Assembly: GCA_024875585.1 (NCBI GenBank)
Contig: GCA_024875585.1_4107.1
DNA from: a phage
Direction: 5' to 3' (one strand)
DNA length: 64,000 nucleotides
This document shows positions 1 through 64,000 of this stretch, one piece after another. Position 1 is the first letter of the stretch. The number at the start of each line of letters is the position of its first letter. A program made the position numbers and the translations under genes. The notes under the pieces were generated by a model. The model worked only from the letters and a program-made list of their open reading frames with translations. It did no database searches and was not told where the DNA came from.

Positions 1-72
1 AACTTCTATTTCGATTACAGATACGTAAAGAAAGCTATAGATAACGATATTAATAAACCACACGGGGGTTGA
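1..72 (+). CDS. 3' end of an upstream family-A paralog (partial)
   Basis: In-frame translation ...NFYFDYRYVKKAIDNDINKPHGG* resembles the C-termini of downstream paralogs (e.g. SFYFDYEYVEN); stop TGA 70-72. Confidence 0.4.
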   Translation, partial: NFYFDYRYVKKAIDNDINKPHGG

Positions 73-73
73 A

Positions 74-544
74 ATGAGTTTAGAAAGAGCATTAGAGATT
101 GCGAAGTTAATTGATTTATGCAGCAAAGAAATTGTATCAAATTGTCTCAATGGATATCTATTCAAGGAAGGTAAATCATATTGTCGAATGAGATACGATG
201 ACAGTAGTGAGTATATTCACATGTATGAAGAAGACCTTGATGATTCCGAAATAACACTGAATGGGTGTGATGTTAATCTGGAAGATAATTACATTTACTT
301 CAGTCGTGGTGCTGATATTTTAATACAAGAAACATCAATTCAACATGTGAATCCAGATGTATATCTTCCATATTCAGTACTGGATAATGACTGGGGAAGT
401 GAAGAGGTTTACTTTCAGCATAATACTATCTACGATGAAGATGTGCTTGACAAGCTTGTCATTCTGTGGTACTTTAAGAACACTGATACTCCCAACTTCT
501 ATATGGATTTGGATCTACTACGAGTTATAAAAGAGGATATATGA
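74..544 (+). CDS. family-A small acidic protein (MSL..AL N-terminus; PYSVLDNDWG..EEVYFQHNTIY..LWYFK)
   Basis: 156-aa ORF, ATG after GGGGG RBS; shares N- and C-terminal motifs with the next three ORFs; ATGA overlap with next gene. Confidence 0.7.
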   Translation: MSLERALEIAKLIDLCSKEIVSNCLNGYLFKEGKSYCRMRYDDSSEYIHMYEEDLDDSEITLNGCDVNLEDNYIYFSRGADILIQETSIQHVNPDVYLPYSVLDNDWGSEEVYFQHNTIYDEDVLDKLVILWYFKNTDTPNFYMDLDLLRVIKEDI

Positions 545-984
545 GTTTAGCAAGTGCACTTAAACTGGCACACAAAATACATCACTTCCACGATAACATA
601 AAAAGTGGGTTCTATGGTGATAAAGTAAGTGCATTGGGTAATGAGTATTATCTATCAGGTATAAAGACATACTCTGATGATATTTTACTTATGGGACATG
701 ATAAAGACAATACTATACAGTACTCTTCATGTAGTCAATATACTAGTTTTATGGTATATATTCCAGGTACTAAGATTACGTTTGACACATCAAATTCACC
801 TGTTGACTTCGGGGTACTTGATGGCCCGTGGGGTACTGAAGAGTATTACTTCCAACAGAGTCTTATTTTCAACCAAGAAATTCTTGATTCCTTGGTTGTT
901 TTGTGGTACTTTAAGGAATTGAATTTTGAACCATTCTTTCTTGACTGGGGAGCATGTGAGTATTTAAGTACAGGGGATTTGTAA
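541..984 (+). CDS. family-A small acidic protein (EEYYFQQSLIF..LWYFK)
   Basis: 147-aa ORF, start/stop coupling both sides, conserved family motif. Confidence 0.7.
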   Translation: MSLASALKLAHKIHHFHDNIKSGFYGDKVSALGNEYYLSGIKTYSDDILLMGHDKDNTIQYSSCSQYTSFMVYIPGTKITFDTSNSPVDFGVLDGPWGTEEYYFQQSLIFNQEILDSLVVLWYFKELNFEPFFLDWGACEYLSTGDL

Positions 985-1472
985 TGTCGTTACAAAGTGC
1001 ATTAAAAGAAGCAAAGAAAATCCATGAGTACATGATTATGGTACAAGAAGGTTCAGTCCCAGGTGTGTATAAAACATCTGATACTGAATTTTTTGTAAAA
1101 GACCGTGACGATTATGATGAGTCAGAGATATGTGCAGAAACGTTAGTACTGCACACTGATACTGGTGATAGTGATAACTGTGAATATCATATGTACAATC
1201 AGTACATTAGTTATTGCCGTAATGAAGATATTACCATCTACAACACAGATATTGATGCTGATGACACTATCATTCCGTATTCAGTACTGGAAGGTCCGTG
1301 GGATAGTGAAGGGTATTACTTTCAGAATAGTACTATCTACAATGAAGAAGAACTGGATGTTATTGTGATTATGTGGTACTTTAAAAGTATTGACTCCAGT
1401 AGTTTCTATTTTGATTATGAATATGTAGAGAATACAGTAGGAGAAGGTAATGTCATTACAAAGTGCTCTTGA
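984..1472 (+). CDS. family-A small acidic protein (EGYYFQNSTIY..MWYFK)
   Basis: 162-aa ORF, TAATG coupling, conserved family motif. Confidence 0.7.
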   Translation: MSLQSALKEAKKIHEYMIMVQEGSVPGVYKTSDTEFFVKDRDDYDESEICAETLVLHTDTGDSDNCEYHMYNQYISYCRNEDITIYNTDIDADDTIIPYSVLEGPWDSEGYYFQNSTIYNEEELDVIVIMWYFKSIDSSSFYFDYEYVENTVGEGNVITKCS

Positions 1473-1896
1473 AAAAGCAAAAGAAATACATGGATACTTT
1501 GAAGATATAAAGGCAGGAAAGTTCAAAGAAGTATACAAAGCCGAGAACGGTAACTACTACAAAGATGAAATATATAATAATTCCGTTGGTGTAAGGGTTA
1601 TTCTTGAGTTGAATTCCAATAGTCCTGTGTCGTTTTCTGAATACAATAGAGATGCAGAATTCATTAGTTATGTTGAAAATGGTAGCATTCGTTTTATTAA
1701 TAGACAAAAACCATTAATTTTGAATTATGAAGTTCTGGATGGTCAGTGGGATAATGAAGAGTATTACTTCCAAAACAGTACTGTATACGACGATGAAGTA
1801 CTTGAAGCATTAGTTATTATGTGGTACTTCAAGAGTATTAACTGTCCTCGATTTTATTTGGATTTCGAAGAACTTGGTAAAGATCCAGAGGTATAG
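1450..1896 (+). CDS. family-A small acidic protein (EEYYFQNSTVY..MWYFK)
   Basis: 148-aa ORF with conserved MSLQSAL N-terminus and family motif. Confidence 0.7.
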   Translation: MSLQSALEKAKEIHGYFEDIKAGKFKEVYKAENGNYYKDEIYNNSVGVRVILELNSNSPVSFSEYNRDAEFISYVENGSIRFINRQKPLILNYEVLDGQWDNEEYYFQNSTVYDDEVLEALVIMWYFKSINCPRFYLDFEELGKDPEV

Positions 1897-1897
1897 A

Positions 1898-2212
1898 ATG
1901 AAAAACTTATTCAGTGTTCAGTACGTTCCAGGTGAAATTAGTTTATTGTATCTCTTTGACCATGATAATTCATTATTACTAGTAGTAAAGAAATGTCAAG
2001 CTAGTTCGTTTGTTGAATACATTCACGATAATGAATATATACCTGATTTTTTAGAGTGCGATTATTACGATGATCATGAATCATTTATTTTTCAGGAATC
2101 GCTAGTATGGGACAAATCGATTAACTTCTTTACGTTAATTGAATTACAAAAGCAAGTGAAGTATCATTGGGATTATTTAATTACACAGGATTACATTGAG
2201 ATAGAAATATAA
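1898..2212 (+). CDS. family-A-like protein (ESFIFQESLVWD)
   Basis: ORF; ATG at 1898 preceded by GAGG; divergent family motif. Confidence 0.55.
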   Translation: MKNLFSVQYVPGEISLLYLFDHDNSLLLVVKKCQASSFVEYIHDNEYIPDFLECDYYDDHESFIFQESLVWDKSINFFTLIELQKQVKYHWDYLITQDYIEIEI

Positions 2213-2454
2213 TGACTAAAAATGAATTTGATTCACTTTGTACTGTTTATAATTCATTAACAGAAATACCTAACTTTATTAGTTATATTTCAGCTTTAAA
2301 TCACATTATGCATAGTTTTGAACAATCGTTTGAAGAGAAATATGCTGGAAGAAAAGTTCTATGTCATATGCCAATGTACTTAGGAGATGGTGAGCCTTAC
2401 ACTACAAGTACTACATGTGAAATAAAAAATATAATATATTATTGGGTACTATAG
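2212..2454 (+). CDS. hypothetical small protein (family-B-like EKYAGRKV motif)
   Basis: 80-aa ORF, start overlaps previous stop. Confidence 0.5.
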   Translation: MTKNEFDSLCTVYNSLTEIPNFISYISALNHIMHSFEQSFEEKYAGRKVLCHMPMYLGDGEPYTTSTTCEIKNIIYYWVL

Positions 2455-2515
2455 AATTCACAGTATCCAATGGCGGTAGTTATATGTACTTTAGAGATGG
2501 AGTGGTTGAATTATT

Positions 2516-2965
2516 ATGAGTTACGAAAGTGCAATCAAGAAAGCAAATGATATTCTACGCGTCGTTCAATTCTTCAAAGAAAATCCTGAATACGTAGATG
2601 ATAAAAACCAAGAGCACGATGAGAGATTGAGACGAAAAATTATCTCTTTATTTGACACTAATAAAGATAATTGGAGTCTAATTGAGTTAGCATACGATTA
2701 TATTTCATTGAACCGAAATGATGATGTAGTTAAGATAGAAAGGCATGAGTCAGAAGAATCTTTTAGAATTTCAGATATTTTATCCCTGAGTACTGAAGAA
2801 GGGTACTTCCAGGGTAGCACTCTTTATAATGAAGAAACACTTGACAATCTATGCACATTCAGTGTAATATATCAGAAATCTGTACTAGATATATTTTATC
2901 TTGACACTGCTGAACTGCATACCCTAACCAATTTTGTTACTACCGAAGAGGCTACATTCGAGTGA
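2516..2965 (+). CDS. family-A small acidic protein (EEGYFQGSTLY)
   Basis: 149-aa ORF, family motif. Confidence 0.65.
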   Translation: MSYESAIKKANDILRVVQFFKENPEYVDDKNQEHDERLRRKIISLFDTNKDNWSLIELAYDYISLNRNDDVVKIERHESEESFRISDILSLSTEEGYFQGSTLYNEETLDNLCTFSVIYQKSVLDIFYLDTAELHTLTNFVTTEEATFE

Positions 2966-3498
2966 TGAAAGTTAACATTAATGACTTTGATGCATTACAA
3001 GATTTATCAAAAAAGATTCGCACCATCGTACCAGTACTTAAAAAATGCAGTACTGGTTTAATCGATCCTAGTTCTGTTGTCAATGAGAAGTACAATTTTC
3101 ATCGTGTATTACAGGGGACAGGTGCATTTCAGAAGTGTGAGGTACGTGAGAAACATGTAATTGATACATCGTTGTTTTCTATTGGTGCACCTGTGTCAAA
3201 CAATACTATTTTCCTGGATGCCGCTGGAAATATTCAACAATTAACATTTAAGAAAAGGAAAAAGAATAATAACATTGGTGTGTACGAGATGAAGTGGGGA
3301 CAGCCAGAGTTGATGCGTGACATTCACATTCCTAAGTACAATTTCAATGCATTTGAAGAACAGTGTTTTCAACTTTCTTGTACTGACCCTGACTATGCTA
3401 TCATTCAATTCTATATGGAATTGCAGATTGCATTTAATAGTAATTTGTATATTAACTTATTGGCAATGAACATAGATGAAGTATTCAAAAACATTTAA
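2962..3498 (+). CDS. family-A-like protein (EEQCFQLSCTDPDY)
   Basis: 178-aa ORF, ATGA overlap, divergent motif. Confidence 0.55.
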   Translation: MMKVNINDFDALQDLSKKIRTIVPVLKKCSTGLIDPSSVVNEKYNFHRVLQGTGAFQKCEVREKHVIDTSLFSIGAPVSNNTIFLDAAGNIQQLTFKKRKKNNNIGVYEMKWGQPELMRDIHIPKYNFNAFEEQCFQLSCTDPDYAIIQFYMELQIAFNSNLYINLLAMNIDEVFKNI

Positions 3499-3694
3499 TC
3501 GAATTGAATACATGAGAACTGTGAGAGCGGTGTGGAATATATGGTACACTACTAAACCAAAAATGGATTACCATGATTTTAAGCTCTTGTTCTTTGTTGG
3601 CTCTAACAAACAGGATGTTGCAATGAAGGGTTATATTCAGCACTTACAGGAACTAATCCAGAAGAGAATATATGAAAATAATAGACCAAAATGA
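3476..3694 (+). CDS. hypothetical protein
   Basis: 72-aa ORF in operon-like context; no recognisable motif. Confidence 0.4.
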   Translation: MKYSKTFNRIEYMRTVRAVWNIWYTTKPKMDYHDFKLLFFVGSNKQDVAMKGYIQHLQELIQKRIYENNRPK

Positions 3695-3863
3695 CATTGC
3701 TAAACTATTCAATATATATTCTACTAGAATGATGCAAACAGATTCATATAGTACTAAATTCAAAGAGTTGAAAGTACTGATGTACTTGGGAACACAATAT
3801 CAGGAACAAGTTATTTTAGAATATATTAATTCATTAAAGAAGGATATCCGTGATGTACGATGA
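3672..3863 (+). CDS. hypothetical protein
   Basis: 63-aa ORF; overlaps neighbours. Confidence 0.4.
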   Translation: MKIIDQNDIAKLFNIYSTRMMQTDSYSTKFKELKVLMYLGTQYQEQVILEYINSLKKDIRDVR

Positions 3864-4413
3864 TTTAGATCTTGCGTTTGAACGCATGAAAATTTTAATG
3901 CAATGCAATGAAATGCATGAGACAATCCGTCGCACCAAAGGGATTGAATATACAAGTAAACTATTCTCATACGAAAGTCGTCGAGGGATGGATCATTTTT
4001 ACTGCACTGATTGTTCAAAGTTTTCAGTACTGAAATATTATCATCCTACTGTTTCCAATAATAGTTTAATATCCACATATGACGGTGATCTGTTTAGTGT
4101 AATGTATGACACATTACATCCATCAATTTCAATATATAAAGATTGCGATAGTAGTCTATCGTATATAATTGAAGATTACTTATCTCCTAATACTGAAGAG
4201 AATATATTTCAAAACAGTGTATTGCATGATGAATTAAGTATAAAATGCATCTATATGTTCAATAAGTTAAAAGAATACGTTGATAATAATTACTTAATTG
4301 ATGAGTTAGCTGTGTTTTCGGTTTCAGTTTTCAATACAAATGATGTTGATATGAAATACTATAACGAAATTTGTAAAGTACATAACATGTATAAGGAACT
4401 CTTATGCTACTAA
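3850..4413 (+). CDS. family-A-like protein (ENIFQNSVLHDE)
   Basis: 187-aa ORF, motif. Confidence 0.6.
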   Translation: MMYDDLDLAFERMKILMQCNEMHETIRRTKGIEYTSKLFSYESRRGMDHFYCTDCSKFSVLKYYHPTVSNNSLISTYDGDLFSVMYDTLHPSISIYKDCDSSLSYIIEDYLSPNTEENIFQNSVLHDELSIKCIYMFNKLKEYVDNNYLIDELAVFSVSVFNTNDVDMKYYNEICKVHNMYKELLCY

Positions 4414-5006
4414 ATGCCAATAAATGTTGTAGTGCAAATGTGCATTTGTTTTTTAAGAAATTGGCAAATGATATTATATATATGCAGGAAATGATTTACC
4501 ACAAACGAACAGATTTAGAAAAAGCATTAGGACAGTTCTCATTTATGCTTGATGGTGATATATTTCTACATGGTGATACATTGCGAACAGTACTGGACGG
4601 AAATTCAAATAGAAGTTTCATTTGTACAAATAATAAATTTTCTTCCCCGATGTGCCGTACTTTTTATAATCCTGATTCGGACTTATATCAAGTGTCGTAT
4701 TCTAAAGGTGCAATTGAATCATCATATTGTGATAGTTCAGCTTTAGGTAAAAGTCGTCCATATATGCAATCATTTGAAATTGAACTCATCAGTACTGATG
4801 AAGATGCAATGTTCACAAATGATATAACGATGGATCGTGAATCGGCAATGATATATATTACAAATTCTATGCATACATTCTTTCAACGATTAGAATTTGA
4901 TAATGTATATATATCAAATGTAAATATTTTCAATGATCTGTGTCAGTACTTGAAAAGTGTTTGTGATTTTGATGAAAGCTATTGTAAGCTTTATACTGAG
5001 GTATAA
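4404..5006 (+). CDS. hypothetical protein (divergent family-A-like, EDAMFTNDI)
   Basis: 200-aa ORF. Confidence 0.5.
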   Translation: MLLNANKCCSANVHLFFKKLANDIIYMQEMIYHKRTDLEKALGQFSFMLDGDIFLHGDTLRTVLDGNSNRSFICTNNKFSSPMCRTFYNPDSDLYQVSYSKGAIESSYCDSSALGKSRPYMQSFEIELISTDEDAMFTNDITMDRESAMIYITNSMHTFFQRLEFDNVYISNVNIFNDLCQYLKSVCDFDESYCKLYTEV

Positions 5007-5011
5007 AACAA

Positions 5012-5374
5012 ATGAACACATTAAGTATTACATACTATACAACTAAAAAATTAGTTACTTGTTTAATATCATTGAAGTCAAAAAATGATGATATGTTTGA
5101 TATGGCTGCATATGAATTAGAATTATCAGAAGATGGTTTCAAGATCTATGAAGTATATAGCTATGTTCGTGAAGATGTAATTGACACTACACTAATGCAA
5201 GAGGATGAGTTATTCCAAGAAAGTTTAGTATGGGATAATAAGTACGATTGTAACTTTGATTTCTTATGTTTAATCCAAAAAGAAATGAAAAGAATCTTTG
5301 ATAATTATCCAATCAAACGTTTCAGTACTGCACCTGAGCAATATAAAAGGATTATATTCACCTATGAAGATTGA
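5012..5374 (+). CDS. family-A-like protein (DELFQESLVWDN)
   Basis: 120-aa ORF, motif. Confidence 0.6.
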   Translation: MNTLSITYYTTKKLVTCLISLKSKNDDMFDMAAYELELSEDGFKIYEVYSYVREDVIDTTLMQEDELFQESLVWDNKYDCNFDFLCLIQKEMKRIFDNYPIKRFSTAPEQYKRIIFTYED

Positions 5375-5741
5375 ATTTGAAGTTATTACATATAGTATAG
5401 GTGATGGTATCCGTTGCTACGTACAAGCAAGGCATATTGTTCCTGATGATAAACTGTCACCCAAAAGTTTCCTTATTACACAAGAACTCTTAGATATTAA
5501 CAGAGAGAACAAGTATACATATTATCTCACTAAGGGTTATTGTGGTTCGCGTGGATTTAATATTGTAGCTGTTTCTAGAGATGAAATTGATGATTTAACT
5601 GAGTACGGTGAAGAAGAGATGTTCCAGTACAGTACTGTTTTTAATGAACTGGATGTGTTTCTGTTACGAAAAATACAACACATTATGCAAGAATGTTTGC
5701 ATCATAAGAGAGGTATTGTATGCGACGTGAATCTGAATTAG
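5364..5741 (+). CDS. family-A protein (EEMFQYSTVF)
   Basis: ORF; start moved to ATG 5364 (track start 5298 would overlap the previous gene extensively). Confidence 0.55.
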   Translation: MKIEFEVITYSIGDGIRCYVQARHIVPDDKLSPKSFLITQELLDINRENKYTYYLTKGYCGSRGFNIVAVSRDEIDDLTEYGEEEMFQYSTVFNELDVFLLRKIQHIMQECLHHKRGIVCDVNLN

Positions 5742-6061
5742 TTAAAGTAATGTACGCTACTCATATTAAACTACTACTTGTGAAATTTGATTATAATATA
5801 AAACATAATGATTTCTATACGTTGATTCGTGATGAAAATTCATTCTCATTGCGATGCAACAATATACAGTGGACGATAAGTGATTTTACTTCACTTGACG
5901 AGGGTGAATTATTTCAAGAATCATTAGTTTTTAATAGTAATATAAAAGTTGATATAGAAGCAATTAAACAGTATCAAATATTATTAAACAAAATTATTGA
6001 TTGTTATCCATGTGAAATAGGTGGTCATATGCAGTTCAAATCAAAAATGTACGAGTTATGA
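5720..6061 (+). CDS. family-A-like protein (GELFQESLVF)
   Basis: 113-aa ORF, motif. Confidence 0.55.
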   Translation: MRRESELVKVMYATHIKLLLVKFDYNIKHNDFYTLIRDENSFSLRCNNIQWTISDFTSLDEGELFQESLVFNSNIKVDIEAIKQYQILLNKIIDCYPCEIGGHMQFKSKMYEL

Positions 6062-6068
6062 GGTCTTT

Positions 6069-6605
6069 ATGTTAGATAAAAAAATGAACACTGGAACTCT
6101 ATACAATCATCTTAAGTTGGATACTTTCGAATCAGCTATCAGTACTGCACAAGATATTATCGATATTATTAAGTACATTAAAGAAAATAAGTTAAAATGT
6201 GTGAAAACACCCGAACGTACAATGTATAAAGATGACTGTATTCACGTATCTGTTGTTAATCCAAAAGATAAGGATGGTAATAGAGATTTCTATAATAACA
6301 GTGAGCAGTTCGAATGTGAATATGATCCAGAATTCAGAGGTGGTTTCATGTGTTACAGTATGAAGGATACCTCACACATTGAGATACGTTCATCTAAAGG
6401 TGGCATACGTACATTAGAGTTCATTGATATAGTTTTAAATCAGGAATACTACTTTCAACTATCATTATTGTTTCCTGCATACGATTTAGGAGTTCTATTC
6501 ATGTATAAGTACTTTCATGAGCACTGGAATGAAGACTTCTATCTGGACTTAGAAGATTACCAATTAGTTTGGGAAGAAATGGTAGAACTTCGCAACCACT
6601 CTTGA
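6069..6605 (+). CDS. family-A protein (QEYYFQLSLLF)
   Basis: ORF; ATG 6069 after GAGG; motif. Confidence 0.6.
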   Translation: MLDKKMNTGTLYNHLKLDTFESAISTAQDIIDIIKYIKENKLKCVKTPERTMYKDDCIHVSVVNPKDKDGNRDFYNNSEQFECEYDPEFRGGFMCYSMKDTSHIEIRSSKGGIRTLEFIDIVLNQEYYFQLSLLFPAYDLGVLFMYKYFHEHWNEDFYLDLEDYQLVWEEMVELRNHS

Positions 6606-6631
6606 CACCCACCGATTTTTTGTGATATAAT
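6602..6631 (+). promoter_or_regulatory. sigma70-type promoter TTGACA-N18-TGaTATAAT (extended -10)
   Basis: TTGACA 6602-6607, TG 6623-6624, TATAAT 6626-6631, in the intergenic gap before ORF 6665; followed by a 5'UTR hairpin ccctttata...taaaggg. Confidence 0.6.
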
Positions 6632-6664
6632 CCCTTTATATTAATTTTAAAGGGTTATAACACA

Positions 6665-7141
6665 ATGTCCAACGAACTCACATTCACCAATGCACAAAAA
6701 ATAGCAAAAGACATTATCAGGGTTTATAAATTCCTTGCGAATGTTACTGAAGATTTTTTAATTGATAAAAATAAAGTTATTAAGCGAAATGGATACCTTT
6801 CCTTTATGGATGGGTTGCTCTATAGTTCAGATGAGTCAGCTTGTAGTATTAGAGTACTTGATACTGTACCAAGTGGTGATTTTATTTCATACCATTTTCC
6901 AAGTTCAGATAAGTTCAAATACTACAATAGTATTCTCATAGCAGAAGACTTTGATACGATTGTAATTAACACTGAAGAAGAGTTCTTCCAGTACAGTACT
7001 GTGTACCCAGAGAGGATTGTTTTCAGTTCAGTGATTTACACTACCCTTAAAAATGAACTAAATTCCGATAGTGATCATTTCTACTTGGACCTGAATAATA
7101 TCGATTGTATTATTGAGTACATGGAGAAAAATGGTTTATGA
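6665..7141 (+). CDS. family-A protein (EEEFFQYSTVY)
   Basis: 158-aa ORF, motif. Confidence 0.65.
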   Translation: MSNELTFTNAQKIAKDIIRVYKFLANVTEDFLIDKNKVIKRNGYLSFMDGLLYSSDESACSIRVLDTVPSGDFISYHFPSSDKFKYYNSILIAEDFDTIVINTEEEFFQYSTVYPERIVFSSVIYTTLKNELNSDSDHFYLDLNNIDCIIEYMEKNGL

Positions 7142-7641
7142 TTACTACAGAATATGATTACAATAGTGTCCTTGAATTTGCAGAAAATATATATCGTATT
7201 GCAAAGGAGTTCAGAAGTCCTGAGCCGTTTGGTGGTATGTTCGAATACGATGAGTTTAGTTCATCAAAAGGAAGACTTGCATTTACTAATGGTAGAGGTA
7301 ATCAAATCTACACAGAGTACTTTGATGACAATGACTTTCATCACAAAGCCGAATACATTTCATATTGCCCTGGGTCTGATTTGAAGATTCATATTGAAAG
7401 AGATATAGAAAATGTATTTGTTCCATATACTGATTTAGTCTTCATGTCAGAGGAAATGTACTTTCAGGAATCATTGATTCATGATACAAAAGTACTTAAT
7501 ACTATATTATTATATGGTACACTACTTAATCATTACAAATACAATCAAAGATTCTTTTTAGATTTAGTAGTATACCATCAATGTGTGGATTATTTGAATG
7601 CAAAATCAGACAACAATTCAGTACATGACCGATGGTTCTGA
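7138..7641 (+). CDS. family-A protein (EEMYFQESLIHD)
   Basis: 167-aa ORF, ATGA overlap, motif. Confidence 0.65.
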   Translation: MITTEYDYNSVLEFAENIYRIAKEFRSPEPFGGMFEYDEFSSSKGRLAFTNGRGNQIYTEYFDDNDFHHKAEYISYCPGSDLKIHIERDIENVFVPYTDLVFMSEEMYFQESLIHDTKVLNTILLYGTLLNHYKYNQRFFLDLVVYHQCVDYLNAKSDNNSVHDRWF

Positions 7642-7960
7642 ATACTTTGTTTCAAGATATGTAATAAATCACAACCATTATGTAACCTATATTCCAGAGT
7701 ACAATCAATTTTATATCCAGATTTATCAACATAATGGAAAGAGAAATGATATATATTCAGAAATAAAAATCCCTGATTATAGTTCTTTATCAGAAGAGGA
7801 ATTGTTTCAGGAGAGCACTATCAGTACTGAAGATGTGTACGAAATAATGGAGTACCAGAAGGTACTTAAACATTTTCATGAAACAAATGATATACAAATA
7901 GATATTGTTAAACCGTGGTGTTACAATACATATGAGGTAAATTATGTTAGAAATGATTAA
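7625..7960 (+). CDS. family-A-like protein (EEELFQESTIS)
   Basis: ORF; start at ATG 7625 overlapping the previous stop. Confidence 0.55.
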   Translation: MTDGSEYFVSRYVINHNHYVTYIPEYNQFYIQIYQHNGKRNDIYSEIKIPDYSSLSEEELFQESTISTEDVYEIMEYQKVLKHFHETNDIQIDIVKPWCYNTYEVNYVRND

Positions 7961-8357
7961 AATTATGCAACGCTGTCTTATTGACAAATACGGGATATAT
8001 GGATATCGTTTAAGTGCTCCTATTGACAAAAATAAAACAACCTATGTAAGCTATAATGCTGTACAAGGGTTTGATATATTCATTAGTACTAATTATCAAA
8101 TCAAACAAGCTAAAGATGTGTCTATAATGACCCCTGATGAGTTATTTCAGTACAGCTTAGTTCTTCCTACATGTATCGATTTACAACGTCTAGGAGCGAT
8201 ACAGAAGGTTTTACGCGAACATAAAGTACAACCCAATAAAGTCACGCACATTCCAGAAACAATCTTCAAAACTATAGAAGTAGAAACCCCTGATTATATG
8301 TTAAGTGATGATGAATTCTACGAGAAGCACTTCCCTGGTAAAGTTTGGAGAGACTAA
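7944..8357 (+). CDS. family-A-like protein (DELFQYSLVL)
   Basis: 137-aa ORF. Confidence 0.55.
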   Translation: MLEMIKIMQRCLIDKYGIYGYRLSAPIDKNKTTYVSYNAVQGFDIFISTNYQIKQAKDVSIMTPDELFQYSLVLPTCIDLQRLGAIQKVLREHKVQPNKVTHIPETIFKTIEVETPDYMLSDDEFYEKHFPGKVWRD

Positions 8358-8839
8358 TGAACCGAAAGTACAGAGAAACTATGAAGTTCGCTAAGGAGTG
8401 TTTAGAGACATTTGATTTCATTTTCGATAACAAAGACTCACTTGGTCATTACTTCGTAATTACAAAAAAAGAAGATGAGAGATACAAGTGTCAAAGATTA
8501 GGATACAGTATTGAGTTATCCTTAATGAGTGATGGTATGATAAACTCCATATATGAATCTGGTAAGACAGATTACATTTCATTTAGATCATGGAGTGATA
8601 ATATAATGTTCTTGAGTCCTAATGGAAGTAAATATCCATTCATTAATGATTTATCAGAAGAAAGTTACTTTCAAAACAGTTTAATTTATACAGAAAAAGA
8701 ACTCAAAATGTTATTCATAATGTCGTACTTTAAAAAGTACTGTAAATTTAAATCATTATCTTTTGAGATTTCTGCGATGAAAGTATTCATTAAAAATGTA
8801 AAAGAATTAAAGAGGGCTTTTAATGTACATAGAAAATGA
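8357..8839 (+). CDS. family-A protein (EESYFQNSLIY..MSYFKK)
   Basis: ORF; ATG 8357; motif. Confidence 0.6.
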   Translation: MNRKYRETMKFAKECLETFDFIFDNKDSLGHYFVITKKEDERYKCQRLGYSIELSLMSDGMINSIYESGKTDYISFRSWSDNIMFLSPNGSKYPFINDLSEESYFQNSLIYTEKELKMLFIMSYFKKYCKFKSLSFEISAMKVFIKNVKELKRAFNVHRK

Positions 8840-9365
8840 GAATGTAAAATGCATCACTGACATTTGTATAAAATTAATGAAAATTTTCATTAACCCAAAA
8901 TACAAGACTCGTTCTTTACGTCATAATATTGATGAGCATTGTACCATTAATATCCTAGGTAGTATTCTTGATGTAAAATATGATGGTAAACTGTTATTCG
9001 GTATAAGAGAAGAGAAAATGGATGATGCATTCTTTTCTTGTAAAGATAAATTTGAACCTTCTGATTATAAAGTAATTATTCGTGATGATAGCATCTATAT
9101 TAGTAGTGATTATTCAAATTACTTCGATAAAATATACACTGAAAACGTTGATTACCATTATGAAATGCTAGATTTACCAGTAACAGACATTGATATGGAG
9201 AGAATCAAATTTTCATTATCAGATAATGAGTACTTAGGTATACAAACATATTATTCACTACAAGGAAAGATTCCACCTGCTATGTATATAAGGATTGAGA
9301 TTGGTAATGTATTCAATGATAAGGTTATATCAATTGCTGATAAAATATTGAGGGTTGAATTATGA
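8823..9365 (+). CDS. hypothetical protein
   Basis: 180-aa ORF; no family motif recognised. Confidence 0.5.
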   Translation: MYIENENVKCITDICIKLMKIFINPKYKTRSLRHNIDEHCTINILGSILDVKYDGKLLFGIREEKMDDAFFSCKDKFEPSDYKVIIRDDSIYISSDYSNYFDKIYTENVDYHYEMLDLPVTDIDMERIKFSLSDNEYLGIQTYYSLQGKIPPAMYIRIEIGNVFNDKVISIADKILRVEL

Positions 9366-9925
9366 ATGGCCATGATTACCAATTCCATAGACTAGAATTT
9401 AGACACTGTGTTGCATATGCAAAAACATTAATGTGCATCATTGACACTCTTTCATCCGAACAATTTTGTAAGGATAATGATTTATTGCTGAAAAAAGGTC
9501 GTATAACATCATCCGATATCGGTATTGAACTATTTGTTGAAATCAGTGTTGATACCGGAGACAGTACAAGGGCTGGTTGTATAGGTCATATTGGTACACA
9601 TTGTTTCACATGGAATCCAAATACAAGTCAAGTTAGAATTGATTATAGAAATTCACGTTGGGTTGATCTTAGTACTGAATCAGATTTAGAATCAGTTATG
9701 TTCCAGCTAAGTTTAATTCACGATCCTAATGAACTTCTTTATATTATTACTTTCAGTTATCTGTTACAAAACTACGATAGTCCATCAGGGTTTTTCATAG
9801 AATCAGATATAGATGAAATTATGGAAGAGATTCCTAGTTTAAAGAATATTCTGGAAGAAAAAGATTTCTATAAGGACTTCAGAGATTTATACGACATGCA
9901 CTTGGAGTTATTTAAGAATGGATAA
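9362..9925 (+). CDS. family-A-like protein (ESVMFQLSLIHD)
   Basis: 187-aa ORF, ATGA overlap. Confidence 0.6.
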   Translation: MNGHDYQFHRLEFRHCVAYAKTLMCIIDTLSSEQFCKDNDLLLKKGRITSSDIGIELFVEISVDTGDSTRAGCIGHIGTHCFTWNPNTSQVRIDYRNSRWVDLSTESDLESVMFQLSLIHDPNELLYIITFSYLLQNYDSPSGFFIESDIDEIMEEIPSLKNILEEKDFYKDFRDLYDMHLELFKNG

Positions 9926-10436
9926 AGATGATATTCTAATTAGACTAGTTCAGAGTTTGATAAAGTTCGCAAATAATGATATCAATACATACAAAGTAGG
10001 TGATATTGAATTCAAATCATTTGGTATGTACGGTGATGACGAAACATATTATGCTTCAATGAAATTTCAAGAATTTCACGAGATGTTAATATCGTTATCA
10101 TACGAAGATGTTGACCCAAGATGGAGTTCCAGTATTTCACTATCGAGAATGGTAATTCGTAGTAAGCATCGTTACATTTCGTCAAAGAATACTCCTAACT
10201 TGATTAATATTGTGTTGAATGAAAATACAAACCCCCTATCTAAACATGATATCGTACCTTTAACCGATGAAGCAATTTTTCAATTGCGTACTATTTGTGA
10301 TGAAGATGTGATATCATGTATGAAAATTTATGAGAAAGTTGGGGGTGATATTCCCATGAACTATTACCTAACTATAGATGAAACGTATCTCCAAGATGAT
10401 GTTCTGGCGTACATTGACAGTGTTTTACCAAAATAA
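9918..10436 (+). CDS. family-A-like protein (EAIFQLRTICDED)
   Basis: 172-aa ORF followed by a terminator. Confidence 0.6.
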   Translation: MDKDDILIRLVQSLIKFANNDINTYKVGDIEFKSFGMYGDDETYYASMKFQEFHEMLISLSYEDVDPRWSSSISLSRMVIRSKHRYISSKNTPNLINIVLNENTNPLSKHDIVPLTDEAIFQLRTICDEDVISCMKIYEKVGGDIPMNYYLTIDETYLQDDVLAYIDSVLPK

Positions 10437-10460
10437 AGACCCGTTATGGGTCTTTTTGTG
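10437..10460 (+). terminator. rho-independent terminator
   Basis: hairpin agaccc-gttat-gggtct followed by TTTTT. Confidence 0.7.
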
Positions 10461-10468
10461 TTTATGGC

Positions 10469-10497
10469 TTTACAAGAGCATTCAGGTGTGTTATACT
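10469..10497 (+). promoter_or_regulatory. sigma70-type promoter TTTACA-N17-TATACT with upstream TG
   Basis: TTTACA 10469-10474, TATACT 10492-10497, between a terminator and the next ORF. Confidence 0.5.
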
Positions 10498-10524
10498 TGA
10501 TTTCAAATAGAGTTGGAGGAATAT

Positions 10525-11088
10525 ATGAGTACTGAATTAATTAAAGAAGTTACCTTACTTCTGAAGCATTGTTTTAAGTTCATTCCTGATACTGGTTCAC
10601 GCCAGTACATTAAAGTTAATGAGAAATATAACATCAATATCCTTGTATCTGAAACTGCGAGCAGCTATGCTAACATTGAGTTGGATTCTGAAGAAAAATA
10701 TACAGTATTACAAATCATAGCAGATGTACAACGTAAACAAGATTATCGTTCTTCATTTGACAACGATTATCTGTGTGTTTGCTCAAACTTCAGTGAGAAT
10801 AAAATTGTGTATAAGAATTTATACACACATGAAGTGATTGATACATATAATTATAAAATTTCATCTGATGAATACAATGTTCTAATGTTCAACGCAAACC
10901 TTTTGTATGATGCCAGTACTGTACGCTGTTTAGAGTTAGCATATAAAATTCCAAAGATCATGGAAAGAAAAGATTTGATTCACTTTAAAACTATTTTAAA
11001 ATACAGTACAAAAGAATTAGAAGATTTAGTACAGGCTCTTAAGAATTTCATTAATGAACATGTACCTGTTAAATTAGAGGACTTATAA
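10525..11088 (+). CDS. hypothetical protein
   Basis: ORF; ATG 10525 preceded by GGAGGA. Confidence 0.6.
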   Translation: MSTELIKEVTLLLKHCFKFIPDTGSRQYIKVNEKYNINILVSETASSYANIELDSEEKYTVLQIIADVQRKQDYRSSFDNDYLCVCSNFSENKIVYKNLYTHEVIDTYNYKISSDEYNVLMFNANLLYDASTVRCLELAYKIPKIMERKDLIHFKTILKYSTKELEDLVQALKNFINEHVPVKLEDL

Positions 11089-11672
11089 TGCAAGTTGAAC
11101 ACATTCAAATTATGAAATTGATGCATGACATTGCGGAACTATCTGATAAGTACGATATTACTGTTCATGAGCCTATTGGAAATTATCGACTTAAAATTGA
11201 AAACAAATCACCACATCGTTTTGGTTCTGTAACTCTTGAATATTATAAAGTTTACGGTTATGAAACGGCAAAAAAAGGTTTCTGGGATACTATGGCAATG
11301 TATATCCGTACATCAAGACGTAGAGAACAAATCGGTTCAATCACGCCACATATGATATTTGTCAATGCTGTACACAGTGATATTAATCGAATTGTTGAAT
11401 CTAATTTTGGTGACGTTGAGAACGATACATATTTAGAAATTCCACCAGAACTAGATCAATGTGAAGACATTCGTGAAGCATACATTTTCCAGAGATCATT
11501 ACTTGACAACTTCAATGAGTTTGAGTACTTGATGCTTTGCTATGAAACTGCAAAAGCTATTAAGACTGGGGAATTGGTAATGTATAATAATTTCATTAAC
11601 TGCAAATCCGATACACTTAAAGAGTTACACACTGCCATAAAAAACATCAAGGATACATATGAACGCTTATAG
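11088..11672 (+). CDS. family-A-like protein (EAYIFQRSLLDN)
   Basis: 194-aa ORF. Confidence 0.6.
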   Translation: MQVEHIQIMKLMHDIAELSDKYDITVHEPIGNYRLKIENKSPHRFGSVTLEYYKVYGYETAKKGFWDTMAMYIRTSRRREQIGSITPHMIFVNAVHSDINRIVESNFGDVENDTYLEIPPELDQCEDIREAYIFQRSLLDNFNEFEYLMLCYETAKAIKTGELVMYNNFINCKSDTLKELHTAIKNIKDTYERL

Positions 11673-12237
11673 TTACATGACAGAACGTCATCAGATATTA
11701 TATGATATCAGTACTAAAATGTTATCAATTGTTAGTAGTGCGAAAGAAATTGAAAAACAATACCTCATCCGTGATGTAGCAATTTCATCTAAATGTTGGT
11801 CCAATGAATATTACGATCATGGTATTCTTACTATTTCTGGGGCTAGAAATATTTGTATTGTAAAAAATAAGAAAAAATGCAATGAAGAGTGTGAGATTAG
11901 TTCTGATATCCAAATAAAGGATGATGGAAGCTTTTCTCATCATCCATTCCATATTAGTACTATTGGTGTTTTATATAATATTAAAGTACTATTCGGTGAT
12001 GAAGAGTATGTGTTAAAAGCTATCAATCCAGAATCAAGTACAGTTGAAGAAGAACTGTTCCAGATGAGCACGGTTATACCTGAAGAGGTTCTTAGTACTG
12101 TTATTTTTTGTAGTTTAATTTATCATGAATACAAAAAGAACCAGTTCGATTTCCACATGTTAGGAACGTACATCTTCAATAATTTGAGCGTAGATCGTTT
12201 AAAAGCATTAAATTCAGCGATGGATAAGGTTCTATAA
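11659..12237 (+). CDS. family-A protein (EEELFQMSTVI)
   Basis: 192-aa ORF. Confidence 0.6.
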   Translation: MNAYSYMTERHQILYDISTKMLSIVSSAKEIEKQYLIRDVAISSKCWSNEYYDHGILTISGARNICIVKNKKKCNEECEISSDIQIKDDGSFSHHPFHISTIGVLYNIKVLFGDEEYVLKAINPESSTVEEELFQMSTVIPEEVLSTVIFCSLIYHEYKKNQFDFHMLGTYIFNNLSVDRLKALNSAMDKVL

Positions 12238-12665
12238 TGACAAGAGATGATTGTTTGTACATATGGGATGTAGTTGAAAATACACTTTCAAATCCAGAAA
12301 ATTATAAAACACAAAAAAGACAGCGACACAAAACATGGATAGATTTGTTCGTTGAGGACATACATGCAGTGACTATTTGGGATTCACCGAGGGCATCAGC
12401 ATCTACTCTATTGGACAATGAATGCATTGATTGCATTAATTCCACTTTTCATCTACACGGTTCTACAATTTTTGGTACATTTCTGGATATTGAAAATAAA
12501 GATGATATTGATTCACTTGCGTTACAATATCAAGTACTGTATAATACTAAATTAATTTACGATTTAGTACTAGCTTCTTATGTGTATAAATTAATGATGA
12601 AATATAATCACATTTCAGTATCAGTTTATACCAAGGATATTCTTTCATTAAGAGACAAAACATGA
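12237..12665 (+). CDS. hypothetical protein
   Basis: 142-aa ORF, ATGA-type coupling. Confidence 0.5.
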   Translation: MTRDDCLYIWDVVENTLSNPENYKTQKRQRHKTWIDLFVEDIHAVTIWDSPRASASTLLDNECIDCINSTFHLHGSTIFGTFLDIENKDDIDSLALQYQVLYNTKLIYDLVLASYVYKLMMKYNHISVSVYTKDILSLRDKT

Positions 12666-13171
12666 GTTTATTAAATGCACGAGAATTAGTTGAGATGTAT
12701 GAGATCTTATCTTCATATAAAAATTCCCCAAAAGATGTAATTCTCAACAAAAAGTTCCATGTCAATGTTGATCATATGAAAAATATAGATATGATTTCTT
12801 TAGTGGAAAGTAGTAAATCGGGTCTTGAGCGTGATATCATGCGTTTGATTTATATTACCAAACCATCATATACCAATGATAGTTCAATTAGTAATGAGAC
12901 GTTTTTGTACACTCCTTATACTGATTGTACTTTAGTTTCAGTGTCTAATCAGAAACAAGATAATTTCCAATTCATCTATACCAGTACTGACAACATTGAA
13001 GAAGTTGAATTCCAAAACAATACATTAAGTCCATGTGGTAGTGTTATAACTTTTATGTCGTATCTATGGTCATCTAAAACAAGTGCAATTGTATATAGTT
13101 CTAATTACACACAAGATAGTATTGTTGAATCATATAAAGCTCTGAAGGAATACTATGAAAATAACAAATGA
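12662..13171 (+). CDS. family-A-like protein (EEVEFQNNTLS)
   Basis: 169-aa ORF. Confidence 0.6.
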   Translation: MSLLNARELVEMYEILSSYKNSPKDVILNKKFHVNVDHMKNIDMISLVESSKSGLERDIMRLIYITKPSYTNDSSISNETFLYTPYTDCTLVSVSNQKQDNFQFIYTSTDNIEEVEFQNNTLSPCGSVITFMSYLWSSKTSAIVYSSNYTQDSIVESYKALKEYYENNK

Positions 13172-13736
13172 TTTTTTTAAATGTTTAGTACACCCTATGC
13201 TTAGTGTTATGAAAAAATTACAGAATCTACCGGAAGACAACGATTACAAGTTTAATCGTTTTGATTCAGATGTGTTTTGTATTGAAATGGAAATTAATAA
13301 TAATCGTAATTTGCATTTAAAATTCAAAGAATCGTCAAGTCCGTATTACAACTTTGATATGAATTTTAAAATAGATACTGACATTGAAGAAAACGTAATA
13401 TCAAATCATACTAGCAAAAATGGTTTTAAGCATAGAACTACTATGTACAATAATAAAAATAGTATTATATCTAAATGGTTTCACCAATTCACCAAAATTG
13501 GTGAAATTGAATATAGTGATTTTGGTGAAGAGCAATACTTTCAGTTGAGTACAATTCATGAACTTCCACCATATGATTATGTTAAAACATGGTTTGATAT
13601 TCATAATATAATTGATGATGCAATCAAACTTCCATTTGGGGTATCAATATCATATACTGCTCCTAAAACATTTGTTTTTACGGAAGATATGATTATGAAA
13701 AAGATATGGGCAATTATCCCACTTATGATGGATTAA
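13155..13736 (+). CDS. family-A protein (EEQYFQLSTIHE)
   Basis: 193-aa ORF. Confidence 0.6.
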   Translation: MKITNDFFKCLVHPMLSVMKKLQNLPEDNDYKFNRFDSDVFCIEMEINNNRNLHLKFKESSSPYYNFDMNFKIDTDIEENVISNHTSKNGFKHRTTMYNNKNSIISKWFHQFTKIGEIEYSDFGEEQYFQLSTIHELPPYDYVKTWFDIHNIIDDAIKLPFGVSISYTAPKTFVFTEDMIMKKIWAIIPLMMD

Positions 13737-13741
13737 ATTTA

Positions 13742-13768
13742 TACCAGGGGTTGACTCTGGTATTTTTG
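13742..13768 (+). terminator. rho-independent terminator
   Basis: hairpin taccag-gggttgact-ctggta then TTTTT. Confidence 0.55.
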
Positions 13769-13797
13769 TATGATACATTATCCTAAAGGAGAATTTT

Positions 13798-14349
13798 ATG
13801 AACTACAATCATGATCTTTTTACATTATGTGCATCAAAATGTGTTGATGGTTGGGCAGATAAAATCAATACCATAATTCATCGATATCTCGTCTTTAGTT
13901 CCCGTGCACGAAGTGAGGGGGCTATGGATTTCAAATATACACTATCTATTGATGGTGTAACTATCCATGCAGACGAAGAACGTCTGAGCATTAATTTGTA
14001 TGATTCCTGTGTATTTGCTATTCACCAAAAGATGGGGAAAGGATGGGGTTGTAATAACATTAACTCCAAAGCTATCTTTTGGGTTGGTCACCATCAGACA
14101 GTACTTGATCCTTCAATTAAATCTAATCTTTTATCCGATAATATGGTTTATGATTTATTGTACTCCGAAGAACAACATTTTCAATTAAGTACATTGCATG
14201 ATCTGGCACAGTACGAGGATTGTTACAAAACATTAGAACTATGCCATTCCCTTGAACTCAAAGATAAATTGATACAAGTTTACCCTTCATTCTTTCATGA
14301 AGAAGTACAATGCACACTAGAACATATTTTATATGGGTACGACAAATGA
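13798..14349 (+). CDS. family-A protein (EEQHFQLSTLHD)
   Basis: 183-aa ORF with AAAGGAG RBS. Confidence 0.65.
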   Translation: MNYNHDLFTLCASKCVDGWADKINTIIHRYLVFSSRARSEGAMDFKYTLSIDGVTIHADEERLSINLYDSCVFAIHQKMGKGWGCNNINSKAIFWVGHHQTVLDPSIKSNLLSDNMVYDLLYSEEQHFQLSTLHDLAQYEDCYKTLELCHSLELKDKLIQVYPSFFHEEVQCTLEHILYGYDK

Positions 14350-14948
14350 GAAAAAGTTATCAAGAAACTATTGACCTAATTAGAGAAGTTATTAAAGTGG
14401 CTCCTGGTGCGATAGCATTCAAGAAGTCCCTATATAAAAAGTATGGCTCCATGTCAAATATGTGTTGTCAAAAGAAACGTAGTAAATTCACTACGCAGTA
14501 CTGGCATGATTCTATTATCCTTAGTAATGAACATCAGCGTATTTTAACACTAGAATCTGAACCTAATGAGTACGAGGAAGGAAACATTTGTGTACCTGAT
14601 TATGATGAAATTAACTTCAACTGCGGTGATTTTGAAACAACATTATTACTTCACGAGGGTTATCCAGAAGGTGATGTATTAGCTGAGTACAATCCAAAAA
14701 CTAAAATTCTCAAAAGAGGAATCCAGTTCACTATTAATAACAAAGATGATGTTGAAGCAGCACTAATGCAACTGAGTACAAGTGAACCTATTACTATTAG
14801 TGTAGAAGAGTTATGGGGAATTATTTCAGTCCTCAATGAATGCTACAAAGTAAAATCATTGCGTAATCACACCCTTATATTGCATACTAATATGGCAAAT
14901 ATAAAATGTAAGCACATTCAAGAAATGGCGGTTCCAGATGGACTTTAA
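14346..14948 (+). CDS. family-A-like protein (EAALMQLSTSEP)
   Basis: ORF; start ATG 14346 in ATGA overlap. Confidence 0.55.
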   Translation: MRKSYQETIDLIREVIKVAPGAIAFKKSLYKKYGSMSNMCCQKKRSKFTTQYWHDSIILSNEHQRILTLESEPNEYEEGNICVPDYDEINFNCGDFETTLLLHEGYPEGDVLAEYNPKTKILKRGIQFTINNKDDVEAALMQLSTSEPITISVEELWGIISVLNECYKVKSLRNHTLILHTNMANIKCKHIQEMAVPDGL

Positions 14949-15531
14949 AGAAATTGAAAGTAAATTAAAGTACTTCAAAGATATCAAACTTCTTTGGGAA
15001 AAGTATAAAATTGATTACAAATTCAGTGATGATGAGACAATAAAATCCATTGATATTAATATCAAAATCAAGTTCAAGAATAATAATTATGGTGAAGTAA
15101 GCTTAAATCATACTGGTGTATCACTCAGGGACTATGATGGTTCAACACTCGCATATTTCGACTTCATTCCAGAACCAGGTGAAACACTACTTAGTGAGAT
15201 AAATTCCTATGATATGGAAATATTCGGCGGGAATCCGTTACTGTTCCGACTGTCTGAAGAGTGGAGTGAAGAATACTACACTTACAAAGATGGTGTAGTA
15301 CTTGACATTAATGGAGAAGTTGTGAATGACTTGGAAGAACGTTTGTTCCAAGAATTGTGTGTTTCAAATACTTCATATGCATACAATCATATCCTTGACA
15401 TGTTTGATTTATATAGTAAAATAGATGCTGAAATGAATGCACATGGTATTCATTACCTTACAATTAACGACTATGCACAACTCGAAACCGCTGTGACAGC
15501 ATTGTCTAAAGTACTGAAAATAGGAACGTAA
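14938..15531 (+). CDS. family-A-like protein (EERLFQELCVSN)
   Basis: 197-aa ORF. Confidence 0.55.
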   Translation: MDFKEIESKLKYFKDIKLLWEKYKIDYKFSDDETIKSIDINIKIKFKNNNYGEVSLNHTGVSLRDYDGSTLAYFDFIPEPGETLLSEINSYDMEIFGGNPLLFRLSEEWSEEYYTYKDGVVLDINGEVVNDLEERLFQELCVSNTSYAYNHILDMFDLYSKIDAEMNAHGIHYLTINDYAQLETAVTALSKVLKIGT

Positions 15532-15532
15532 T

Positions 15533-15946
15533 ATGAAACTGTACCATGCGAGTACTGTAAAAATTGATAACTTTTATATCCCGTATGGTGGCCTTCATAT
15601 GGGAGGCAAACATAGTGCTTTGGAAGCTGCATTACGCAAGCTAAGAAGCCCACTGAACGTTGTTGATGCTGATACAGTATACTTGCATACCTTAGAAGTG
15701 GACATTGATAACGTGCTTCTGTGTGAAGATTTAGGTAGTGATGATGAGTGGCGTTCACTTATTGAGAATTGCACTGCTCAAGGTTATGATGCTGTTCAGT
15801 ACAAAAATGATTACGAGCCAGACAATGTTCCTAGCTTTATGATTTGGGATGCATCTAAAGTTCGCATCATTGAAGTTGATGCTATGCATATGGATGATGC
15901 TGAAATGATTATCGAAGATTTTCTTGATGAATATGAAGGTGTATAA
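15533..15946 (+). CDS. hypothetical protein (unrelated to family A, locally GC-richer)
   Basis: 137-aa ORF. Confidence 0.55.
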   Translation: MKLYHASTVKIDNFYIPYGGLHMGGKHSALEAALRKLRSPLNVVDADTVYLHTLEVDIDNVLLCEDLGSDDEWRSLIENCTAQGYDAVQYKNDYEPDNVPSFMIWDASKVRIIEVDAMHMDDAEMIIEDFLDEYEGV

Positions 15947-16482
15947 TGTCTGACCCGATGGTAGCACTGGCACGTACTAAATTACTATTAAAGATTGGTG
16001 AGATATTCACAGATCTTCTGTGCAATAAAATTGATATTACCGAGCTAGATATTAAGCAACCGTGGGAAGTGAGTATGTTCTCGGCGTTTCACCGATTGTC
16101 ATATAAAGGTGAAAGTGTTCTTGATTTTAACCCCAAAGCTAAATTCATAGATTATGCCGCGTTGTACAGAGCATTGCACCGAAATAGTTATTCAGGTTGT
16201 ATAACAAATAACTTTGAACGAATTCAAGTTCAAACTGCATCACATGAGTTCAATGATTTACTCTATCCAGAATTTAATCTAACTGAAGAATTACTTTTTC
16301 AGTACTCGTTAATTCTCACAAATCTAGAATCACTCGAGTACTACACAAAGTTAGTAGATATTTTTATGAATACACGACTTTCAAAAGATATTGTGATATT
16401 CTGGTATACAGAGCATGTTACGGAGGAATTGCTTACTGAATTTCTTCTAAATATGACAGCTATAAAGGAGAAGTTATGTTAG
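15946..16482 (+). CDS. family-A-like protein (EELLFQYSLIL)
   Basis: 178-aa ORF. Confidence 0.6.
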   Translation: MSDPMVALARTKLLLKIGEIFTDLLCNKIDITELDIKQPWEVSMFSAFHRLSYKGESVLDFNPKAKFIDYAALYRALHRNSYSGCITNNFERIQVQTASHEFNDLLYPEFNLTEELLFQYSLILTNLESLEYYTKLVDIFMNTRLSKDIVIFWYTEHVTEELLTEFLLNMTAIKEKLC

Positions 16483-16949
16483 ATATTTTAGGAAACATCG
16501 ATACTGCAAATTATTTTATCCAAGACGCACTGTTTAATACACTACAAAAAGGTTTAGAAGTTCGTCACAATGTATACCAAGGTGATGGTTATTTCGTTGA
16601 TATTGTTGAGGCACGAAAGAATACGTTTAATCTTAACATTACGACGCTTGGAAGACAGAACATTGCACGAATTTTAGTAAGTAAAGATGAAATAGTACTG
16701 AGATACAGTGCTAAGTTTATGTTGACGTACAAGAAAAAAACTGACATGTTCAGTACTAATTTATTTGATGAGCCATTTGACCTTGAAGATATTGAAGCTA
16801 CCTTCTTTACTCAAAGTACTATGGTAAAATACACTGATGTTCAATTTTCATCAGACGTTATGTCTGAAACATTACAAATGATCAAGGTATTATTTTATGC
16901 ATTTGAGCAATTCAGAGAAGAAAGAAATAAGGTTAACAACCACAGATGA
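16476..16949 (+). CDS. family-A-like protein (EATFFTQSTMV)
   Basis: 157-aa ORF. Confidence 0.5.
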   Translation: MLDILGNIDTANYFIQDALFNTLQKGLEVRHNVYQGDGYFVDIVEARKNTFNLNITTLGRQNIARILVSKDEIVLRYSAKFMLTYKKKTDMFSTNLFDEPFDLEDIEATFFTQSTMVKYTDVQFSSDVMSETLQMIKVLFYAFEQFREERNKVNNHR

Positions 16950-17310
16950 ACTAATAGAGGCGATCACTAAGGATTCAAAATACCATAAAGGTATTCGTCT
17001 ATACTTTATAGATAATGGTTCGATGGAAGGTACATACATTTATGGTTCACAATCATTGTCTTATGATGCAATGCCAGATAAACATGTTAAAATCTTTCTA
17101 GGTTCAAGTAATAAAACTTTCTTGACAATTAATGATAACAGTGTTATTATGAATTCCCTGGGTCATGACAAAGTAGAAATTGACCTAAACACATTAGAAG
17201 AAATGGATTTTTTTCAATACGAGTGTTTAGGCGTTGACTTACATGGTATCAGTAGTGATATGATAAAATCATTAATTAAATATTTCGAAGGTGTTTATAA
17301 ATGTATCTAA
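16897..17310 (+). CDS. family-A-like protein (EEMDFFQYECLG)
   Basis: 137-aa ORF; start uncertain (overlaps previous by about 50 nt). Confidence 0.45.
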   Translation: MHLSNSEKKEIRLTTTDELIEAITKDSKYHKGIRLYFIDNGSMEGTYIYGSQSLSYDAMPDKHVKIFLGSSNKTFLTINDNSVIMNSLGHDKVEIDLNTLEEMDFFQYECLGVDLHGISSDMIKSLIKYFEGVYKCI

Positions 17311-17807
17311 CTAAATCGATGAAAAATTCATTAGATAATATAAAGAGTGTAATTAGTGGTGAGTATATTGCTAGTGTAACACAAACTGCTGACCAGATAC
17401 AAAGTAGTTCTAGTGATTGTACTGTGATTCTCGGTTTACACAGTCTACGTTTATCAATAGTAAATAATATTGACAACACTGCTATTGTAATCACACCATG
17501 TCATATTCAAAATGAGAATGGTGTATATCTTCATCACATGGGAACAGTATTTTACATTTTCAATACAAACAATACACTCGAAACAATTATCAAAGAATAT
17601 AATACACTTAACATTGATCCGGGTGAATTATTTCAGATGAGTACGTTGTATTCATGTGATTTTACAGATACCTCACATATTTTACCATTTTTCTTGGAAA
17701 TTCTAAAGAAAATGGAAAAATTAAATCGTGAATACAATAAAAAAATGGTTCCAGAAGCTATATTAAATATTACTGATGCTATGAAAAAATATAAAGCAGT
17801 GCCTTAA
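17301..17807 (+). CDS. family-A-like protein (GELFQMSTLY)
   Basis: 168-aa ORF. Confidence 0.55.
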   Translation: MYLTKSMKNSLDNIKSVISGEYIASVTQTADQIQSSSSDCTVILGLHSLRLSIVNNIDNTAIVITPCHIQNENGVYLHHMGTVFYIFNTNNTLETIIKEYNTLNIDPGELFQMSTLYSCDFTDTSHILPFFLEILKKMEKLNREYNKKMVPEAILNITDAMKKYKAVP

Positions 17808-17851
17808 TAAAAAAACGCACATGGAGTGCATATGAAGATCAAGGATAGATC

Positions 17852-18325
17852 ATGGAGATTAAAACTGTTGAAAATGGGAAAATTGATGACATTTTAGACT
17901 TGGACGCATTCAAAGTTCATGATATAATGTTTAATGTGAAGGACATTATTCAATGTCTGTTTTTATGCAGCAAGACTATGCATGATTTTTTTCACAACCC
18001 GAATACTAATGTTTTTATACTTACAATCAGTACTGAAAACTCGTTCATCATGGGTATGCCCATGAGTACAAATGAACAGTATATTGATTGTGTTATTCGC
18101 AATAATGATTGTATTACCCCACAATCTGAAGTTCGCAAAAAGAAAAACACTTACACAATCAAAGATGATAAAATCATGATGTGTTGCAGTAAAGGATTTA
18201 TATTGGACAATTTCATCGTCAAAGATAGTTATCATGACTTTAAAATTTCCGAAAATCAATCCAATGTAGTTCTTTATGCTAGTGATATCGAAAGTTTAAC
18301 AGTCAAAGATCCTAGTTTGGAGTAA
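17852..18325 (+). CDS. hypothetical protein
   Basis: 157-aa ORF with AAGGATAG RBS. Confidence 0.55.
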   Translation: MEIKTVENGKIDDILDLDAFKVHDIMFNVKDIIQCLFLCSKTMHDFFHNPNTNVFILTISTENSFIMGMPMSTNEQYIDCVIRNNDCITPQSEVRKKKNTYTIKDDKIMMCCSKGFILDNFIVKDSYHDFKISENQSNVVLYASDIESLTVKDPSLE

Positions 18326-18327
18326 GT

Positions 18328-18459
18328 ATGGCTAAGAAAGTAAACAATTTCGTACAGAAACACATGAATGAGTTTAACAAGCCTCAGACACATGTGGATC
18401 GTAAAAAAGAAATGAAAAATGGTAAAGTAAAACACAAGTCGAGATTTATTCTCGACTAA
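18328..18459 (+). CDS. small Lys-rich protein (43 aa)
   Basis: ATG 18328 after GGAG RBS; MAKKVNNFVQKH...; below the ORF-track length cutoff. Confidence 0.35.
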   Translation: MAKKVNNFVQKHMNEFNKPQTHVDRKKEMKNGKVKHKSRFILD

Positions 18460-18466
18460 TTTTTTG
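18438..18466 (+). terminator. rho-independent terminator
   Basis: hairpin gtcgag-atttatt-ctcgac then TTTTTTG. Confidence 0.55.
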
Positions 18467-18488
18467 TCTAAATTTTTGAGGATTGTAT

Positions 18489-19337
18489 ATGTTGGACATT
18501 TCAGATTTTCTTAATTTTAAAAAGTATTCAGTACTTGAACATATCAACGAATTTCTGAATTCCCCAACACCATTTGGTATCAGTACATCAGATTCATACG
18601 ATGGATATAGAATCTTCCCATGCAATGACTTTCAAATTTCTGTCAAAAAAGGTTTTACAAAAGAAGTTGCAATTCGTGATGTAGTAATGTATAGCGATTC
18701 TTCTATTTCTTACTGTCATGATGTGAACAATTTTGAATCTCTTTCAACACCTAATTGTTCATACTACAAATCCCATGACACGATGATGTATAAAGAACAA
18801 CATATCAATGGTGTTTCGTTCTACAAAACTAGCAGTGATAAATCATATACATCTAGAGATGATTTTGGAAAATACACATGTACTATGCACACGGATAATG
18901 AAAAAACAAATTACACTCATTCATTCGAGTCCAAATTCCAAGAGAGTGAAGTTTCAAATATCACTATACAAGAACAGGTTTCAGAAGGCATTGTATATCG
19001 TAGTACTGCATTCTTTCGCATGAAAGATGTTGCCACAGGCAGACCAATGATGTACAATATTGACATATACATGAAAGGTGATATATCAGAAGTAGTGATT
19101 AGTACTGGTTATCGTGAAAAATATACAGTTACAATGGAATCACCAGATGCATCGTTAGTTCACCTCTTTAACAATTTATATACATTCCAATTCGAACTTA
19201 GTTTAGACTACAATGAATATCAAATATTCGATATATTAAAAAGTAATATTATTAATAAGTTAGAATATTACTACAAGTTAGGTGGTAAGATGTGCATAGT
19301 TAATACTATGTTACATAACATAAAAGAAACATTATAA
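18489..19337 (+). CDS. hypothetical protein
   Basis: ORF; ATG 18489 after GAGGA. Confidence 0.6.
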   Translation: MLDISDFLNFKKYSVLEHINEFLNSPTPFGISTSDSYDGYRIFPCNDFQISVKKGFTKEVAIRDVVMYSDSSISYCHDVNNFESLSTPNCSYYKSHDTMMYKEQHINGVSFYKTSSDKSYTSRDDFGKYTCTMHTDNEKTNYTHSFESKFQESEVSNITIQEQVSEGIVYRSTAFFRMKDVATGRPMMYNIDIYMKGDISEVVISTGYREKYTVTMESPDASLVHLFNNLYTFQFELSLDYNEYQIFDILKSNIINKLEYYYKLGGKMCIVNTMLHNIKETL

Positions 19338-19353
19338 ATCTGGAGGATTTGGT

Positions 19354-19647
19354 ATGGATACTAAATTCAAAATTATTTTTAAAACTAAGCCGTATATTCC
19401 ACATACAGCAGAACGTTTTATACCACATGATGCAGAGGAAATTATTCATCAAGATGGTACAAAGTTATATCTAGTGCCATGTTCATATGAACGTGCAGTA
19501 GAAATGTTACTCATGAATTCTAAATTATGTACAAACAAGTACATTAGTTACTTATATAATGAACATATTTTAGATTTTAATGATGAAAATATGTTTATTC
19601 TGGCAATTGAAGATTTTAATAATTGGTACAACATTATTAAAATCTGA
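19354..19647 (+). CDS. hypothetical protein
   Basis: 97-aa ORF with GGAGGA RBS. Confidence 0.55.
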   Translation: MDTKFKIIFKTKPYIPHTAERFIPHDAEEIIHQDGTKLYLVPCSYERAVEMLLMNSKLCTNKYISYLYNEHILDFNDENMFILAIEDFNNWYNIIKI

Positions 19648-19654
19648 TAAAATA

Positions 19655-19685
19655 TTGTGAACATATTAAATCTTTATGATATAAT
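19655..19685 (+). promoter_or_regulatory. promoter with extended -10 TGATATAAT flanked by an inverted repeat
   Basis: TTGTGA 19655-19660, TGATATAAT 19677-19685; inverted repeat tgtgaacat / atgttcaca brackets the -10. Confidence 0.5.
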
Positions 19686-19717
19686 GTTCACATCTTTTTT
19701 TGATAATGGAGATATAG

Positions 19718-20104
19718 ATGAATACAAGTTCAATCCTAAAAGCAATTGGTGGTGTTTTACTTATTGAAGTGAAAGGTGAACCAAAACTGTGCTGTTTGGA
19801 AGATATGAAGAATACAAAACACTTCAGTACTGGTCAGATTTTTAATGCCATTCGTGTTCTAAATGATAAATCAATCGCTGATTATGGTAAAGTTTGGCCT
19901 GTATATCAAAACGCAGATGGTGATATCAGTTCTGACTGGAAAACCATTGAAGCAGTCCGACAAAGTTGTGATAGCGACTGGGACTTCATTGTAGAAGTAT
20001 GTGACCAACTTCAAGAAGATGTACCAGAAATTGTGGAACGAAAGGAAGTTCTGGCAAATCTAGAAAAGTTCCGTCATGGAACACTACCATATGATACAAT
20101 CTAA
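19718..20104 (+). CDS. hypothetical protein
   Basis: 128-aa ORF. Confidence 0.55.
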   Translation: MNTSSILKAIGGVLLIEVKGEPKLCCLEDMKNTKHFSTGQIFNAIRVLNDKSIADYGKVWPVYQNADGDISSDWKTIEAVRQSCDSDWDFIVEVCDQLQEDVPEIVERKEVLANLEKFRHGTLPYDTI

Positions 20105-20154
20105 TCTACTTATTAAAAAATAGCTAGTTAACATTATATAAAAAGGAATTTAAA

Positions 20155-20460
20155 ATGGAAGATAATGGAATGAAATTTGATATGTTTGAGGGTGTACCTG
20201 AGTTTGATTTTAACAAACTAGAAAATGGTGAAGAGTCAGAACTCGTTAGTGTTACACTTAAAGCAGATTCTAAAAAGAAATATTCATCAACGGTACGTTC
20301 ACGTTCACAAGAAGAATATGAATCTTTCATTGAAAGTATTCATTATGAAACATTATATCATAAAGATGGAACTCCATATGAAGTACGTGTAACAGTACTG
20401 AAGCCTGAAGTGAATCCAATGGAAAATCTACGTCCTGTTTACTGCTGGGCAAGTCACTAA
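20155..20460 (+). CDS. hypothetical protein
   Basis: 101-aa ORF with AAAGGAA RBS. Confidence 0.55.
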   Translation: MEDNGMKFDMFEGVPEFDFNKLENGEESELVSVTLKADSKKKYSSTVRSRSQEEYESFIESIHYETLYHKDGTPYEVRVTVLKPEVNPMENLRPVYCWASH

Positions 20461-20469
20461 TAAACCAAT

Positions 20470-20498
20470 GGACGGGATTTCATATCTCGTCCTTTTTT
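20470..20498 (+). terminator. rho-independent terminator
   Basis: hairpin ggacg...cgtcc then TTTTTT. Confidence 0.55.
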
Positions 20499-20511
20499 AT
20501 ATGGAGATTTT

Positions 20512-21366
20512 ATGAAACTTTATCTAATAGTTGACTATAATAAAGAATATGCTGGAAATTTTTCTGAAGATTCAGAAGGACATTGTACCTCTACTAATGT
20601 TAATGTGCGTTCCAGTAATACACATGAGCATGAATCAATTACTAATCTAAAAAATTTCATCACATATCGAGCCTTTGAAACCAATTTTTGTCGTTCGAGA
20701 TATTCTAAGTTTGAGTACCCATTAATTGATGTTCCTGATGAATTGATGTTCCAGCTAATGTTAACTGGAGTTCAAGATTATGATTATATTGCTTATAATC
20801 ACATAACAAAGAAGATTTACATTGGAACATCAGTACACGATACTTCCATGTATGCATCATGCCCAGATGATCGAATGAAGCATAGAAATTCATACTATAG
20901 TGGATCAGTTGGTTCAAATAATTCATCAAATAAAAATTCATTCTTTGAGTACGTGTATGATTACCATCACGAGAAAAAAGAACGTGAAGATTACTGTATA
21001 GAGATTGATAGTACTAATGGATATGAAGACGTAAAAGAAGCTCTTATGCCATACATTATAGAAAAATACTACAAAGATTTTCAGTACTGTAGTAATTTTC
21101 TAATCAGAAATTCTATTCAAATCGGTCGTCAATCCACTGCATACGCTATGTACTACAGTGATTCTCCAGTTGTAGCAGGAAATGAAAGGGGTGATATCCT
21201 ACCAATTCCACGTGAAGATATGACATTCATTTTTACATCTTTTATTGAGGATGATGAATTGTACGTTAAAAATAAGCATCGTTTCATGCCAAGTAAAATT
21301 GAGATTATTAGAAGCATCAGTGTTGATATATTAACCAATTTTACTGAAAAAACTGAATATAACTGA
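20512..21366 (+). CDS. hypothetical protein with family-A-like motif (DELMFQLMLTG)
   Basis: 284-aa ORF with GGAG RBS. Confidence 0.6.
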   Translation: MKLYLIVDYNKEYAGNFSEDSEGHCTSTNVNVRSSNTHEHESITNLKNFITYRAFETNFCRSRYSKFEYPLIDVPDELMFQLMLTGVQDYDYIAYNHITKKIYIGTSVHDTSMYASCPDDRMKHRNSYYSGSVGSNNSSNKNSFFEYVYDYHHEKKEREDYCIEIDSTNGYEDVKEALMPYIIEKYYKDFQYCSNFLIRNSIQIGRQSTAYAMYYSDSPVVAGNERGDILPIPREDMTFIFTSFIEDDELYVKNKHRFMPSKIEIIRSISVDILTNFTEKTEYN

Positions 21367-21383
21367 GACAAAATAGAAGTTAA

Positions 21384-21392
21384 TGATATAAT
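21384..21392 (+). promoter_or_regulatory. TGATATAAT extended -10 element
   Basis: same 9-mer as other intergenic promoters; directly abuts a terminator-like hairpin. Confidence 0.3.
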
Positions 21393-21396
21393 GTGA

Positions 21397-21426
21397 GGTG
21401 ACAGTATATACTGTCACCTTTTTTTA
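21397..21426 (+). terminator. strong rho-independent terminator
   Basis: perfect palindrome ggtgacagtatatactgtcacc followed by TTTTTTT. Confidence 0.8.
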
Positions 21427-21994
21427 ATCCTGAAAGGTTCCTATAAGGAAATGATTAAAAGCCTAATCCACTCGAAAATGTAGAGGGTAGATGAGTAGTC
21501 CTTTCAGTACGAACAGCAGATGAAACCCGTTAGATGATGGCATAGTTTGAACCACTCACGGCAATGCGGCTGTATAAAGAACTCCAATAGGATAAAGAGA
21601 GTTCCTAGATAGACATATAAGGATCGCACCTTACCAATTATCTAAGGGAGATTTCATAAGAAATATGCGGTCGGAATTATACAATATAGTTGCGTCCAAA
21701 TTTTGTGAAATCAAATACAAGTACTGGTCATATGGTATTTGTATTATGTGTCGGGATGTTTAAGACCGACGACCGTTGCTACAAGAACCGCGATAGAGAG
21801 AAACAGAGCAACCCGCTTTCGTCTCGTAAGAGAATTCGTGATATGAACTATGTGAAGGCCACCAGCGTCAAACTTTTTTGTTCTTTCCCCTGCGGGGGGG
21901 GATGAAATATGCTCAAGCAAACCTCGTCAATATTAATTAAAAGACTTTATAATACTTGTAGAATTGTACATGCACCGCATGGAGAATTCTACTG

Positions 21995-22591
21995 ATGTTG
22001 ATTACATCAACATCACGTATATTCATTGATGTTTCCATAGGAATAATGATGGCATTTATTAAAAAAGAAAAAACTATTACTTATAAAACTTTGAATTTTG
22101 ATGATTGTATTAATCAATCACAGGACGAAAATATTTTTACTGGATATGTGGTTATTAAAGAAAAAGGATGCATTTCTTATATAAAGGAATTGCAAAATGG
22201 CATTGAAGTCACTTCAGTTAAATTACTTCCTACACAAAAACCAACAATATCAAAAGCCCAGTACGGTAATTATTTCGAGGAAAGATACAGTAATAATTTA
22301 ATAAGTGTTAAAGCTCATATTGTAAAAGGAGAACTAGAAGGAGAATATAGAAAATTCAACCCACAAGGAAAATGTGTTTGGGTTAAATACTACAATTCAG
22401 GTGTTGATATAACATCTGAAATTATAGAGTTCTTAGGGTTGTCATGTACACCTGAAACTCTTCATGACTACAAATTTAATACTGAAGAAGAGTTTAATCT
22501 GATGATGCGTTATGGATCACATTTTAAATTTTTATATGAATATAACGTTGACAGTAGTATTTTTGATAAAATAGTACATAACTGTCTATAA
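21995..22591 (+). CDS. hypothetical protein with MORN-like G.Y..F...G repeats
   Basis: ORF; start uncertain (alternative ATG 22046 has an AGGAA RBS). Confidence 0.5.
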   Translation: MLITSTSRIFIDVSIGIMMAFIKKEKTITYKTLNFDDCINQSQDENIFTGYVVIKEKGCISYIKELQNGIEVTSVKLLPTQKPTISKAQYGNYFEERYSNNLISVKAHIVKGELEGEYRKFNPQGKCVWVKYYNSGVDITSEIIEFLGLSCTPETLHDYKFNTEEEFNLMMRYGSHFKFLYEYNVDSSIFDKIVHNCL

Positions 22592-22607
22592 CAAAAGGAT
22601 TTATATA

Positions 22608-23129
22608 ATGTCGAAGAAGGATACTTCGAATAAGCACTCAGTTCATTTCAGTACTGGAAAAGATAACTGGACAACCCCAAAAGATTTTTTTGAAGATTTA
22701 GATGAGTTATGGGGATTTACACTTGATGCTGCTTGTGTAGATGAGACTGCATTGTGTGATAATTTTTTCACTCCAGAAGATGATTCACTGTCACAGGATT
22801 GGGGAAATAATATAGTTTGGTTGAATCCACCATATAGTGACTTAAAAACATGGTTATCTAAAGCTGTAGATGCATATAATAACGGAGCAACTGTAGTTAT
22901 TCTTGTACCCTCAAGAACCGATACAATTGCTTTTCAGGATTATGCTGCTAAAATATGTGATTGTATTTGTTTTATTAAGGGAAGATTGCGATTTGGTATA
23001 CCAGAAGAACCCGATAAGAAAACTGATTCAGCACCATTTCCTTCGTGTCTGATAGTTCTGGATAAGTACTTAACCACTGCTAAAATCAATTGTCTTAAAT
23101 CTCTCGGATTGGTGATGAAGAATTTATGA
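22608..23129 (+). CDS. DNA N6-adenine methyltransferase (phage Dam family)
   Basis: N-terminal W-T-TP motif (DNWTTPKDFF) and catalytic NPPY (VWLNPPYSD); AAGGA RBS. Confidence 0.7.
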   Translation: MSKKDTSNKHSVHFSTGKDNWTTPKDFFEDLDELWGFTLDAACVDETALCDNFFTPEDDSLSQDWGNNIVWLNPPYSDLKTWLSKAVDAYNNGATVVILVPSRTDTIAFQDYAAKICDCICFIKGRLRFGIPEEPDKKTDSAPFPSCLIVLDKYLTTAKINCLKSLGLVMKNL

Positions 23130-23659
23130 AAGAAACATGTATATTATCATTTATGAGATGTAACCCAGTCCACAATGGACATGGTTTAGTTTTTGAAAAG
23201 GCCAAAACATTACAAGAACAGTACAATGCTGATTTAAAAATTTATCTAAGCACTAGTACTGACAATATAAAAAACCCACTACCACCTGAACTAAAAATGT
23301 ATTATACAGAGGGATTCTATCCTTCAGTGCAAGAGAACATCTACACAGAGGACAATCTATTTGATATAATGAGAGAACTGGATGGAAAGTACTTAGATGT
23401 TCTCTTCATATGTGGTTCTGACCGTATTGATTCTTTTCAGAAAACCCTTGACACTTACAATGGGAAGTTGTATAATTTTTGTAATATAAAAGTAATTCAA
23501 GCAGGTATTGACCGCCAATCAAGTCGATATAGCTCAACACAAATGCGTAAGTTTGCCAAAAATGAAGATTTTGATAGTTTTCGTGAGTTTTTGCCTGGAA
23601 ATGACGAGAACTTAAAAATTCAATTATTTGAAGATGTTATAAAATACATGAGGAAATAA
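23126..23659 (+). CDS. nucleotidyltransferase (NMN/NaMN adenylyltransferase-like, HxGH superfamily)
   Basis: F-x-x-x-NP-x-H-x-GH motif (SFMRCNPVHNGH) and SxTxxR motif (SSTQMR); ATGA overlap with the methyltransferase. Confidence 0.55.
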   Translation: MKETCILSFMRCNPVHNGHGLVFEKAKTLQEQYNADLKIYLSTSTDNIKNPLPPELKMYYTEGFYPSVQENIYTEDNLFDIMRELDGKYLDVLFICGSDRIDSFQKTLDTYNGKLYNFCNIKVIQAGIDRQSSRYSSTQMRKFAKNEDFDSFREFLPGNDENLKIQLFEDVIKYMRK

Positions 23660-23661
23660 TT

Positions 23662-23955
23662 ATGTCAGTACTGTTCAAAACTAATCCAGTACTTTGGGAA
23701 CAAAATGAACAATCAGGATTTCGTTCCATCCATGTTGAATACAAAGGTAATACAGTAGTTGCAATTATTGCTAACAAAACTCTAGGAAAATGGACCGCAC
23801 AGGTTGTTCCTATGGGCTATTCTTATACATCTGATGAGGTTCAATTTTTAGCTGAACTTTATCGTCAAGTTCCTTTTATTATTAATGTGTTAGAAGGCAA
23901 TGATACATTATCACATGAAGATGTGATTGATTTTCTTGGAAACTTACATGTGTGA
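23662..23955 (+). CDS. hypothetical protein
   Basis: 97-aa ORF. Confidence 0.5.
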   Translation: MSVLFKTNPVLWEQNEQSGFRSIHVEYKGNTVVAIIANKTLGKWTAQVVPMGYSYTSDEVQFLAELYRQVPFIINVLEGNDTLSHEDVIDFLGNLHV

Positions 23956-24235
23956 TGAAATAAATCTTACAGGATATTTTTTACAAGAATCTATGATCAA
24001 ATTTAGTGAACATTTCCCAGTACTGGATGGTATCGAAATGTGGCATGTCAAACCACTGTTTCACACTTTCAGTAAAGAGCACAAAATGTTATTGACTGAA
24101 GCGAGTAAATCAAATAACATATGTGAAATCAAAATTGGTGTAAATGTCTATAAAGGGATGGTTATCTTTTTTGACAATAACAGCAACTACTTTTATATTG
24201 TTAAGGAGCAATACGTTGACAAATACAAATACTAA
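23927..24235 (+). CDS. hypothetical protein
   Basis: 102-aa ORF. Confidence 0.45.
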   Translation: MIFLETYMCDEINLTGYFLQESMIKFSEHFPVLDGIEMWHVKPLFHTFSKEHKMLLTEASKSNNICEIKIGVNVYKGMVIFFDNNSNYFYIVKEQYVDKYKY

Positions 24236-24824
24236 TACATACTTCCGTTATCTTCGTTTAGGTCTTTCCCTTCGACCAATCCGTGGAAAGTGTGATTCAC
24301 TCGCAGACCTTGACTATGCATATGCATTACATCATGAGGGTGTACAGTATGTATTGGGTGATTATGGTGAATTTGAAGAAACAAATGACAGTACTGGAAT
24401 TAATGCTGGTGTAGAAAATCTCAACAACATTGCAAACAGTTCGCGTCATGATATTGTGTTACAGATTCAAAACTTTATTGAGCAACACACTGGTAAACGT
24501 GTTTGGTGTTATGTCGGAACTGATGCACAAATGTCTATTTCATTCGGTAATGATGACGGATATGTCGCACAGCTAATTATGGATTTTGAATCTGAAGAGA
24601 AGTTTTTAGAATTTAAAGATAAAATCATCAAATCACTCGTTGATATGGGTATCCCAGAAGATAAAATGCCAGAAGTTCAAAACATTGATGAATTTGTTTT
24701 GATTCCATCTGATGAGAAATACGATGCTATGTTTTCTGCTCTTAATATTCCAGGAGTCATTGTGGAGTACTTTGATGATGGTGATGATAGCATCTATATC
24801 GATTTAGATGACGATGATGAATAA
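24144..24824 (+). CDS. hypothetical protein with acidic C-terminal tail (DLDDDDE)
   Basis: ORF; true start uncertain, probably downstream of 24235. Confidence 0.45.
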   Translation: MSIKGWLSFLTITATTFILLRSNTLTNTNTNTYFRYLRLGLSLRPIRGKCDSLADLDYAYALHHEGVQYVLGDYGEFEETNDSTGINAGVENLNNIANSSRHDIVLQIQNFIEQHTGKRVWCYVGTDAQMSISFGNDDGYVAQLIMDFESEEKFLEFKDKIIKSLVDMGIPEDKMPEVQNIDEFVLIPSDEKYDAMFSALNIPGVIVEYFDDGDDSIYIDLDDDDE

Positions 24825-24828
24825 TATA

Positions 24829-24857
24829 TAGCCCGACATAAGTTCGGGCTATTTTTG
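24829..24857 (+). terminator. rho-independent terminator
   Basis: hairpin tagcccga-cataagt-tcgggcta then TTTTTG. Confidence 0.8.
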
Positions 24858-24868
24858 TAAGGGGAAAT

Positions 24869-25144
24869 ATGAATTATAAATTTCTACAATATACATACAC
24901 AATATTATTTGATTTACATCACAATGGACGATATATCAACACAATACGAGAAAACACATTTACTCATATGTTATGGATTGATTACTTAGAAACGATTCGT
25001 GCATATTTTGTTAATACTGAGATAATCATTCGTGGTAAAAAACAGAAGATTCAACATGTTAATAGTTATGGTGGTAAATTAACTCTAACATTTACCGATA
25101 ATAATACTAATGAAATATGTTGTATCGAGTTGGTGAACATATGA
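24869..25144 (+). CDS. family-C small protein (N-terminal F.QYTYT.L motif)
   Basis: 91-aa ORF; paralogous to the next five ORFs. Confidence 0.6.
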   Translation: MNYKFLQYTYTILFDLHHNGRYINTIRENTFTHMLWIDYLETIRAYFVNTEIIIRGKKQKIQHVNSYGGKLTLTFTDNNTNEICCIELVNI

Positions 25145-25407
25145 ATTATAAAGATTTCCAATTAACATATAAGATTATTCGCAATCTAGCACACAGCAAT
25201 AATAGCCCTAGTCTAGAAGACACATGCACAGAAATGATCCATACGATTCGTGCAAAGATTGAAGAAAATTTCAGTACTGTTATTATTAATGATGACCATG
25301 CAGAATTTTCTGATATAATCATTAGACGTGATGGTAAAGTTGAGGTTCAGTACTACACTGATTTTGGATTTACAAGTGTACCGTTGGAGATATTCCCTTG
25401 GGATTAA
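25141..25407 (+). CDS. family-C small protein
   Basis: ORF starting MNYKDFQLTYKII; ATGA overlap. Confidence 0.55.
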   Translation: MNYKDFQLTYKIIRNLAHSNNSPSLEDTCTEMIHTIRAKIEENFSTVIINDDHAEFSDIIIRRDGKVEVQYYTDFGFTSVPLEIFPWD

Positions 25408-25709
25408 ATTTAAATGATATACAATTCACTTATAAGGTACTATATGATTTGTATGATGCATACCTTGTTAGTAACAAAATAGGTTCACATAACCCAACCA
25501 AAGAACAATCATTTATTGATTTATATATTGAGTACTTAGATTCTATTGAAAACTATCTCAAAAAGAATTACAGTACTTTTATCGATGGAAATGATACATT
25601 CGATTTCTATGGTGTGCAATCATATGATGGTATAATCCATGTTCAATTTCAGGAAAGAACCGATAGGGAATTTATCGAAATTAAAGTTGTGAAGTTGGTG
25701 AATTTATAA
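25398..25709 (+). CDS. family-C small protein
   Basis: ORF with DIQFTYKVLYDL; probable TTG start. Confidence 0.5.
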   Translation: MGLNLNDIQFTYKVLYDLYDAYLVSNKIGSHNPTKEQSFIDLYIEYLDSIENYLKKNYSTFIDGNDTFDFYGVQSYDGIIHVQFQERTDREFIEIKVVKLVNL

Positions 25710-25719
25710 GAGGTTACAT

Positions 25720-26031
25720 ATGTTATTAAATGATATACAATTTACATACAAATTTTTGTATATCCAATTCGCAACGGTTGATGCTGGTGAATATATCTAC
25801 AGTGAAGTTTATCGTTCGATATGGATAAAGTTTTTAGATGAATTACATGAATATTACCATGATTTGCGTATAGTTCGTAATAATAAAATATACAAATTCC
25901 GCGATATTGTTAGTCATAGCGGTAAGCTACGATTGGAATTAAGTACTGATAGTGATGTTGATTGGATTGGTGTAAATTTACTGGAGTTGGAGAATGAAAA
26001 GCAACTTAAAGGAAATACAAGTATTTTATAA
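25720..26031 (+). CDS. family-C small protein
   Basis: ORF MLLNDIQFTYKFLY with AGAGG RBS. Confidence 0.6.
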   Translation: MLLNDIQFTYKFLYIQFATVDAGEYIYSEVYRSIWIKFLDELHEYYHDLRIVRNNKIYKFRDIVSHSGKLRLELSTDSDVDWIGVNLLELENEKQLKGNTSIL

Positions 26032-26278
26032 ATTCTTATACTTGTCATATGTTAAAGATGAGTACTATGAAAGTGTGTATTATTTTTTATGGCAACATTA
26101 CCGTACTATAGTAAGAGATTTATATCTAGGAAAATCTATCATATACAATGGTGAAAAATGTACATGTACGGATGTAGTTAGTTTTAATGGTTCTTTAACA
26201 CTGTGTTTCAGATGCGATAATAATAGTGGGTCATTTTCATTAAACGTATATCAGTTAGAAGGAATAAATTTTGAATAA
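25994..26278 (+). CDS. family-C small protein
   Basis: ORF with EIQVFYKFLYLS. Confidence 0.5.
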   Translation: MKSNLKEIQVFYKFLYLSYVKDEYYESVYYFLWQHYRTIVRDLYLGKSIIYNGEKCTCTDVVSFNGSLTLCFRCDNNSGSFSLNVYQLEGINFE

Positions 26279-26471
26279 GTGTCCATATTGTAACAGTACT
26301 CAATTAGCTCGTTTCCGTTTAGATTCAGACTGGGCAACTGGTGCTGGGGATTTCTTCCCTATTAATGATGATGCGGAATACACCGAAGAACAACACAAAG
26401 ATTTTGATAAATCATGGCGACCGGACATTGAGTGCATTTATTGCCTTAATTGTGAGCGTGTCCATGACTAA
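26271..26471 (+). CDS. small zinc-ribbon protein (CPYC...CIYCLNC)
   Basis: 66-aa ORF with two Cys pairs. Confidence 0.5.
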   Translation: MNKCPYCNSTQLARFRLDSDWATGAGDFFPINDDAEYTEEQHKDFDKSWRPDIECIYCLNCERVHD

Positions 26472-26727
26472 AGCTGAACTAATAGTTCATACATATAAAA
26501 TGATATCAAGTACTGAGTTATCATATAGTGAAGATAATCCGGTACTGGATTATTTTGTGGAATTATTGAAAGACCATTATATTGGTAAATCACTGAATCT
26601 TAATAATATTAATTTCACTGTAAAGGATGTAGCACCAGGTAAAAACGTACTAATAGTATGTGTTACTTCATCTGATAACCCAGTATACCCAATATCAATA
26701 ACTTTTGAGATATTAGGGGATGTATGA
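26464..26727 (+). CDS. family-B small protein (HYIGKSLNL)
   Basis: ORF; start ATG 26464 overlapping the previous stop. Confidence 0.5.
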   Translation: MTKAELIVHTYKMISSTELSYSEDNPVLDYFVELLKDHYIGKSLNLNNINFTVKDVAPGKNVLIVCVTSSDNPVYPISITFEILGDV

Positions 26728-27014
26728 ATATCATTTTAATACAAAAAACATATACTCTACTAATGAAAGAATATGCTAATACTTATGATGAAAGGTGTAG
26801 TGCAATTCATAATATGTATGAATTTATTACTCAAGAGTACAGGGATTATATATATGCTGCGTTAGTGGGTAGATATTTCAGTACTAGAAAATACCCAAAA
26901 CTTCAAATAGTTGATGTTTCTTTTTATTTCAATGGTCATATTACTATTCATAGTTTAGACCAAGATTCAACAACGTACTTAAACTTTTCATTTGATGAGG
27001 TAACATTTTTATGA
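26724..27014 (+). CDS. family-C small protein
   Basis: ORF with IQKTYTLLMKEY. Confidence 0.55.
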   Translation: MNIILIQKTYTLLMKEYANTYDERCSAIHNMYEFITQEYRDYIYAALVGRYFSTRKYPKLQIVDVSFYFNGHITIHSLDQDSTTYLNFSFDEVTFL

Positions 27015-27193
27015 GAACAGTATTTTTTATCTGGAGTCTTTTTTCATTGGCAGTACTGACAGTTTCAGGTGCTTATTCATTTTTAACAATGAACACATGG
27101 TATGTTAATTTACTATTCCCAATTGTTGGTGTTGGTTTAGGATTTAGTTTACATAGTGTATGTAAGGATTACAATGACAAATACAACAAATGA
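27011..27193 (+). CDS. small membrane protein (2 predicted TM helices)
   Basis: 60-aa hydrophobic ORF. Confidence 0.45.
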   Translation: MRTVFFIWSLFSLAVLTVSGAYSFLTMNTWYVNLLFPIVGVGLGFSLHSVCKDYNDKYNK

Positions 27194-27458
27194 AGTTCTT
27201 ATTGCTGAAACAATGAAGATGATTTACTTTATTACTACGGCACAGGATTTGTCTTATCCAGTGAAATCGTTACTTAGGTCAATGTATCTTGATATTGTAA
27301 AAGAATATTATAAATCTAAACACAGAAGCATTATTAGTGTTTATCGTGATTATGAAAGGATTCGTATTTTATTCTGGAACAAGAATCGAGTACGTTCTGA
27401 ATGTGATCTAGTAGATTTTAAATTAGAGAATCTTTATTGCTATAAACAGGAACAATAG
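27174..27458 (+). CDS. hypothetical small protein
   Basis: ORF; start ATG 27174. Confidence 0.45.
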   Translation: MTNTTNEVLIAETMKMIYFITTAQDLSYPVKSLLRSMYLDIVKEYYKSKHRSIISVYRDYERIRILFWNKNRVRSECDLVDFKLENLYCYKQEQ

Positions 27459-27467
27459 TTTAATTCA

Positions 27468-27476
27468 TGATATAAT
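27468..27476 (+). promoter_or_regulatory. TGATATAAT extended -10 promoter element
   Basis: intergenic, upstream of ORF 27517 (AAGGAG RBS). Confidence 0.45.
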
Positions 27477-27516
27477 AAAGGGTAAGGAACAATAATTAAC
27501 ACAAGGAGTGTGTGAA

Positions 27517-28245
27517 ATGCTTGACCGTATCCGTTTCGCTACAGAGATGGCGAATGAATTAAACATGGCAAATTTCCAAATGTTAACATCAGTAATGGCT
27601 GAACATGCATGTGCTTATTCTGTAAGTGGTGTGCAGTGTGGTCAGGAGAATATGTTAGCAGATGTTTATAGTGAAGTACAAAGTAAGCAATATAGTGTAA
27701 AGACTTACAAGGACAAGTTTGTAAGTCTTTACATGAATGAAGATATTAAAGAAGATCGTAAATTCACTGATTTTATTATTGAACGTCGAGTATCGGGTGT
27801 ATCTAATCCTAATGCATCAAGTGATGAAGTCTTTGCGGAAGTACTTCAAGATATATATGAAAATGAATTGAAAAGTAAGAATCATTACAATGTACGTGAA
27901 ACTAGCACAGTGCTCTTGGGATATGATGAAGACGAACAATATTATTATTTCCGTATGACTGAAGTTCCATTTGAATATAAATCACCAAACACCACATCAG
28001 TTAAAGAATTTACTGAAAAAAGTAAAAATTACATGAAACATGAAGGTAATCGCTGTAGTGTGAATGGTTATGATGAAAATGGTGTTCATGTTTACGAGTG
28101 GATTCATCCTAACTGTCAGACATACACCCGTTGCTTGAAAAAACGTTATAATTTAGAAGAGCATGACTCATTCTATTTTAAGGTAAAGAAACAAGATTAC
28201 CGTCGCCCTGATGATTCTGAATTAATGGGGATGGTCTATTTCTAA
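27517..28245 (+). CDS. hypothetical protein
   Basis: 242-aa ORF; ATG 27517 after AAGGAG. Confidence 0.6.
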   Translation: MLDRIRFATEMANELNMANFQMLTSVMAEHACAYSVSGVQCGQENMLADVYSEVQSKQYSVKTYKDKFVSLYMNEDIKEDRKFTDFIIERRVSGVSNPNASSDEVFAEVLQDIYENELKSKNHYNVRETSTVLLGYDEDEQYYYFRMTEVPFEYKSPNTTSVKEFTEKSKNYMKHEGNRCSVNGYDENGVHVYEWIHPNCQTYTRCLKKRYNLEEHDSFYFKVKKQDYRRPDDSELMGMVYF

Positions 28246-28255
28246 AGGAATCGTC

Positions 28256-28540
28256 ATGGATTTATACTCACATGCTTGGACATTCGAACAGTATATTTCA
28301 TTATATAATGAAATTTACAATACTGATATGTCATACTGCAATTATTTTCGCAATATGATCGATGAATATTCAAAGGAATTTAATAGTTTATACCTTTATG
28401 TTAATAAAGAAGTTACACATAAGACTATGAATAAAACAGGTACAATTGATGAAATTTCATTTGATTCCTATGGTGTGTATTTCTATATTACATTTTCTGA
28501 TGATACTTTAGGTATACACACTTATAGTGAGTTAAAATAA
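28256..28540 (+). CDS. hypothetical small protein
   Basis: 94-aa ORF followed by a terminator. Confidence 0.55.
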   Translation: MDLYSHAWTFEQYISLYNEIYNTDMSYCNYFRNMIDEYSKEFNSLYLYVNKEVTHKTMNKTGTIDEISFDSYGVYFYITFSDDTLGIHTYSELK

Positions 28541-28546
28541 AAATAT

Positions 28547-28571
28547 AGGCCAGCGTTTGCTGGTCTTTTTT
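28547..28571 (+). terminator. rho-independent terminator
   Basis: hairpin ccagc-gttt-gctgg then TCTTTTTT. Confidence 0.65.
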
Positions 28572-28584
28572 CGCAGGTACAAAG

Positions 28585-28887
28585 ATGATCAGTATAGATT
28601 TAATTGATAGTACTATAAAAATGTTGGCTGATTTAGTGAGACAATCCAATGAAACTTTATACCAATCAATGTATAAAATGTTTGACCGATACATCAAGGA
28701 TTGTAACATATCATTATATGGACTTGCTGTTGATATAGACGATTACTATGGTATTAATACTTCATATGAAACAGGAATTTTAATTGGTATTAATATAAAG
28801 ATGGGATATTATCCTTATTACTGTATAGGATTACCAGATAATACGTTGGTAGAATATCCAGCCAGTACTATTAAATTAAGAGGATAA
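28585..28887 (+). CDS. hypothetical small protein
   Basis: 100-aa ORF. Confidence 0.5.
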   Translation: MISIDLIDSTIKMLADLVRQSNETLYQSMYKMFDRYIKDCNISLYGLAVDIDDYYGINTSYETGILIGINIKMGYYPYYCIGLPDNTLVEYPASTIKLRG

Positions 28888-28894
28888 AACTAAA

Positions 28895-29473
28895 ATGAAT
28901 GTATTAGAATTAAGTACGAAGCTGATTAGTATGCGTAACGAGTGGTACGATTGGTTTTATAATGGTACTGATATGGATTTTTCAAAATATCCATTTATGG
29001 AATCAGGATGTGATTCAAGATACCGCTGGTTGAGCAAAAGTGGTTCTGGTTTATTCATTCGTGTTGATGATAGTGGTCGAGGAATTATAAAAGATTTCAT
29101 TCAAGTTGAAGAACTCGTCTATGATAATTGGGGTGATAACGATCCATACCTTGGAAATATGATTTATGTAAGTGAAAATGATTGCATATTCGTTATCCAG
29201 CGTCATGGTGATTCTATGTTTTATGTAGCGGACAACAATACACCTGACGGTGCAGCAGCCGATGGACTTATGCCTAAGATTGATATATTGGAATTTGGAT
29301 TACCTGAGCATTTTCAGATTAGTACTTTATACGATATCCCACCACTTGAGTTCTTTGAAGAATTTAAATTATACTACAATGAACTTCAAAAATTGAGTTC
29401 TGAACATCGAATTGAAATAACAGTCAAGTACATAGATGGGACAAAATTAACCGATACGGGGATAGAATTTTGA
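28895..29473 (+). CDS. family-A-like protein (PEHFQISTLYD)
   Basis: 192-aa ORF. Confidence 0.6.
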   Translation: MNVLELSTKLISMRNEWYDWFYNGTDMDFSKYPFMESGCDSRYRWLSKSGSGLFIRVDDSGRGIIKDFIQVEELVYDNWGDNDPYLGNMIYVSENDCIFVIQRHGDSMFYVADNNTPDGAAADGLMPKIDILEFGLPEHFQISTLYDIPPLEFFEEFKLYYNELQKLSSEHRIEITVKYIDGTKLTDTGIEF

Positions 29474-30159
29474 TTAAAGATTTAGATAGAATTTTATATG
29501 TACTAAGGGGTGTAATTACATTACATCCACACATCAATCGAATTGAAAGTACATTTCAGTTGGAGTCAAGAGAAACTCAATATTCACATATATCAAATGT
29601 AGTTGGCTCACTTAGTACTGAAGACTCGCCTTACGATATTTGTGTATGTGAAGTACAACCAAGTTCGGATCTTGGATTTGCTATTTTTGATAAAAATCAA
29701 AATCTCATTAGTATGTTTCAGTGCAATAATCCTTTTTGGAAAACATGCCTGTATCCAGAGTGGGCTATGCTTGATCCAACCAAGAGCACCATTAAAGTTT
29801 ATGACTCTAAAAATGATGAAGTCGTTATTGATTTGGATGAGTCAATGTCCGAGGAAGAACACTTTCAGCTAATGATGATGCGTGCTATGCCTGAATACAA
29901 TGCAATGATTAACACTGTGCAATACATTAAGGATACCATGCCATCATTGCGTACACATGAGTTTTGTCATCCGGTATTGTATGAACATTTAGATTTAGAT
30001 TTCAGTACTATTAAATTTAAAGATAGTGTCATTGAGTATATCCAAGAGGTTACTAAATTCGATTTCATTAGTACAATGAATAATAACCCTGAAACAAATT
30101 TCAGACGACAATACAATGAATCTTTGTCTAATGGACGTGATACAAGTTGGTGGAAATAA
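29470..30159 (+). CDS. family-A-like protein (EEEHFQLMMMR)
   Basis: 229-aa ORF. Confidence 0.6.
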   Translation: MIKDLDRILYVLRGVITLHPHINRIESTFQLESRETQYSHISNVVGSLSTEDSPYDICVCEVQPSSDLGFAIFDKNQNLISMFQCNNPFWKTCLYPEWAMLDPTKSTIKVYDSKNDEVVIDLDESMSEEEHFQLMMMRAMPEYNAMINTVQYIKDTMPSLRTHEFCHPVLYEHLDLDFSTIKFKDSVIEYIQEVTKFDFISTMNNNPETNFRRQYNESLSNGRDTSWWK

Positions 30160-30160
30160 T

Positions 30161-30424
30161 ATGAATATTCAAGATAGATTACAATTACTATACACTATTG
30201 AACAGGCTGCTTTTGAACTTGTTAATAAAATCTCCGAAGAACTTCCCAAAGGAACTATAGTTCGTGTACGTGAGAGGGATTATGAATCTGGAGAAATTGA
30301 AGAACTAGTACTGACCGTGAATAAAGTAACATACTATGAATCTGAGTTGGCTATCCAATGTAGATCGGAAGATGGTAAAATATACTATTATGACACTGGT
30401 GTAGATATAGAGGTAATAAAATGA
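30161..30424 (+). CDS. family-B small protein
   Basis: ORF; ATG 30161. Confidence 0.5.
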   Translation: MNIQDRLQLLYTIEQAAFELVNKISEELPKGTIVRVRERDYESGEIEELVLTVNKVTYYESELAIQCRSEDGKIYYYDTGVDIEVIK

Positions 30425-31563
30425 CCCTTTTGCAAATATATGAAGATTTAATGCACTTGTGCAATACAAACGATGCGTTCTTTTATGTGGATCATAAAAG
30501 TCCTGCTGGTGGAACGTATCGTGTATTCAGTTATCGTCTAGCATCATATACTGATTTCATGCAACCCAATGCATTAGAAACCCGTGGATCTATGTGGGAA
30601 ATTGATGAAGAAGGTAATATGATTCGTTGTGCTGCTCGTACTATGAAAAAGTTCTTTAATGCTTACGAGAATCCTGCTACAATGTTCCCTGCTAACACCA
30701 CATGCGATGACATTGCAGTAGTGATGCCTAAATTGGATGGTTCAGTGATCAGTACTTACCGTGACAATGATGGTGAGATTCGTTGTAAATCACATACTGC
30801 ATTGTATTCTGACCATGCGATTAACAGTACTCGACTTATTAACGAGAACCAGAATCTATATCAGTACATCGATGAAGCTGAACGTTTAGGTTACACAGTT
30901 AATATGGAGTATACAAGCCCAGAGTACCGAATTGTATTACCGTATCAGGTAGAACAATTGTTTGTGCTGAACGTTCGTCATCGTGTAAGTGGTGAGTTGC
31001 TATGTGGTAAAGCATTACGTGATAAGTTTCCATGTCTTTCACAGTACAGCACTAATATGACAGGAAAAGATATTCATCACACTTTTCCTGTGCGAAATTC
31101 ATTCCGTGAAAGCGTTGATGAAGTTCATAAAATGCTTGACATTGAGGGTTTTGTTTGCATTTTAAAAGATGGGACAATGTGTAAAATAAAGACTGACTGG
31201 TACAGTTCATTACATCTTACAAAAGATAGTATTATTATTGATTCTCATTTATATGAAGCTGTATTAAATGGTTCAAGTGATGATTTAAAACAATTGTTCA
31301 GTTCTGACGAATATGCTATGCAAAAGATATTAAGAATGGAACAGTTGGTTTTTTCGTGCTATAATGCATTACAAGATGAAGTAGAAAGCTTCGTCAATGA
31401 ACACAAGCACTTAGAGCGAAAGGAATTCGCATTGAAGGTTCAGACGTGCTTATCTAGTGAACTGAATCGTCAGGGCTTGGCATTTGCAATGTATAATAAT
31501 AAGAAAGTTGATTACAAAGATACACTTATCAAATACATGAAAATTATACTAAAAGATTTTTAG
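30421..31563 (+). CDS. rnlA: RNA ligase 1 (T4 gp63/RnlA-like)
   Basis: 380 aa; N-terminal GGTYRVFSY...ALETRG and KxDG adenylation motif (MPKLDGS), laid out as I recall T4 Rnl1. Confidence 0.88.
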   Translation: MTLLQIYEDLMHLCNTNDAFFYVDHKSPAGGTYRVFSYRLASYTDFMQPNALETRGSMWEIDEEGNMIRCAARTMKKFFNAYENPATMFPANTTCDDIAVVMPKLDGSVISTYRDNDGEIRCKSHTALYSDHAINSTRLINENQNLYQYIDEAERLGYTVNMEYTSPEYRIVLPYQVEQLFVLNVRHRVSGELLCGKALRDKFPCLSQYSTNMTGKDIHHTFPVRNSFRESVDEVHKMLDIEGFVCILKDGTMCKIKTDWYSSLHLTKDSIIIDSHLYEAVLNGSSDDLKQLFSSDEYAMQKILRMEQLVFSCYNALQDEVESFVNEHKHLERKEFALKVQTCLSSELNRQGLAFAMYNNKKVDYKDTLIKYMKIILKDF

Positions 31564-31593
31564 TACTAACTAGCCTAAGCACAAGGAGAAGTG

Positions 31594-31848
31594 ATGGCTA
31601 AACCTAAGTATAAAAATGACGGTTCCCTTTCTCCAACTGAGTTCAGGAAAATACAACAAGAAATCGATGAATTACAGCACAAACGCTCAATGAAAGGTGT
31701 GAAGATAAGTAAGAAGAGAATCGAGAATACTTTCGGATGTAGTAGTACTGAATATAAGAAGAAAAGGAAACCGAAGGGTGTTAAGCCGAGAATACATGAT
31801 GTAACTCGCTATACATCAAAACGTGAAAATAAATTTGATCCACTATAA
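31594..31848 (+). CDS. small basic protein
   Basis: 84-aa Lys/Arg-rich ORF with AAGGAG RBS. Confidence 0.5.
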   Translation: MAKPKYKNDGSLSPTEFRKIQQEIDELQHKRSMKGVKISKKRIENTFGCSSTEYKKKRKPKGVKPRIHDVTRYTSKRENKFDPL

Positions 31849-31857
31849 GGAGTTCAT

Positions 31858-32088
31858 ATGAAAGTTGAAGTTCAGCATAGTATTGTTCAAGATATGTCTG
31901 TAGTTAAATTTCTTTCATTAAAAGATTACTTTAGATGTATCAAGTTCCTAGAAGAATCTCATTTAAAATGGACTCCATTAAAGTACAGTTCATCCAAAGA
32001 CACTGCTAGTATTCGTTGTGATGAAGCTGTACTCGTAAAAATCTCTAAAAGATTTGGGATAGGTAAAGTGAATGAGCACAGTAAATGA
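31858..32088 (+). CDS. hypothetical small protein
   Basis: 76-aa ORF. Confidence 0.5.
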   Translation: MKVEVQHSIVQDMSVVKFLSLKDYFRCIKFLEESHLKWTPLKYSSSKDTASIRCDEAVLVKISKRFGIGKVNEHSK

Positions 32089-32326
32089 ACTAAAATACTA
32101 CAACAAAATTGCGGATACGTTTATTACTCATTTATATGAAGAATTCAGTAGTATCCGCAAGGAATATACAGGTAAATGTATTTTATATAGTTCTTATCTT
32201 AGTGGAAGAATTGAACGTGCTTACATTACTAAAGTGAAGTTTTCTGATGATTATCAATTACTATTTGAATTGGATGATTGTTTAGTCATTGAAGCTGATT
32301 TAATAGTAGATGTGCTGAACAATTGA
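32072..32326 (+). CDS. hypothetical small protein
   Basis: 84-aa ORF. Confidence 0.5.
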   Translation: MSTVNELKYYNKIADTFITHLYEEFSSIRKEYTGKCILYSSYLSGRIERAYITKVKFSDDYQLLFELDDCLVIEADLIVDVLNN

Positions 32327-32332
32327 GGACAT

Positions 32333-32647
32333 ATGAATAAAGAACTTGCATATAAGGGTATCGAAAAGCTAAAGTTCGTTGAAAAGGAACTAATAGAATC
32401 AGTTGAAACAATGGTTGAAGATTACGTTTTTGATTTTAAGAAAACATTAATTGGATGTAAAGTCAAATGCTGGGATCATACCATTAGAGAATGGTTCAGT
32501 GCTATAATTCTTGATGTTAAAGTATCTCGAACTGGTATTGGTAACTTAGTAAATGGTGAATGCTTTGTATACACTGAATACAATAACGGTACAAGACACC
32601 TTTCAAAAGGATGGCACAATCTCGAAGATGTAGAATTCATTGAGTAA
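32333..32647 (+). CDS. family-B small protein (LIGCKVKC)
   Basis: 104-aa ORF. Confidence 0.5.
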   Translation: MNKELAYKGIEKLKFVEKELIESVETMVEDYVFDFKKTLIGCKVKCWDHTIREWFSAIILDVKVSRTGIGNLVNGECFVYTEYNNGTRHLSKGWHNLEDVEFIE

Positions 32648-32659
32648 CAAGGAGTAATA

Positions 32660-33592
32660 ATGCCAACTATCACCTTAACAATTGGGTTGCCTGGGTGTGG
32701 TAAAACTACATGGGCAGTGCAAGAGATTAAAAACGCCAAATCTAAGACTATCAACATCAACCGTGATGATATTCGTGAATCTATGGCGGGGTCACATGAT
32801 GCTTACAAATTCAACGATGCTAATGAGCAGTACGTAACTACTTTACAGTTCAGTGCAGCAAATTTAGCAGCAGAGAATGGTTGGAACATCATCATATCCG
32901 ATACGAACCTTAAACAACATTTCCGTGATCTCTGGAAAGTATGGGCTAAAGATAATGATTATGATTACAAAGAAAAGAACTTCTATGATGATTTTGTACC
33001 TAATGAAGACCGTGGTGCAGATGTTCATGAATTCTTTAAGATTAAAGAGTTCGTAAAACTTTGTAAGAAATATAACCGCCAGCGTGAGCGTTCAGTACAA
33101 GATAATATCATTGACACTATGGCAGATACTTACTATTATAGTAAAGCAATGCACATTGGTTACTATGGTAATTCAAGAGAAGCCGCTGTTATCGTTGATA
33201 TTGACGGAACTCTTGCTCATAAATGGGGTCGTAATCCTTACGATGAAAGTACTGTACTACAAGATACACCAGATGAAGAAGTTATTTTGTCTATTATCGC
33301 TGAAGCAGTTTTCCATAAACGTAAGATTATTGTAATGAGTGGGCGTACTGAAGGGTGTCGTGCAGACACAGAACAGTGGCTTAAGAATTGGGGTGTTCCT
33401 TACGATGCATTGTTTATGCGAGGCATCGATGATAAACGACCCGATGATGTGGTAAAATATGAGTTGTATATGAATAACGTCGTGCATCATTACGATGTTA
33501 AAAAAGTATACGATGACAGATCACAAGTCGTATTCATGTGGCGTAAACTACTTGGATTAAAAGTGATGCAAGTTGCAGAAGGAAATTTCTGA
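32660..33592 (+). CDS. pseT: polynucleotide 5'-kinase/3'-phosphatase (T4 PseT-like)
   Basis: P-loop GLPGCGKTT in the N-terminal kinase domain; HAD phosphatase motif DIDGTLA plus DDR near the C-terminus; AAGGAG RBS. Confidence 0.9.
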   Translation: MPTITLTIGLPGCGKTTWAVQEIKNAKSKTININRDDIRESMAGSHDAYKFNDANEQYVTTLQFSAANLAAENGWNIIISDTNLKQHFRDLWKVWAKDNDYDYKEKNFYDDFVPNEDRGADVHEFFKIKEFVKLCKKYNRQRERSVQDNIIDTMADTYYYSKAMHIGYYGNSREAAVIVDIDGTLAHKWGRNPYDESTVLQDTPDEEVILSIIAEAVFHKRKIIVMSGRTEGCRADTEQWLKNWGVPYDALFMRGIDDKRPDDVVKYELYMNNVVHHYDVKKVYDDRSQVVFMWRKLLGLKVMQVAEGNF

Positions 33593-33597
33593 CACAA

Positions 33598-33628
33598 AAG
33601 GGATCAATGTATGATCCCTTTTTCTTTT
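33598..33628 (+). terminator. rho-independent terminator
   Basis: hairpin gggatca-atgta-tgatccc then TTTTTC. Confidence 0.8.
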
Positions 33629-33640
33629 AAGGTATATTAT

Positions 33641-33817
33641 AATGAATGTAAAAACACAGATGTTATTACAAAAAGAATACTTAGAAAATATAGAAATGTT
33701 CTATAGATTGTCTTTATACGAAAATAAACATAAAAAATATAACTTTTCTAAACAACTAACCACAAGTACTAATGATTATCTATTTTCATCAATGTTTTAT
33801 GTGAGAGGTTTATTATA
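33641..33817 (+). CDS. small hypothetical protein (58 aa)
   Basis: ORF below track cutoff; stop overlaps the next ATG (TAATG). Confidence 0.3.
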
Positions 33818-34075
33818 ATGGATAAATTTCACACAGATATAACACAGATAGGTAATCTTATCAATAGTCTAATTACTGATTTAGAAGAAAAGTACTTAGG
33901 TCGAAATGTATACGTTGAAATGTATGAAACATATGGTGTTATTGATATGATTTATTACAGTGCATTGAAGTGTGAAATACGTTTAACAGTATGTTTGTTT
34001 GAAAAAGATACATTCAACAGAAGTACTGCAATTCGTCAGGTTGGTGTAGATGACATTGAATTATATGAGGAATAA
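33818..34075 (+). CDS. family-B small protein (KYLGRNVYV)
   Basis: 85-aa ORF. Confidence 0.55.
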   Translation: MDKFHTDITQIGNLINSLITDLEEKYLGRNVYVEMYETYGVIDMIYYSALKCEIRLTVCLFEKDTFNRSTAIRQVGVDDIELYEE

Positions 34076-34329
34076 TGATGTTTGAACAGGACGTAGAGCT
34101 ATTCAAAAGACATATTGAATATTTGACTGTTTTAGAGAATGATTTAACCACAAAATACAAAGGAATTAGAGTCCAGTGTTGGTATGATGACTGGGATTAT
34201 AAAAGGGAACTTACTATTGACCGAATTTATTTCAGTGATGGTGTACTGAATGTACATGGTGTAAATGATTTTGGTCATTCATATACATATTCTAATAATG
34301 CTAAATTTAAAAGGATCTGCAATGAATGA
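34075..34329 (+). CDS. family-B small protein (KYKGIRVQC)
   Basis: 84-aa ORF. Confidence 0.55.
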   Translation: MMFEQDVELFKRHIEYLTVLENDLTTKYKGIRVQCWYDDWDYKRELTIDRIYFSDGVLNVHGVNDFGHSYTYSNNAKFKRICNE

Positions 34330-34624
34330 ATATTATCATAATTTATTCGATTACATAAAACTAATAGATGATCTTTCTTTTGAATTTCTCAGTACTGAAA
34401 AAGTTGATGAACCTCTCTATTATGATTGTATTAGTTCACTGTGTTTAGATGAAAAAGAGATATTAGCAAATAACTTACCATCCACGGTCTGTGTAATCAA
34501 TGGTTCCAAGGCTGTGGTGTCTGAGGTTAATTTTCATAAATCACTTAATACAATTGTTTACAAGTTCGATAACACTTGGTTTAATCACGTAACTAGTAAT
34601 ATTAAATCTGTGAGATTTTTATGA
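34322..34624 (+). CDS. hypothetical small protein
   Basis: ORF; start ATG 34322. Confidence 0.5.
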   Translation: MNEYYHNLFDYIKLIDDLSFEFLSTEKVDEPLYYDCISSLCLDEKEILANNLPSTVCVINGSKAVVSEVNFHKSLNTIVYKFDNTWFNHVTSNIKSVRFL

Positions 34625-34917
34625 ATATAAAAAAATTATTTGAACAAGTAAATTTATTGTACTTGTGTTCAGACGGCTCAGATAAGGAATATAGTGAAGT
34701 TTATTTAGAACTATTTAGAACTGAAATACATCTAATTCGAAGATACCTAATTGATAACAAAACTGAAGTAAAAGTTAGATACCATAATGGTACTTTAAAG
34801 AATGGTATAATTATTGGATTGATAGTTACAAGAATGTCCAGTAATATTAAAGTTGCAGTAAGATTAATGACTGATGATGGTGTCTACACAATAGAAGCTA
34901 ATGAGATTATATATTAA
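34621..34917 (+). CDS. hypothetical small protein
   Basis: 98-aa ORF, ATGA overlap. Confidence 0.5.
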   Translation: MNIKKLFEQVNLLYLCSDGSDKEYSEVYLELFRTEIHLIRRYLIDNKTEVKVRYHNGTLKNGIIIGLIVTRMSSNIKVAVRLMTDDGVYTIEANEIIY

Positions 34918-35223
34918 ATGGATATACAAACATTCAATAAACTAAAGTACTATGATAATGGTTTTGTATTAATAATTAACGAACTTGATAGTATACCATA
35001 CGAATATCATAATCAAGTAATGAATATAGTAAAAAATATATGTGAAGAACTAAAAAGTATATTTAAAAATGAATATGTTTATGATTTAGGTAATAATAGA
35101 ACAAAACTATACATAAAGAAATTCTGGGGAACACATTGTGGTTTGATGGTCGATTTGGGTTTAAGTTTAGACAATAATTTCGAATCATGTTCATTATATT
35201 TGGACGAAATGAGAATCTCATGA
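34918..35223 (+). CDS. hypothetical small protein
   Basis: 101-aa ORF. Confidence 0.5.
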   Translation: MDIQTFNKLKYYDNGFVLIINELDSIPYEYHNQVMNIVKNICEELKSIFKNEYVYDLGNNRTKLYIKKFWGTHCGLMVDLGLSLDNNFESCSLYLDEMRIS

Positions 35224-35240
35224 GACATAAGGACATTCGG

Positions 35241-35249
35241 TGATATAAT
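35241..35249 (+). promoter_or_regulatory. TGATATAAT extended -10 promoter element
   Basis: intergenic, upstream of ORF 35281. Confidence 0.45.
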
Positions 35250-35280
35250 TTGATTATATCATTAATAAGGAGAGGTTGAA

Positions 35281-35607
35281 GTGAATGGGTCGTTTTTAGA
35301 AATACTAGAAAAGACAACTGGGATGCTTTCAAGTTCACTAATGCACATTTTCAGTACTAGTAATTTTTACGATTCGCGTGTGTTAGATGTAATTTGTAAT
35401 AGCTATGTTGAATGTGTGTCTAATACAATATGTCCATTTAACGCTTATTCAAATGATGGTGTTGAAAAGTTTATTATATCCAAGATTCAATGTGGTTTTG
35501 GTGATTGGATAGTTCTATGTGAACGTAGTGGTGTGTCTTTATACATCGAAGAAATTGGAAAATTTATATACAAAGGAGTAGAATATGTTAGTCCCAATTA
35601 TTATTAG
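35281..35607 (+). CDS. hypothetical protein
   Basis: 108-aa ORF; GTG start after AAGGAGAGG. Confidence 0.5.
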   Translation: MNGSFLEILEKTTGMLSSSLMHIFSTSNFYDSRVLDVICNSYVECVSNTICPFNAYSNDGVEKFIISKIQCGFGDWIVLCERSGVSLYIEEIGKFIYKGVEYVSPNYY

Positions 35608-36232
35608 TAGTGCATATGTCATCGGTATTATTATTTCTGGTATGCTTGCATATAACTATAACAGAAGTATTCTAGGTTATGCAGTACTTGGTGCAGTTCT
35701 AAGTCCAGTAATTGCAATTGGTGTTCTTATCATCTTAGGTGAGAAAAACACAAAATATTTTATTACTGAAGAACTTGATAAAATCACTCCAGCACCGGAG
35801 ACGGTTATTCCAGAAGTTGAAGAAGAAGTAAAAGAAGTTGAAGTTCAAATGCAAGTTAAAGTACATAATACACTCGAAGAAACTGATCCTAAAGTTGTGG
35901 TGAATGTAGTTCCTGTCGTTGAAGATGTAAAACCAAAAGCCCAAAGATCCAAAAAAACCACTAAAACACAGAAAAATACTAAAACTGCAAAAAAATCACG
36001 TAACACTAAAGGTAAGAATAAAGGGAAATCGACGGATGAACAACAACTAGGTGTTCATAACCATACTGCACAAATTACATCGGCAGCGGCAGCGGGGGCA
36101 ATCGTAACATCACCAATCTACAACAATGATGATTACAGTGATTATAGTCGTCACAGTAGTTCCCCTTCTGATTCTTGTTCTTATGATAGTTCTAGCTCTG
36201 ATTCAAGTTCATCTTCTGGAAGTTGTGATTAA
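35585..36232 (+). CDS. membrane protein with Lys-rich linker and Ser/Asp-rich C-terminal tail
   Basis: two N-terminal hydrophobic helices, then a KTQKNTKTAKK stretch, then SSSDSSSSSGS low complexity. Confidence 0.55.
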   Translation: MLVPIIISSAYVIGIIISGMLAYNYNRSILGYAVLGAVLSPVIAIGVLIILGEKNTKYFITEELDKITPAPETVIPEVEEEVKEVEVQMQVKVHNTLEETDPKVVVNVVPVVEDVKPKAQRSKKTTKTQKNTKTAKKSRNTKGKNKGKSTDEQQLGVHNHTAQITSAAAAGAIVTSPIYNNDDYSDYSRHSSSPSDSCSYDSSSSDSSSSSGSCD

Positions 36233-36561
36233 TGTCAATGAAACCACTAATTCAACATAATATTTTTTATAGTTCATTATTCAAAATACAAGATGATTTT
36301 TATCAGACGTTGAGTAATGATCTTATAGGTAAAACTGTACGATATTCGGACCAATACATCAAACGTATGACAAGTCAGTATATTGACCCTGAATACGAAT
36401 ACGACATTGAACACATTAATCCCAATACTAGAATGAAAATCATTGAGATATTTAAGAATGGGAGAACTATAGGTGCTGAAATTGAGTACTTGAATTGTGA
36501 TTGTTATATAGATACAGAGTTGAGTTTGGATTATCTTGTTTTAGTGGATGATGAGGAATAA
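36232..36561 (+). CDS. family-B small protein (LIGKTVRY)
   Basis: 109-aa ORF. Confidence 0.55.
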   Translation: MSMKPLIQHNIFYSSLFKIQDDFYQTLSNDLIGKTVRYSDQYIKRMTSQYIDPEYEYDIEHINPNTRMKIIEIFKNGRTIGAEIEYLNCDCYIDTELSLDYLVLVDDEE

Positions 36562-36563
36562 TT

Positions 36564-36779
36564 ATGATAACATTTTTCGCAATATATGGATTTGTGGTAT
36601 TTGTCACATTTATAACCAACTTTTTAGTACTTAATTGGGGTTGTTTTAAAGATGAAATCATGATTGCCATGAATCTCCAAACAGCCGCACTAATGGCTAT
36701 TATTTGGCCTGTAACGTTAGTATACCTTTTTATTTCACTTACTCAAGATATTATTAACAAATATAAGAGAAAGAACTAA
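36564..36779 (+). CDS. small membrane protein
   Basis: 71-aa ORF with two hydrophobic segments. Confidence 0.5.
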   Translation: MITFFAIYGFVVFVTFITNFLVLNWGCFKDEIMIAMNLQTAALMAIIWPVTLVYLFISLTQDIINKYKRKN

Positions 36780-37036
36780 TGTTCAAAACCGACTTATCAC
36801 ATTTTCGATATCTTAGGTCTTTGGCTGATGATTTTATAAATGATCTTAAGCCAAAATATATTGGTCAAGAAGTACGATTAATAAACTCCAGAGGGTATGG
36901 AAAGTATATTATATCGGATATGTATATTAGTGCAGGTGAGTGGCGTTTTAAAATTAACACTTATCTTAAAGATGGTTCTTTTGCTGGAACACAAGTTACT
37001 AAACATACTAATATTATATGGTTGGAGCAACAATGA
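36779..37036 (+). CDS. family-B small protein (KYIGQEVRL)
   Basis: 85-aa ORF. Confidence 0.55.
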   Translation: MFKTDLSHFRYLRSLADDFINDLKPKYIGQEVRLINSRGYGKYIISDMYISAGEWRFKINTYLKDGSFAGTQVTKHTNIIWLEQQ

Positions 37037-37776
37037 AACACTTTTTAGAAGTAACCGTGCCTGATGATAAAGATTTATATATTGTAGGTGATTTGCATGG
37101 TAATGGTAAACTATGGGATGCTACAGTAAAAGAATTTGGTATTACACACAATGATTATGTTTTCAGTGTAGGTGATGTTATCGACCGTGGAGAACAAAAT
37201 TCAAAGCTCCTATTTGAATTTTTGTTCGGAGAAAATCGTTACATGATTGCTGGAAATCATGAGATGATGTGTGTTGATTCAGAAACACTTCGAGATTGGT
37301 ATCATTGTTGGATAAGTAATGGCGGTGATAAATTCCTTGATGAAGTTGGGGGAACAGGCATTCAATTCTTTCGTCAGTACTTGAAAGATTTACCTATGAT
37401 TATCCAAATCAACCATAGAGGCTTGAAGATCGGGTTAGTTCATGCTGGAGTTCCTTTGGAATATACAACATGGGAACGATTTGTTAATGGGACAAAATCA
37501 CTTAGTGCTGATATAGTTGATAAGTGTTTGTGGGATAGGAAAACATTCGATTATTGTAGGACAAATAATACTTATTATGCACCTAAGTTAGATGGAGTGC
37601 ATTGTGTCTTTAGTGGACATACAGCAGTTACTGAACCACTCATTTATGGCAATCGCATTTGGATTGATAGTCAGTTCTTGACGGGTGACTTAACTCTCGC
37701 TACTCCACAAAGTGGTGGGATGAGATACTTACGTAAAGAAAAAGATGAGTACTCATTCAGTCGTTTCAAAAGGTAA
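37033..37776 (+). CDS. PPP-family metallophosphatase (Ser/Thr phosphatase or ApaH-like)
   Basis: signature motifs GDLHGN, GDVIDRG, GNHE. Confidence 0.75.
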   Translation: MKHFLEVTVPDDKDLYIVGDLHGNGKLWDATVKEFGITHNDYVFSVGDVIDRGEQNSKLLFEFLFGENRYMIAGNHEMMCVDSETLRDWYHCWISNGGDKFLDEVGGTGIQFFRQYLKDLPMIIQINHRGLKIGLVHAGVPLEYTTWERFVNGTKSLSADIVDKCLWDRKTFDYCRTNNTYYAPKLDGVHCVFSGHTAVTEPLIYGNRIWIDSQFLTGDLTLATPQSGGMRYLRKEKDEYSFSRFKR

Positions 37777-37781
37777 TAATT

Positions 37782-38051
37782 ATGCATGATGTAGTTAAAA
37801 AATATTTGAATGATAGATATATCATGGAAAAATCTATTAATTCTATCCTAAAAGATCATGATAATCAAATACGTGAGATTCTATCAAATAAACTTATTGG
37901 TTGTTCAGTTGAGTTCAACTACAAAAAGAATGTAGTGAAGATTGGAGTTATTAAACGTGTAGTTGCTGTTTATGTCCAAAATGTATATGTTGAAATTGAA
38001 TATGATGGTAAATTATCACAATTAAGCACTGAAGATTTAACATTTTTATAA
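37782..38051 (+). CDS. family-B small protein (LIGCSVEF)
   Basis: 89-aa ORF. Confidence 0.55.
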   Translation: MHDVVKKYLNDRYIMEKSINSILKDHDNQIREILSNKLIGCSVEFNYKKNVVKIGVIKRVVAVYVQNVYVEIEYDGKLSQLSTEDLTFL

Positions 38052-38061
38052 GGAAATAGAA

Positions 38062-38289
38062 ATGAAAGTAATTCAAGTTATGGTAGAAAAATACCAAACT
38101 GAAGATGGTCGTATTTTTGATTCAGCTAAACAAGCTGAACATCATGAACGTATTATTTCGGGTACACGTAAAGTGTGTCCTACATGTAATGGAACACAAC
38201 AAGTGCCGTCAGAAGATTACCGCAGCTTTTATGCTTGTCCATACTGTGATGGGAAAGGCTATGTAGAAAAACAAGAGGTATGGAAATGA
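38062..38289 (+). CDS. small zinc-ribbon protein (CPTC...CPYC)
   Basis: 75-aa ORF with two CxxC pairs. Confidence 0.5.
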   Translation: MKVIQVMVEKYQTEDGRIFDSAKQAEHHERIISGTRKVCPTCNGTQQVPSEDYRSFYACPYCDGKGYVEKQEVWK

Positions 38290-38699
38290 AATTGTATTGC
38301 TTAACTAATATGTACTGTCAAGGTGTCCAAGCTGGTATTCAAGCATTTCATGCTGGTGTTAAACTAATCAAAGAATATGAAGGTACTGCTTTCAGTACTA
38401 TGATTGATGAATGGTATAATGAGCACGAAACTATTGTAGTACTAAATGCGGGTGGACATGATAAATTAAATTCTTATTATAAAGACCTTAACAAACAGGG
38501 AACAGTTCCGTTTGCCAAATTCAATGAAGCTGGATTGAATGATGCTATTACATGTATCGCAGTACTGTGTACATCTGAAATGATTGAAGACATGGCTGTT
38601 ATGCGTATGAATCTTCCTGCTGGTGATCAGCTAATGCAAGTGAAATATGGTGCATTGTTTGACACACTTAAAGCAATCAGTACGATGAGGACAATTTGA
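38280..38699 (+). CDS. hypothetical protein
   Basis: 139-aa ORF. Confidence 0.55.
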   Translation: MEMKLYCLTNMYCQGVQAGIQAFHAGVKLIKEYEGTAFSTMIDEWYNEHETIVVLNAGGHDKLNSYYKDLNKQGTVPFAKFNEAGLNDAITCIAVLCTSEMIEDMAVMRMNLPAGDQLMQVKYGALFDTLKAISTMRTI

Positions 38700-39898
38700 T
38701 GGATTTTCCAGAGAAGTTATTTGTTGCACGTTCCTATGTAAACCACAACCAAGTTGATGGTTTTATCATTGATGCAACCAAATCACACACAAAAGCATTT
38801 GAGACAAAGAAAGAAAGAGCAGAGTATTGGGCAAAGAAGAACAATCTTCCATCGTTGTTTATTGACAACGTTCCAACCACTGGATTTTGTGTAGTTGATA
38901 AATTAACAATTCATGCACGAGAAACATATTTCACAATCCGTCACCCAGAAGGATTTGAATTTATGATTAGTGCAAAAAACATGAATGATTTAATTATCAA
39001 TAATGATATCATTAAAGGTGTTTTTGTAGACCCAATGTTTTTTAACAATAACTTAGAATTGATTAATGGTAAAACAAAAACATTTGCTAAGTTAGTTGAA
39101 AAACAAAATAAAAAAGAACAACAAAAAGAAACTGTGGCAAGTCTTAAAGTTGGTGATGGTTTCACTTATCTTAAAGAAGATTACTATTACTGCGGTAAAG
39201 TACATGCAATTTGTATCAAGAAAACTAAAGAATTTGCATATCCAGATAAAAGTTCAATATATCATTTAGTTTTTAATAGTACTCGTGGAACTTATGCATT
39301 GAATAAACGTTTGGATAATTACAATCTGGAACCTCGTGCACTCTTGAATAAGAAGACTACGACAGATGAAGAAATTAAACTTGCTAATGAATTTTGGCAA
39401 AGCTATAGAACAAACAGACATAACCCATTAGGTGAATCTAACATTCCAGTACTGGTACACAATAAATCATTTAAAGCAAAAGACCTAAAAATTAAATACG
39501 AAGAAATAAATGTTGATGACCTTATGAATAATGGACGTTTTAACGAGAACGTACCATTCATGACTAAAGATAATGAACAATCTTATCGCGTATTTTTTGG
39601 TGTAAGTAATAATACAACGCGTAGTTATTATGGACGTAACGGGGATTATACTATTCATTATATTGATAAATTTGAACGCTTTAGTGCATACCCAGTTCAA
39701 ATTGATGATAATGGAATTATGTCAATGGATGTTGATATTAATGAGCACACATCATTTAGTACATGGAATGGTTATCGTTCTCCATTCTTTCCACCAAATG
39801 AACGCAAAACATCAAGTACTCGTTACTATCAGGATAAACCATCTCACGTCCAATTATCAATTAGCAATCCACTTTTTATTGGAAAGTATTATCTATAA
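38696..39898 (+). CDS. hypothetical protein (400 aa)
   Basis: long ORF with ATGA overlap; no motif recognised. Confidence 0.6.
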   Translation: MMDFPEKLFVARSYVNHNQVDGFIIDATKSHTKAFETKKERAEYWAKKNNLPSLFIDNVPTTGFCVVDKLTIHARETYFTIRHPEGFEFMISAKNMNDLIINNDIIKGVFVDPMFFNNNLELINGKTKTFAKLVEKQNKKEQQKETVASLKVGDGFTYLKEDYYYCGKVHAICIKKTKEFAYPDKSSIYHLVFNSTRGTYALNKRLDNYNLEPRALLNKKTTTDEEIKLANEFWQSYRTNRHNPLGESNIPVLVHNKSFKAKDLKIKYEEINVDDLMNNGRFNENVPFMTKDNEQSYRVFFGVSNNTTRSYYGRNGDYTIHYIDKFERFSAYPVQIDDNGIMSMDVDINEHTSFSTWNGYRSPFFPPNERKTSSTRYYQDKPSHVQLSISNPLFIGKYYL

Positions 39899-39909
39899 AG
39901 GAATATACA

Positions 39910-41328
39910 ATGAGCATTTTAGCAATTCTTGAAAGCATTAAAAATACTAGCAGTACTCTGGGTAAAAAAGCTATCCTTGAACAAAACAAAGATAACCAAA
40001 CATTACAAAAAGTACTGAAATATACACTAGACCCTTCAATTGTAAGTGGGTATAAAAAGCTACCACAAGCTGATGATGTATACCAACATATGACATTAGA
40101 TGAAGCAATTGATAAGCTAGAATGCATTTACAAACGTGGTGTAACCGGAAATGCTGGACGTGACTTCATTGCTTCAGTACTGGGTTCTGTATCTGAAGAT
40201 GATCAGGAAGTTCTACGAAGAATGCTCACTAAGAACCTTGATTGTGGTATTCAAGAAAAGAACTGCAATGATGTGTTCGGGAAAGGTTTTATCAAAGACG
40301 AACCATACATGCGTTGTTCTTTAATTGACAAAAAGACTGCAAAGAACATTAACTTCAAAGATTATGGTTATGCTATATCAGAAGTGAAAATGGATGGTCA
40401 GTACTTGAACCACGTTGTCATTAATGGTTCATTAACTTCTACATCCCGTAATGGTAAACTATACGACTTCCTGGGTTGTCGTGATGGTGAGATGGCAGGT
40501 CTTGCTCACATCATCCAAAGTAAAGATGAACGTTTTAGTAGTGGTGTAGTCTTTATGGGTGAAGGTGTAGTACTGGACAATGATGGAGAAACCATTCTCC
40601 CACGCACTACTGGCAATGGTATAATTCAGAAAGCTGGAAAAGATAGTATCAGTCAGAATGAAGCAATGCGTACTGTATTTGTTCTATGGGATGTTGTTCC
40701 ATATGATGCATTTTGTGAAGGTGTATGGGATGTAAAACGTAAAGAACGTCGCGAGATCTTAGTAGATGCAATTAACGAACTCAGTAGTGATTTTGTTCGT
40801 ATGGTTGGATTCCGTAAAGTTCTAAACATCAAAGAAGCATTTGAGTACAATAGTGAACTAATGAACGAAGGTGAAGAGGGTTCAGTACTGAAATGTGAAG
40901 ATGGTATCTGGAAATCTCACACTTCTCCTAAGCAATTGAAAATGAAACTCAAAATGCAACTGGACTTGCGTATTGTTGGTTTCAATGAAGGTGAAGGTAA
41001 GCGTAAAGGTAGCCTTGGTTCTTTACAACTGGAAAGTGCGTGTGGTACATTGAAAGTTAATGTAGGTACAGGTATCCGTGAAAAAGATGCCGAATGGACA
41101 TTTAAAACTATCTGGGAAAGAATGCAAGAACTTATTGGTAAAGTGGTTACAGTTGAGTGTAATGACATTGTATTCGATAAGCGTACTGGTGAACCATCAC
41201 TATTTTTACCTGTATTTATTGAATTTAGATTTGACAAAAACACTTGCGACGATTATACTCGTATCTTAGAAATTCGTGATAGTGCAGTTGAAGTGTTTTC
41301 AAACAGTATTATTGAAGCATTAGGTTAA
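39910..41328 (+). CDS. ATP-dependent DNA ligase (T4 gp30-like)
   Basis: adenylation motif I KxDG (SEVKMDGQY); N-terminal ILEQNKDN and C-terminal LPVFIEFRFDK match T4 ligase as I recall it; 472 aa. Confidence 0.9.
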   Translation: MSILAILESIKNTSSTLGKKAILEQNKDNQTLQKVLKYTLDPSIVSGYKKLPQADDVYQHMTLDEAIDKLECIYKRGVTGNAGRDFIASVLGSVSEDDQEVLRRMLTKNLDCGIQEKNCNDVFGKGFIKDEPYMRCSLIDKKTAKNINFKDYGYAISEVKMDGQYLNHVVINGSLTSTSRNGKLYDFLGCRDGEMAGLAHIIQSKDERFSSGVVFMGEGVVLDNDGETILPRTTGNGIIQKAGKDSISQNEAMRTVFVLWDVVPYDAFCEGVWDVKRKERREILVDAINELSSDFVRMVGFRKVLNIKEAFEYNSELMNEGEEGSVLKCEDGIWKSHTSPKQLKMKLKMQLDLRIVGFNEGEGKRKGSLGSLQLESACGTLKVNVGTGIREKDAEWTFKTIWERMQELIGKVVTVECNDIVFDKRTGEPSLFLPVFIEFRFDKNTCDDYTRILEIRDSAVEVFSNSIIEALG

Positions 41329-41347
41329 CCATTTATTGGAGGTAATT

Positions 41348-42139
41348 ATGAAATTTGTCGTAACATCTGATGTACACGGTAGCACTGATTACCTTCATAG
41401 TGGGGATTACAGCGATACAGTACTGTTCATTGCTGGAGACTTCGATGAAGTTAAACGCAGTCGTTACCGTACTGGTATCGAATCACTATGTAAGCAGTTC
41501 AAAAATGTAGTGCTGGTTCCTGGCAATCACGAATACTATGGTTCTAATATCCACAAAACGCATAAAGTTCTGTCTGACATGCAAGATGAGATTCCCAATT
41601 TCATCTTTTTGCAAAACAAATTTGTATGGCTGGATGGGGTACTTCTTGTTGGTAGTACTCTGTGGACAGACTTCGATAAAGGTAACTCTTTGACTAAGTT
41701 TGATGCTCGTCAAAAGATGAATGATTATAAACATATCCGTCATGGAACAACATCCGAGCCTTGGCGTAAGAAGTTGACACCAGATGATACGGAGTTCATG
41801 CATTATAAAGATAAACAATTTATTAAAAATTCTATTGACACGGCTCGCTTTATGCATGATAATGATTTCAAGGTAATTGTGATTACACATCACGCACCAA
41901 GTTATCAAAGTGTTTCACCAAAATATAAAAATGATTCCCTGAATGGCTGTTACTGTTCAGATATGGATCAGTACATTGAAGATTTGGGTGCTGATATTTG
42001 GATTCATGGTCATGTTCATAGTAGCTTTGACTACCACATTGGTAAGACACGTATCATTTGTAATCCACGAGGCTATGAATCGTACAGTGGTGCTTGTGAG
42101 AATTTTGATTACAATCCTAAATTAGTATTTGAAATTTAA
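41348..42139 (+). CDS. calcineurin-like metallophosphoesterase
   Basis: DVHG, GDF and GNHEYY motifs; later HH and GHxH; GGAGG RBS. Confidence 0.65.
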   Translation: MKFVVTSDVHGSTDYLHSGDYSDTVLFIAGDFDEVKRSRYRTGIESLCKQFKNVVLVPGNHEYYGSNIHKTHKVLSDMQDEIPNFIFLQNKFVWLDGVLLVGSTLWTDFDKGNSLTKFDARQKMNDYKHIRHGTTSEPWRKKLTPDDTEFMHYKDKQFIKNSIDTARFMHDNDFKVIVITHHAPSYQSVSPKYKNDSLNGCYCSDMDQYIEDLGADIWIHGHVHSSFDYHIGKTRIICNPRGYESYSGACENFDYNPKLVFEI

Positions 42140-42151
42140 TAAGAGGATATT

Positions 42152-42535
42152 GTGTCATTAATTTATTTTGAACTACCCGAATATACCAATTATCCAAGCC
42201 GAGTTATTTGCTCAATATATAGTAATGCATACCATCACTTGTTAGTGAATAGTAATAAAGCTGTGCATTATTATCGAGATAAAGAACCAATTATATTAAA
42301 GAATCGTTATGGATTTAACTCAACTGATCCTGAAGTTAAACTCTGTGATTTATCAGGGGAAGTGTTGGTTGTAATGAAATGTGATACTAATCTTTTCCAT
42401 ACATACAAACTTAATCAGTACTTTATGGAAACACTTTCTATACGTTCCCATGCTCCGATGATTAAAGTTGATTTGAATTATGTTGATGATAAATTAAAAT
42501 ACGATCTCATAAATTCACTTGTTTATTTGGAGTAA
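42152..42535 (+). CDS. hypothetical protein
   Basis: ORF with GTG start after AGAGGA. Confidence 0.45.
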   Translation: MSLIYFELPEYTNYPSRVICSIYSNAYHHLLVNSNKAVHYYRDKEPIILKNRYGFNSTDPEVKLCDLSGEVLVVMKCDTNLFHTYKLNQYFMETLSIRSHAPMIKVDLNYVDDKLKYDLINSLVYLE

Positions 42536-42536
42536 T

Positions 42537-42941
42537 ATGAATATACGTTCAGTACGAATATTTTCATTTGTTGATAAGAATGAAAAACACTCTTATGTGT
42601 TTGAAAATGTCAATAAGTTAAATCCTCATACAGCAAAAATGATTGAAACAATGAAAATCTTTAGCTGGAAGATAGAAGTGTTCCATCTTAATGACGATTC
42701 TGTTTTTATATATGATGATGGATGGTATGACGGTGTATTTTATGAGGACATTTTCACATCAGCAGATTACTACTTTCTAGTGAGTAATCCACTTTTCAGT
42801 ACTAACACGTTGTTTGACATTACCATTTCAAACGCGTATGAAACAAGTCATGTTGAGTTACTTAAGTTTGATCCCGTATTATTCAATAAAGAAACAGCTT
42901 ACTGGATGACTGATTTCTTTTCAAATATTCCAGTAAAATAG
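42537..42941 (+). CDS. hypothetical protein
   Basis: ORF; ATG 42537 after GGAG. Confidence 0.5.
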   Translation: MNIRSVRIFSFVDKNEKHSYVFENVNKLNPHTAKMIETMKIFSWKIEVFHLNDDSVFIYDDGWYDGVFYEDIFTSADYYFLVSNPLFSTNTLFDITISNAYETSHVELLKFDPVLFNKETAYWMTDFFSNIPVK

Positions 42942-42942
42942 T

Positions 42943-42971
42943 TTGGACATTTTAAATCTTAGTGATATAAT
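42943..42971 (+). promoter_or_regulatory. sigma70-type promoter TTGGAC-N17-TATAAT with extended -10 TGATATAAT
   Basis: intergenic, upstream of clpP. Confidence 0.55.
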
Positions 42972-43005
42972 ACTCACAACAACGAAATAATAGAGGAAAT
43001 TAATA

Positions 43006-43701
43006 ATGGTTGAACAATTCAATTTTGGTGGTTATGCTAATGGTGAAGTAAGTAACATTTCTATTCCGTATGTAGTTGAAAAAGTTAATGGTTCAGAGCG
43101 TACATATGATCTAGCATCTCGTATGATGCAAGACCGTATCATTTTCCTTGATACTGATTTCAATGACCAGATGGCACATATCATCAAACAACAATTGGTG
43201 TGGTTAGACTCACAAGGTGATTCCCCTATTACATTCTATATTAGTTCACCAGGTGGTTCAGTACATGCAGGTTTGGGCATCGCTGATATTGCTAAATCTT
43301 GTGTATCACCAATCCGTACTGTAGTAATGGGTTATGCAGCATCAATGGGGTGTTATACACAATCTGTTATTGGGACTAAAGGTTTCCGTTTGGGTGGTAA
43401 ACGTTCCTACTTCATGTGTCACCAAGTAAGTTCTGGTACGAAAGGTCTAATTACTGACCAGAAAATTTCACTTAAACATTCTGATGAACTGAACACGTTG
43501 CTGACGAAAGAAATCGCTGAAGCTGTTGGCGTTTCTCATGAACAACTACTGAAAGATGCAGACCGTGATTTGTGGTTGAATGCTGAAGAAGCACTCGAAT
43601 ATGGTGAAAAAGGATTTATCGATGGTATTATCCTTGGACCACGCAACGAGAAAGGTCAATACCTAGTCAAGCGTCGTGGTGGTGTTGAAGAGTGGGTTTG
43701 A
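43006..43701 (+). CDS. clpP: ClpP-family serine protease
   Basis: strongly resembles the bacterial ClpP core as I recall it: SSPGGSV, GYAASMG (catalytic Ser), MCHQ (His), ADRD (Asp); GAGGA RBS. Confidence 0.85.
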   Translation: MVEQFNFGGYANGEVSNISIPYVVEKVNGSERTYDLASRMMQDRIIFLDTDFNDQMAHIIKQQLVWLDSQGDSPITFYISSPGGSVHAGLGIADIAKSCVSPIRTVVMGYAASMGCYTQSVIGTKGFRLGGKRSYFMCHQVSSGTKGLITDQKISLKHSDELNTLLTKEIAEAVGVSHEQLLKDADRDLWLNAEEALEYGEKGFIDGIILGPRNEKGQYLVKRRGGVEEWV

Positions 43702-43756
43702 TTTAGTGATGATTACACTTTATACCCACATTGTGTGGTATTTCTAAGGAGCAAAA

Positions 43757-44053
43757 ATGACAAAAACTTTAGTTCGTAATAATTCAGCACAAGAGGCTGA
43801 TGTTCTTGAAGATTCAGAATTCATCACTGTTGCACTGGAACAAATTAGTACTCAAGCATTGGCACTAAAAGATACTACACAGTCAGAAGACCTACTGGTT
43901 GGGATGGCTAATATCCTTGAACTAATGCAGGAAGTTCTAGTAAAGAACAATATTACACCAATTGATGCAGTACAATATGCTGCAAATCTACGAGCAGAAT
44001 TCGGTTCATTCTGTGATAAGAAATATATCAGTACTGAAGAGGAAAAAGAATAA
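43757..44053 (+). CDS. hypothetical acidic protein
   Basis: 98-aa ORF. Confidence 0.55.
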   Translation: MTKTLVRNNSAQEADVLEDSEFITVALEQISTQALALKDTTQSEDLLVGMANILELMQEVLVKNNITPIDAVQYAANLRAEFGSFCDKKYISTEEEKE

Positions 44054-44054
44054 T

Positions 44055-44501
44055 ATGTCTAATGCACAATACAAAGAAGGTTCTGCCGCGTTTAAAAACA
44101 AAGTAGTTTTTAACAATGAACAGCTAAAATCACAGCACCCACTATTCCGTCAAGGTTATCGTGCTGCACAAGCTGAAGCAATGAAGAAAAGTAATGTGAC
44201 ATTCCCAACTACATTATATGATATTCCTAAACGTCCACATATTTTTAAAGCAGAATGGACTGATATTATGGCAGCGACAAAGCGACCTCGTTTTGCTAAA
44301 CTTCATACTGATCAAGGACGTTGGCTACTAATTGGTATTATGAAAGCAGTAGAAAATCAATCACATAAGATTTCCCGATATAAAGATGTTATTGCTATGG
44401 TCGATAAAGCATTTGATCTTGTTCTGCAATATGGTTATGACGAAGGTGTTCTAACTGTTGCTGATTGTGAGCAATATCAGTACACTCCATATCAAAAATG
44501 A
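44055..44501 (+). CDS. hypothetical protein
   Basis: ORF; ATG 44055 after GAGGA. Confidence 0.55.
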   Translation: MSNAQYKEGSAAFKNKVVFNNEQLKSQHPLFRQGYRAAQAEAMKKSNVTFPTTLYDIPKRPHIFKAEWTDIMAATKRPRFAKLHTDQGRWLLIGIMKAVENQSHKISRYKDVIAMVDKAFDLVLQYGYDEGVLTVADCEQYQYTPYQK

Positions 44502-44504
44502 TAT

Positions 44505-44543
44505 AAAAAATAGGAATCCCACACAAGGATTCCTATTTTTATT
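44505..44543. terminator. rho-independent terminator (A-run / hairpin / T-run)
   Basis: hairpin taggaatcc-cacacaa-ggattccta flanked by AAAAAA and TTTTT. Confidence 0.8.
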
Positions 44544-44592
44544 ATTGCACGTCAAATTGGATTCATTGATGTTTATAATCTAGAGGGACATA

Positions 44593-45117
44593 ATGAAATA
44601 TACACACCTAAGTATAGATGATACTAATATCTGGTTAGATAACATAATCAAGACATTAGAATTAATTAAGCTTACATTACAGAAATCAATTGATATTGAA
44701 ACTAATATTAAACACGAAATATTAAATTATTATCACAAAAACAAATATTGTAAGTTTTTCTCTAAATTAATTTATGGATTATATGATAGTGAAGATATTT
44801 GTATCGGTTACAGTACTGGTATTTGCTTTACAATTAATGGTCTTATGAATGATTTAAATTTCCGTCTTTCAGAAGAACAGCGAAATTTTCGTCTATTTTG
44901 TAAGGATATTATGGATGAAGATGAAATATCATTTGTTGTTGAATTGAATAGAACATGGTCTACATATGCAGATAAACCATTTGAAATCAATGAAACCGAT
45001 GTGTTAAACTATTTTCGAGTTATGAAAATTCATGATTTGTGTAAAAACGCATTGTTAAGTATTGGAGCTTATAATGAAACATACGACTTGGTTGAAGATA
45101 GCAGAAGTAGTTGCTGA
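44593..45117 (+). CDS. hypothetical protein
   Basis: 174-aa ORF. Confidence 0.55.
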   Translation: MKYTHLSIDDTNIWLDNIIKTLELIKLTLQKSIDIETNIKHEILNYYHKNKYCKFFSKLIYGLYDSEDICIGYSTGICFTINGLMNDLNFRLSEEQRNFRLFCKDIMDEDEISFVVELNRTWSTYADKPFEINETDVLNYFRVMKIHDLCKNALLSIGAYNETYDLVEDSRSSC

Positions 45118-45553
45118 AGAAAGTAAATGTATTTCACAAAAAGTTGGTTGTGTTATTGTTAAAAATAATCGAGTATTGAGTACTGGATATAACGGTACAC
45201 CATCAAAGCAACCTAACTGTTGTGATGTTAATAAACATCTCGTAAACAATGGTCAATTTCAAAATTGGATTGATGACGATGCTAAACACTTACATCACGA
45301 GTGGAGTAATATTCATGAGATCCATGCAGAAATGAATGCATTACTATATAGTTCACCACAAGAACGTCAAGGTGCAACACTTTACACCACACTCCAACCG
45401 TGCTATACTTGTTCTAAGTTAATTGCCGGTAGTGGTATTTCTCGTGTAATTTACGAAAAATCGTATCGTCGTACTCCACCAGAAGCTATTAAAGTACTGG
45501 AAGATGCTGGAATTATTGTTAATTGCATTTATGATAAGGGTCTTGATAAATGA
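45074..45553 (+). CDS. cd: dCMP deaminase
   Basis: zinc-binding HAEMNAL and PCYTCSKL motifs of the dCMP deaminase family; GGAG RBS. Confidence 0.85.
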   Translation: MKHTTWLKIAEVVAEESKCISQKVGCVIVKNNRVLSTGYNGTPSKQPNCCDVNKHLVNNGQFQNWIDDDAKHLHHEWSNIHEIHAEMNALLYSSPQERQGATLYTTLQPCYTCSKLIAGSGISRVIYEKSYRRTPPEAIKVLEDAGIIVNCIYDKGLDK

Positions 45554-45807
45554 CAGTAATAATTATTATTGCTTTTCTAATAACAGTGTTTTTTATTTTT
45601 ATGTTATATATAGTTGCTATGGATGAACCTAATAGTTCTTTTAGAAATTATGAAGTTCGTTTTTCTGCACAAAATAATAAGTACTATATTGTAAACTGTG
45701 TACATTGTAGTGAGAAAAAGGTAACTGGTAGGTTTGGGTTTACAATTTATTATAAAGATCGAGTAGAAGCTGATATGGTTTGTCAAAAACTTAACACAGT
45801 AGAATAA
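45550..45807 (+). CDS. small protein with N-terminal TM helix
   Basis: 85-aa ORF, ATGA overlap with cd. Confidence 0.5.
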   Translation: MTVIIIIAFLITVFFIFMLYIVAMDEPNSSFRNYEVRFSAQNNKYYIVNCVHCSEKKVTGRFGFTIYYKDRVEADMVCQKLNTVE

Positions 45808-45836
45808 AAAAAGGAGCCGCATGGCTCCTTTTTTAT
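45805..45836. terminator. bidirectional rho-independent terminator
   Basis: AAAAAAA - hairpin aggagcc-gcat-ggctcct - TTTTTT; sits between convergent plus and minus transcription units. Confidence 0.8.
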
Positions 45837-46073
45837 GTTTTTACGTAAGATGTATAGATCATTATGTAATTTGATTTTGTTAATCATATACATAGTACAA
45901 AAACCTTCAACATCTGCTTTTTCATCTTTCAATTTAATGAAGAAAGTATCATCTCTTAGACTTTCATCTGAATTTTCGATACTATCAATAGAAAAAGGAA
46001 GTCTTCCGGTTAATGTAATTATTCTTCTCTAAGGAAAGTGCATGATAATTATCATGCACTATATTATTAAAAA

Positions 46074-48746
46074 TTACGCACTGATTGTTACAGTTGCAGT
46101 ATCTTTTTTATTACCATCCACAGTAGTCACTGTAATGATTACAGAACCTTCTTCTAGAGCAGTTACTAATCCATCATCACTAATAGATACTTTAGTAGGT
46201 TCATCTGCACTATAAGTTACTGATTTGTTAGTTGCTTTAGCTGGAAGAACTTCAGGAACTAGTTGAACTGTTTTAGTTCCTGATAGTGAAAGTTCAGTAG
46301 TTTTAGGTGTTAAACTAACACTGGATACTGGAACTGGAATATTAACGATTACTGATGTTTGACCAGTAACATCACTACCATCAGCGGCAGTAGCGATAAT
46401 ATTTGCAGTACCATTAGTTAGTGCAGTTACGATACCAGTATTAGCATCTACTTTAGCAATTTCTGGAGCACTGGATGACCAAATTACTTTTTTATTGGTT
46501 GCATTACTTGGGGTAATTGCAGCAGTCATCTGTTTAGTTGCATTCAATGTAGTCAAAGTTTGATCTTTAGGAGTTACATCAATTGCAGTTACTGGCACTG
46601 GAATATTAACAGTAATAACACCTTGACCTGTTTTACCACTTCCATCAGCAGCAGTTGCGATAATGTTTGCAGAACCGTTAGTTAACGCAGTTACAACACC
46701 AGTACTAGCATCTACTTTCGCTACAGCAGGTTTACTGGAAGACCATGTTACAGATTTATTTGTTGCGTTAGTTGGAAGAACTTCAGCAGCCATTGCTTGA
46801 GTTGCGTTAACAGCAGTCAATGTTTTAGTTGCTGGAGTAACATTAATAGATGCGACTGGAACTGGAATTGCTACAGTTACCGCACATTTTGCAGTTTTTG
46901 CTCCATCAGCAGTTGTTACTGTGATATCAGCAGTGCCATTTGCTACAGCAGTGATTAAACCAGTTGGACTAACAGTTGCCACTCCATCAGCAGAAGTACT
47001 ATAAGTTACTGCTTTGTTGGTAGCATTAGGTGGTAGTACAGTTGGTGTTAGTTGTTGAGTATCACCGACTGAAGTTAATTTAGCACTTGTTGGAGATACT
47101 GATACACTTGCAACAGGAACTGGAATATTAACATTTACCACGCAAACTTTAGTAAATCCACCATCAGATGTGGTTGCTGTAATATTTGCAGTACCGTTTG
47201 CAACAGCAGTGATTAAACCAGTTGGACTTACCGTTGCGACACCCTCAGCAGAAGTAGTGTATGAAATATCTTTACGACGAGCGTTATCTGGAATAACAGA
47301 TGCAGTTAGTTGTTGAGTAGCACCTACAGAAGTTAGGGTTGCTGTCAACGGAGTCATATTAATACCAGTTACTGGGATCGTTACATCAATCACTGATTCA
47401 GCAGTTTTAGCACCATCATCAGTGGTAACAGTAATAGTTGTAGTACCGTTATCAACCGAAGTTACTAGACCAGTATTGCTAACTTTTGCCACGTCTGGAT
47501 ATGAAGAAACATATGAAACTGCTTTATTGGATGCAGTTGTAGGAGCAACGGTTGTTTCTAATTGTTTAGTATCACCTAATGTTGAGAATGTATAAGTACT
47601 AGGAGTCATAGTGACACCAGATACAGGTGTTTTCACAGTGATAGTAGTAGTATCAGTTTTAGCACCATCTTCGGTTGTTGCTGTAATCACCACTGTACCG
47701 TTAGCAACACCAGTTACTAGACCAGAAGTAGGGTTAACAGTTGCTATATCAGGTGTTGCTGAAGACCACGTGACGTTTTTATTAGTTGCATCATCAGGAG
47801 ATATTGTAGCAGTTAATTGTTGAGTACCGCCAACGTTAATTGTTGCAGTTTTAGGAGAAACAACAACACCACTAACTGGAGTTGTTACAGTAACAGTACA
47901 TTTTGAAACAAATATGCCATCAACAGTAGTTGCAATTACATCAGTACTACCATCTGCAACACCAGTTACCATACCAGATGGACTTACAGTTGCGACGCGT
48001 GGTATACTAGATAACCAATTAACACGTTTATCACTTGCATCATCGGGTGATACGGTAGCTGTTAGTTGTTGAGTTTTACCAACACTAAGAGATAGAGTTG
48101 AAGGAGAAACAACAACACCACTAACTGGAGTTGTTACGGTAAATGCACAAACATCAGTGAAACCACCATCATGAGTAGTAACTGTTACATTTGCGTTACC
48201 ATTAGCACGGGCAATTGCTAAACCAGTTTGAGCATCAACTTCAACAATTGTTGGAGCAGAGGAACTATAACTTACTGTTTTATCATTTGCATAATCTGGA
48301 TCAATTGTAGCTGATAGCTGTTGTGTACTACCAACTTTAAGTGCTACTACTTTAGGTGAAATAATTACACCATCAACTGGAGTAGTATAATCACGTTTAA
48401 CCACACGACCATTGTTCAATTTAATAATACGACCCATATAAAGAGTAGTATATCCTTTACTAATCCCATCATCTACATAAATCATGAATGAATTGTCTTG
48501 AACCATATTAATTGCGTCTACTGGTTTAACGGAATTTGGAATGTCGATACCACGGGTATCATACCAACACATGGAAACTTTGTAATAGATATCACCATTA
48601 TCATTTATGAGATCATAAACGTTACTGGAACGTTGACGGTTAATATATAAAGTTTCGGTTAACACCTTACCATCGATTTTAGCGACAGAAACTTTAATAC
48701 CACCAATACCAAATGGCAATTTACCTTCACTAGATATTGCTTTCAT
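46074..48746 (-). CDS. Ig-like (Big_2) repeat virion surface protein, Hoc-like or adhesin-like
   Basis: 890 aa; unique N-terminal ~120 aa followed by about nine ~85-aa repeats (VSGVVVSP...TQQLTAT..PDDA..K.V.WSS...ATV...GLVTGVANGT); only long minus-strand gene; AAGGA RBS. Confidence 0.7.
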   Translation of the reverse strand: MKAISSEGKLPFGIGGIKVSVAKIDGKVLTETLYINRQRSSNVYDLINDNGDIYYKVSMCWYDTRGIDIPNSVKPVDAINMVQDNSFMIYVDDGISKGYTTLYMGRIIKLNNGRVVKRDYTTPVDGVIISPKVVALKVGSTQQLSATIDPDYANDKTVSYSSSAPTIVEVDAQTGLAIARANGNANVTVTTHDGGFTDVCAFTVTTPVSGVVVSPSTLSLSVGKTQQLTATVSPDDASDKRVNWLSSIPRVATVSPSGMVTGVADGSTDVIATTVDGIFVSKCTVTVTTPVSGVVVSPKTATINVGGTQQLTATISPDDATNKNVTWSSATPDIATVNPTSGLVTGVANGTVVITATTEDGAKTDTTTITVKTPVSGVTMTPSTYTFSTLGDTKQLETTVAPTTASNKAVSYVSSYPDVAKVSNTGLVTSVDNGTTTITVTTDDGAKTAESVIDVTIPVTGINMTPLTATLTSVGATQQLTASVIPDNARRKDISYTTSAEGVATVSPTGLITAVANGTANITATTSDGGFTKVCVVNVNIPVPVASVSVSPTSAKLTSVGDTQQLTPTVLPPNATNKAVTYSTSADGVATVSPTGLITAVANGTADITVTTADGAKTAKCAVTVAIPVPVASINVTPATKTLTAVNATQAMAAEVLPTNATNKSVTWSSSKPAVAKVDASTGVVTALTNGSANIIATAADGSGKTGQGVITVNIPVPVTAIDVTPKDQTLTTLNATKQMTAAITPSNATNKKVIWSSSAPEIAKVDANTGIVTALTNGTANIIATAADGSDVTGQTSVIVNIPVPVSSVSLTPKTTELSLSGTKTVQLVPEVLPAKATNKSVTYSADEPTKVSISDDGLVTALEEGSVIITVTTVDGNKKDTATVTISA
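46150..48400 (-). repeat. tandem ~250-270-bp coding repeats (Ig-like domain units)
   Basis: recurring DNA blocks such as actggaactggaat...gcagtaccatt within the Big_2 gene. Confidence 0.6.
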
Positions 48747-48782
48747 ATACTTTCCTTTATAAATTGTATTGTATTGTTATAT

Positions 48783-48790
48783 TATTTATA
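48783..48790 (-). promoter_or_regulatory. T4-type late promoter TATAAATA
   Basis: exact TATAAATA on the minus strand about 40 nt upstream of the Big_2 start codon. Confidence 0.55.
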
Positions 48791-49058
48791 TTATAACAAA
48801 ATTATTTTAGTATTAAAAAGGAGTTCTAATGTTCCTTTATATTTTAAAGGAACATACTGTGTAAATCTGGTTTGGTCAGGTAAATCTTTCGGAGAGAAGG
48901 AAGTAGTGAATGACATTTTATCATTAAAATCATCTCCTTACCTTTAAAATAGAATTGTAAACTGCCTCCTAATATGATACCATAGTTCAAATGGTAAATC
49001 AATGAACTTAACAAAAAAAACACTTGATACTACAGTCATAATTGTTCAGTTTTTGTGC

Positions 49059-49087
49059 TTGACATAATTAATCAATTATTGTACTAT
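49059..49087 (+). promoter_or_regulatory. sigma70-type promoter TTGACA-N17-TACTAT
   Basis: in the divergent intergenic region upstream of ORF 49123. Confidence 0.5.
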
Positions 49088-49122
49088 TAATAATGTTCCT
49101 TAACTCAAATCCGAGGTAATTA

Positions 49123-49728
49123 ATGAAACGATTATTGAAAGAGATTATACAAACCGTTGTTATAATTGCTGCATTAAACTTTCCAGCGGCGGCAGAAGTT
49201 TCAAAAAAAGCATCTGTTTTTCTATTAAATGATCATGTTGGGTCAATTGATGGTGAACTAAATGATAAAACTGTACAAGATGTGGAGCAGTTGTGGAAAG
49301 AAAAAAAATTTAAAATTTTAACAATTACATCACCTGGGGGTGATTTTGATGCTGGTATTAAAATGGGAAATTTTGTTAGAGACAATGGTATAAATTTAAT
49401 TGTTTCTAGATATTGCAATTCAGCATGTACTGTGGTATTCTTTAGTGTGTCCCCTGAAAAACGATATATGACAAATCAATCAGTACTGGGATTACATAAC
49501 ATTTCAATCAAAAGTAACGTTAGAGATAGGGATAATACTTTTGTATCTGTTAGACAATTATCAACATTTACTGAAGAAATGGCAACAAAAGTAGGATTTT
49601 TATTTACACTATATTCAGCTAATGGAATTCCACCTAGCGTTCTATATAGAGTTAGTCGTGCACGTGGTGAAGATGTTGTTATCTTAACAAAAAAAGACCT
49701 AATTCATTACGGTTCGGTAAATCCATAA
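49123..49728 (+). CDS. secreted ClpP/crotonase-fold protein (putative periplasmic protease)
   Basis: N-terminal signal-peptide-like segment (VVIIAALNFPAAAEV); TSPGGDFDAG resembles the ClpP/SppA GG motif. Confidence 0.4.
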   Translation: MKRLLKEIIQTVVIIAALNFPAAAEVSKKASVFLLNDHVGSIDGELNDKTVQDVEQLWKEKKFKILTITSPGGDFDAGIKMGNFVRDNGINLIVSRYCNSACTVVFFSVSPEKRYMTNQSVLGLHNISIKSNVRDRDNTFVSVRQLSTFTEEMATKVGFLFTLYSANGIPPSVLYRVSRARGEDVVILTKKDLIHYGSVNP

Positions 49729-49796
49729 AAATAATTATAATAACAGGATGATTATGTTGTTCTTCCTTTGTTATTAACTATATCGGAAATATAACT

Positions 49797-50057
49797 ATGA
49801 CAAACATCCAGAATTTGACGTCTATTATTTTTTATGCTACAGTGGTGATGTATGCTATTGTACTTATTTTAACAGTTTTTATTTACAAAGATTACAAAAA
49901 AGGCTTTATTAATAGTACAACAATGAAGTTCAATTCTAAATTTGAAGCAATTATATTTTATGTTTTGACAACATCATATTTGTTGTGTATAATGTTACTA
50001 GGGTCATTGATTTATATTTTATATACAACATTATTTGCAATTGGAGCTATTTTATGA
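49797..50057 (+). CDS. small membrane protein (3 predicted TM)
   Basis: 86-aa hydrophobic ORF. Confidence 0.45.
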   Translation: MTNIQNLTSIIFYATVVMYAIVLILTVFIYKDYKKGFINSTTMKFNSKFEAIIFYVLTTSYLLCIMLLGSLIYILYTTLFAIGAIL

Positions 50058-50650
50058 CATGTATTATTGCACACACTGATGGTGTAACTTCATTTATTGC
50101 AGGGGACAAGATGGGGAGTGATGGTTTTACGAAATCAATCCAAACAGAGCCTAAAGTGTTTGAGAAAGAATTTGTAAAGATTAGTGGTGATGACGGCTTG
50201 ACTCGTACAAAAGATGTTATGACAATTGGATTCACTACATCATTTCGTATGGGTCAACTGCTAACTTATAATTTAAATTTACCAGACCAAAATTCAAATG
50301 AGACGTTTCTACAGTATTTAGTACTGAAAGTTATTCCTCTTATTCGTCAAATGTTTAAAGACGAATGGGGTGCACGTGATACAACCCAAGATGTTGGTGG
50401 TGGTCAATTTATTATTTTACACAATCATACGATTTATGAAATTCAGGAAGATTTTTCGGTTCTCCAGTCAAAATCAAGAGTTGCATCTGTTGGTAGTGGT
50501 ACATATCATGCAATTGCAGCTATGCAAGCATATATTGATCTTGAGAAAGAAACTAACGTACAACTACATGAACGTATCAAATCCATTTTCAAAATTGTTA
50601 GTGATAATGTATCGAGTGTAAGCGAAGAGTTTGATGTATTAAAATATTAA
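50054..50650 (+). CDS. HslV/proteasome-beta-like N-terminal nucleophile hydrolase
   Basis: begins M-T-CIIAHTDGVTSFIAGD (Thr at position 2; cf. HslV TTIVSV..IAGD); later GSGTYHAIAAMQA resembles HslV GSGGPYAQAAA. Confidence 0.5.
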   Translation: MTCIIAHTDGVTSFIAGDKMGSDGFTKSIQTEPKVFEKEFVKISGDDGLTRTKDVMTIGFTTSFRMGQLLTYNLNLPDQNSNETFLQYLVLKVIPLIRQMFKDEWGARDTTQDVGGGQFIILHNHTIYEIQEDFSVLQSKSRVASVGSGTYHAIAAMQAYIDLEKETNVQLHERIKSIFKIVSDNVSSVSEEFDVLKY

Positions 50651-50665
50651 AATTATAAGAGAGAA

Positions 50666-50860
50666 ATGATGGCATACACAATTTATGAATGGATTTTGAG
50701 TTTTATTATAGTATTTTTTATGGTTGTAATTTACAATAATGCTAAATGCTTATATAGAGATTTAAAATCCAATGGTTATCATGCAAACAATAATTTAATG
50801 TATGCCTATCATATTGGAATCATTCTATTATTATCAATATATTTAATTGGTTTTATTTAA
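50666..50860 (+). CDS. small membrane protein (2 TM)
   Basis: 64-aa hydrophobic ORF. Confidence 0.45.
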   Translation: MMAYTIYEWILSFIIVFFMVVIYNNAKCLYRDLKSNGYHANNNLMYAYHIGIILLLSIYLIGFI

Positions 50861-50869
50861 GGATTGCGT

Positions 50870-51622
50870 ATGATATCAGAAAAATTTATAAGTAATGAGG
50901 GAAACAAGAGATTACTTATTATCTCAGGAGCAGGTCTTTCCGTTGAAAGTGGGATGGAGCCATTTCGATTTGATGATGGCTTATGGGATACATTTAAAAT
51001 TAATGACGTATGTAATATTGCAAATTTAGATACAAAATATCATGTTGTTCATTCGTTTTATAACACACTGCGTGTTAAACTGGGTCAATGTGAACCAAAT
51101 GCAATGCATTATTTTATAAAATCCTTAGAGGACCAATATGGTGATTGTTTTCTTCATATGACCTCCAATATGGATGATCTTTATACACGTATTGGTGGCA
51201 AAGAACTAAAACTTCATGGTAATTTATGTGAAGTGATAGAAAATTATAGTATTAATGGTGATGATTATAACATTGTTAACTGTGGTTATGAGCCATATAT
51301 ACCAAAACATGATGTTTTTGCTAAACCAAATGTAGTGATGATTGGTGAATATCACCGTTATGTTGATGGTGTTCGTTTGCCAATATATGAAGAAAGAAAT
51401 AATGTTTTAAAAACACTTAATGAAAACGATACTGTGATTGTTATTGGAAGTAGTGATACAGTACTTGTGTGGTCCAGATTAGCTGCGGCATTACCCTGTT
51501 ATAGCGTTAATGTTAACATTCGTAAAAATGATAATGATTTTCTGTTCAATGAAAAAATTATTCAACCAGCTACCAAAGCAATACCACAATTAGAGACTAT
51601 AATTAAGGAACGTATGAAATGA
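50870..51622 (+). CDS. Sir2-family NAD-dependent deacylase/ADP-ribosyltransferase-like protein
   Basis: sirtuin motifs GAGLSVESGMEPFR, TSNMDDL, LHG, VMIGE, VIGSS; AAGGA RBS. Confidence 0.7.
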   Translation: MISEKFISNEGNKRLLIISGAGLSVESGMEPFRFDDGLWDTFKINDVCNIANLDTKYHVVHSFYNTLRVKLGQCEPNAMHYFIKSLEDQYGDCFLHMTSNMDDLYTRIGGKELKLHGNLCEVIENYSINGDDYNIVNCGYEPYIPKHDVFAKPNVVMIGEYHRYVDGVRLPIYEERNNVLKTLNENDTVIVIGSSDTVLVWSRLAAALPCYSVNVNIRKNDNDFLFNEKIIQPATKAIPQLETIIKERMK

Positions 51623-52170
51623 GTGTTAAAGAAGTTCCCTTTGGTGAATATGGTTCACGTGCCAATTTTGTATTTTGCTATTTCTTTGCAAGAAAATGTA
51701 ACCCTTACGAAAATTACGAATTGAATGATATACCAGAAGTAAATTTAGTATTACTTCAATTACGTTGGGATGGCCTTCTAGGGGGATGTGGTGGGACAGT
51801 TGAAAGTACTGATATCTCACTAGAAGATGCGTTACGTCGTGAAATTCAAGAAGAGATGGATTACAATATTTTTGTTTCCCATCTTCGACCACTTAAAACT
51901 TTTGAAATTTACCCAGGTGCAAACAGTCATAGTTTTAGCTATGAAGTAACCTATGATGAGTTGAAACACATTAGAGATGGATACACTAATGCTAAACATG
52001 CGAGTGCTGAAGTGGCTGGTGTAAATTTATGTCATATTTCTCGTTATTCTAAGGGACAAAATCGAGAAGCGGGATATAATAATCTTATGACTCAGAACTT
52101 CATTGGTACAGCAAAACAAGAATTGGAGTATCTGGTTCAAAAAGAAAACTTACTAATTAGTTATCTATAG
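51619..52170 (+). CDS. Nudix hydrolase
   Basis: Nudix-box-like GG..E...LRREIQEEMD (spacing not fully canonical); ATGA overlap with the Sir2 gene. Confidence 0.55.
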   Translation: MSVKEVPFGEYGSRANFVFCYFFARKCNPYENYELNDIPEVNLVLLQLRWDGLLGGCGGTVESTDISLEDALRREIQEEMDYNIFVSHLRPLKTFEIYPGANSHSFSYEVTYDELKHIRDGYTNAKHASAEVAGVNLCHISRYSKGQNREAGYNNLMTQNFIGTAKQELEYLVQKENLLISYL

Positions 52171-52179
52171 GAGTTTAAC

Positions 52180-52500
52180 ATGTCTTACTCAATGTTTTTG
52201 GATGATATCCGTGATGCAAATCTATATTATCCAAACCAAGATATGGTGGTATGTCGTGACTTTAAAAGTGCATGTGAATATGTTATTGAAAATGGAATTC
52301 CAGCATTTGTATCATTCGACCATGACTTGGGTGATGTGAGCGAAGACGAAAAGACTGGATATTCTTTTGCTAAGTTTCTTATTGATTATATGTTTGATAA
52401 TAATATTAAAGAACCGTTTGAGTACTTTGTTCACAGTAGTAATCCTGTTGGTAAAATTAATATTGAAACATACTTAAACAATGGGTTTAACGCATTATGA
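52180..52500 (+). CDS. hypothetical protein (possible receiver-like fold)
   Basis: 106-aa ORF; acidic DD...SFDHDLGD pattern. Confidence 0.4.
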   Translation: MSYSMFLDDIRDANLYYPNQDMVVCRDFKSACEYVIENGIPAFVSFDHDLGDVSEDEKTGYSFAKFLIDYMFDNNIKEPFEYFVHSSNPVGKINIETYLNNGFNAL

Positions 52501-52799
52501 TTCAAACACACATCAAAAGTCTTATTTGTACTGTTCTGTTAGGTGTAGGTGTTCTTTGGTTCGGATATTATCACGAGAACACTAAGCGTACTAACATTCA
52601 CTACAATACCGCAGAAGTTGTTAGTTTAGGGCAATGTAGTGAGTCAAAATGTGCATTTACGTACAAAACCAGTAATGGTGAAATACGTAATGGACTATCA
52701 AGAGAACCAGTTTCGATTGGTCAACTTGTTTACCAGGAGTGCTGGGAAGAAAAGGTTCGAGGTTCACGTTGCTATGTTGAATACGAACCAAATATGTAA
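52497..52799 (+). CDS. small membrane-anchored protein
   Basis: 100-aa ORF with N-terminal TM helix. Confidence 0.5.
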   Translation: MIQTHIKSLICTVLLGVGVLWFGYYHENTKRTNIHYNTAEVVSLGQCSESKCAFTYKTSNGEIRNGLSREPVSIGQLVYQECWEEKVRGSRCYVEYEPNM

Positions 52800-52859
52800 T
52801 AATCCAAGTCAATAACATTAGTCGAGTACAAGGATGTACTCATAACTCAAGGATGTTTT

Positions 52860-54299
52860 ATGAAAAAATATACAATTGACACAAACGTACTACTATCTGA
52901 TCCAAATGCGTCTGTTGCTTTTGATGGTGCTGCAATCATTCTACCATTTACAGTACTGGAAGAATTGGATTCGATTAAGAGTCGCAATGTTGATGTTTCA
53001 CGTGATGCTCGTGTTGCGATTCGTAACATTGAAGCAATTATTGCAGAGGCATCACATAATGAGATTAGTTGTACTGGTGTTAATATTGCTGATGTTCATA
53101 CCAATATGAATCCTGATAGCAAATTGTTTGTTATTACAACCGAAGAAGCTGAGGCACTAATTCGTACTAAAGGTTCAGACGAGAAAGTTCAAACCCTTCT
53201 TAAAAGTACTGTACCTGATGATAAAATTATTCTGGTAGCTTTAGCAACCGAATCAGTACTGGTAACTCGTGATATCAACATGCGTATCAAAGCACTAAGT
53301 TATGGTGTCGAGGTACAAGACTATCGTCATGATATTGTTATTGGTGATAGTGATTTGATGCACATTGGTCAACATCATTTGGAACTCAATTTTTGGGATG
53401 TATATAGCAATTTAGCAAATACAAATATTAAAACTGAACAAATTGGTCGTCGATTGTATCATTACATTCCTAAAAGCTTGATTGGTCATTTACTTCCACA
53501 AAATCTATGCATTGGTGATTATCTATATGATGATGCTGATGTATTATTTGTATATGAAGGCCAATCAGCCATTGAGGAAGATGATGGCACACTAACACCA
53601 GAAGATATTTTGGTATTCCAAGACATTGGTCAATCTGTAGCTTTGCGTGCTAAAGTATGGGATATTAAAGCAAAGAATATTCAACAAGCACTTGCAATCA
53701 ACAGTATTCTCGATCCTGATGTACACCTAACAGTGCTGCTAGGTTCTGCTGGAACTGGCAAAACATTAATTACGATTGCTACTGCACTAGAGTTAGTACT
53801 GGAAAAACGCAAATACGACCGTATTATCTTCTCTAAAACACAAGATTCACAGTTTGAAGATATAGGATTCTTGCCAGGTTCTGAGACAGAGAAAGTTATC
53901 CCATTCTGTGGACCTGCAATTGATGCTCTTGAGTATCTTCATAAAGATGATGTATCACCACAAGGTAGCATCGAAGAGATTCTCAAACGTAACGTGATGC
54001 AATTTAAAGCATTGAACTTTATTCGTGGTCGTTCTTTTGCCAATACAATTCTAATTGTGGATGAAGCACAGAACTTAACACCAGCCCAGTTAAAAACTGT
54101 CTTGACAAGAGCCGGAGAAAACTGTAAAGTAATCATACTTGGTAACCTAGCACAGATTGATAACAAGTTTATCAGTCCAGTAAACAGTGGTTTGACATAT
54201 GTAACTGAAAAATTCAAGGATTGGAGTGGTTGTCGTATCATTGAATTAGAAGGTGTTGTTCGTTCACCACTTGCTGAATTTGCTGAAGAAAATATGTAA
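52860..54299 (+). CDS. phoH: PhoH-like ATPase with N-terminal PIN domain
   Basis: PIN-like N-terminus (YTIDTNVLLSDP...LEELD); Walker A GSAGTGKT and Walker B IVDEAQN. Confidence 0.85.
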   Translation: MKKYTIDTNVLLSDPNASVAFDGAAIILPFTVLEELDSIKSRNVDVSRDARVAIRNIEAIIAEASHNEISCTGVNIADVHTNMNPDSKLFVITTEEAEALIRTKGSDEKVQTLLKSTVPDDKIILVALATESVLVTRDINMRIKALSYGVEVQDYRHDIVIGDSDLMHIGQHHLELNFWDVYSNLANTNIKTEQIGRRLYHYIPKSLIGHLLPQNLCIGDYLYDDADVLFVYEGQSAIEEDDGTLTPEDILVFQDIGQSVALRAKVWDIKAKNIQQALAINSILDPDVHLTVLLGSAGTGKTLITIATALELVLEKRKYDRIIFSKTQDSQFEDIGFLPGSETEKVIPFCGPAIDALEYLHKDDVSPQGSIEEILKRNVMQFKALNFIRGRSFANTILIVDEAQNLTPAQLKTVLTRAGENCKVIILGNLAQIDNKFISPVNSGLTYVTEKFKDWSGCRIIELEGVVRSPLAEFAEENM

Positions 54300-54327
54300 T
54301 ATAATATGGGATGTACTGTCCCATACA

Positions 54328-54336
54328 TGATATAAT
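54328..54336 (+). promoter_or_regulatory. TGATATAAT extended -10 promoter element
   Basis: intergenic, upstream of ORF 54368; preceded by inverted repeat atggga-tgtactg-tcccat. Confidence 0.45.
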
Positions 54337-54367
54337 GTTGTTATCATAATACAAAAGGAGATATAAA

Positions 54368-54556
54368 ATGGCTAAACAACCCAAGAAAAAAGAACCAGTA
54401 GCTAAAGTTAAAAAAGAAAAAGTTATTCAATCCAAAGAACAACGTATGTACGAACAACGTAAGAGTGAAACTCTATCTGGGCTACAAGCTCTACGCAAAC
54501 AAGGTATTCTAACTCGTGCACAATATCGTGAACTAGTATCTATGAAAGGTTTTTGA
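54368..54556 (+). CDS. small basic protein
   Basis: 62-aa Lys-rich ORF with AAAGGAG RBS. Confidence 0.5.
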   Translation: MAKQPKKKEPVAKVKKEKVIQSKEQRMYEQRKSETLSGLQALRKQGILTRAQYRELVSMKGF

Positions 54557-54657
54557 TTCATTTGAAGCAATATTATGGAGTTCTTAATAAATACTTTTAT
54601 AAGAATAATAATACTTTTTATTAAATTAAAAAGAACTCCATGTGTTATTTCAGTTTT

Positions 54658-54688
54658 TTATCCCTGTCAATTGGCAGGGATTTTTTTC
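54658..54688 (+). terminator. rho-independent terminator
   Basis: hairpin tccctg-tcaattgg-caggga then TTTTTTT. Confidence 0.75.
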
Positions 54689-54783
54689 TATCTCTATCTT
54701 GACAAAAGGTTTAAAACATGAGAACATACATTAAAGGTAGAATGACATTCCATTAGGTTATTTTTAACTTAAAGGAGATATAT

Positions 54784-55341
54784 ATGTTTTTTGACCAAAC
54801 ATTTACGTTGTATCACGATTCTGGTAAAGTTGAGATTATTGATAATCTGCTACTGTACATTTCTGAGCATGAAGGGATAGACCGTTTTCATAGTAAGATG
54901 AAATTCGATTTAGCTGAATTCAACAAAAAGAATCGTGAAACTTTTTGGAAGAACCGATTCTATTATGAAATGTTCCCAGAAAGGTTTGTTGGTTATTATC
55001 TTTGTACTGAGAAAGGTTTATTAGTATCTCCAGATTTACTTATGGGTGAATACATGGTTCTCTATAATGAGTACTGGAAAAATAAACGTAACGCTCGTGA
55101 CATTGAATGGAGACACAAGCGTTCGTACATGTACAAACACAACCACTCCCGATACAAACGTCCTAAGACTCAACAAGAGCGTCGTATGGCGTGTGCGGTA
55201 TTGAAGGATGAGGGGGAACCTGATATACGTGGTAAGCGTAAAATGCGTTCAATACCTTCATACTGGGATGATATCAGAACAAGACACAGTACTGGCTGGA
55301 AATACAGTACTAAGCGTAAAAAACAATACAAAGGGAGCTAA
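54784..55341 (+). CDS. hypothetical protein with basic C-terminus
   Basis: 185-aa ORF with AAAGGAG RBS. Confidence 0.55.
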   Translation: MFFDQTFTLYHDSGKVEIIDNLLLYISEHEGIDRFHSKMKFDLAEFNKKNRETFWKNRFYYEMFPERFVGYYLCTEKGLLVSPDLLMGEYMVLYNEYWKNKRNARDIEWRHKRSYMYKHNHSRYKRPKTQQERRMACAVLKDEGEPDIRGKRKMRSIPSYWDDIRTRHSTGWKYSTKRKKQYKGS

Positions 55342-55368
55342 TGCTCCCTATTTTATAGGTTAAACTTT

Positions 55369-55698
55369 ATGAGCAAAATTAATGTTGATGTAGTTATTGG
55401 TTATATTGAAATTGAACCGTGTAGTATTGATACAATGATTGACACTCTTAGTAAGTATCGTTTAGAGTACAGGGGACATATTAGTATTTCGCCCGACGGT
55501 GGTTACGGTGGATTCCATGGATACAATGTAATTTGGACCAGAGAAGAAACTGACGAAGAATATAATACACGAATTGAAGCTGAATCTAAAAGACGTGAAG
55601 AAATTGATCGTCAAGAAATGAAACAATTAATGAACAAGAAATCATTAAGTTCCGAAGAGAAAGAAAAACTTCTAACATACATCAAGGATTACATGTAA
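55369..55698 (+). CDS. hypothetical protein
   Basis: 109-aa ORF. Confidence 0.55.
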   Translation: MSKINVDVVIGYIEIEPCSIDTMIDTLSKYRLEYRGHISISPDGGYGGFHGYNVIWTREETDEEYNTRIEAESKRREEIDRQEMKQLMNKKSLSSEEKEKLLTYIKDYM

Positions 55699-56537
55699 TG
55701 AAAAATGTAACTCAAGAAAAGATTCTGTACCTTGCAAAGTACAATGGTGGTTTCAATATCATTAGCCGTGAGTATCGTGGTAATTTGGCTAAGTTGATTG
55801 ACAGCTTGTTAGAATTCGATTTCATTAAATGGGAAACTAATGAACTTTGGTATGAATATGCTGGTCAGAAATGGGAAAGTGATTATGATAATGCAACACA
55901 TACCTATACTATCACCAAAGCAGGTGAAGTTCGTCTATTGATTTATCGTCTAGCATATGCTTATAAGAATCATAAAGATACTGATAAGCACCAACGTAGG
56001 ATTGATGAATTACAGCAAGCACTTCAACAATATGATTTAGATATTAATAATTTCAAAGATTGTTGTTCTAAGAATGAACTTAAAGCAATTAATGATTTCA
56101 ATAGTAAGACCACAAATGTTGAATTAACTGATTCTGTTGACTTAGAACTTTCACCATACAATACCAATCCTACTTGGGGAAGAACTCTTACTAATATCAA
56201 TGATATTGATTTCAGCCAACCAGCACTGAATAATATGTTCCAAATGAGTTCAATGCTGGGTGCTAAAGGTTTTGATGCGTCAAGAACTGATGATTATGTT
56301 CTTCGTAAAATAAATGAAGAACTTGGTGAAATGACACTTGAAATGAACATCCGTGATGGGTTATCATATAAAGAAGCAGGTAAAGATGGTGTCAAAGGTG
56401 AAGCTGTAGATCTTTGCATTTGTGCACTTGACATGTTCGCTTTGCAATGCGATAATATGAGTCCAGAAGAGATGGAACGTGAGTTCCTTACTTACATGAA
56501 TGTTAAACTAGCCAAATGGCGTAAATCAATTCAATAG
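55698..56537 (+). CDS. hypothetical protein with possible C-terminal MazG-like NTP pyrophosphohydrolase domain
   Basis: EELGEMTLE ... GEAVDLCICALD resembles the MazG EExxE/ExxD pattern (weak). Confidence 0.5.
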   Translation: MKNVTQEKILYLAKYNGGFNIISREYRGNLAKLIDSLLEFDFIKWETNELWYEYAGQKWESDYDNATHTYTITKAGEVRLLIYRLAYAYKNHKDTDKHQRRIDELQQALQQYDLDINNFKDCCSKNELKAINDFNSKTTNVELTDSVDLELSPYNTNPTWGRTLTNINDIDFSQPALNNMFQMSSMLGAKGFDASRTDDYVLRKINEELGEMTLEMNIRDGLSYKEAGKDGVKGEAVDLCICALDMFALQCDNMSPEEMEREFLTYMNVKLAKWRKSIQ

Positions 56538-56545
56538 GTTTTTTA

Positions 56546-57517
56546 ATGAAAACTAAAATTATTTCTGAACAAAAAATCGGCAATACTACAGTACTGAATC
56601 TTGAAGTTCAAGATCTTAGTAATGTTCGTTCTCTTACTGTTTGTACTCAGAGAGATGATTTGACTGATTTTTATAGCTCCGAATACATGTCAGAAGAACA
56701 TTGGGATATGGGATGGTTAGACGGTAGTAGTTATATCAGTTCTCGTTATAGTTTTGGTTCTCATGAAAATATTGAACAAGTAAAAAATGAGTATATTAAA
56801 CTCAGTGATACTATTGAAATGAAAGAAGAAGATTGTGTAGAACTTTTCATTTTTGAATTCGATGCAGGAAATGGTAATTCATTACTAGTAAGTAATATTG
56901 AAGAACATTTAATGTATCATGATATTGAAGATGTAGATTTTAAAAGTATTAAAAATGTTGTTCATATGGTTGGTGGTAGTATTACTGATGATTCAGATAT
57001 CGGTCATAATATTTCACTGTGCTTAATTTCTCATCCAAAAACTCGTGGTTTTAAAGTTCCACAAGATGAAACTTACGTGTTTGAAACTGCTGATGAAGGA
57101 ATTTATCCTTGGAATGATTATGTAGAATACTATGGTCATTTCTGTTCTGATATAAAAGAACTGAAAAAAGGCGAACGATATTTTGATATGTTCCGTGCTG
57201 CACAGCGTTTAGTACTGAATAATACTGAACTATTTCCTGATCGCGGTGAAGAAAATATGATTGATATTATCTTCAAGAACTATGATTATGTGCAGAACAT
57301 TCCTGATAATGTACATTTGGAATATGTTCACGGTTCTTCAAACAAATTCTATAATATTGAATTGAATGCTCCAGTGTGTGAAGTAATCATTGAGTACGGT
57401 GCTATTGGTAAAACCAGTACTACCGATGGTGAAGAATTCGAAACTATTGAAGAAGCACGTAAGTTCTTCGAGAAGAAAGTAATTTCCAAAATTAAAAGTG
57501 GTTATATCCCAAAATGA
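56546..57517 (+). CDS. hypothetical acidic protein (323 aa)
   Basis: long ORF. Confidence 0.55.
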   Translation: MKTKIISEQKIGNTTVLNLEVQDLSNVRSLTVCTQRDDLTDFYSSEYMSEEHWDMGWLDGSSYISSRYSFGSHENIEQVKNEYIKLSDTIEMKEEDCVELFIFEFDAGNGNSLLVSNIEEHLMYHDIEDVDFKSIKNVVHMVGGSITDDSDIGHNISLCLISHPKTRGFKVPQDETYVFETADEGIYPWNDYVEYYGHFCSDIKELKKGERYFDMFRAAQRLVLNNTELFPDRGEENMIDIIFKNYDYVQNIPDNVHLEYVHGSSNKFYNIELNAPVCEVIIEYGAIGKTSTTDGEEFETIEEARKFFEKKVISKIKSGYIPK

Positions 57518-57527
57518 GAAAAATATC

Positions 57528-57761
57528 ATGAAAAATATATTCATTACATTAACAATATTTGTATCCATTATTCTCTGTGGTTGTGCTCCTAAAGTTGATG
57601 AGATGGATGCTGAAATCATCCGTCAAGGTTTAACAAAACTAAATCACCAAGGAACACTATACGCATGTCATACTATGCGTCATGGGCAAGATCTTAATCT
57701 CATGTGCAGGAAGATTGTGAACCGCAAACGTCTTAATACTATTCCGAAGGATGCACAATGA
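57528..57761 (+). CDS. small secreted protein or lipoprotein
   Basis: N-terminal hydrophobic segment ending ILCGC. Confidence 0.4.
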   Translation: MKNIFITLTIFVSIILCGCAPKVDEMDAEIIRQGLTKLNHQGTLYACHTMRHGQDLNLMCRKIVNRKRLNTIPKDAQ

Positions 57762-57928
57762 AAGAAGTAATTGGCTACAAATGTAAAAATTGTGGCAAAG
57801 ATATGGGTAAGCATTCAGTACAAGGTATGGCTTGTCCAAATCCAGGACGTGGTAATTTTAGAGGGTTCAGTACTGAAAAGTCTTATGAACCTGATTATTC
57901 AAAACCAGTGATGGGCTATAAGTTATGA
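57758..57928 (+). CDS. small Cys-containing protein (56 aa, CKNC...CPNP)
   Basis: ORF below track cutoff; ATGA overlap with the next gene. Confidence 0.35.
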   Translation: MKEVIGYKCKNCGKDMGKHSVQGMACPNPGRGNFRGFSTEKSYEPDYSKPVMGYKL

Positions 57929-58284
57929 GTGATTATGTGGCATTTGTTCATCGATTTGGTGAAGCTAAAGAAAAACATATTATTCGTATGCCCGTATATG
58001 GTGAAAAAGACTGGCACAAAAGCACTATCAGTGTAGGTGCATTTCGTGACCGTGAAGCTGAATTCTTTCTTGGTAAGCAACATGAACGCGAGGTACTTTG
58101 CTCACTTTGGCGTTTAGATGAATGGGATAGTGAAAATTCCAGAACGGCTGAATCAATGATGGCTATTGTTGGTATTGCGAACTATCAGCACCCATATGAT
58201 CTATTACCTACATTTGAACATGCTTCTTTGTTTGACTTTTACAAAGCAGTAGGGTATGATTATAAAAAGAAACGTTACATTTAA
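57925..58284 (+). CDS. hypothetical protein
   Basis: 119-aa ORF. Confidence 0.55.
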   Translation: MSDYVAFVHRFGEAKEKHIIRMPVYGEKDWHKSTISVGAFRDREAEFFLGKQHEREVLCSLWRLDEWDSENSRTAESMMAIVGIANYQHPYDLLPTFEHASLFDFYKAVGYDYKKKRYI

Positions 58285-58312
58285 TAACAGCACCTTTTAA
58301 ATTGGAGAAATC

Positions 58313-58927
58313 ATGACTACATCTGAAAAGTACTGGTGGATTTTGGGCCATCCTAAATTCATCAACGGAGATATGGTTCCCCCAAGGATTGATATCGAAC
58401 CACATGATGTGTGTCCAATCACAAACCGCATTGAATCATTTAAAGCTCTGAATACAAAGACACAATTTTGGGTAGAATTCATCTCACCTATGTACGTTGA
58501 GCAAGATGATGAATGGGTACAAGCACATGATTATGAGTTAGATTGCGGTGGTGATACTTATGATGAGGCAATTGACGCACTATACAAAAATGTGCTAAAC
58601 ACTTATGGTGATTACACCCAACAAGAAGCAGACGATACGTTTAATAAGATCCATGCAGCCATTTCTACATCATCAATTTACAATCCAGCAAAAACAGTTT
58701 GGGAAGAACGTCACGGGTGGAGTTCATCTGTAATTGATGCAGAAGCCAAAGAAACAATTCTCGAAGACATAAAAAATATAAAAAGTACAATAGAAGCCTT
58801 GCGTGAATTTATAAAGTCTTGTACAATAGAACAACAGAAAGAGGCAAAGATGCATTTGGAAAGTGAAGAATGTAAACTTTGGGTTCTAGAGAAATCTATT
58901 GAAAAGGGTATAGACTTAGACTTATGA
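58313..58927 (+). CDS. hypothetical protein
   Basis: 204-aa ORF. Confidence 0.55.
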   Translation: MTTSEKYWWILGHPKFINGDMVPPRIDIEPHDVCPITNRIESFKALNTKTQFWVEFISPMYVEQDDEWVQAHDYELDCGGDTYDEAIDALYKNVLNTYGDYTQQEADDTFNKIHAAISTSSIYNPAKTVWEERHGWSSSVIDAEAKETILEDIKNIKSTIEALREFIKSCTIEQQKEAKMHLESEECKLWVLEKSIEKGIDLDL

Positions 58928-59292
58928 ATAGTAAATTGGAGAAATTAATCGAAGAATTACGCCAGATGCCACCGATTGAACAAGTAGGTAATTATAAACG
59001 GTATCGTATTATTGCTCGTGCACTTGATAAAAAAGGTCGAGTACTGGCAACTCGCACCAATTCTTATACACAGACTCACCCTAAGCAGAAAAACTTTGCA
59101 GTTAAAGCTGGAAGAAATGATGCAATATGGTTACATGCTGAAATAAGCTGTTTACTCGCAGCAAGGGCTGATGTTCACACATTATTAATTGCACGGGTTA
59201 GTAAAGATGGAATTCCCGTTTCTGCAAAACCATGTGAAATTTGCTCTTTAGCAATACAAGAATACGGAGTAGTTGAAGTAATACATACATAG
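58924..59292 (+). CDS. CDA-fold zinc deaminase (short)
   Basis: HAE (HAEISCL) and PCxxC (PCEICSL) zinc-binding motifs; 122 aa. Confidence 0.55.
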   Translation: MNSKLEKLIEELRQMPPIEQVGNYKRYRIIARALDKKGRVLATRTNSYTQTHPKQKNFAVKAGRNDAIWLHAEISCLLAARADVHTLLIARVSKDGIPVSAKPCEICSLAIQEYGVVEVIHT

Positions 59293-59305
59293 GTAGAATA
59301 TTTTC

Positions 59306-59596
59306 ATGGAAGAAATAAAAAAAGAATTAAATCAATTTAATGAATACGTATATAATTTGTATTTTAATAAAAATATTATTTTTACTTGGATGAAACCTGA
59401 AGATATAAAGTATATAAAAACATCATCATCAAGTAAATCTCCATTTTACTTTGAAAAATTAATACTCAATAAATCATTTTCAAATTATCATTTTGAATTT
59501 CTTGGTTTTAATATAAAAAAATCAGATGATTGGATAGGAAAGCTTACAAATATAGTAATTAAGTTGAATGATATAATATATATATACGTAACATAA
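59306..59596 (+). CDS. hypothetical protein (very AT-rich)
   Basis: 96-aa ORF. Confidence 0.45.
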   Translation: MEEIKKELNQFNEYVYNLYFNKNIIFTWMKPEDIKYIKTSSSSKSPFYFEKLILNKSFSNYHFEFLGFNIKKSDDWIGKLTNIVIKLNDIIYIYVT

Positions 59597-59610
59597 AATC
59601 TTTTTTGGAG

Positions 59611-60384
59611 ATGCCTGTGACTCTCAAGCGTGTCCCATATGTGATTCATAATTCTAATAATATTAGTTACTATTTAAACAAATACAATAAAAATTTAAAA
59701 TATATAAATTGTATGTATGATAAAATCAATGAAAAAACTTATTTAGATTTACAATGTAAAATATGTGGTTATGAATATAAATCATGTTTAAACAATATTA
59801 AACATAGAAATACAGATTGTCCTGGTTGTATGAATAATGTTGTATTATCTGAAGATGATATGTTATATAGAATAACATTGAAATTATATACACAGCCACA
59901 TATAAAATTATTAAATTTCAACTATAATAACGGTGGTAATAAGAATGCAATAGGTACATATTATTGTGAAATACACAATTATACATGGGATTCTATGTAT
60001 TTTGGGACAATTGCAAAAGATCAAAGTTGTAAACTTTGTATGCAAGGTCAATCTAAAGGTGAAAAATATATCACTGAAATATTGGATAATTTAAAGGTAA
60101 ATTATATAAGAGAATATAAATTTGATAAATGTTTTAATCAAAGAAAATTACCTTTTGATTTTTATATTCCAGATTTCAATTTATGTATAGAATATGATGG
60201 AAGACAACATTTTGAATCTGTGGATTTTTATGGTGGAAACGATGCTTTTTTTATAAGAAAAAAGAATGATGAAATAAAAAATTCATTCTGTGAAAATAAT
60301 AATATTACATTATTAAGATTTAATGATCTCAATTTTTCTCGTATTGAATCAACATTGAATAGAATACTAAAAAGTGTTAAATAA
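59611..60384 (+). CDS. putative freestanding endonuclease (zinc-finger N-terminus, Vsr/DUF559-like C-terminal domain)
   Basis: several CxxC pairs; C-terminal FDFYIP..CIEYDGRQHF...RFN pattern; very AT-rich. Confidence 0.45.
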   Translation: MPVTLKRVPYVIHNSNNISYYLNKYNKNLKYINCMYDKINEKTYLDLQCKICGYEYKSCLNNIKHRNTDCPGCMNNVVLSEDDMLYRITLKLYTQPHIKLLNFNYNNGGNKNAIGTYYCEIHNYTWDSMYFGTIAKDQSCKLCMQGQSKGEKYITEILDNLKVNYIREYKFDKCFNQRKLPFDFYIPDFNLCIEYDGRQHFESVDFYGGNDAFFIRKKNDEIKNSFCENNNITLLRFNDLNFSRIESTLNRILKSVK

Positions 60385-60606
60385 ATGAAAATTGAACGCT
60401 ACCAAAACCATACAGTTGTGGCTGAAGATGATATATTTTATTATTATATTTTCAGACCCACACACTGTTTACAAATAACGACATTTGAGAATGATAATTT
60501 CAAAGATGTCAACTTCCATATAACAGATTTAGCTAAATATTCCAGTACTGAACACTTTAGTAATCTAGTATTTGTGTACTGTATTCCAAACTCAAATAAT
60601 AAGTAG
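60385..60606 (+). CDS. hypothetical small protein
   Basis: 73-aa ORF. Confidence 0.45.
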   Translation: MKIERYQNHTVVAEDDIFYYYIFRPTHCLQITTFENDNFKDVNFHITDLAKYSSTEHFSNLVFVYCIPNSNNK

Positions 60607-60616
60607 GAGATTAAAA

Positions 60617-60976
60617 ATGGCTAAAACAATTTCTTTAAAAAATGAAAAGGTAGGACAACGAAAAGATGGCTTCTATGGTTTTTCTTGGACCACATTATTT
60701 TTTGGACCTTTCCCTGCATTGTTCCGTGGTGACTTTATTACGTTTATCGGTGCATTTGTAATTTACTTCATCCTAAACGCAGTGTCTTTTTGGATTGTAG
60801 GTTCTATTGCCATGATCGTATGGGCATTTCTTTATAATAAGTACTACACAGTGAATCTCATCAAGAATGGGTATAAATTCAATGGTACACATGAAGAAAA
60901 TGCTGAAGCTGCAATGGCTTTGCAAATTGATTTGAATAAAAACAACACAGTTGATAAAAATAAAGATCCTGAGTAA
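60617..60976 (+). CDS. membrane protein (2 TM)
   Basis: ORF; ATG 60617 after AGGAG; hydrophobic helices. Confidence 0.55.
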   Translation: MAKTISLKNEKVGQRKDGFYGFSWTTLFFGPFPALFRGDFITFIGAFVIYFILNAVSFWIVGSIAMIVWAFLYNKYYTVNLIKNGYKFNGTHEENAEAAMALQIDLNKNNTVDKNKDPE

Positions 60977-61195
60977 ATGGAAAAATACGATATAATTTAC
61001 GATTATTATGGTAAGGCTTATATGAAGTGTGGGCGTTATGTTGAACTATCTAATAGAGATTCAATAGATCCTCACACTATTATAACAATTCACAACTCTT
61101 ACTATAAAAAAGTTACAATAGCTAATTTTGCAACATACGTAAATAATCCTTTATTTCCTTACATTATTCAGTACTACTGTCGAGTTATAAAATAA
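60977..61195 (+). CDS. hypothetical small protein
   Basis: 72-aa ORF. Confidence 0.45.
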   Translation: MEKYDIIYDYYGKAYMKCGRYVELSNRDSIDPHTIITIHNSYYKKVTIANFATYVNNPLFPYIIQYYCRVIK

Positions 61196-61206
61196 GGTAA
61201 AAAGAC

Positions 61207-61617
61207 ATGTTAGCCGATGATTTTATGTCTCTAAGTACCAAAATATTTGATATATTAGGAGATGAAATCGATTTTCATCTAAATGATGCAACTATACCGT
61301 TAGAAGATGGTGGTTATTTTTTCGCAATTGGTTATAAGTACAATGTTGATTTTTCAATTCCGATTCCTGATGGAAGTGATTACACATCATCAACATATTT
61401 TGAATTTCAGTTCAGAGGACACAAAGAGCGTTTACTAACATATAGACGTAAAGGTAATTTCAGTAGACCAGAGATTATATTAATGGATATTGAAAAACGC
61501 ATAGAAATTGCAAAGAATAATCCATTCTTCAGTTCTTATGCATTAAACCAACTTATTGAACTATTTGATGGCTATCCAGACAGAATACGAGGGTCGTTAC
61601 GTATAAATGCAGAATGA
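61207..61617 (+). CDS. hypothetical protein
   Basis: 136-aa ORF. Confidence 0.55.
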   Translation: MLADDFMSLSTKIFDILGDEIDFHLNDATIPLEDGGYFFAIGYKYNVDFSIPIPDGSDYTSSTYFEFQFRGHKERLLTYRRKGNFSRPEIILMDIEKRIEIAKNNPFFSSYALNQLIELFDGYPDRIRGSLRINAE

Positions 61618-61792
61618 AATCTTTAAAAAAGAATACGATGGTGAAAGCCTTTATGATATTCAGAGAGATGTTCATGAAGCCTTTGATTCAAAATTTAACC
61701 CATTAGCTGAACAAATCCCACAAGATGAATTTGGTTTTCAGGAAGGCACTTTCACAGTGACTATTACATGGAGTCCAGATGAGACTAGCTAA
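61607..61792 (+). CDS. hypothetical small protein
   Basis: 61-aa ORF. Confidence 0.45.
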   Translation: MQNEIFKKEYDGESLYDIQRDVHEAFDSKFNPLAEQIPQDEFGFQEGTFTVTITWSPDETS

Positions 61793-61894
61793 ACTTGTCA
61801 TAGGGTGTAGTGCAATTGCTGCATATATGATTTTTTCACCTCCAACCAATGTATTACTGCTAATTTGGGCGGTTGTTATATTAGCAGTACTTTA

Positions 61895-61918
61895 AAAGCA
61901 CCTTAGTGGTGCTTTTTA
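61895..61918 (+). terminator. rho-independent terminator
   Basis: hairpin agcacc-ttagt-ggtgct then TTTT. Confidence 0.65.
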
Positions 61919-61952
61919 TATTTGTGCAAATAAAAACCAATGTGACTTTTCC

Positions 61953-61966
61953 TTGATATATATCAA
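61953..61966. promoter_or_regulatory. FNR-type binding site TTGAT-N4-ATCAA
   Basis: perfect TTGATATATATCAA palindrome centred about 41.5 bp upstream of the predicted nrdD transcription start. Confidence 0.6.
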
Positions 61967-61988
61967 GAGAAATAGCCTGTTCTGACGC

Positions 61989-61994
61989 TATAAT
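61989..61994 (+). promoter_or_regulatory. -10 hexamer TATAAT of the nrdD promoter
   Basis: TATAAT with no good -35, as expected for a class II activator-dependent promoter. Confidence 0.5.
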
Positions 61995-62058
61995 ATTGTC
62001 TGGTGATATTAAATATCTTCACCCCCAGATGATTTCAAAATACAAGGAATGTACAATG

Positions 62059-63861
62059 CAGCTAGATAAATTATATAATGACGTAACGAATTTCCTAAAT
62101 CAGAGTAATACAGATCTCACAAATGAAAATGCGAACAAAGATGCGAAGTGCGTCAATACACACAGGGATTTACTTGCAGGTATCCTATCTAAACATTATT
62201 CACAAGATGTTATCCCAAATGAACTAATGCAGTGGCATAATGATGGTTATGGACATATTCATGATTTAGACTACTACATCAGCCCATTAACCAACTGTTG
62301 CTTAGTCAACTACCCAGATATGCTAAAAAATGGATTTACTATTGGCTGTGCTAAAATTGAAGAACCAAAAAGTTTTAGTGTTGCATGTACAGTACTAACA
62401 CAGATTGTACAAGCTGTAGCTAGTTCACAATACGGAGGACAATCGTTGGCTCACATTGATGTCGGGTTGGAACCTTACGTTAAAAAGTCATGGGATAAAC
62501 TATTAGAAAAACAAAAGAAATATAATCTAAGTGATGAGTACATTGAAGAAGAATTACGAAAAGAAGTATACGATGGATGTCAAACATTACTTTATCAAAC
62601 TAATTCAATGATTAGTACTAATGGTCAAGCTGCATTTATTTCTCTTAGTTTAGGTTTGAATACTTCCAAATTTGGTAAATTAATCACCGAACAGTACTTA
62701 AAAGTTCATGAGAATGGTTTAGGTAAAGATAAGATTACTCCAGTGTTTCCTAAAGTGATTTTCTTTTTACAAGATGGTATAAACATGAATACCAATGATT
62801 GTAATTATGACCTTAAACAGTTAGCTATGCGTTGTGCATCAAAGCGAATCTACCCAGACTTTGTTTCAGTTCCATTAAATCACAAAGTGACGGGAAGTAG
62901 TAGTACTGCTGTAACACCGATGGGCTGTCGTTCATTCTTAGGAAAATGGGAAGATTCAAATGGAAATGAACAATATAACGGTCGCTTCAATTTAGGTGTA
63001 GTTTCTATCAATTTACCACTAATTGCTCTTGAAAGTGCTACAGATGGAGAGTTTTTTGATAAGATAGATGAGCATATGAATATTGCATATCGTGCTCAGA
63101 TGAACCGCGTCGAGCGTTTAAAAGGTACAAAAGCGAAACAGAATCCAATTTTGTTTATGGAAGGTGCATTAGCACGTTTAGATGCAGAAGAGACTATTGA
63201 CAAGCTATTTTACAATGGTTATGCTAGTATTAGTATTGGTTATGTTGGACTTGTTGAATGTTCGGAAATCCTCACTGGTTCTATCAGTAAGGAGTTTTGT
63301 ATGTCAGTACTGAATTATATGAAAGTAAAATGCGATGAGTTTAAAAAAGAAAGTAATATTGCTTTTAGTTTATATGGAACTCCAGCAGAGTCACTTTGTT
63401 ATAAATTTGCACGTTGCATTGAAGCAAAGTATCCGTCTGTTCTAAAACGTAATTATATTACAAATTCATTCCATCAACCAGTATGGGTTGAAAGTTCTGC
63501 TTTTGAAAAGTGGGATTATGAGGAAAACTTTGCTTATCTAAGCAATGGTGGTAATATTAGCTATGTCGAAACACCAAACTTAACAAACAACATTCAAGCA
63601 CTTGAAACATTAATCAATTATGCCTATAAAAAAATTCCATATTTTGGAATAAACCAGCCTATAGATCATTGTCATAAATGTAATTTTGAAGGTGAATTCA
63701 GCGTCGATAAAAACGGTTTCCACTGTCCAGTTTGTAATAATAGAGATGAAAAATCTATGTCAGTTATTCGAAGAGTTAGCGGATATCTTAGTGCACCAAA
63801 TAGTCGCCCATTCAATAAAGGAAAGCAAGATGAAGTGATTCAGAGAATTCGCCATTTATAA
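62059..63861 (+). CDS. nrdD: anaerobic ribonucleoside-triphosphate reductase (class III RNR)
   Basis: C-terminal glycyl-radical motif RRVSGYLS and Cys-rich CHKCNFEGEF...CPVCN zinc site; N-terminal NENANKD region; start set at ATG 62059 with AAGGAA RBS (track start 61996 rejected). Confidence 0.9.
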   Translation, partial: QLDKLYNDVTNFLNQSNTDLTNENANKDAKCVNTHRDLLAGILSKHYSQDVIPNELMQWHNDGYGHIHDLDYYISPLTNCCLVNYPDMLKNGFTIGCAKIEEPKSFSVACTVLTQIVQAVASSQYGGQSLAHIDVGLEPYVKKSWDKLLEKQKKYNLSDEYIEEELRKEVYDGCQTLLYQTNSMISTNGQAAFISLSLGLNTSKFGKLITEQYLKVHENGLGKDKITPVFPKVIFFLQDGINMNTNDCNYDLKQLAMRCASKRIYPDFVSVPLNHKVTGSSSTAVTPMGCRSFLGKWEDSNGNEQYNGRFNLGVVSINLPLIALESATDGEFFDKIDEHMNIAYRAQMNRVERLKGTKAKQNPILFMEGALARLDAEETIDKLFYNGYASISIGYVGLVECSEILTGSISKEFCMSVLNYMKVKCDEFKKESNIAFSLYGTPAESLCYKFARCIEAKYPSVLKRNYITNSFHQPVWVESSAFEKWDYEENFAYLSNGGNISYVETPNLTNNIQALETLINYAYKKIPYFGINQPIDHCHKCNFEGEFSVDKNGFHCPVCNNRDEKSMSVIRRVSGYLSAPNSRPFNKGKQDEVIQRIRHL

Positions 63862-64000
63862 TATAGTATAACATGATTACCTCGATTTAACATAAATATT
63901 TAAAATTAAATCGAGTAAACTAATTATGAAATGAAAAATGAACAAAGAATCTAATTTTTTGTTCATTTGTTTATGAAATATCGTTTGATGATAGAATATT

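Follow-up and report, generated by a model that had tools for sequence, protein, structure and literature searches.

The window, that is, the whole 64,000-nt stretch of phage DNA analysed here, belongs to an Asteriusvirus, a RaK2-like jumbo coliphage resembling 121Q, PBECO4 and UE-S1, and nearly all of its genes lie on the + strand. All seven copies of the 9-mer TGATATAAT listed in a first-pass annotation (6623, 19677, 21384, 27468, 35241, 42963 and 54328) were recovered, and each lies, as claimed, in a gap between ORFs. At six of them the −10 ends 31-40 nt upstream of a start codon with an RBS, and only 21384 has no downstream ORF. The window contains 13 exact matches, compared with 3.68 ± 1.81 expected from dinucleotide shuffles (0 of 100 shuffles attained 13), and 11 of them are on the + strand and 2 on the − strand. 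The matches absent from the earlier list lie at 17920, 23362, 25311 and 59569 (+) and at 20352 and 35253 (−), the last being merely the second half of the palindrome TGATATAATttgATTATATCA. Plain TATAAT has no strand preference in the window (73 vs 74), and TGnTATAAT is split 18 vs 5. The predicted promoters and associated features are collected in Table 1.

Table 1. Predicted promoters, hairpins, structured RNA and isolated 9-mer matches in the window
Position	Strand	Feature	Context or basis
6602..6631	+	Predicted promoter: TTGACA −35 (6602-6607), 18-nt spacer, TGATATAAT (6623-6631)	12/12 consensus match; upstream of gene starting at 6665
10469..10497	+	Host-like predicted promoter, no exact 9-mer: TTTACA-N17-TATACT, TG upstream	Directly after terminator
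13751-13779	+	Similar host-like predicted promoter: TTGACT, TACATT	TTGACT in terminator loop
17901..17928	+	Putative class member: TGGACG-N13-TGATATAAT	Pattern match; intragenic (ORF 17852-18325)
19656..19701	+	9-bp inverted repeat TGTGAACAT/ATGTTCACA, then T7	Loop contains −10
19658..19685	+	Putative class member: TGAACA-N13-TGATATAAT	Pattern match and footprint; gene start 19718
20352-20360	−	Chance TGATATAAT match	Inside gene; no box at required distance
21365..21392	+	Putative class member: GAGACA-N13-TGATATAAT	Pattern match and footprint; no downstream ORF
21396..21426	+	Strong hairpin AGGTGACAGT/ACTGTCACCT, then T7	Terminator scan; starts 4 nt past −10
21399..21880	+	Structured non-coding RNA, ~480 nt	Predicted ends; one of four paralogues per genome
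23362..23370	+	Chance TGATATAAT match	Inside gene, codons F-D-I-M; no box at required distance
25311-25319	+	Chance TGATATAAT match	Inside gene; no box at required distance; TG lost in TH47
27449..27476	+	Putative class member: GGAACA-N13-TGATATAAT	Pattern match and footprint; gene ATG 27517
31338..31365	+	Putative class member, not in first-pass annotation: GGAACA-N13-TGCTATAAT	Inside 3' part of RNA ligase gene
35222..35249	+	Putative class member: GAGACA-N13-TGATATAAT	Pattern match; 1/15 motif positions variable; gene GTG start 35281
42944..42971	+	Putative class member: TGGACA-N13-TGATATAAT	Pattern match; upstream of ClpP-like protease gene (43006-43701)
54308..54336	+	Putative class member, 14-nt gap: GGGATG-N14-TGATATAAT	Footprint; gene start 54368
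59569..59577	+	TGATATAAT without GGGACA-like box	27 nt upstream of ORF 59605-60384

A bipartite motif and its conservation

The sites had been described as a single class, some of them with TTGACA-like −35 elements. This pooled two kinds of site. TTGACA is present only at 6623, with an 18-nt spacer; at the other cited sites the hexamer is GAGACA, GGAACA, TGGACA or TGAACA and stands at a constant 16 nt from TATAAT. The motif is bipartite and consists of K-R-R-A-C-R (consensus GGGACA) and TGnTATAAT, separated by exactly 13 nt. This pattern has seven matches in the window, all on the + strand, where 0.02 are expected, and a scan of the 121Q genome returned 25 matches on the + strand and none on the − strand (~0.2 expected). 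In the positional profile, T-G-G-G-A-C-A stands out at −20 to −14 relative to the TG, together with an A-tract, and the base at −13 in the 121Q sites is A in 17, C in 7, T in 1 and G in none (n=25). The class is made up of an A-rich stretch, a box (t)GGGACA(a), exactly 13 nt (rarely 14) and TG-A-TATAAT, with a box that tolerates GAGACA, GGAACA, TGGACA and TGAACA. The 6602..6631 promoter is of a host-like or hybrid type and falls outside this class; the two promoter classes are not fully separate, because this site has both TTGACA and TGATATAAT.

Relatives keep the box and the −10, whereas spacers and flanks diverge. Over seven sites, two of which are intragenic, variable positions amount to 6/105 in the motif, 51/91 in the spacer and 492/1204 in the flank. 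The best footprint is that of 42944..42971, ahead of a gene with a Pfam CLP_protease match, where Turkey5 and TH47 retain GACA and gTGATATAATACT even though 130/172 flanking positions vary (p=2e-6). At 27449..27476 the box is GGGACA in relatives (motif 2/15 vs spacer 10/13 variable, p=6e-4), and at 19658..19685 it reads TGGACA in TH47 and Turkey5 (1/15 vs 9/13); the corresponding values for 21365..21392 are 0/15 and 7/13. Both intragenic members are conserved as well: box, spacer and −10 of 17901..17928 are near-invariant in five relatives despite varying surrounding codons (motif 0/15 vs flank 38/172, p=0.03), and 31338..31365, whose 121Q homologue lies at 202714, has an invariant motif in five relatives and a spacer variable at 8/13 positions. 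The box of 54308..54336 is GGGACA in 121Q and TH47, and Turkey5 carries a different promoter at this locus (TTGACA-N16-TATAAT, with TGC preceding the hexamer). Among the host-like promoters, TTGACA and the 9-mer of 6602..6631 are invariant in UE-S1, 121Q, TH47 and EC22.5 (0/15 motif vs 4/15 spacer positions variable), and the −35 and −10 of 10469..10497 recur in TH47 and Turkey5, the latter element as TATAAT. At the chance-type sites, conservation does not exceed that of the surrounding sequence (p=0.57 and 0.63). The region around 59569 has no homologue among the relatives compared there (121Q, Turkey5, TH47, EC22.5-2 and Munch), and the ORFs flanking it have no Pfam match.

Structured RNA and hairpins at the promoters

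The promoter at 21365..21392 is predicted to drive a structured RNA of ~480 nt. This RNA has four copies in 121Q and 26 loci in RaK2-like contigs, and a class-type promoter lies upstream of 23 of the 26, that is, of all loci with enough upstream sequence for comparison. Its consensus fold comprises 60 pairs in 14 helices; 35 of the pairs show compensatory changes, and 97.4% of cells pair. Covariation is strong, with a score of 0.449, compared with 0.151 for shuffles and 0.06-0.08 for slid partners. No Rfam family matches it.

Two of the −10 elements had been described as embedded in inverted repeats, with possible operator-type control. The repeat at 19656-19692 is confirmed, as TGTGAACAT (19656-19664) and ATGTTCACA (19684-19692) form a perfect 9-bp repeat that brackets the −10. 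The second repeat, TATGGGA (54305-54311)/TCCCATA (54319-54325), is real but ends upstream of the −10 (54328-54336), which is not embedded in it because the repeat overlaps the −35-like box and spacer. A dimeric repressor that binds these repeats and the palindrome at 35241-35261, and thereby gates the promoters, is very unlikely. Inverted repeats are enriched, with three of eight sites having at least 9 bp (P=0.028 for a perfect repeat of this length or longer in a random 81-nt window), they overlap the −35, −10 or +1, and at the 54328 locus the −10 of Turkey5 is surrounded by a different repeat, of 8 bp. However, no half-site is common to the repeats. At 19677, the arm transitions in TH47 and Turkey5 keep only G·U-compatible (RNA) pairing, and the T-run that follows is conserved. 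The repeat at 21396 is a standard terminator. The palindrome, half of which is the −10 of 35222..35249, is not maintained, since it has one mismatch in 121Q and three in TH47, and the 54305-54325 hairpin (−9.6 kcal/mol, no U-tract) keeps its stem with loops that differ in 121Q and TH47, as expected of a hairpin.

The G·U-compatible substitutions and the U-tracts indicate that these repeats work in RNA, as hairpins or terminators, and are not operators. We read 19656..19701 (−10.9 kcal/mol, z = −3.5) as an RNA hairpin followed by a U-tract, which would serve the upstream gene as a weak intrinsic terminator. The hairpin at 21396..21426, which shows compensatory changes in relatives, is the terminator of its upstream gene; its folding energy is −16.7 kcal/mol when complete and −7.8 kcal/mol from the predicted start, with 2 unpaired nt ahead of the U-tract in the latter case. 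Transcripts initiated near 21399 would miss part of its 5' arm. GAP32-type copies of the structured RNA have an identical promoter/hairpin layout. Such promoter-overlapping hairpins would serve as terminators or 3' hairpins of RNA that reads through from upstream, and transcripts beginning inside or beyond them would escape termination.

Candidate reader of the GGGACA class

In 121Q, the class fronts ssb (two sites), primase, exonuclease, tRNA-Ser, ClpP and ClpA-like genes and the gene for a gp55-like σ (site 321900, gene 321985), and the − strand, which carries the structural genes, has no class member. At 137-156 kb, each tiny gene has its own TTGACA/TTGCAA-N17-TATAAT promoter, dozens in all, and these lack a TG in the proper place. 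The GGGACA class therefore looks like a middle rather than an early class. No transcription start or timing data for any Asteriusvirus were found in the searchable literature.

Group 2 jumbo phages have no RNA polymerase and are thought to employ their own σ factors (PMC7824862). A phage σ70-family factor with detectable regions 2, 3 and 4 (Pfam scores for regions 2 and 4 slightly below the curated cut-offs) was found in all RaK2-like phages searched, with only 35% identity between the two lineages, and its operon in 121Q lies downstream of a TTGACA promoter at 84483. Asteriusvirus, Munch and related contigs have a GGGACA box with TGA, whereas GAP32, CBB, BF and Yen9-04 have TG(A/G)AAC(G/A) with TGG, and the hosts of both lineages are all enterobacteria. 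At the positions that we take, from alignment to σ70 rather than from a structure, to be equivalent to R584/R588, the recognition helix has R/H in the GGGACA phages and K/S in the GAAACG phages. The box and −13 split between genera, whose hosts' σ70 are similar, thus appears to track the phage σ recognition helix, although this link is weak as covariation because a single phylogenetic split underlies it.

We infer, with a probability of about 0.5, that the GGGACA sites are middle promoters read by this phage σ (the 121Q gp167 homologue) on host RNA polymerase core. The phage σ would recognise the extended −10 including the −13 base, and its divergent region 4.2 would read GGGACA instead of TTGACA. 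In the proposed cascade, host σ70 would serve canonical TTGACA-N17-TATAAT promoters at the early stage, one of them before the σ operon; the phage σ would then serve the GGGACA class (replication genes, tRNAs, proteases, structured RNAs and the gp55-like late σ gene), to be succeeded at the late stage by the gp55-like factor. Transcription would start ~7 nt past the −10, giving leaders of ~25 nt for genes with a start codon 31-40 nt downstream.

The first-pass model of one strong early class used directly by unmodified host σ70 holoenzyme is possible but less probable. The extended −10 equals the consensus TGnTATAAT, the box retains G, A, C and A of TTGACA with a 16-nt spacer that σ70 can use, the sites score 10-11 of 12 matches in σ70 pattern scans, the upstream A-tract resembles an UP element, and 6623 has a true TTGACA. 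T4 early promoters deviate from the host −35 consensus, yet unmodified σ70 is used, and the GGGACA-like box could function simply as a weak −35 or reflect secondary optimisation, for instance towards ADP-ribosylated polymerase as in T4. Because a perfect extended −10 suffices for E. coli σ70 in vitro, the host factor may fire these sites immediately. The promoters of phage PA5oct, which relies on the host polymerase, are of the TTGAC/TATAATA type (PMC7318152). However, most sites lack TTGACA and share a conserved, phage-lineage-specific box; box and −13 base are strictly kept within a genus but change from one genus to another, although the hosts' σ70 are similar; the genome also contains a separate set of canonical TTGACA promoters, clustered mainly in the block of tiny genes outside the window; and the genes downstream, genome-wide in 121Q, are of kinds typical of middle expression, including replication genes, tRNAs and the late σ gene. 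The annotation of the sites as σ70-type extended −10 promoters is therefore supported, and that of a single host-σ70 early class is not.

Alternatively, σ70 could stay in place while a phage activator, as in T4 MotA/AsiA-like appropriation, binds GGGACA at −30 and replaces the −35 contact. The architecture is that of T4 middle promoters, in which a σ70 −10, frequently preceded by TG, is combined with a phage-specific box at a fixed distance (PMC2988021, PMC6755090); AsiA-like proteins have been reported from some members of jumbo-phage group 2 (PMC7824862), and the box differs by phage lineage. This is unlikely, as GGGACA does not correspond to the MotA box TGCTTtA, the lineage-specific −13 base, which lies in σ-contacted DNA, is left unexplained, and a complete RpoD-like σ in every member searched is the simpler candidate. 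Far less credible still is that the 9-mers are a functionless by-product of AT-rich composition or codon usage. Generic σ70 pattern scans give no excess (121 vs 123, 115 vs 115 and 97 vs 110 expected), and three or four of the 13 matches are chance-like (23362, 25311, 20352− and the palindrome partner 35253−). Nevertheless, a chance origin of the bipartite sites is refuted by the shuffle, strand and conservation statistics; intergenic location, stereotyped start-codon distance, the fixed-distance box, cross-genome footprints and the promoters ahead of 23/26 structured-RNA loci point the same way. The TGATATAAT sites are, as predicted from sequence, genuine promoters with a σ70-type extended −10.

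Comparison with known promoter systems

E. coli σ70 extended −10 promoters share the TG at −15/−14, the perfect TATAAT, the short leader and the upstream A-tract, but have TTGACA at 17 ± 1 instead of GGGACA with a fixed 16-nt spacer. E. coli σ70 shows no strict −13 preference, unlike the GGGACA class. T4 middle promoters likewise combine a σ70-type −10, often with TG, and a phage-specific −35 substitute at a fixed distance; they precede replication genes, tRNAs and gene 55 and stand between the early and late classes. Their box is TGCTTtA, however, and T4 lacks the full RpoD-like σ encoded here. The promoters of phiEco32 are −10-only with a different consensus, whereas the −10 here is indistinguishable from that of the host, and specificity would sit in the −35 box and −13 base. 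The shared feature would be a phage σ (phiEco32 gp36, SPO1 gp28) that diverts host core polymerase to middle or late promoters (PMC8948821, PMC12276001).

No description of a GGGACA promoter class in Asteriusvirus was found in the searchable literature. In Pectobacterium phage CBB, 'divergent RpoD-like' promoters have been predicted (Table S6, 'Promoter 1'), one of them before a gp55-like gene (PMC5259590); such promoters are also reported for Cronobacter phage GAP32, and the CBB/GAP32 consensus is TGAAACG-N13-TGGTATAAT. The GGGACA class is the Asteriusvirus version of these promoters, and both are known only through in-silico prediction. They share the register (a 7-nt box T-G-r-r-A-C-r, 13 nt, TGnTATAAT), the RaK2-like phage group and downstream genes that include DNA synthesis and the gp55-like σ, and GAP32, BF and Yen9-04 also have this promoter type ahead of structured-RNA copies. 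They differ in the box, TGAAACG there and GGGACA here, and in the −13 base, mostly G there and A here.

Sequence, placement and conservation of the promoter motif

Megablast places the window, which has 31-36% G+C and about 120 small ORFs that lie with few exceptions on the + strand, in Asteriusvirus, among the RaK2-like jumbo coliphages that resemble 121Q, PBECO4 and phAPEC6, with 95-98% identity to phage UE-S1 and about 91% identity to 121Q. The 9-mer TGATATAAT, which the first-pass annotation had reported from seven intergenic sites, does recur there and is highly non-random, with 13 copies in the window against 3.68 ± 1.81 expected, a count reached by none of 100 shuffles. This TGA form is divided 11 to 2 in favor of the + strand and TGnTATAAT 18 to 5 by strand; TATAAT alone is neutral (73 vs 74). 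All seven cited sites lie in gaps between genes, and in six of the seven a start codon with a ribosome-binding site follows at 31-40 nt, much as had been claimed.

All sites contain an exact TGnTATAAT, and alignment on the 9-mer reveals a hexamer (GAGACA, GGAACA, TGGACA, TGAACA or TGGACG) separated from the downstream TG by exactly 13 nt. The pattern KRRACR-N13-TGnTATAAT, referred to here as the GGGACA class after the consensus of its box, has seven matches in the window, all on the + strand, against 0.02 expected; two of them lie inside genes and were missing from the earlier list. A genome-wide scan of 121Q, whose complete sequence was put together from nine pieces, bore out the recurrence, yielding 25 matches on the + strand and none on the − strand (13-14 nt gap allowed; about 0.2 expected). 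The positional profile consists of an A-tract, tGGGACA, 13 nt and gTGnTATAAT, and at −13 the 25 121Q sites have 17 A, seven C, one T and no G. Every class site is on the gene strand, and for intergenic sites before protein genes the start codon follows after 31-40 nt in the window and, in most cases, after 14-35 nt in 121Q. The TTGACA-like −35 element ascribed to some of the sites, an optional feature of the σ70 extended −10 family at 17 ± 1 bp, is a true TTGACA at 6623 only; elsewhere KRRACR takes its place, at a fixed spacing of 16 bp. Scans of three 20-kb pieces for generic σ70 hexamer pairs returned no excess over shuffles, with terminators alone enriched, and therefore cannot validate or rank sites in AT-rich DNA; an extended −10 scan with one mismatch was too noisy (147 matches over both strands).

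Alignment of the sites with UE-S1, 121Q, EC22.5-2, TH47 and Turkey5 showed that the box and −10 are constant across the five relatives, whereas spacer and flanks diverge (p<0.05 at each class site; p=2e-6 at 42963). Summed over seven class sites, variable positions amount to 6/105 in the motif, 51/91 in the spacer and 492/1204 in the flanks. Candidates at 23362 and 25311 were rejected as chance matches in coding regions showing no constraint (p=0.57 and 0.63), as was 20352(−), a chance match in coding sequence. The copy of TGATATAAT at 59569 has no GGGACA box and lies 27 nt before the second of two ORFs (96 and 259 aa, no Pfam match) in 59306-60384. This segment may be a mobile insertion, because the stretch around 59569 has no match in 121Q, Turkey5, TH47, EC22.5-2 or Munch and its gene order is unlike that of 121Q.

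Hairpins and terminators at the promoters

Inverted repeats are enriched at the sites (at least 9 bp at three of eight, vs P=0.028 per random window). The description of −10 elements bracketed by repeats is accurate for the perfect repeat at 19656-19692, but the hairpin at 54305-54325 lies upstream of its −10. In TH47 and Turkey5, the arms of 19656-19692 differ by transitions after which G·U pairing is still possible, and the T-run after the arms is conserved, while the palindrome at 35241 decays in relatives and is not maintained. The repeats have no sequence in common, hence no shared half-site, and their changes are either G·U-compatible or palindrome-degrading, so the suggested operator-type control is not supported by these comparisons. 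Because part of each hairpin lies 5' of the predicted start, only read-through RNA coming from the preceding gene would fold into it; in a transcript from the predicted start near 21399, the stem of the 21396-21426 terminator would be reduced to −7.8 kcal/mol, with two unpaired bases before the U-tract. Our reading is that the hairpins are putative terminators or 3' hairpins joined to promoters rather than operators.

The hairpin beside the 6623 promoter is kept in 121Q and TH47 as a U·G variant (CTCTTTA), and would likewise form in read-through RNA only. Terminator-promoter fusion cassettes were also observed, in which the −35 TTGACT lies within a terminator stem-loop (GGGTTGACTTCGGTCAGCCC plus a T-run) followed by TGCTATAAT.

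Coordinates of promoter-associated and structured RNA features in the window and in 121Q (L009-L013 are pieces of the 121Q genome)
Feature	Location	Strand	Details
Hairpin CCCTTTA/TAAAGGG	window 6632-6654		directly 3' of the −10 of the 6623 promoter
Fusion cassette	window 13741-13779		
GGGACA-class site inside gene	window 17901-17928	+	KRRACR-N13-TGnTATAAT match
Inverted repeat, 9 bp, perfect	window 19656-19692		brackets −10; weak terminator call to 19701 (−10.9 kcal/mol, z = −3.5, 19-nt loop, T7)
Strong intrinsic terminator	window 21396-21426		−16.7 kcal/mol, T7; starts 4 nt after −10; compensatory changes in relatives
Structured RNA, ~480 nt	window 21399-21880		ends predicted
GGGACA-class site inside gene	window 31338-31365	+	KRRACR-N13-TGnTATAAT match
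Hairpin	window 54305-54325		upstream of its −10; stem kept, loop varies; no U-tract, not called as terminator
Fusion cassettes	121Q 98719, 109300, 110582, 112750, 144916, 148601, 151899, 153819		
Dense TTGACA/TTGCAA-N17-TATAAT array	121Q 137,500-155,700 (L010 37,500-50,000; L011 1-5,700)		outside window
Structured RNA paralogues	L009 40296-40760; L012 10568-11110; L013 39730-40220		

Two promoter classes, a phage σ factor and a structured RNA

There are two promoter classes, not one: a host-type, probably early class and a phage-specific class. Upstream of its window-homologous part, at 137-156 kb, 121Q carries dozens of tiny genes, each with a TTGACA/TTGCAA-N17-TATAAT promoter that has no correctly placed TG, a conserved TTTACATC 3' of the −10 and a leader hairpin, which in this array is GC-rich and GGGGAGAAnnGTTCTCCCC-like. 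This array is likely the immediate-early block. In the window, 6623 (TTGACA), 10469-10497 and 13751-13779 resemble the host-like type. Genes with a GGGACA-class site upstream in 121Q are ssb (two sites), primase, exonuclease, tRNA-Ser, ClpP, a ClpA-like gene and, with a site at 321900, the gene for the gp55-like late σ (321985); the class is missing from the − strand structural genes in the genome scan. The proposal of a host-σ70 early class thus stands as regards promoters, but judged from motif, targets and the separate TTGACA block, the sites are predicted promoters of a phage-specific class that is probably middle rather than early.

A perfect TTGACA-N17-TATAAT (12/12) at 49965-49993, within ORF 49797-50057 and just upstream of an HslV-like protease gene, is a possible internal host-type promoter. 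The sole long − strand gene of the window (46074-48746) encodes an 890-aa protein that contains nine Big_2 Ig-like domains, where 121Q has no more than gene 471, for an Ig-domain virion protein of 125 aa. The adjacent region 48747-49122 has no match among the relatives compared and contains TTGACA-N17-TACTAT at 49059-49087 before a second ClpP-like gene.

The box and −13 base differ between lineages: (t)GGGACA occurs with TGA in Asteriusvirus, Munch and several uncultured contigs, and TG(A/G)AAC(G/A) with TGG in GAP32, CBB, BF and Yen9-04. The hosts are all enterobacteria, so host σ70 does not explain this lineage difference. The candidate reader is instead a phage protein of the σ70 family, comprising regions 2, 3 and 4 and present in every RaK2-like phage searched, whose amino-acid identity to the 121Q protein is 35% in GAP32/CBB and 43-59% across Klebsiella Alcyoneusvirus and the Ecwhy_1 group, with 59% in the latter, which is inside Asteriusvirus. 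At two aligned positions of the region 4.2 helix, which we take to be the equivalents of σ70 R584 and R588, 121Q, Ecwhy_1 and SE_PL, all GGGACA users, have R and H, as does KP13-7, whose single site seen has a TGAACA box, whereas GAP32 and CBB have K and S; this link between σ and box represents one phylogenetic split. The 121Q gene (89267-90232; L009 39267-40232) has evolved much faster than its neighborhood, as have its homologues (L044-L048), and its product carries an inserted loop, GFVDDNGKYV, in region 4.2.

The 21384 promoter is followed by a 628-nt gene-free gap containing a large structured RNA. Four paralogous elements are found in 121Q (90.3, 192.7, 247.5 and 326.6 kb), and three or four copies occur per RaK2-like genome. 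Between the window and 121Q, identity of the RNA core is 99.5%, compared with 91.6% overall for the surrounding 4 kb (19000-23000). A conserved 28-nt pattern identified 26 loci, all in known RaK2-like phages (121Q, GAP32, BF, Yen9-04) or contigs sharing their promoter types, and 23 of these have the lineage-matching promoter upstream; the other three have short upstream sequence or no exact match. For cores taken by promoter-to-pattern extraction, the consensus fold comprises 60 pairs in 14 helices, with compensatory changes in 35 of the 60 and 97.4% of cells paired, and its covariation score of 0.449 exceeds both the shuffled value (0.151; 0/500 reach 0.449) and that of slid partners (0.06-0.08). 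Rfam returned nothing at gathering score across the window, and relaxed searches of 21300-22050 and eight related loci gave terminator-like noise only. The ncRNAs of PA5oct were rejected as relatives, since the PA5oct paper finds no matches for them outside their own species. The UE-S1 copy (L001 22456-22935) appears to contain a ~55-nt tandem duplication, seen as two overlapping BLAST pieces. One 121Q copy lies directly behind the phage σ70-like gene, an arrangement found in 121Q alone when a σ gene was sought beside RNA copies in IMG/VR loci.

The 121Q σ operon is downstream of a TTGACA promoter at 84483. We infer that this promoter, the box and the phage σ fit a three-step cascade, in which host σ70 would be followed by the phage σ and then by the gp55-like factor, in line with the common view that jumbo phages of group 2 rely on σ factors of their own (PMC7824862). 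A perfect extended −10 could, however, be read by host σ70 directly. A farther-reaching reading, to which we give a probability of about 0.4, is that within such a cascade the fast-evolving σ would read a private grammar, consisting of the box at −34 to −29 and the −13 base, that co-evolves with its recognition helices, and that the middle regulon would include the late σ gene and the three or four large structured RNAs with their own promoters, one copy of which is right behind the σ gene.

Promoter features are absent from the annotation tables of UE-S1, 121Q, Turkey5 and Munch, the RaK2 paper makes no mention of promoters or sigma, and the UE-S1 and fEgEco12 papers contain no promoter analysis. 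The predicted grammar would provide precise promoter definitions for widespread 350-kb coliphages under development for therapy, setting host-type early promoters apart from a phage-specific class with a candidate reader, and proposing as specificity determinants the box, the −13 base (A or G) and the residues that occupy the R584/R588 positions of the helix. The fusion of several promoters with terminators matters for transcription-unit prediction, and the multi-copy, strongly covarying large RNA is a by-product worth its own study.

Relation to known promoter classes

The MotA box of T4 middle promoters, (a/t)(a/t)(a/t)TGCTTtA near −30, occurs at no site examined. A class like the GGGACA class has already been predicted in related genera. 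In CBB, 18 'RpoD-like' promoters cluster in a small-gene block, while a second class, termed 'divergent' (TGAAACG-N13-TGnTATAAT), is found ahead of genes for DNA synthesis and of the gp55-like gene; this second class is reported for GAP32 too (PMC5259590). The CBB terminators Torf515, Torf518 and Torf520 likewise correspond to the hairpin of the window and 121Q fusion cassettes. The register, T-G-r-r-A-C-r followed after exactly 13 nt by TGnTATAAT, is identical to that in CBB Table S6, and comparison of the 121Q scan with the CBB text reveals the same spread over the genome, in front of genes for DNA metabolism and for the gp55-like σ, apart from the canonical set in the small-gene block. However, the window box is GGGACA, not TGAAACG, with A instead of G at −13. 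On these sequence comparisons, the window class is a lineage variant of the CBB/GAP32 'divergent RpoD-like' class, although not the same in sequence.

Follow-up and report, generated by a model that had tools for sequence, protein, structure and literature searches.

Few large bacterial RNAs combine many pseudoknots with invariant junctions, and the classes of known function among them are ribozymes or RNP cores; large size, pseudoknots, and near-invariant junctions are, among bacterial RNAs, typical of ribozymes and RNPs. GOLLD and ROOL lie next to tRNA genes, unlike the RNA described here. Together with OLE, they are stand-alone RNAs of 500-800 nt, rich in pseudoknots and junctions, that were found comparatively (RF01998, RF03087; PMC12286853), and both are often borne by phages or prophages. 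In these unexplained classes, and in raiA, unexpected RNA-only assemblies have recently been found, with GOLLD and ROOL forming homo-oligomeric cages (PMC12286853). The jumbo phage PA5oct expresses four + strand “lncRNAs” of 236-619 nt that were defined by RNA-seq, two of them very abundant throughout infection (PMC7318152).

Here, we analyzed a stretch of 64 kb (the window) from a 121Q/PBECO4-like jumbo phage. One of its intergenic regions is predicted to encode an RNA that stands alone, has numerous pseudoknots and junctions, was recognized by comparison, and is carried by phages and prophages, as in the families above; its size, pseudoknots, and conserved unpaired junctions are also those of the large ribozymes (RNase P RNA, group I and group II introns). 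The predicted RNA belongs to the descriptive kind “large ornate ncRNA,” being longer than 400 nt and noncoding, with covarying helices, pseudoknots, and conserved unpaired nucleotides. It has no sequence or covariance-model similarity to GOLLD, ROOL, or OLE. Unlike them, it occurs as four to five diverged paralogues per genome, and its hosts are elements of Enterobacterales rather than Lactobacillales, rumen, or extremophile Firmicutes. PA5oct belongs to a related jumbo phage group, but the three of its RNAs that we compared (001, 002, and 004) are not homologous: nhmmer with our family profile gave no match, and the signature motifs are absent. The features of the locus are listed in Table 1.

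Table 1. Features of the RNA locus and its borders, in window coordinates.
Feature	Position	Strand	Remarks
Sigma-70-type promoter	21365..21392	+	-35-like GAGACA 21365-70, 16-nt spacer, extended -10 TGATATAAT 21384-92
Terminator-like hairpin and T-run	21395..21425	+	Downstream of the -10 element, before the RNA body
Structured ncRNA body, ~510 nt	21425..21937	+	Family-profile match
Pseudoknot PK-a	21430..21507	+	5' leader CUGAAAG 21430-36 pairs with CUUUCAG 21501-07, the loop of H2
Hairpin H1	21463-73/21483-91	+	Conserved loop GAAAAUGUA; 7/8 pairs compensatory
Hairpin H2	21495-97/21508-10	+	2/3 pairs compensatory
H3	21513-17/21569-73	+	100% paired, 3 covarying pairs
H4	21527-30/21558-61	+	With H3, surrounds a variable insert
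H5, variable hairpin	21579-84/21599-604	+	6/6 pairs covary
Hairpin H6	21618-21/21630-33	+	In block 21618..21712
Invariant stretch UAAGGGAG	21641-48	+	
Optional domain	closed by 21650-53/21709-12	+	Missing from some members
71-aa ORF, TTG start	21690..21905	+	Not a gene
3' core	21714..21847	+	Helices 10-16 of the model
H7, 13-bp hairpin	21714-26/21733-45	+	11/13 pairs covary
Pseudoknot PK-b	21727-32 (H7 loop) with 21842-47	+	99.5% paired, 6/6 pairs covary
H8	21749-52/21767-71	+	Stem-loop gtcgg...ccgac of the original prediction
Pseudoknot PK-c	GUUGC 21775-79 with GCAAC 21808-12	+	Second strand in the H10 loop; 100% paired
H9	21789-93/21836-40	+	
H10	21796-800/21816-20	+	
H11	21823-25/21830-32	+	
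Motif m1, ACCAGCGUCAA	21861-71	+	Followed by a U6 run, 21874-79
Hairpin H12	CCCC 21887-90 / GGGG within G-run 21894-901	+	Stem-loop cccctgcgggg of the original prediction (21887-91/21896-900)
Motif m2, ACCUCGUCAA	21921-30	+	After H12 and GGGGGGAUGAAA
Poorly conserved spacer	21938..21994	+	TATAAT 21948-53; hairpin 21958-65/21985-92; GGAG 21981-84

The body of the RNA was located with a family profile of about 100 related loci. With this profile, nhmmer matched positions 21425-21937 (+) to profile positions 3-508 of 513 (E value of 1.2e-122), and neither blastn nor nhmmer found a second copy in the 64-kb window. The RNA is 98.8% identical to that of phage 121Q, compared with 85.7% and 92.3% for the flanking coding sequences and ~80% for the spacers. 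In phages of other genera (7t3, Yen9-04, and CBB), it can still be aligned from end to end at 72-74%, while the flanking genes give merely matches of 40-80 nt. At the level of sequence, these comparisons show purifying selection on the RNA and a conservation exceeding that of the neighboring protein genes. The most conserved DNA of this neighborhood is not a protein gene. As the original prediction had remarked, the region is also locally richer in G+C; the fraction is 0.40-0.44 over 21400-21950 and falls to about 0.31 on either side.

The case for structure is comparative, since the single-sequence fold of the window copy is not exceptional on its own (z = -1.4). Our model has 87 pairs in 17 helices, including three pseudoknots, and 96.4% of these pairs can form across 31 sequences. 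Shuffled controls reach 76.9% (0 of 500 attain the observed value), and sliding the partners lowers pairing to 36-43%. Compensatory changes on both sides affect 63 of the 87 pairs, among them 6 of the 7 pairs of PK-a, whose strands enclose a variable hairpin (about 21438-50) in addition to H1. RNAalifold proposed 72 pairs and saw compensatory change in 45, and an independent analysis of 49 sequences again gave the helices of the model, including those of the 3' core. The many G-U pairs, such as those at 468/479 (UG in 23 and CG in 8) and 470/477 (GU in 30), assign the RNA to the + strand. This strand specificity, which the compensatory changes share, points to selection on the RNA and not on the DNA. 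The alignments show a selected RNA-level structure on the + strand. Two stem-loops that had been picked out in the original prediction turned out to be the conserved helices H8 and H12. The changes in H12 are one-sided (C/U only) and its loop is variable; as DNA it is near-palindromic, with the right arm alone invariant. Between H12 and m2, in the block 21887..21930, lies the near-invariant GGGGGGAUGAAA. RNAalifold also proposed a long-range pairing of GAUGAG (21490-95) with CUCGUC of m2, made of invariant pairs only. We rejected it because m2 is altered in RaK2 and in the member L117 without a change in GAUGAG, and because 12 members have GUUGAG.

Upstream of the RNA, the promoter-like element abutting a perfect palindrome and T-run that had been predicted is present. 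In a consensus scan, GAGACA-16-TGATATAAT matches the sigma-70 consensus at 10 of 12 positions and carries the TG extension, which makes it a putative sigma-70 promoter by hexamer spacing (16-18 nt) or extended -10. In the 64 kb of the window, the motif TGnTATAAT has 18 occurrences on the + strand but 5 on the - strand, for a chance expectation of ~6 per strand by our own estimate from base composition, and it precedes every aligned member of the family. The 22-bp palindrome, GGTGACAGTATATACTGTCACC, occupies 21397-21418 and is followed by T7 (21419-21425). Its hairpin, in which 5 of the 11 bp of the stem are G-C and the loop has 4 nt, is with the T7 run a predicted intrinsic terminator (a G+C-containing stem-loop directly before a T-run); it is the sole terminator-like site within 21200-22150. 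A hairpin and T-run with another stem sequence stand at the same position in the syntenic copies of 7t3, Yen9-04, CBB, and GAP32-like phages. The stems covary in this lineage and the position is conserved; a scan detected the hairpin in 9 of 46 members, each belonging to the syntenic “A” lineage. The excess of TGnTATAAT, its presence before every aligned member, and the recurrence of the hairpin in syntenic copies argue that promoter and hairpin are not there by chance. The conserved profile starts at 21425, with the palindrome outside it, and the hairpin is probably the terminator of the upstream 284-aa gene, a 5' cap hairpin of the RNA, or both. We infer the ends, abundance, and expression of the RNA from promoter and terminator consensus.

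Downstream, the spacer is 79.7% identical to 121Q, and its hairpin adjoins GGAG and the ATG (at 21995) of a 198-aa gene. The terminator scan found no terminator between the RNA body of the window copy and this gene. As the only terminator-like site is upstream of the RNA body, the window copy could be a long leader. Among the neighbors of the window copy, Pfam recognized a Dam methylase alone, and the neighboring genes gave no functional hint. The window has two 284-aa ORFs, which are not homologous to each other; nor is the 284-aa phage neighbor homologous to the 286-aa neighbor of the prophage copies.

The original prediction had seen no convincing ORF in this gap of about 570 bp, and indeed none longer than 71 aa occurs between 21367 and 21994. 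The 71-aa ORF itself had been dismissed, rightly: the homologous stretch is free of stops in 2 of the 49 nonredundant members. Variability over codon positions 1, 2, and 3 is 0.248, 0.256, and 0.238, without a third-position excess, and the indels among members are not multiples of three. The suggestion of a decayed gene is rejected on these grounds, the frame being broken in 47 of the 49 members, and the comparison with related phages that had been proposed as a check revealed structural conservation and no frameshifted pseudogene. Two small-peptide candidates were discarded as well. One would start at the AUG after the G-run, but its frame relative to m2 differs between members (judged by eye). 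The other is a 32-aa ORF behind the Shine-Dalgarno-like UAAGGGAG, which has a 14-nt spacing and lies in a region missing from several members. GenBank records place small ORFs over the RNA loci (7t3_0243-0245, Yen9-04 g047/g048, and 121Q gp516), inconsistently in strand and position, and no phage or PGAP record annotates these loci as an RNA.

We gathered about 100 member loci from viral, genome, and metagenome collections, 49 of them nonredundant and full length. The paralogues, the chromosomal relatives in temperate elements, and the exclusion of the palindrome from the conserved RNA go beyond the original prediction. The family matches 71 records in all, and 62 jumbo-phage records have four to five matching places each. 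These hits show four to five diverged paralogues per genome in RaK2/121Q-like jumbo phages. The four copies of phage 121Q, at 90.3, 192.8, 247.5, and 326.6 kb, share the + orientation, and one of them (copy D) sits between two minus-strand genes. Carriers that infect Escherichia coli include 121Q, PBECO4, phAPEC6, and Sharanji. Among bacteria, the RNA is carried by temperate elements (prophages and islands) in Citrobacter, Enterobacter, Serratia, and E. coli; strains with the single copy include Citrobacter amalonaticus P55, Enterobacter chinensis 170198, Serratia fonticola GTA-SR07, and E. coli LR-29-1. Enterobacterial prophages have a single copy between the integrase, of serine or tyrosine type, and cI, which is an accessory-gene (“moron”-like) position, and this copy is convergent with cI. 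The copy of E. coli is in an island adjoining ffs. The genomic context of a divergent metagenomic subfamily gave no clue.

This RNA is absent from Rfam 15, and full-text searches of the literature returned no description of it; by these searches, the family is new. The covariance-model search that had been recommended matched no known family: none of the 4,227 models reached its gathering threshold anywhere in the window, and ten relatives with their flanks gave ffs as the sole match. At E ≤ 10, the sole matches of the copies from the window and from Citrobacter were trivial, below threshold, and confined to the terminator hairpin. ARAGORN found no tRNA or tmRNA gene in the 64 kb, in agreement with the earlier failure to see a tRNA-like arm.

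The structured ncRNA that had been one of the original options is thus strongly supported, with 17 helices backed by covariation, a conservation above that of the neighboring genes, and its own promoter. We regard it as very likely that the locus is a structured-RNA gene, and we lean slightly toward an action in trans; taken as a whole, a stand-alone pseudoknotted ncRNA gene of ~510 nt, belonging to a new family and probably acting in trans, is the explanation that we consider probable. Host RNA polymerase would transcribe the RNA as soon as infection begins or, in a prophage, constitutively. The folded RNA would then act in trans as an RNP core or scaffold, a decoy, or a ribozyme, and neither through antisense pairing nor as a site on the DNA, and m1 and m2 could be two sites read by one factor or active site. 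The benefit would probably be generic to enterobacterial mobile elements, such as host takeover or counter-defense, because the RNA is common to lytic and temperate elements; this is the weakest step of the proposal. Signs of autonomy are the position of copy D among genes of the opposite strand, the convergence of the prophage copies with cI, the island copy of E. coli, and the terminator-like hairpin found in 27 of 46 members. We recognized no protein partner, target, or catalytic signature for the RNA. An action in trans through the fold, and not through antisense pairing, would resemble 6S and CsrB/CsrC RNAs, as does the repetition of short motifs (m1 and m2). Unlike these, the new RNA has no mimic of an open promoter and no array of GGA loops, and its fold is far more complex; the sole match to CsrC was a terminator hairpin (14 bits).

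The main alternative is a control in cis: as a sensor, or as a leader for processive antitermination, the RNA would decide on read-through of a hairpin after m1, into downstream early genes in phages or antisense into cI or late genes. A terminator-like hairpin with a U-run occurs at the position of m1 and its U-run in 27 of 46 relatives. The sequence of its stem varies widely among members. Strong conservation continues beyond this hairpin, from H12 over GGGGGGAUGAAA to m2, so that it falls within the conserved unit, an arrangement that conditional read-through fits better than a simple trans-acting RNA does. Moreover, transcription from the window copy would meet no terminator ahead of the next gene, read-through from the prophage copies would be antisense to the repressor gene, and m1 and m2 can each pair with either of two GAYGA strands, so that alternative conformations are possible. 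The leaders HK022 put, EAR, riboswitches, and T-boxes likewise follow a strong promoter directly and allow alternative pairings, but they are five- to sevenfold smaller than the new RNA. A length of ~500 nt and this number of pseudoknots are far above those of known antitermination RNAs and riboswitches such as put, EAR, and the T-box. The new RNA also has no fixed downstream gene and no Rfam match: the downstream genes differ among paralogues and types of element, and copy D of 121Q, opposed to its neighbors, is oriented wrongly for any sense-strand target. Finally, the terminator of the syntenic lineage is upstream of the RNA and hence beyond its reach. Overall, we consider control in cis unlikely.

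We find it still less likely that the RNA is a self-processing ribozyme, whose core would catalyze cleavage, with or without ligation, at two sites of the form A-Y-C-N-CGUCA-R. This could release or circularize the segment of 60-110 nt between the motifs, or set the mature 3' end. What speaks for it, besides the size, the several pseudoknots, and the near-invariant unpaired junctions, is the parallel evolution of m1 and m2. The two motifs share the above form and are near-identical, with the same Y in 49 of 49 members and the same R in 46 of 49; they changed together from G to U in RaK2 and from U to A in L117, and the divergent subfamily has ACGAAG at both places. They have thus been kept alike through four independent kinds of change, which one protein reading both sites would explain equally well. 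No ribozyme model of Rfam matched. We also compared the RNA with individual ribozymes. A hammerhead reading of GAUGAG, CGAA, and GUC (CUGANGA...GAAA with an NUH site) fails, because the equivalents of U4, A6, A13, and A14 vary among members, and it gave no Rfam match either. The order of helices does not fit an HDV-like topology (compared by hand). A group I intron, which would interrupt a gene and have P4-P6 between the strands of a P3-P7 pseudoknot, was rejected given the intergenic location, the intact flanking ORFs, and the lack of a match to RF00028; between the strands of PK-c and H9, where P4-P6 would sit, there are only 9 nt, and the helix order is, by eye, unlike that of group I introns. 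A group II intron, which would begin with GUGYG and have a domain V hairpin with an AGC triad and a GNRA loop, was rejected in the absence of a match to RF00029: by eye, nothing resembles domain V, and in the sole 3' hairpin, H12, the loop is variable and the stem consists of a C-run and a G-run. For RNase P RNA (the CR-I/CR-V P4 pseudoknot, GAAAGUCC, and ACAGAA..GGCUUA), the covariance models gave no match. By eye, ACGACCGUUGC..AGAGAGAAACAGAGCAACCCGC resembles the sequence ACGACCAGUGCAACAGAGAGCAAACCGCC of E. coli M1 RNA. We rejected this resemblance since no model matched and the GAGAG stretch is here a strand of the covarying H10 and not a T-loop junction.

A replication origin with a structured primer RNA, several per 350-kb genome, in the manner of ColE1 RNA II or the R-loops of T4 oriF and oriG, is very improbable. 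The original prediction had mentioned a replication or packaging element in cis, for which we found no support. As in those systems, each copy would yield a promoter-driven RNA of ~500 nt, similar in length to RNA II, with several copies in a large T4-like genome. The four to five copies are spread round the genome, in the same orientation in 121Q, and each has a strong promoter as well as a G-run and a U-run near the 3' end. However, the extrema of cumulative GC skew in 121Q coincide with switches of gene strand and not with any copy. Single copies also occur in presumably nonreplicative contexts, on a small island and in the int-cI interval of prophages, and selection on ~17 helices and on unpaired junction bases along the whole length goes far beyond the needs of a primer. 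A decayed or unrecognized protein gene, or a purely DNA-level site (for packaging, recombination, or protein binding), could be argued from the small ORFs of several GenBank records and the near-palindromic H12, but this is a negligible prospect in view of the inconsistent annotations, the broken 71-aa frame, the one-strand compensatory changes and G-U pairs, and the invariance limited to the right arm of H12.

Returning to the stand-alone RNA gene, a bolder version of it is possible, if doubtful: on the mobile elements of Enterobacterales, a large RNA of a new class, catalytic or self-assembling, whose pseudoknotted core would process itself or another RNA at the two co-varying A-Y-C-N-CGUCA-R sites or form a particle with a host factor to subvert the cell. 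The copies would then be four to five specialized paralogues in lytic jumbo phages and a single one in temperate elements. Because the RNA is present in phages infecting E. coli and in enterobacterial prophages and islands, genetics, RNA-seq, pull-downs, and cryo-EM are immediately feasible. Our results also correct the annotation of about 70 published jumbo-phage genomes, in which these loci are blank or given as spurious small ORFs. The presence of four to five diverged copies in lytic jumbo phages and of one in temperate elements points to a function that is general to enterobacterial mobile elements. Such functions are of current interest for the conflict between phages and their hosts and for candidates of phage therapy.

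The window belongs to a jumbo phage of the Asteriusvirus type (121Q/PBECO4), and the 801 bases around the element match about 30 Asteriusvirus-type genomes with 90-94% identity in BLAST. The gap that the element fills, flanked by homologues of 121Q gp415 and gp416, is unannotated in 121Q. The original prediction read this gap as a non-coding island that could encode a structured RNA, act as a replication or packaging cis element, or be a decayed gene. Its description of the DNA holds: the promoter-like TGATATAAT and the perfect palindrome with its T-run lie where it placed them, both short stem-loops that it named exist, the gap is richer in G+C (0.40-0.44 vs about 0.31 outside), and there is no convincing ORF, the longest having 71 codons for amino acids.

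Features of the element and its surroundings (positions in the window; H numbers denote helices of the RNA model)
Feature	Position	Strand	Remark
Other 284-aa ORF	18483-19337
gp415 homologue	20512-21366		284 aa; upstream neighbour
Extended -10	21384-21392	+	TGATATAAT
22-bp perfect palindrome	21397-21418		followed by seven T
RNA body	21425-21937	+	only copy in the window; family profile, E 1.2e-122
Pseudoknot PK-a	21430-36 with 21501-07	+	5' leader CUGAAAG with loop of hairpin H2
Optional hairpin module	21650-21712
Pseudoknot PK-b	21727-32 with 21842-47	+	loop of 13-bp hairpin H7 with downstream segment
Pseudoknot PK-c	21775-79 with 21808-12	+	GUUGC with GCAAC, inside H10 loop
Motif m1	21861-71		ACCAGCGUCAA; near RNA 3' end
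Motif m2	21921-30		ACCUCGUCAA; near RNA 3' end
Hairpin GUAGAAUU...GAAUUCUAC	21958-21995		adjoins GGAG and ATG of the downstream 198-aa gene
gp416 homologue	21995-22591		downstream neighbour

The element is the most conserved DNA of its neighbourhood. Measured segment by segment against 121Q, the stretch 21425-21935 is 98.8% identical, compared with 85.7% for the upstream gene, 92.3% for the downstream gene, 95.8% for the Dam methylase gene and about 80% for the two short spacers. When homologous regions of phages of other genera were compared (Salmonella 7t3, Yersinia fHe-Yen9-04, Pectobacterium CBB), the element aligned end to end at 72-74% identity, whereas the flanking genes gave only local matches of 40-80 nt. 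These phages and RaK2 keep the same gene order: 284-aa-like gene, element, 416-like gene, Dam methylase, cytidylyltransferase. The window has two ORFs of exactly 284 aa, 1.2 kb apart, with no detectable homology to one another, and neither shows homology to the 286-aa neighbour of the RNA in prophages. The hairpin at the start of the downstream gene could mask the ribosome-binding site, and is only about 80% conserved vs 121Q.

Comparison among family members shows that the element specifies a structured RNA, with the + strand as the sense strand. For an alignment of 31 members, RNAalifold gave 72 pairs, and 45 of these have compensatory changes; an all-against-all column search contributed three pseudoknots (PK-a, PK-b and PK-c), for a combined model of 87 pairs in 17 helices. 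Standard pairs form in 96.4% of the cells, against 76.9% with shuffled partners (none of 500 shuffles reached the observed value) and 36-43% with partners slid by 1-3 columns; the corresponding covariation scores are 0.551, 0.192 and 0.07-0.10. Both-sided changes occur in 63 of the 87 pairs, PK-b is 99.5% paired with covariation in all six of its pairs, and the main helices were found again with a set of 49 sequences. The many G-U pairs of the model fix the strand, as each would read A-C on the complement. The single-sequence minimum-free-energy fold is unremarkable (z = -1.4), and the case for structure therefore rests on comparison.

The optional hairpin module, also present in 121Q (L010) and in the relative L177, has a conserved loop and 3' strand (UACAAUAUAG AUCCGUCCAAAAUUUGAG) and two possible sites, after UAAGGGAG or in the H11 loop, both of which are occupied in some members. 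A second conserved module lies 20-150 nt downstream of m2 in many relatives (L024, L013, L059, L002, L083, L124, L062 and others) and is absent from the window copy. It comprises one or two hairpins with loops GAACG(N)AGUGAG, then AAAUUCUUGAC, a covarying hairpin capped by a C(GNA)G triloop, and GGCAAAU. The module may extend the RNA unit in those copies or be a separate element next to it.

The element is not protein-coding. Of 49 members, only 2 lack stop codons in the region that corresponds to the 71-aa ORF; indel lengths do not keep to multiples of three, and all three codon positions are equally variable, so that a decayed gene is not supported. Small ORFs annotated in GenBank over family members vary in strand and position between records; those of 7t3 (7t3_0243-0245, L002:1548-2148), Yen9-04 (g047/g048, L003:1532-2013) and 121Q (gp516, L010:48400-48555) are almost certainly spurious.

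Every aligned member is preceded by TGnTATAAT, and the window copy has a -35-like GAGACA 16 nt from it. Across the window there are 18 occurrences of this extended -10 on the + strand but 5 on the - strand, a split that agrees with gene orientation; from base composition we estimate that chance would give about 6 per strand. It therefore behaves as a real promoter type of the phage, presumably used by the host polymerase and probably early. The palindrome and T-run, between the -10 element and the RNA body, recur as an arrangement in the syntenic copies of other genera, with stems unrelated in sequence, and are absent from other paralogues. We read them as a putative terminator of the upstream gene, which would also fall at or near the RNA 5' end and might attenuate this copy. 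A terminator-like hairpin and U-run follow m1 within the conserved unit in 27 of 46 members; at this place the window copy shows just six consecutive U, and no terminator precedes its next gene.

The motifs m1 and m2 (A-Y-C-N-CGUCA-R) stay identical to each other across the family. They share Y in 49/49 members (18 C, 31 U) and the final R in 46/49, figures that are descriptive since the permutation test ignores phylogeny. Both read CUUCA in RaK2 and CGACA in a Serratia member (L117), and a divergent metagenomic subfamily (L232, L195, L213) has ACGAAG at both CGUCAR sites. Each of them forms the 3' arm of a local hairpin that has GAYG(N) as its 5' arm; a search for a complementary partner found none. 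Such parallel change suggests a single reader of both sites, which could be a protein, an RNA or an active site.

The RNA is a multi-copy element. BLAST finds 4-5 matching places per jumbo-phage record, and the 121Q genome has exactly four copies (at about 90.3, 192.8, 247.5 and 326.6 kb, all on the + strand), 74-85% alike within the aligned stretches and each with a G+C of about 0.40 in a 0.34 genome; both genes next to the last copy are on the minus strand. A roughly 2-kb stretch of 121Q without annotated genes (L008:35195-37160; record 135194-137161), between a run of ORFs of about 60 aa and gp266, is not a member by profile search. Degenerate motif scans identified 43 true member loci among 47 matches in viral contigs, 9 among 77 in bacterial genomes, and at least about 40 further members in metagenomes; removing sequences >92% identical left 49 full-length members. 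The divergent subfamily (G+C 0.43-0.44) matches the profile in the 3' half only (positions 290-497), and its neighbours, an MFS transporter and BNR-repeat proteins, give no clue.

The nine members in enterobacterial assemblies include the complete Serratia fonticola GTA-SR07 chromosome and large contigs of Citrobacter amalonaticus, Enterobacter chinensis and Silvania. Here the RNA lies just downstream of an integrase, mostly a large serine recombinase and otherwise a tyrosine recombinase, and is convergent with a cI-type repressor, past which lies a Cro-like gene. This context occurs at 15 of 103 member loci. Among complete E. coli genomes, 2 of 5426 carry the RNA; the LR-29-1 copy is unannotated, on an inserted island of some 10 kb that adjoins ffs (L140:7791-18400), with IS3, an integrase fragment, DUF4326, DUF488 and dual-OB-domain genes and a small recombinase, and with no cI repressor. 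In the phage collection searched, the carriers are RaK2-like jumbo phages only, with no sequenced temperate phage. The position and private promoter of the RNA are those of an accessory ("moron") gene.

A covariance-model search of Rfam 15 at gathering thresholds matched no known family in the window, and nothing besides ffs in ten relatives with their flanks; at E <= 10 there was nothing meaningful, and ARAGORN gave no match. Readings as group I intron, group II intron, RNase P, hammerhead or HDV-like RNA each failed on defining features. Three of the four "lncRNAs" seen by RNA-seq in the related phage PA5oct (PMC7318152) were compared and are not homologous. The closest kind is GOLLD, ROOL and OLE (PMC12286853), which resemble this RNA in size, pseudoknots, phage carriage and unknown function but have no homology to it. 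A full-text literature search found no description of it, which does not prove that there is none.

These results show a conserved, autonomous, non-coding, structured RNA gene: the first option of the original prediction was correct, given the covarying 87-pair model, a promoter of its own and a conservation above that of the flanking genes. We favour the idea that the RNA acts in trans by its fold, whether as the core of an RNP, as a decoy or as a ribozyme. The reasons are that every copy carries a private promoter, that a terminator-like hairpin is present in most, that paralogues and element types differ in orientation and in the genes downstream, that lytic phages carry many copies, and that unpaired junction bases are under selection from one end of the RNA to the other. 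In the main rival reading, the RNA would control read-through of the internal hairpin in cis, which would account for conserved sequence continuing past that hairpin and for the prophage copies facing cI. Readings as an origin, a DNA site or a pseudogene are poorly supported. The element is a member of a large structured RNA family without a match in Rfam 15 or any description that we found. The kind, a large ornate RNA of mobile elements, is already known; what is new is this RNA class, together with its organisation in several copies per genome and its occurrence in phages of E. coli that are open to experiment.

Follow-up and report, generated by a model that had tools for sequence, protein, structure and literature searches.

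Does this jumbo-phage locus, in which an RNA ligase, a polynucleotide kinase/phosphatase and a DNA ligase are accompanied by two metallophosphoesterases, form an enlarged end-healing and sealing system, or are the phosphoesterases accessory to a T4-type set of repair enzymes? The window, a 64,000-nt stretch of phage DNA, belongs to an Asteriusvirus (121Q/PBECO4-like jumbo coliphage) and shares 98.9% DNA identity with phage UE-S1. Phages of the 121Q/PBECO4 type are 92–93% identical to the region (121Q, 92.4%), at least 80% of which is covered in 32 records. The best explanation, to which we assign a joint probability of about 0.85, is that the region belongs to the early-gene backbone conserved in 121Q-like jumbo coliphages, that it carries T4-type repair enzymes and that the phosphoesterases are accessory. 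At least 38 phage records, UE-S1 and 121Q among them, annotate the same genes; the locus is already annotated, and the finding is an ordinary one, most of it already in the literature. The gene functions given for this phage (Table 1) are all putative assignments by homology.

Table 1. Genes and predicted terminators of the repair-enzyme locus (positions in the window).
Feature	Coordinates	Strand	Basis or remark
Terminator-like hairpin + T-run, predicted upstream boundary of rnlA-pseT unit	28547..28566	+	8 pairs, 5 G-C; UE-S1 terminator at equivalent position
RnlA, T4 Rnl1-type RNA ligase, 380 aa, C-terminal Rnl1 domain PF20819	30421..31563	+	TIGR02308, Pfam, T4 alignment
Four small ORFs (85, 76, 84, 104 aa) between rnlA and pseT	31591..32647	+	
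Pnkp/PseT, bifunctional 5'-kinase and HAD-type 3'-phosphatase, 310 aa	32660..33592	+	Pfam, T4 alignment
Terminator-like hairpin, 4 nt past pseT stop	33596..33622	+	11 pairs then TTTTTCTTTT; terminator annotated in UE-S1
Twelve tightly packed ORFs, mostly 58–109 aa	33642..37036	+	
Lambda-phosphatase (NinI)-like PPP-family binuclear metallophosphatase, 247 aa	37033..37776	+	motifs, phmmer, phrog
75-aa protein, two CxxCxG(T/K)(Q/G) motifs (DnaJ-type zinc finger)	38062..38289	+	weak DnaJ and anti-TRAP matches
PTH2-like hydrolase, 139 aa, candidate peptidyl-tRNA hydrolase	38280..38699	+	PF01981; phrog_3668
399-aa multi-beta-barrel protein	38699..39898	+	start overlaps PTH2-like stop by 1 nt (TGATG)
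ATP-dependent DNA ligase, T4 gp30 type, 472 aa	39910..41328	+	Pfam, T4 alignment
Second binuclear metallophosphoesterase, 263 aa, phrog_1649, PptH/Icc-like phosphodiesterase fold	41348..42139	+	
ClpP-family protease, conserved downstream landmark	43006..43701	+	141.4 bits; also in 121Q, GAP32, RaK2, XaC1
Palindromic terminator-like hairpin, predicted end of ligase/phosphoesterase unit	44506..44540	.	scored on - strand by scan
dCMP deaminase (cd), further T4-syntenic landmark	45062..45553	+	also in UE-S1, 121Q, GAP32, RaK2, XaC1; T4 map

The first-pass annotation had named five genes, all of which lie on the plus strand at exactly the coordinates it gave. Its calls of RnlA, PseT and a gp30-like ligase are fully borne out by profile matches, 31–36% identity to the T4 proteins and aligned catalytic residues. 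RnlA scores 297.7 bits against TIGR02308 ('T4 RnlA family'), passing the equivalog cut-off of 242.25, matches both RNA_lig_T4_1 and T4_Rnl1_C of Pfam, and shares 36% identity with T4 Rnl1 (E 1.5e-63); its K104-x-D106-G107, E163, E242-G243 and K255/K257 align with T4 K99, D101, G102, E159, E227, G228, K240 and K242. Pnkp/PseT combines a P-loop kinase domain with a match to PF25109 HAD_PNKP (150.8 bits) and is 34% identical to T4 PseT (E 6e-45). The kinase residues are present (P-loop GLPGCGKTT with K15/T16, D36 and R39), and phosphatase residues D180-I-D182-G-T184, R191, R229, D262 and D285/D286 align with T4 D165, D167, R176, R213, D254 and D277/278. The DNA ligase matches PF01068 (52.9 bits) and aligns over 487 columns with T4 gp30 at 31% identity (E 6e-46), with K160-M-D-G aligned with the T4 K159 motif and E323, K344 and K346 with T4 E344, K365 and K367. 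In all three enzymes the catalytic motifs are intact, and the match scores of all five named genes are far above chance. By homology and intact catalytic residues, Pnkp may act on tRNAs whose anticodon loop has been cleaved by host anticodon nucleases, removing the 2',3'-cyclic or 3'-phosphate and phosphorylating the 5'-OH; RnlA would reseal the healed tRNAs, as in the T4 pathway. The DNA ligase, like its homologs, probably seals nicks during DNA replication and repair.

The arrangement had also been described as non-canonical relative to T4, which proved half correct: the two metallophosphoesterases are indeed missing from the T4 interval, but the order rnlA-pseT-ligase is collinear with that of T4. 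The T4 map reads rnlA - alc - pseT.3-.1 - pseT - cd - 31 - rIII - 30.9..30.1 - 30 on one strand within 11.7 kb, and in this phage rnlA, pseT and the ligase gene follow each other on one strand within 10.9 kb. This shared order, with cd nearby, suggests common descent with T4-like phages.

Among relatives, a backbone of rnlA - small ORFs - pseT - variable genes - 399-aa gene - ligase - variable genes - ClpP - cd is found in GAP32, RaK2, XaC1 and metagenome contigs. The layouts of 121Q and UE-S1 (Asteriusvirus, including PBECO4) match the window gene for gene, except that in UE-S1 an additional ORF, of 356 aa and with a CapR domain, separates the ligase from the second phosphoesterase. Cronobacter phage GAP32 shares the ordered gene set and differs by a 140-aa ORF at that place, whereas in Klebsiella phage RaK2 the place of the second phosphoesterase is taken by a hypothetical gene and an endonuclease. 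Asteriusvirus and GAP32 have both phosphoesterases in the same position, which not every relative does: the first is missing at the locus in XaC1, and the second is missing at this position in RaK2 and XaC1, both of which keep rnlA-pseT-ligase. No family could be assigned to the four ORFs between rnlA and pseT, an interval that holds five small ORFs in RaK2 and three in GAP32 and XaC1. None of the twelve ORFs downstream of pseT reached a Pfam gathering threshold, and detectable paralogy among them is confined to 33818-34075 and 36779-37036; among them, a 71-aa ORF (36564-36779) is hydrophobic, and the 215-aa product of 35585-36232 has a hydrophobic stretch at its N terminus and a tail rich in serine.

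The 49-nt gap that holds the hairpin after pseT is the widest between genes of the block, and this hairpin appears to split rnlA-pseT from a unit containing both metallophosphatases and the ligase. A first predicted unit of about 28.6–33.6 kb would carry RnlA and Pnkp, and a second of about 33.6–44.5 kb the NinI/lambda-type phosphatase, the zinc-finger protein, the PTH2-like protein, the 399-aa beta-barrel protein, the gp30-type DNA ligase, the PptH/Icc-like phosphodiesterase and ClpP. Gene spacing inside each predicted unit is -92 to +64 nt, and UE-S1 has an annotated plus-strand terminator at the position equivalent to the distal hairpin (44506..44540). These units are defined by hairpin prediction only, and phage terminators are commonly read through. 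With 105 sites against a mean of 107.6 in shuffled sequence, the promoter scan gave no excess, so the unit starts are left undefined.

Upstream of the ligase, the PTH2-like and the 399-aa gene had gone unnamed in the first-pass annotation. The 399-aa gene ends 11 nt before the ligase and is directly upstream of it clade-wide; the zinc-finger gene, annotated as DnaJ-like in 121Q, overlaps the PTH2-like gene by 10 nt. The PTH2-like protein scores 27.5 bits against PF01981 (gathering score 23), with a match limited to residues 21-96, falls far under the NCBIfam Pth2 equivalog cut-off, and has no sequence match in the PDB, profile search included. In Rheinheimera phage Barba19A its homolog has a CCA-adding enzyme on one side and a PF10127 nucleotidyltransferase on the other, and in Aeromonas phage AS-zj it sits immediately upstream of the ligase. 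Given the weak family match and the gene context elsewhere, the protein probably frees tRNA from peptidyl-tRNA.

The classes assigned earlier to the two phosphoesterases, PPP-type and calcineurin-like, are borne out by phrog_246 and lambda phosphatase matches for the first and by PF00149 and phrog_1649 for the second. The first aligns over its full length with lambda phosphatase 1G5B (phmmer, E 2e-16), has NinI-like phrog_246 as its best profile (223.7 bits), and retains GDLHG, GDVIDRG, GNHE, VHAG and SGHT, all aligned with lambda phosphatase. An assignment as E. coli PrpA or PrpB equivalog was rejected (64 and 54 bits against cut-offs of 326 and 332). NinI-like homologs occur in 1,320 phage records, including 291 from Salmonella and 373 from Vibrio phages; RnlA records are far fewer (38 and 53), which leaves hundreds of records with the phosphatase but no RnlA. 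Records from Escherichia phages number 637 for RnlA, 331 for the first phosphatase and 33 for the second phosphoesterase. The second scores 48.8 bits against PF00149 and 241.8 bits against phrog_1649. Its homologs in KVP40 and Stenotrophomonas phage DLP_6 have a DNA ligase nearby, and the one in Pseudomonas phage Astolliot an RNA ligase, a proximity that could reflect a functional link beyond shared descent. Judged by family and fold only, the first is most likely a lambda NinI-type, Mn-dependent protein phosphatase and the second most likely a phosphodiesterase acting on a substrate other than nucleic-acid ends; both look like active enzymes, yet accessory, lineage-variable and outside the healing-sealing pathway.

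It had been proposed that the two enzymes flank the ligase and may hydrolyze cyclic phosphates or signal nucleotides. The second does start 19 nt after the ligase stop, but the first lies 2.1 kb upstream with four genes between. The proposed activity has a biochemical precedent in lambda phosphatase, which hydrolyzes 2',3'-cNMPs in vitro (PMC2190708), but the context lends it no support, because the enzymes belong to a separate predicted unit, the families are distributed independently of RnlA, and the second is absent in RaK2 and XaC1. If one or both opened 2',3'-cyclic phosphates or removed 2'-/3'-phosphates on cleaved tRNA, RnlA could seal a wider range of host nuclease products. In addition to that precedent, the healing module of bacterial Pnkp-Hen1 is a lambda-like metallophosphoesterase, as in Clostridium thermocellum Pnkp (PMC3675462), calcineurin-like phosphatases take part in RNA repair in a few phages according to a jumbo-phage review (PMC7824862), and the Astolliot homolog of the second enzyme is 4 kb from the RNA ligase. 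The first phosphatase also matches a phage kinase-phosphoesterase-ligase profile, phrog_8238 (E 1.3e-6), but with 27.8 bits against 223.7 for the NinI-like profile. A role in tRNA repair is unlikely, as both genes lie outside the predicted rnlA-pseT unit, the NinI-like family abounds in T5-like, rV5-like and lambdoid phages, and RaK2 and XaC1 keep rnlA-pseT without the second enzyme at the locus; moreover, the HAD phosphatase site of Pnkp is intact, and in T4 this domain already heals 2',3'-cyclic phosphate ends, for which Pnkp alone suffices (PMC3592404).

Only slightly less doubtful is counter-defense, in which the second enzyme, or both, would degrade host immune-signaling nucleotides (cyclic mono-, di- or oligonucleotides, or ADP-ribose derivatives). 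The second enzyme has an intact class-III phosphodiesterase-type motif set, but this set is common to the whole superfamily and therefore uninformative on substrate. Some records annotate its homologs as cAMP phosphodiesterase, but it matches none of the NCBIfam models. In GAP32, Vibrio phage 2.275.O, KVP40 and Astolliot, homologs have NAD-salvage or Sir2 genes in their neighborhood, the window itself has a SIR2 gene 9 kb downstream, and the family spans 197 records from large phages of many hosts; however, the gene contexts of the homologs are heterogeneous. It is very improbable that the second enzyme is a functional PptH-type phosphopantetheinyl hydrolase, stripping the arm from host holo-acyl carrier protein and disturbing host lipid synthesis. 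Mycobacterium tuberculosis PptH (PDB 6UNC) is its closest solved fold, with 236 of 263 residues aligned and the binuclear-site motifs in common, but the identity is just 17% and the sequence match spans 68 residues. PptH is described as mycobacteria-only (PMC8557913), unlike the phage family, which extends across Proteobacteria and cyanobacterial phages; the neighborhood contains no gene for a carrier protein or transferase, and an old PF00550 note on KVP40.0053 fails to recur with current Pfam.

Several known systems are close to the locus and its proteins. This phage and T4 share the three enzyme families, their domain architectures and catalytic motifs, although identity is only 31–36%, and the clade RnlA differs from T4 Rnl1 in an insert of about 18 residues and in a His at the position of T4 K119, found in this phage, RaK2 and GAP32. 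The T4 intervals hold alc, spanin-like genes, cd, gene 31, rIII and 30.1–30.9, whereas unrelated small ORFs stand in their place here, and T4 lacks the PTH2-like and 399-aa genes as well as the two metallophosphoesterases. A dCMP deaminase gene is close by in both, before the ligase in T4 and after it in this phage. The first phosphatase has all the metal- and phosphate-binding motifs of lambda NinI (PDB 1G5B) at low overall identity, and its nearest phage relatives (30–41% identity) are in jumbo, rV5-like and T5-like phages. With the archaeo-eukaryotic Pth2 reported in jumbo phages (PMC7824862), the PTH2-like protein shares the Pfam PTH2 match above gathering score, and its homologs in Barba19A adjoin tRNA nucleotidyltransferases.

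The first-pass annotation had described a T4-like set of RnlA, PseT (Pnkp) and DNA ligase accompanied by two metallophosphoesterases, and domain, profile and T4/lambda alignments confirmed all five genes as real, with exact coordinates. The observation is correct but ordinary. A megablast search with 30421–42139 matched 38 GenBank phage records, 32 of which span at least 80% of the region; the top match was Escherichia phage UE-S1 (98.9% identity), and 121Q, PBECO4, G17, phAPEC6, slurp01, and similar phages matched at 92–93% identity. The matching phages lie in or near the genus Asteriusvirus, which comprises jumbo coliphages of ~350 kb. Dozens of deposited jumbo-phage genomes carry these genes under the same names, and a review (PMC7824862) has covered the RNA repair genes found in jumbo phages: Rnl1, kinase-HAD phosphatases, PTH2, and, occasionally, calcineurin-like phosphatases. 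Possible follow-up value lies only in the ligase-adjacent 399-aa protein and the PptH-like phosphodiesterase, whose families are uncharacterised, widespread, and cheap to test. All plausible genes between 27.5 and 45.6 kb of the window are on the + strand, G+C is 30–37% throughout, and RNA gene searches of the window found no tRNA and no Rfam family.

Features of the end-healing and sealing block and its downstream context in the window
Feature	Position	Strand	Remark
Terminator-like hairpin	28547–28566		
RnlA	30421–31563	+	
Pnkp (PseT)	32660–33592	+	
Terminator-like hairpin	33596–33622		11-bp hairpin, then TTTTTCTTTT
First phosphatase	37033–37776	+	NinI/lambda-like PPP type
75-aa protein	38062–38289	+	Two DnaJ-type CxxCxG zinc-finger motifs
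PTH2-like protein	38280–38699	+	
399-aa protein	38699–39898	+	
DNA ligase (gp30 type)	39910–41328	+	
Second phosphoesterase	41348–42139	+	263 aa
Terminator-like hairpin	44506–44540		
dCMP deaminase (cd)	45062–45553	+	Downstream context of the block
890-aa protein	46074–48746	-	Nine Big_2 Ig-like domains
SIR2-family protein	50864–51622		Downstream context
PIN+PhoH fusion	52860–54299		Downstream context
Protein with C-terminal WGR domain	56546–57517		Downstream context
Anaerobic ribonucleotide reductase NrdD	61996–63861		Downstream context

The best-supported interpretation, based on homology and intact active sites, is that RnlA and Pnkp would form a T4-type tRNA break-repair pair and that the ligase would seal DNA nicks; the three proteins share 31–36% identity with the T4 enzymes and match the corresponding domain models. 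In T4-type repair, RnlA would use ATP to join the 5'-phosphate and 3'-OH ends of tRNAs broken in the anticodon loop. RnlA matched the equivalog model TIGR02308 over its full length (297.7 bits against a cut-off of 242.25) and is 36% identical to T4 Rnl1 (E = 1.5e-63). Both Pfam Rnl1 domains are present, including PF20819 (T4_Rnl1_C) at residues 268–379 (62.5 bits; gathering score 27), the Rnl1-specific C-terminal domain that is linked in T4 to tRNA specificity. Residues K104-L-D106-G107, E163, E242-G243, and K255/K257 align with T4 K99, D101, G102, E159, E227/G228, and K240/K242, which we take to be the motifs of a covalent nucleotidyltransferase: KxDG, whose lysine is the nucleophile, the Glu of motif III, the EG of motif IV, and the KxK of motif V. 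T4 K119 corresponds to His125, and His also occurs in the RnlA of phages RaK2 and GAP32. An insert of ~18 residues after the motif III region is common to the RnlA of the window, RaK2 (521–1666 of locus L011), and GAP32 (2627–3778 of locus L003) and differs from T4 Rnl1.

Pnkp is 34% identical to T4 PseT. Its N-terminal P-loop 5'-kinase domain (PF13671, 50.4 bits) carries GLPGCGKTT, D36, and R39, aligned with T4 K15/S16, D35, and R38, and T4 R126 aligns with Q141, which has Arg on either side at 140 and 142. The C-terminal 3'-phosphatase domain, of the DxDxT acylphosphatase (HAD) type (PF25109 HAD_PNKP, 150.8 bits), keeps D180-I-D182-G-T184, R191, R229, D262, and D285/D286 in the alignment. 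Full-length alignment of the ligase with T4 gp30 gave 31% identity across 487 columns (E = 6e-46); the ligase also matches PF01068 (52.9 bits against 26.2) and phrog_114 (398.9 bits) and carries the adenylation lysine motif K160-M-D-G. The candidate OB-fold region behind the adenylation domain scored 22.3 bits against PF14743, below the gathering score of 28, and does align with T4 gp30. Catalytic residues of the T4 enzymes are thus kept in the alignments, among them the Rnl1 KxDG lysine and motifs III–V, the Pnkp P-loop with its Asp and Arg, the DxDxT motif with its partner Arg/Asp, and the ligase KxDG lysine.

The largest intergenic gap of the block, 49 nt, lies directly after pseT and holds one of the three terminator-like hairpins listed in the table; terminator-like sites numbered 16 against 5.8 in shuffles, and the UE-S1 record has terminators annotated at positions equivalent to all three. 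Neighbouring genes inside each interval so delimited either overlap or are separated by no more than 64 nt, and a sigma-70 promoter scan, with 105 sites where 107.6 were expected, gave no information. From the hairpins, the UE-S1 terminators, and the tight gene spacing, we infer two transcription units, one predicted to contain rnlA and pseT and the other to run from 33642 through the first phosphatase, the PTH2-like gene, the 399-aa gene, the ligase, and the second phosphoesterase to ClpP. The remaining ORFs of the interval, mostly of 58–119 aa together with a 215-aa membrane protein, gave no credible family. The small ORFs were also considered as one paralogous family, which was rejected, as only 33818–34075 and 36779–37036 link and an iterated HMM search adds none. 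Elsewhere in the window, all-against-all BLASTP (E ≤ 1e-3) grouped fourteen + strand ORFs of ~110–195 aa at 74–12237 into one paralogous family and recovered smaller families at 24869–26278 (three ORFs) and 13155–14349 (two ORFs).

Between the first phosphatase and the ligase, three genes can be added to those named in the first-pass annotation, encoding the 75-aa, PTH2-like, and 399-aa proteins. The PTH2-like protein matched PF01981 at 27.5 bits, just above the gathering score of 23 and over only 76 of its 139 residues, scored 22.3 bits against the NCBIfam Pth2 equivalog, far under the cut-off of 126, and gave no PDB match with either the sequence or an 8-sequence profile. Homologues occur in 270 phage records; in Rheinheimera phage Barba19A (2751–5404 of locus L019) the gene is flanked by a CCA-adding tRNA nucleotidyltransferase, whose stop it overlaps, and a PF10127 nucleotidyltransferase, which follows it, and in Aeromonas phage AS-zj (4911–6929 of locus L018) it lies 4 nt upstream of a DNA ligase. 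Earlier literature treats the PTH2 of jumbo phages as an adjunct to RNA repair that would rescue ribosomes (PMC7824862). The ATG of the 399-aa gene overlaps the PTH2-like stop (TGATG), and the gene ends 11 nt before the ligase. Its product had no match in Pfam, NCBIfam, or PDB sequences, no Pfam domain was found in any of the ten distant relatives checked, and a BFVD search returned uncharacterised phage proteins only. The AlphaFold model is confident (pLDDT 85.6) and consists of a string of small beta-barrels and helices, and the profile gathered 558 representative relatives.

The first-pass annotation had placed the two phosphoesterases on either side of the ligase and proposed comparing their position among relatives. 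That placement is true only in a loose sense: the second starts 19 nt past the ligase stop, and 2.1 kb and four genes separate the first from the ligase downstream of it. The layout of 121Q is gene-for-gene that of the window. In UE-S1, the ligase and the second phosphoesterase are separated by an additional 356-aa ORF with CapR domains (PF21817, 59 bits; 16923–17993 of locus L001, equivalent to the site 41329–41347 of the window); this ORF is missing from the window and 121Q and is therefore probably a mobile insertion. GAP32 has the ordered set of the window and an additional 140-aa ORF after the ligase. RaK2 keeps rnlA, pseT, the NinI-like phosphatase, the PTH2-like hydrolase, the 399-aa homologue, and the ligase, and has a hypothetical gene and an endonuclease in place of the second phosphoesterase. 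Xanthomonas phage XaC1 keeps the RNA ligase, kinase, ligase, ClpP, and cd, with neither phosphoesterase annotated, and four ORFs of 350–385 aa precede its ligase, one of them a homologue of the 399-aa protein. Vibrio phage 2.275.O has pseT, a different small metallophosphoesterase, the 399-aa homologue, the second phosphoesterase, ClpP, and cd, with the ligase absent at the locus. Two metagenome contigs (L013 and L014) repeat the backbone, and a metallophosphoesterase follows the ligase in L013, not in L014. This comparison defines a backbone of rnlA, pseT, the 399-aa gene, ligase, ClpP, and cd, in which the 399-aa gene keeps its place upstream of the ligase throughout the clade. Both phosphoesterases keep their position in 121Q, UE-S1, and GAP32, RaK2 has only the first at this locus, and XaC1 has neither annotated; both are lineage-variable accessories.

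The first phosphatase aligns end to end with lambda phosphatase (PDB 1G5B, E = 2e-16), and this alignment places the motifs GDLHG, GDVIDRG, and GNHE and two later His ligands in VHAG and SGHT; it matched phrog_246 at 223.7 bits and phrog_8238 at only 27.8 bits. Phage records with a NinI-like homologue number 1,320, T5-like, rV5-like, and lambdoid genomes among them, and those with RnlA, mostly T4-like, number 1,643. The phosphatase outnumbers RnlA in Salmonella phages (291 vs 38 records) and Vibrio phages (373 vs 53), and RnlA outnumbers the phosphatase in Escherichia phages (637 vs 331), these genus-level counts being only lower bounds for the independence of the two.

The second phosphoesterase matches PF00149 and phrog_1649. 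The motifs D-x-H, GD, GNHE, HH, and GHxH are invariant in 40 homologues, suggesting that the binuclear site is functional; the comparison series of class III cyclic-nucleotide phosphodiesterases (CpdA/Icc/Rv0805) is D-x-H, GD, GNH[ED], H, and GHxH. AlphaFold modelled the protein with very high confidence (pLDDT 94.9), and the predicted structure shares the PptH-type fold, including regions outside the metallophosphoesterase core. Structure comparison put Mycobacterium tuberculosis PptH (PDB 6UNC, 17% identity) first; after it came two uncharacterised thermophile proteins at 19.4 and 18.2, then MPPED2 (17.7), Lmo2642 (16.7), Mre11 (16.2), and Rv0805 (14.8). In the sequence profile search, 6UNC was again best (E = 2e-8), but over positions 5–72 only (68 residues). 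PptH, which strips phosphopantetheine from holo-carrier proteins, has been described as exclusive to mycobacteria (PMC8557913). Among the called, Pfam-scanned neighbours in the window, KVP40, and DLP_6, a set with only part of the small ORFs, no carrier-protein match was found. A carrier-protein lead in KVP40, a PF00550 note two genes downstream of the phosphoesterase homologue, is not reproduced by current Pfam and was dropped.

The family of the second phosphoesterase occurs in at least 197 phage records, of which 33 are from Escherichia, a number that fits the jumbo group; it is also found in KVP40-like vibriophages, cyanophages, and phages of Rhizobium, Caulobacter, and Brevundimonas. In KVP40 the homologue precedes gp30 by 2.2 kb, and in Stenotrophomonas phage DLP_6 it follows the ligase by two genes. 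CcrColossus has it between tRNA arrays, two genes upstream of a deformylase gene; one cyanophage has it among hypothetical genes, and Astolliot near an RNA ligase and NAD-salvage genes. These varied neighbourhoods indicate that proximity to the ligase is recurrent in T4-related lineages and not general. Two genes downstream of the DLP_6 homologue is a 243-aa P-loop kinase (APS_kinase-like) with a cytidylyltransferase-like segment (7974–8705 of locus L007).

The two phosphoesterases of the block are most likely a NinI-type protein phosphatase and a phosphodiesterase with a non-nucleic-acid substrate. A contribution to RNA end-healing is chemically reasonable, since lambda phosphatase hydrolyses 2',3'-cNMPs, and in bacterial Pnkp-Hen1 it is a lambda-like module that heals the RNA (PMC2190708, PMC3675462). 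In the Pnkp-Hen1 type, however, the phosphatase is fused to a kinase/ligase or operonic with repair genes, whereas the first phosphatase is a stand-alone protein of 247 aa, separated from pseT by 3.4 kb and a terminator-like hairpin. We rate such a contribution as quite unlikely because cyclic ends are already healed by T4-type Pnkp on its own (PMC3592404), separate transcription from rnlA-pseT is predicted for the phosphoesterases, their families spread independently of RnlA, and relatives with the repair pair can do without the second enzyme. A role of the phosphoesterases on signal nucleotides is also unlikely.

For the second enzyme, a true PptH-like function appears very improbable: we call it a PptH/Icc-like phosphodiesterase rather than a PptH, because the profile match covers 68 residues, PptH has been described only from mycobacteria, and no carrier-protein context was found. 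More speculatively, and with the odds clearly against it, it may be a host-directed phosphodiesterase whose target is not a nucleic-acid end but an immune signal (a cyclic nucleotide or an ADP-ribose derivative) or, as the modelled PptH-like fold hints, the phosphopantetheine arm of host carrier proteins, and, separately, the 399-aa protein may be a dedicated, undescribed partner of phage ATP-dependent DNA ligases. If either phosphoesterase were a counter-defence enzyme, a metallophosphoesterase class would be added to the known phage signal-degrading enzymes.

The arrangement had also been considered non-canonical for T4, which holds for the filler genes only. T4 transcribes, in this order, rnlA, alc, pseT.3, pseT.2, pseT.1, pseT, cd.5–cd.1, cd, 31.2, 31.1, 31, rIII, 30.9–30.1, and 30, over 11.7 kb; the window has rnlA, four small ORFs, pseT, 16 ORFs, and the ligase over 10.9 kb, with cd 3.7 kb further on. 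The filler genes of T4 and the window have no detectable homology, and the 399-aa and PTH2-like genes were rejected as homologues of T4 30.2/30.3 (best BLASTP E = 0.19). The two gene maps agree in rnlA, pseT, and the ligase, which therefore keep the T4 order and spacing; this order, common to T4 and the RaK2/121Q clade, provides a synteny anchor between Straboviridae and these jumbo phages.
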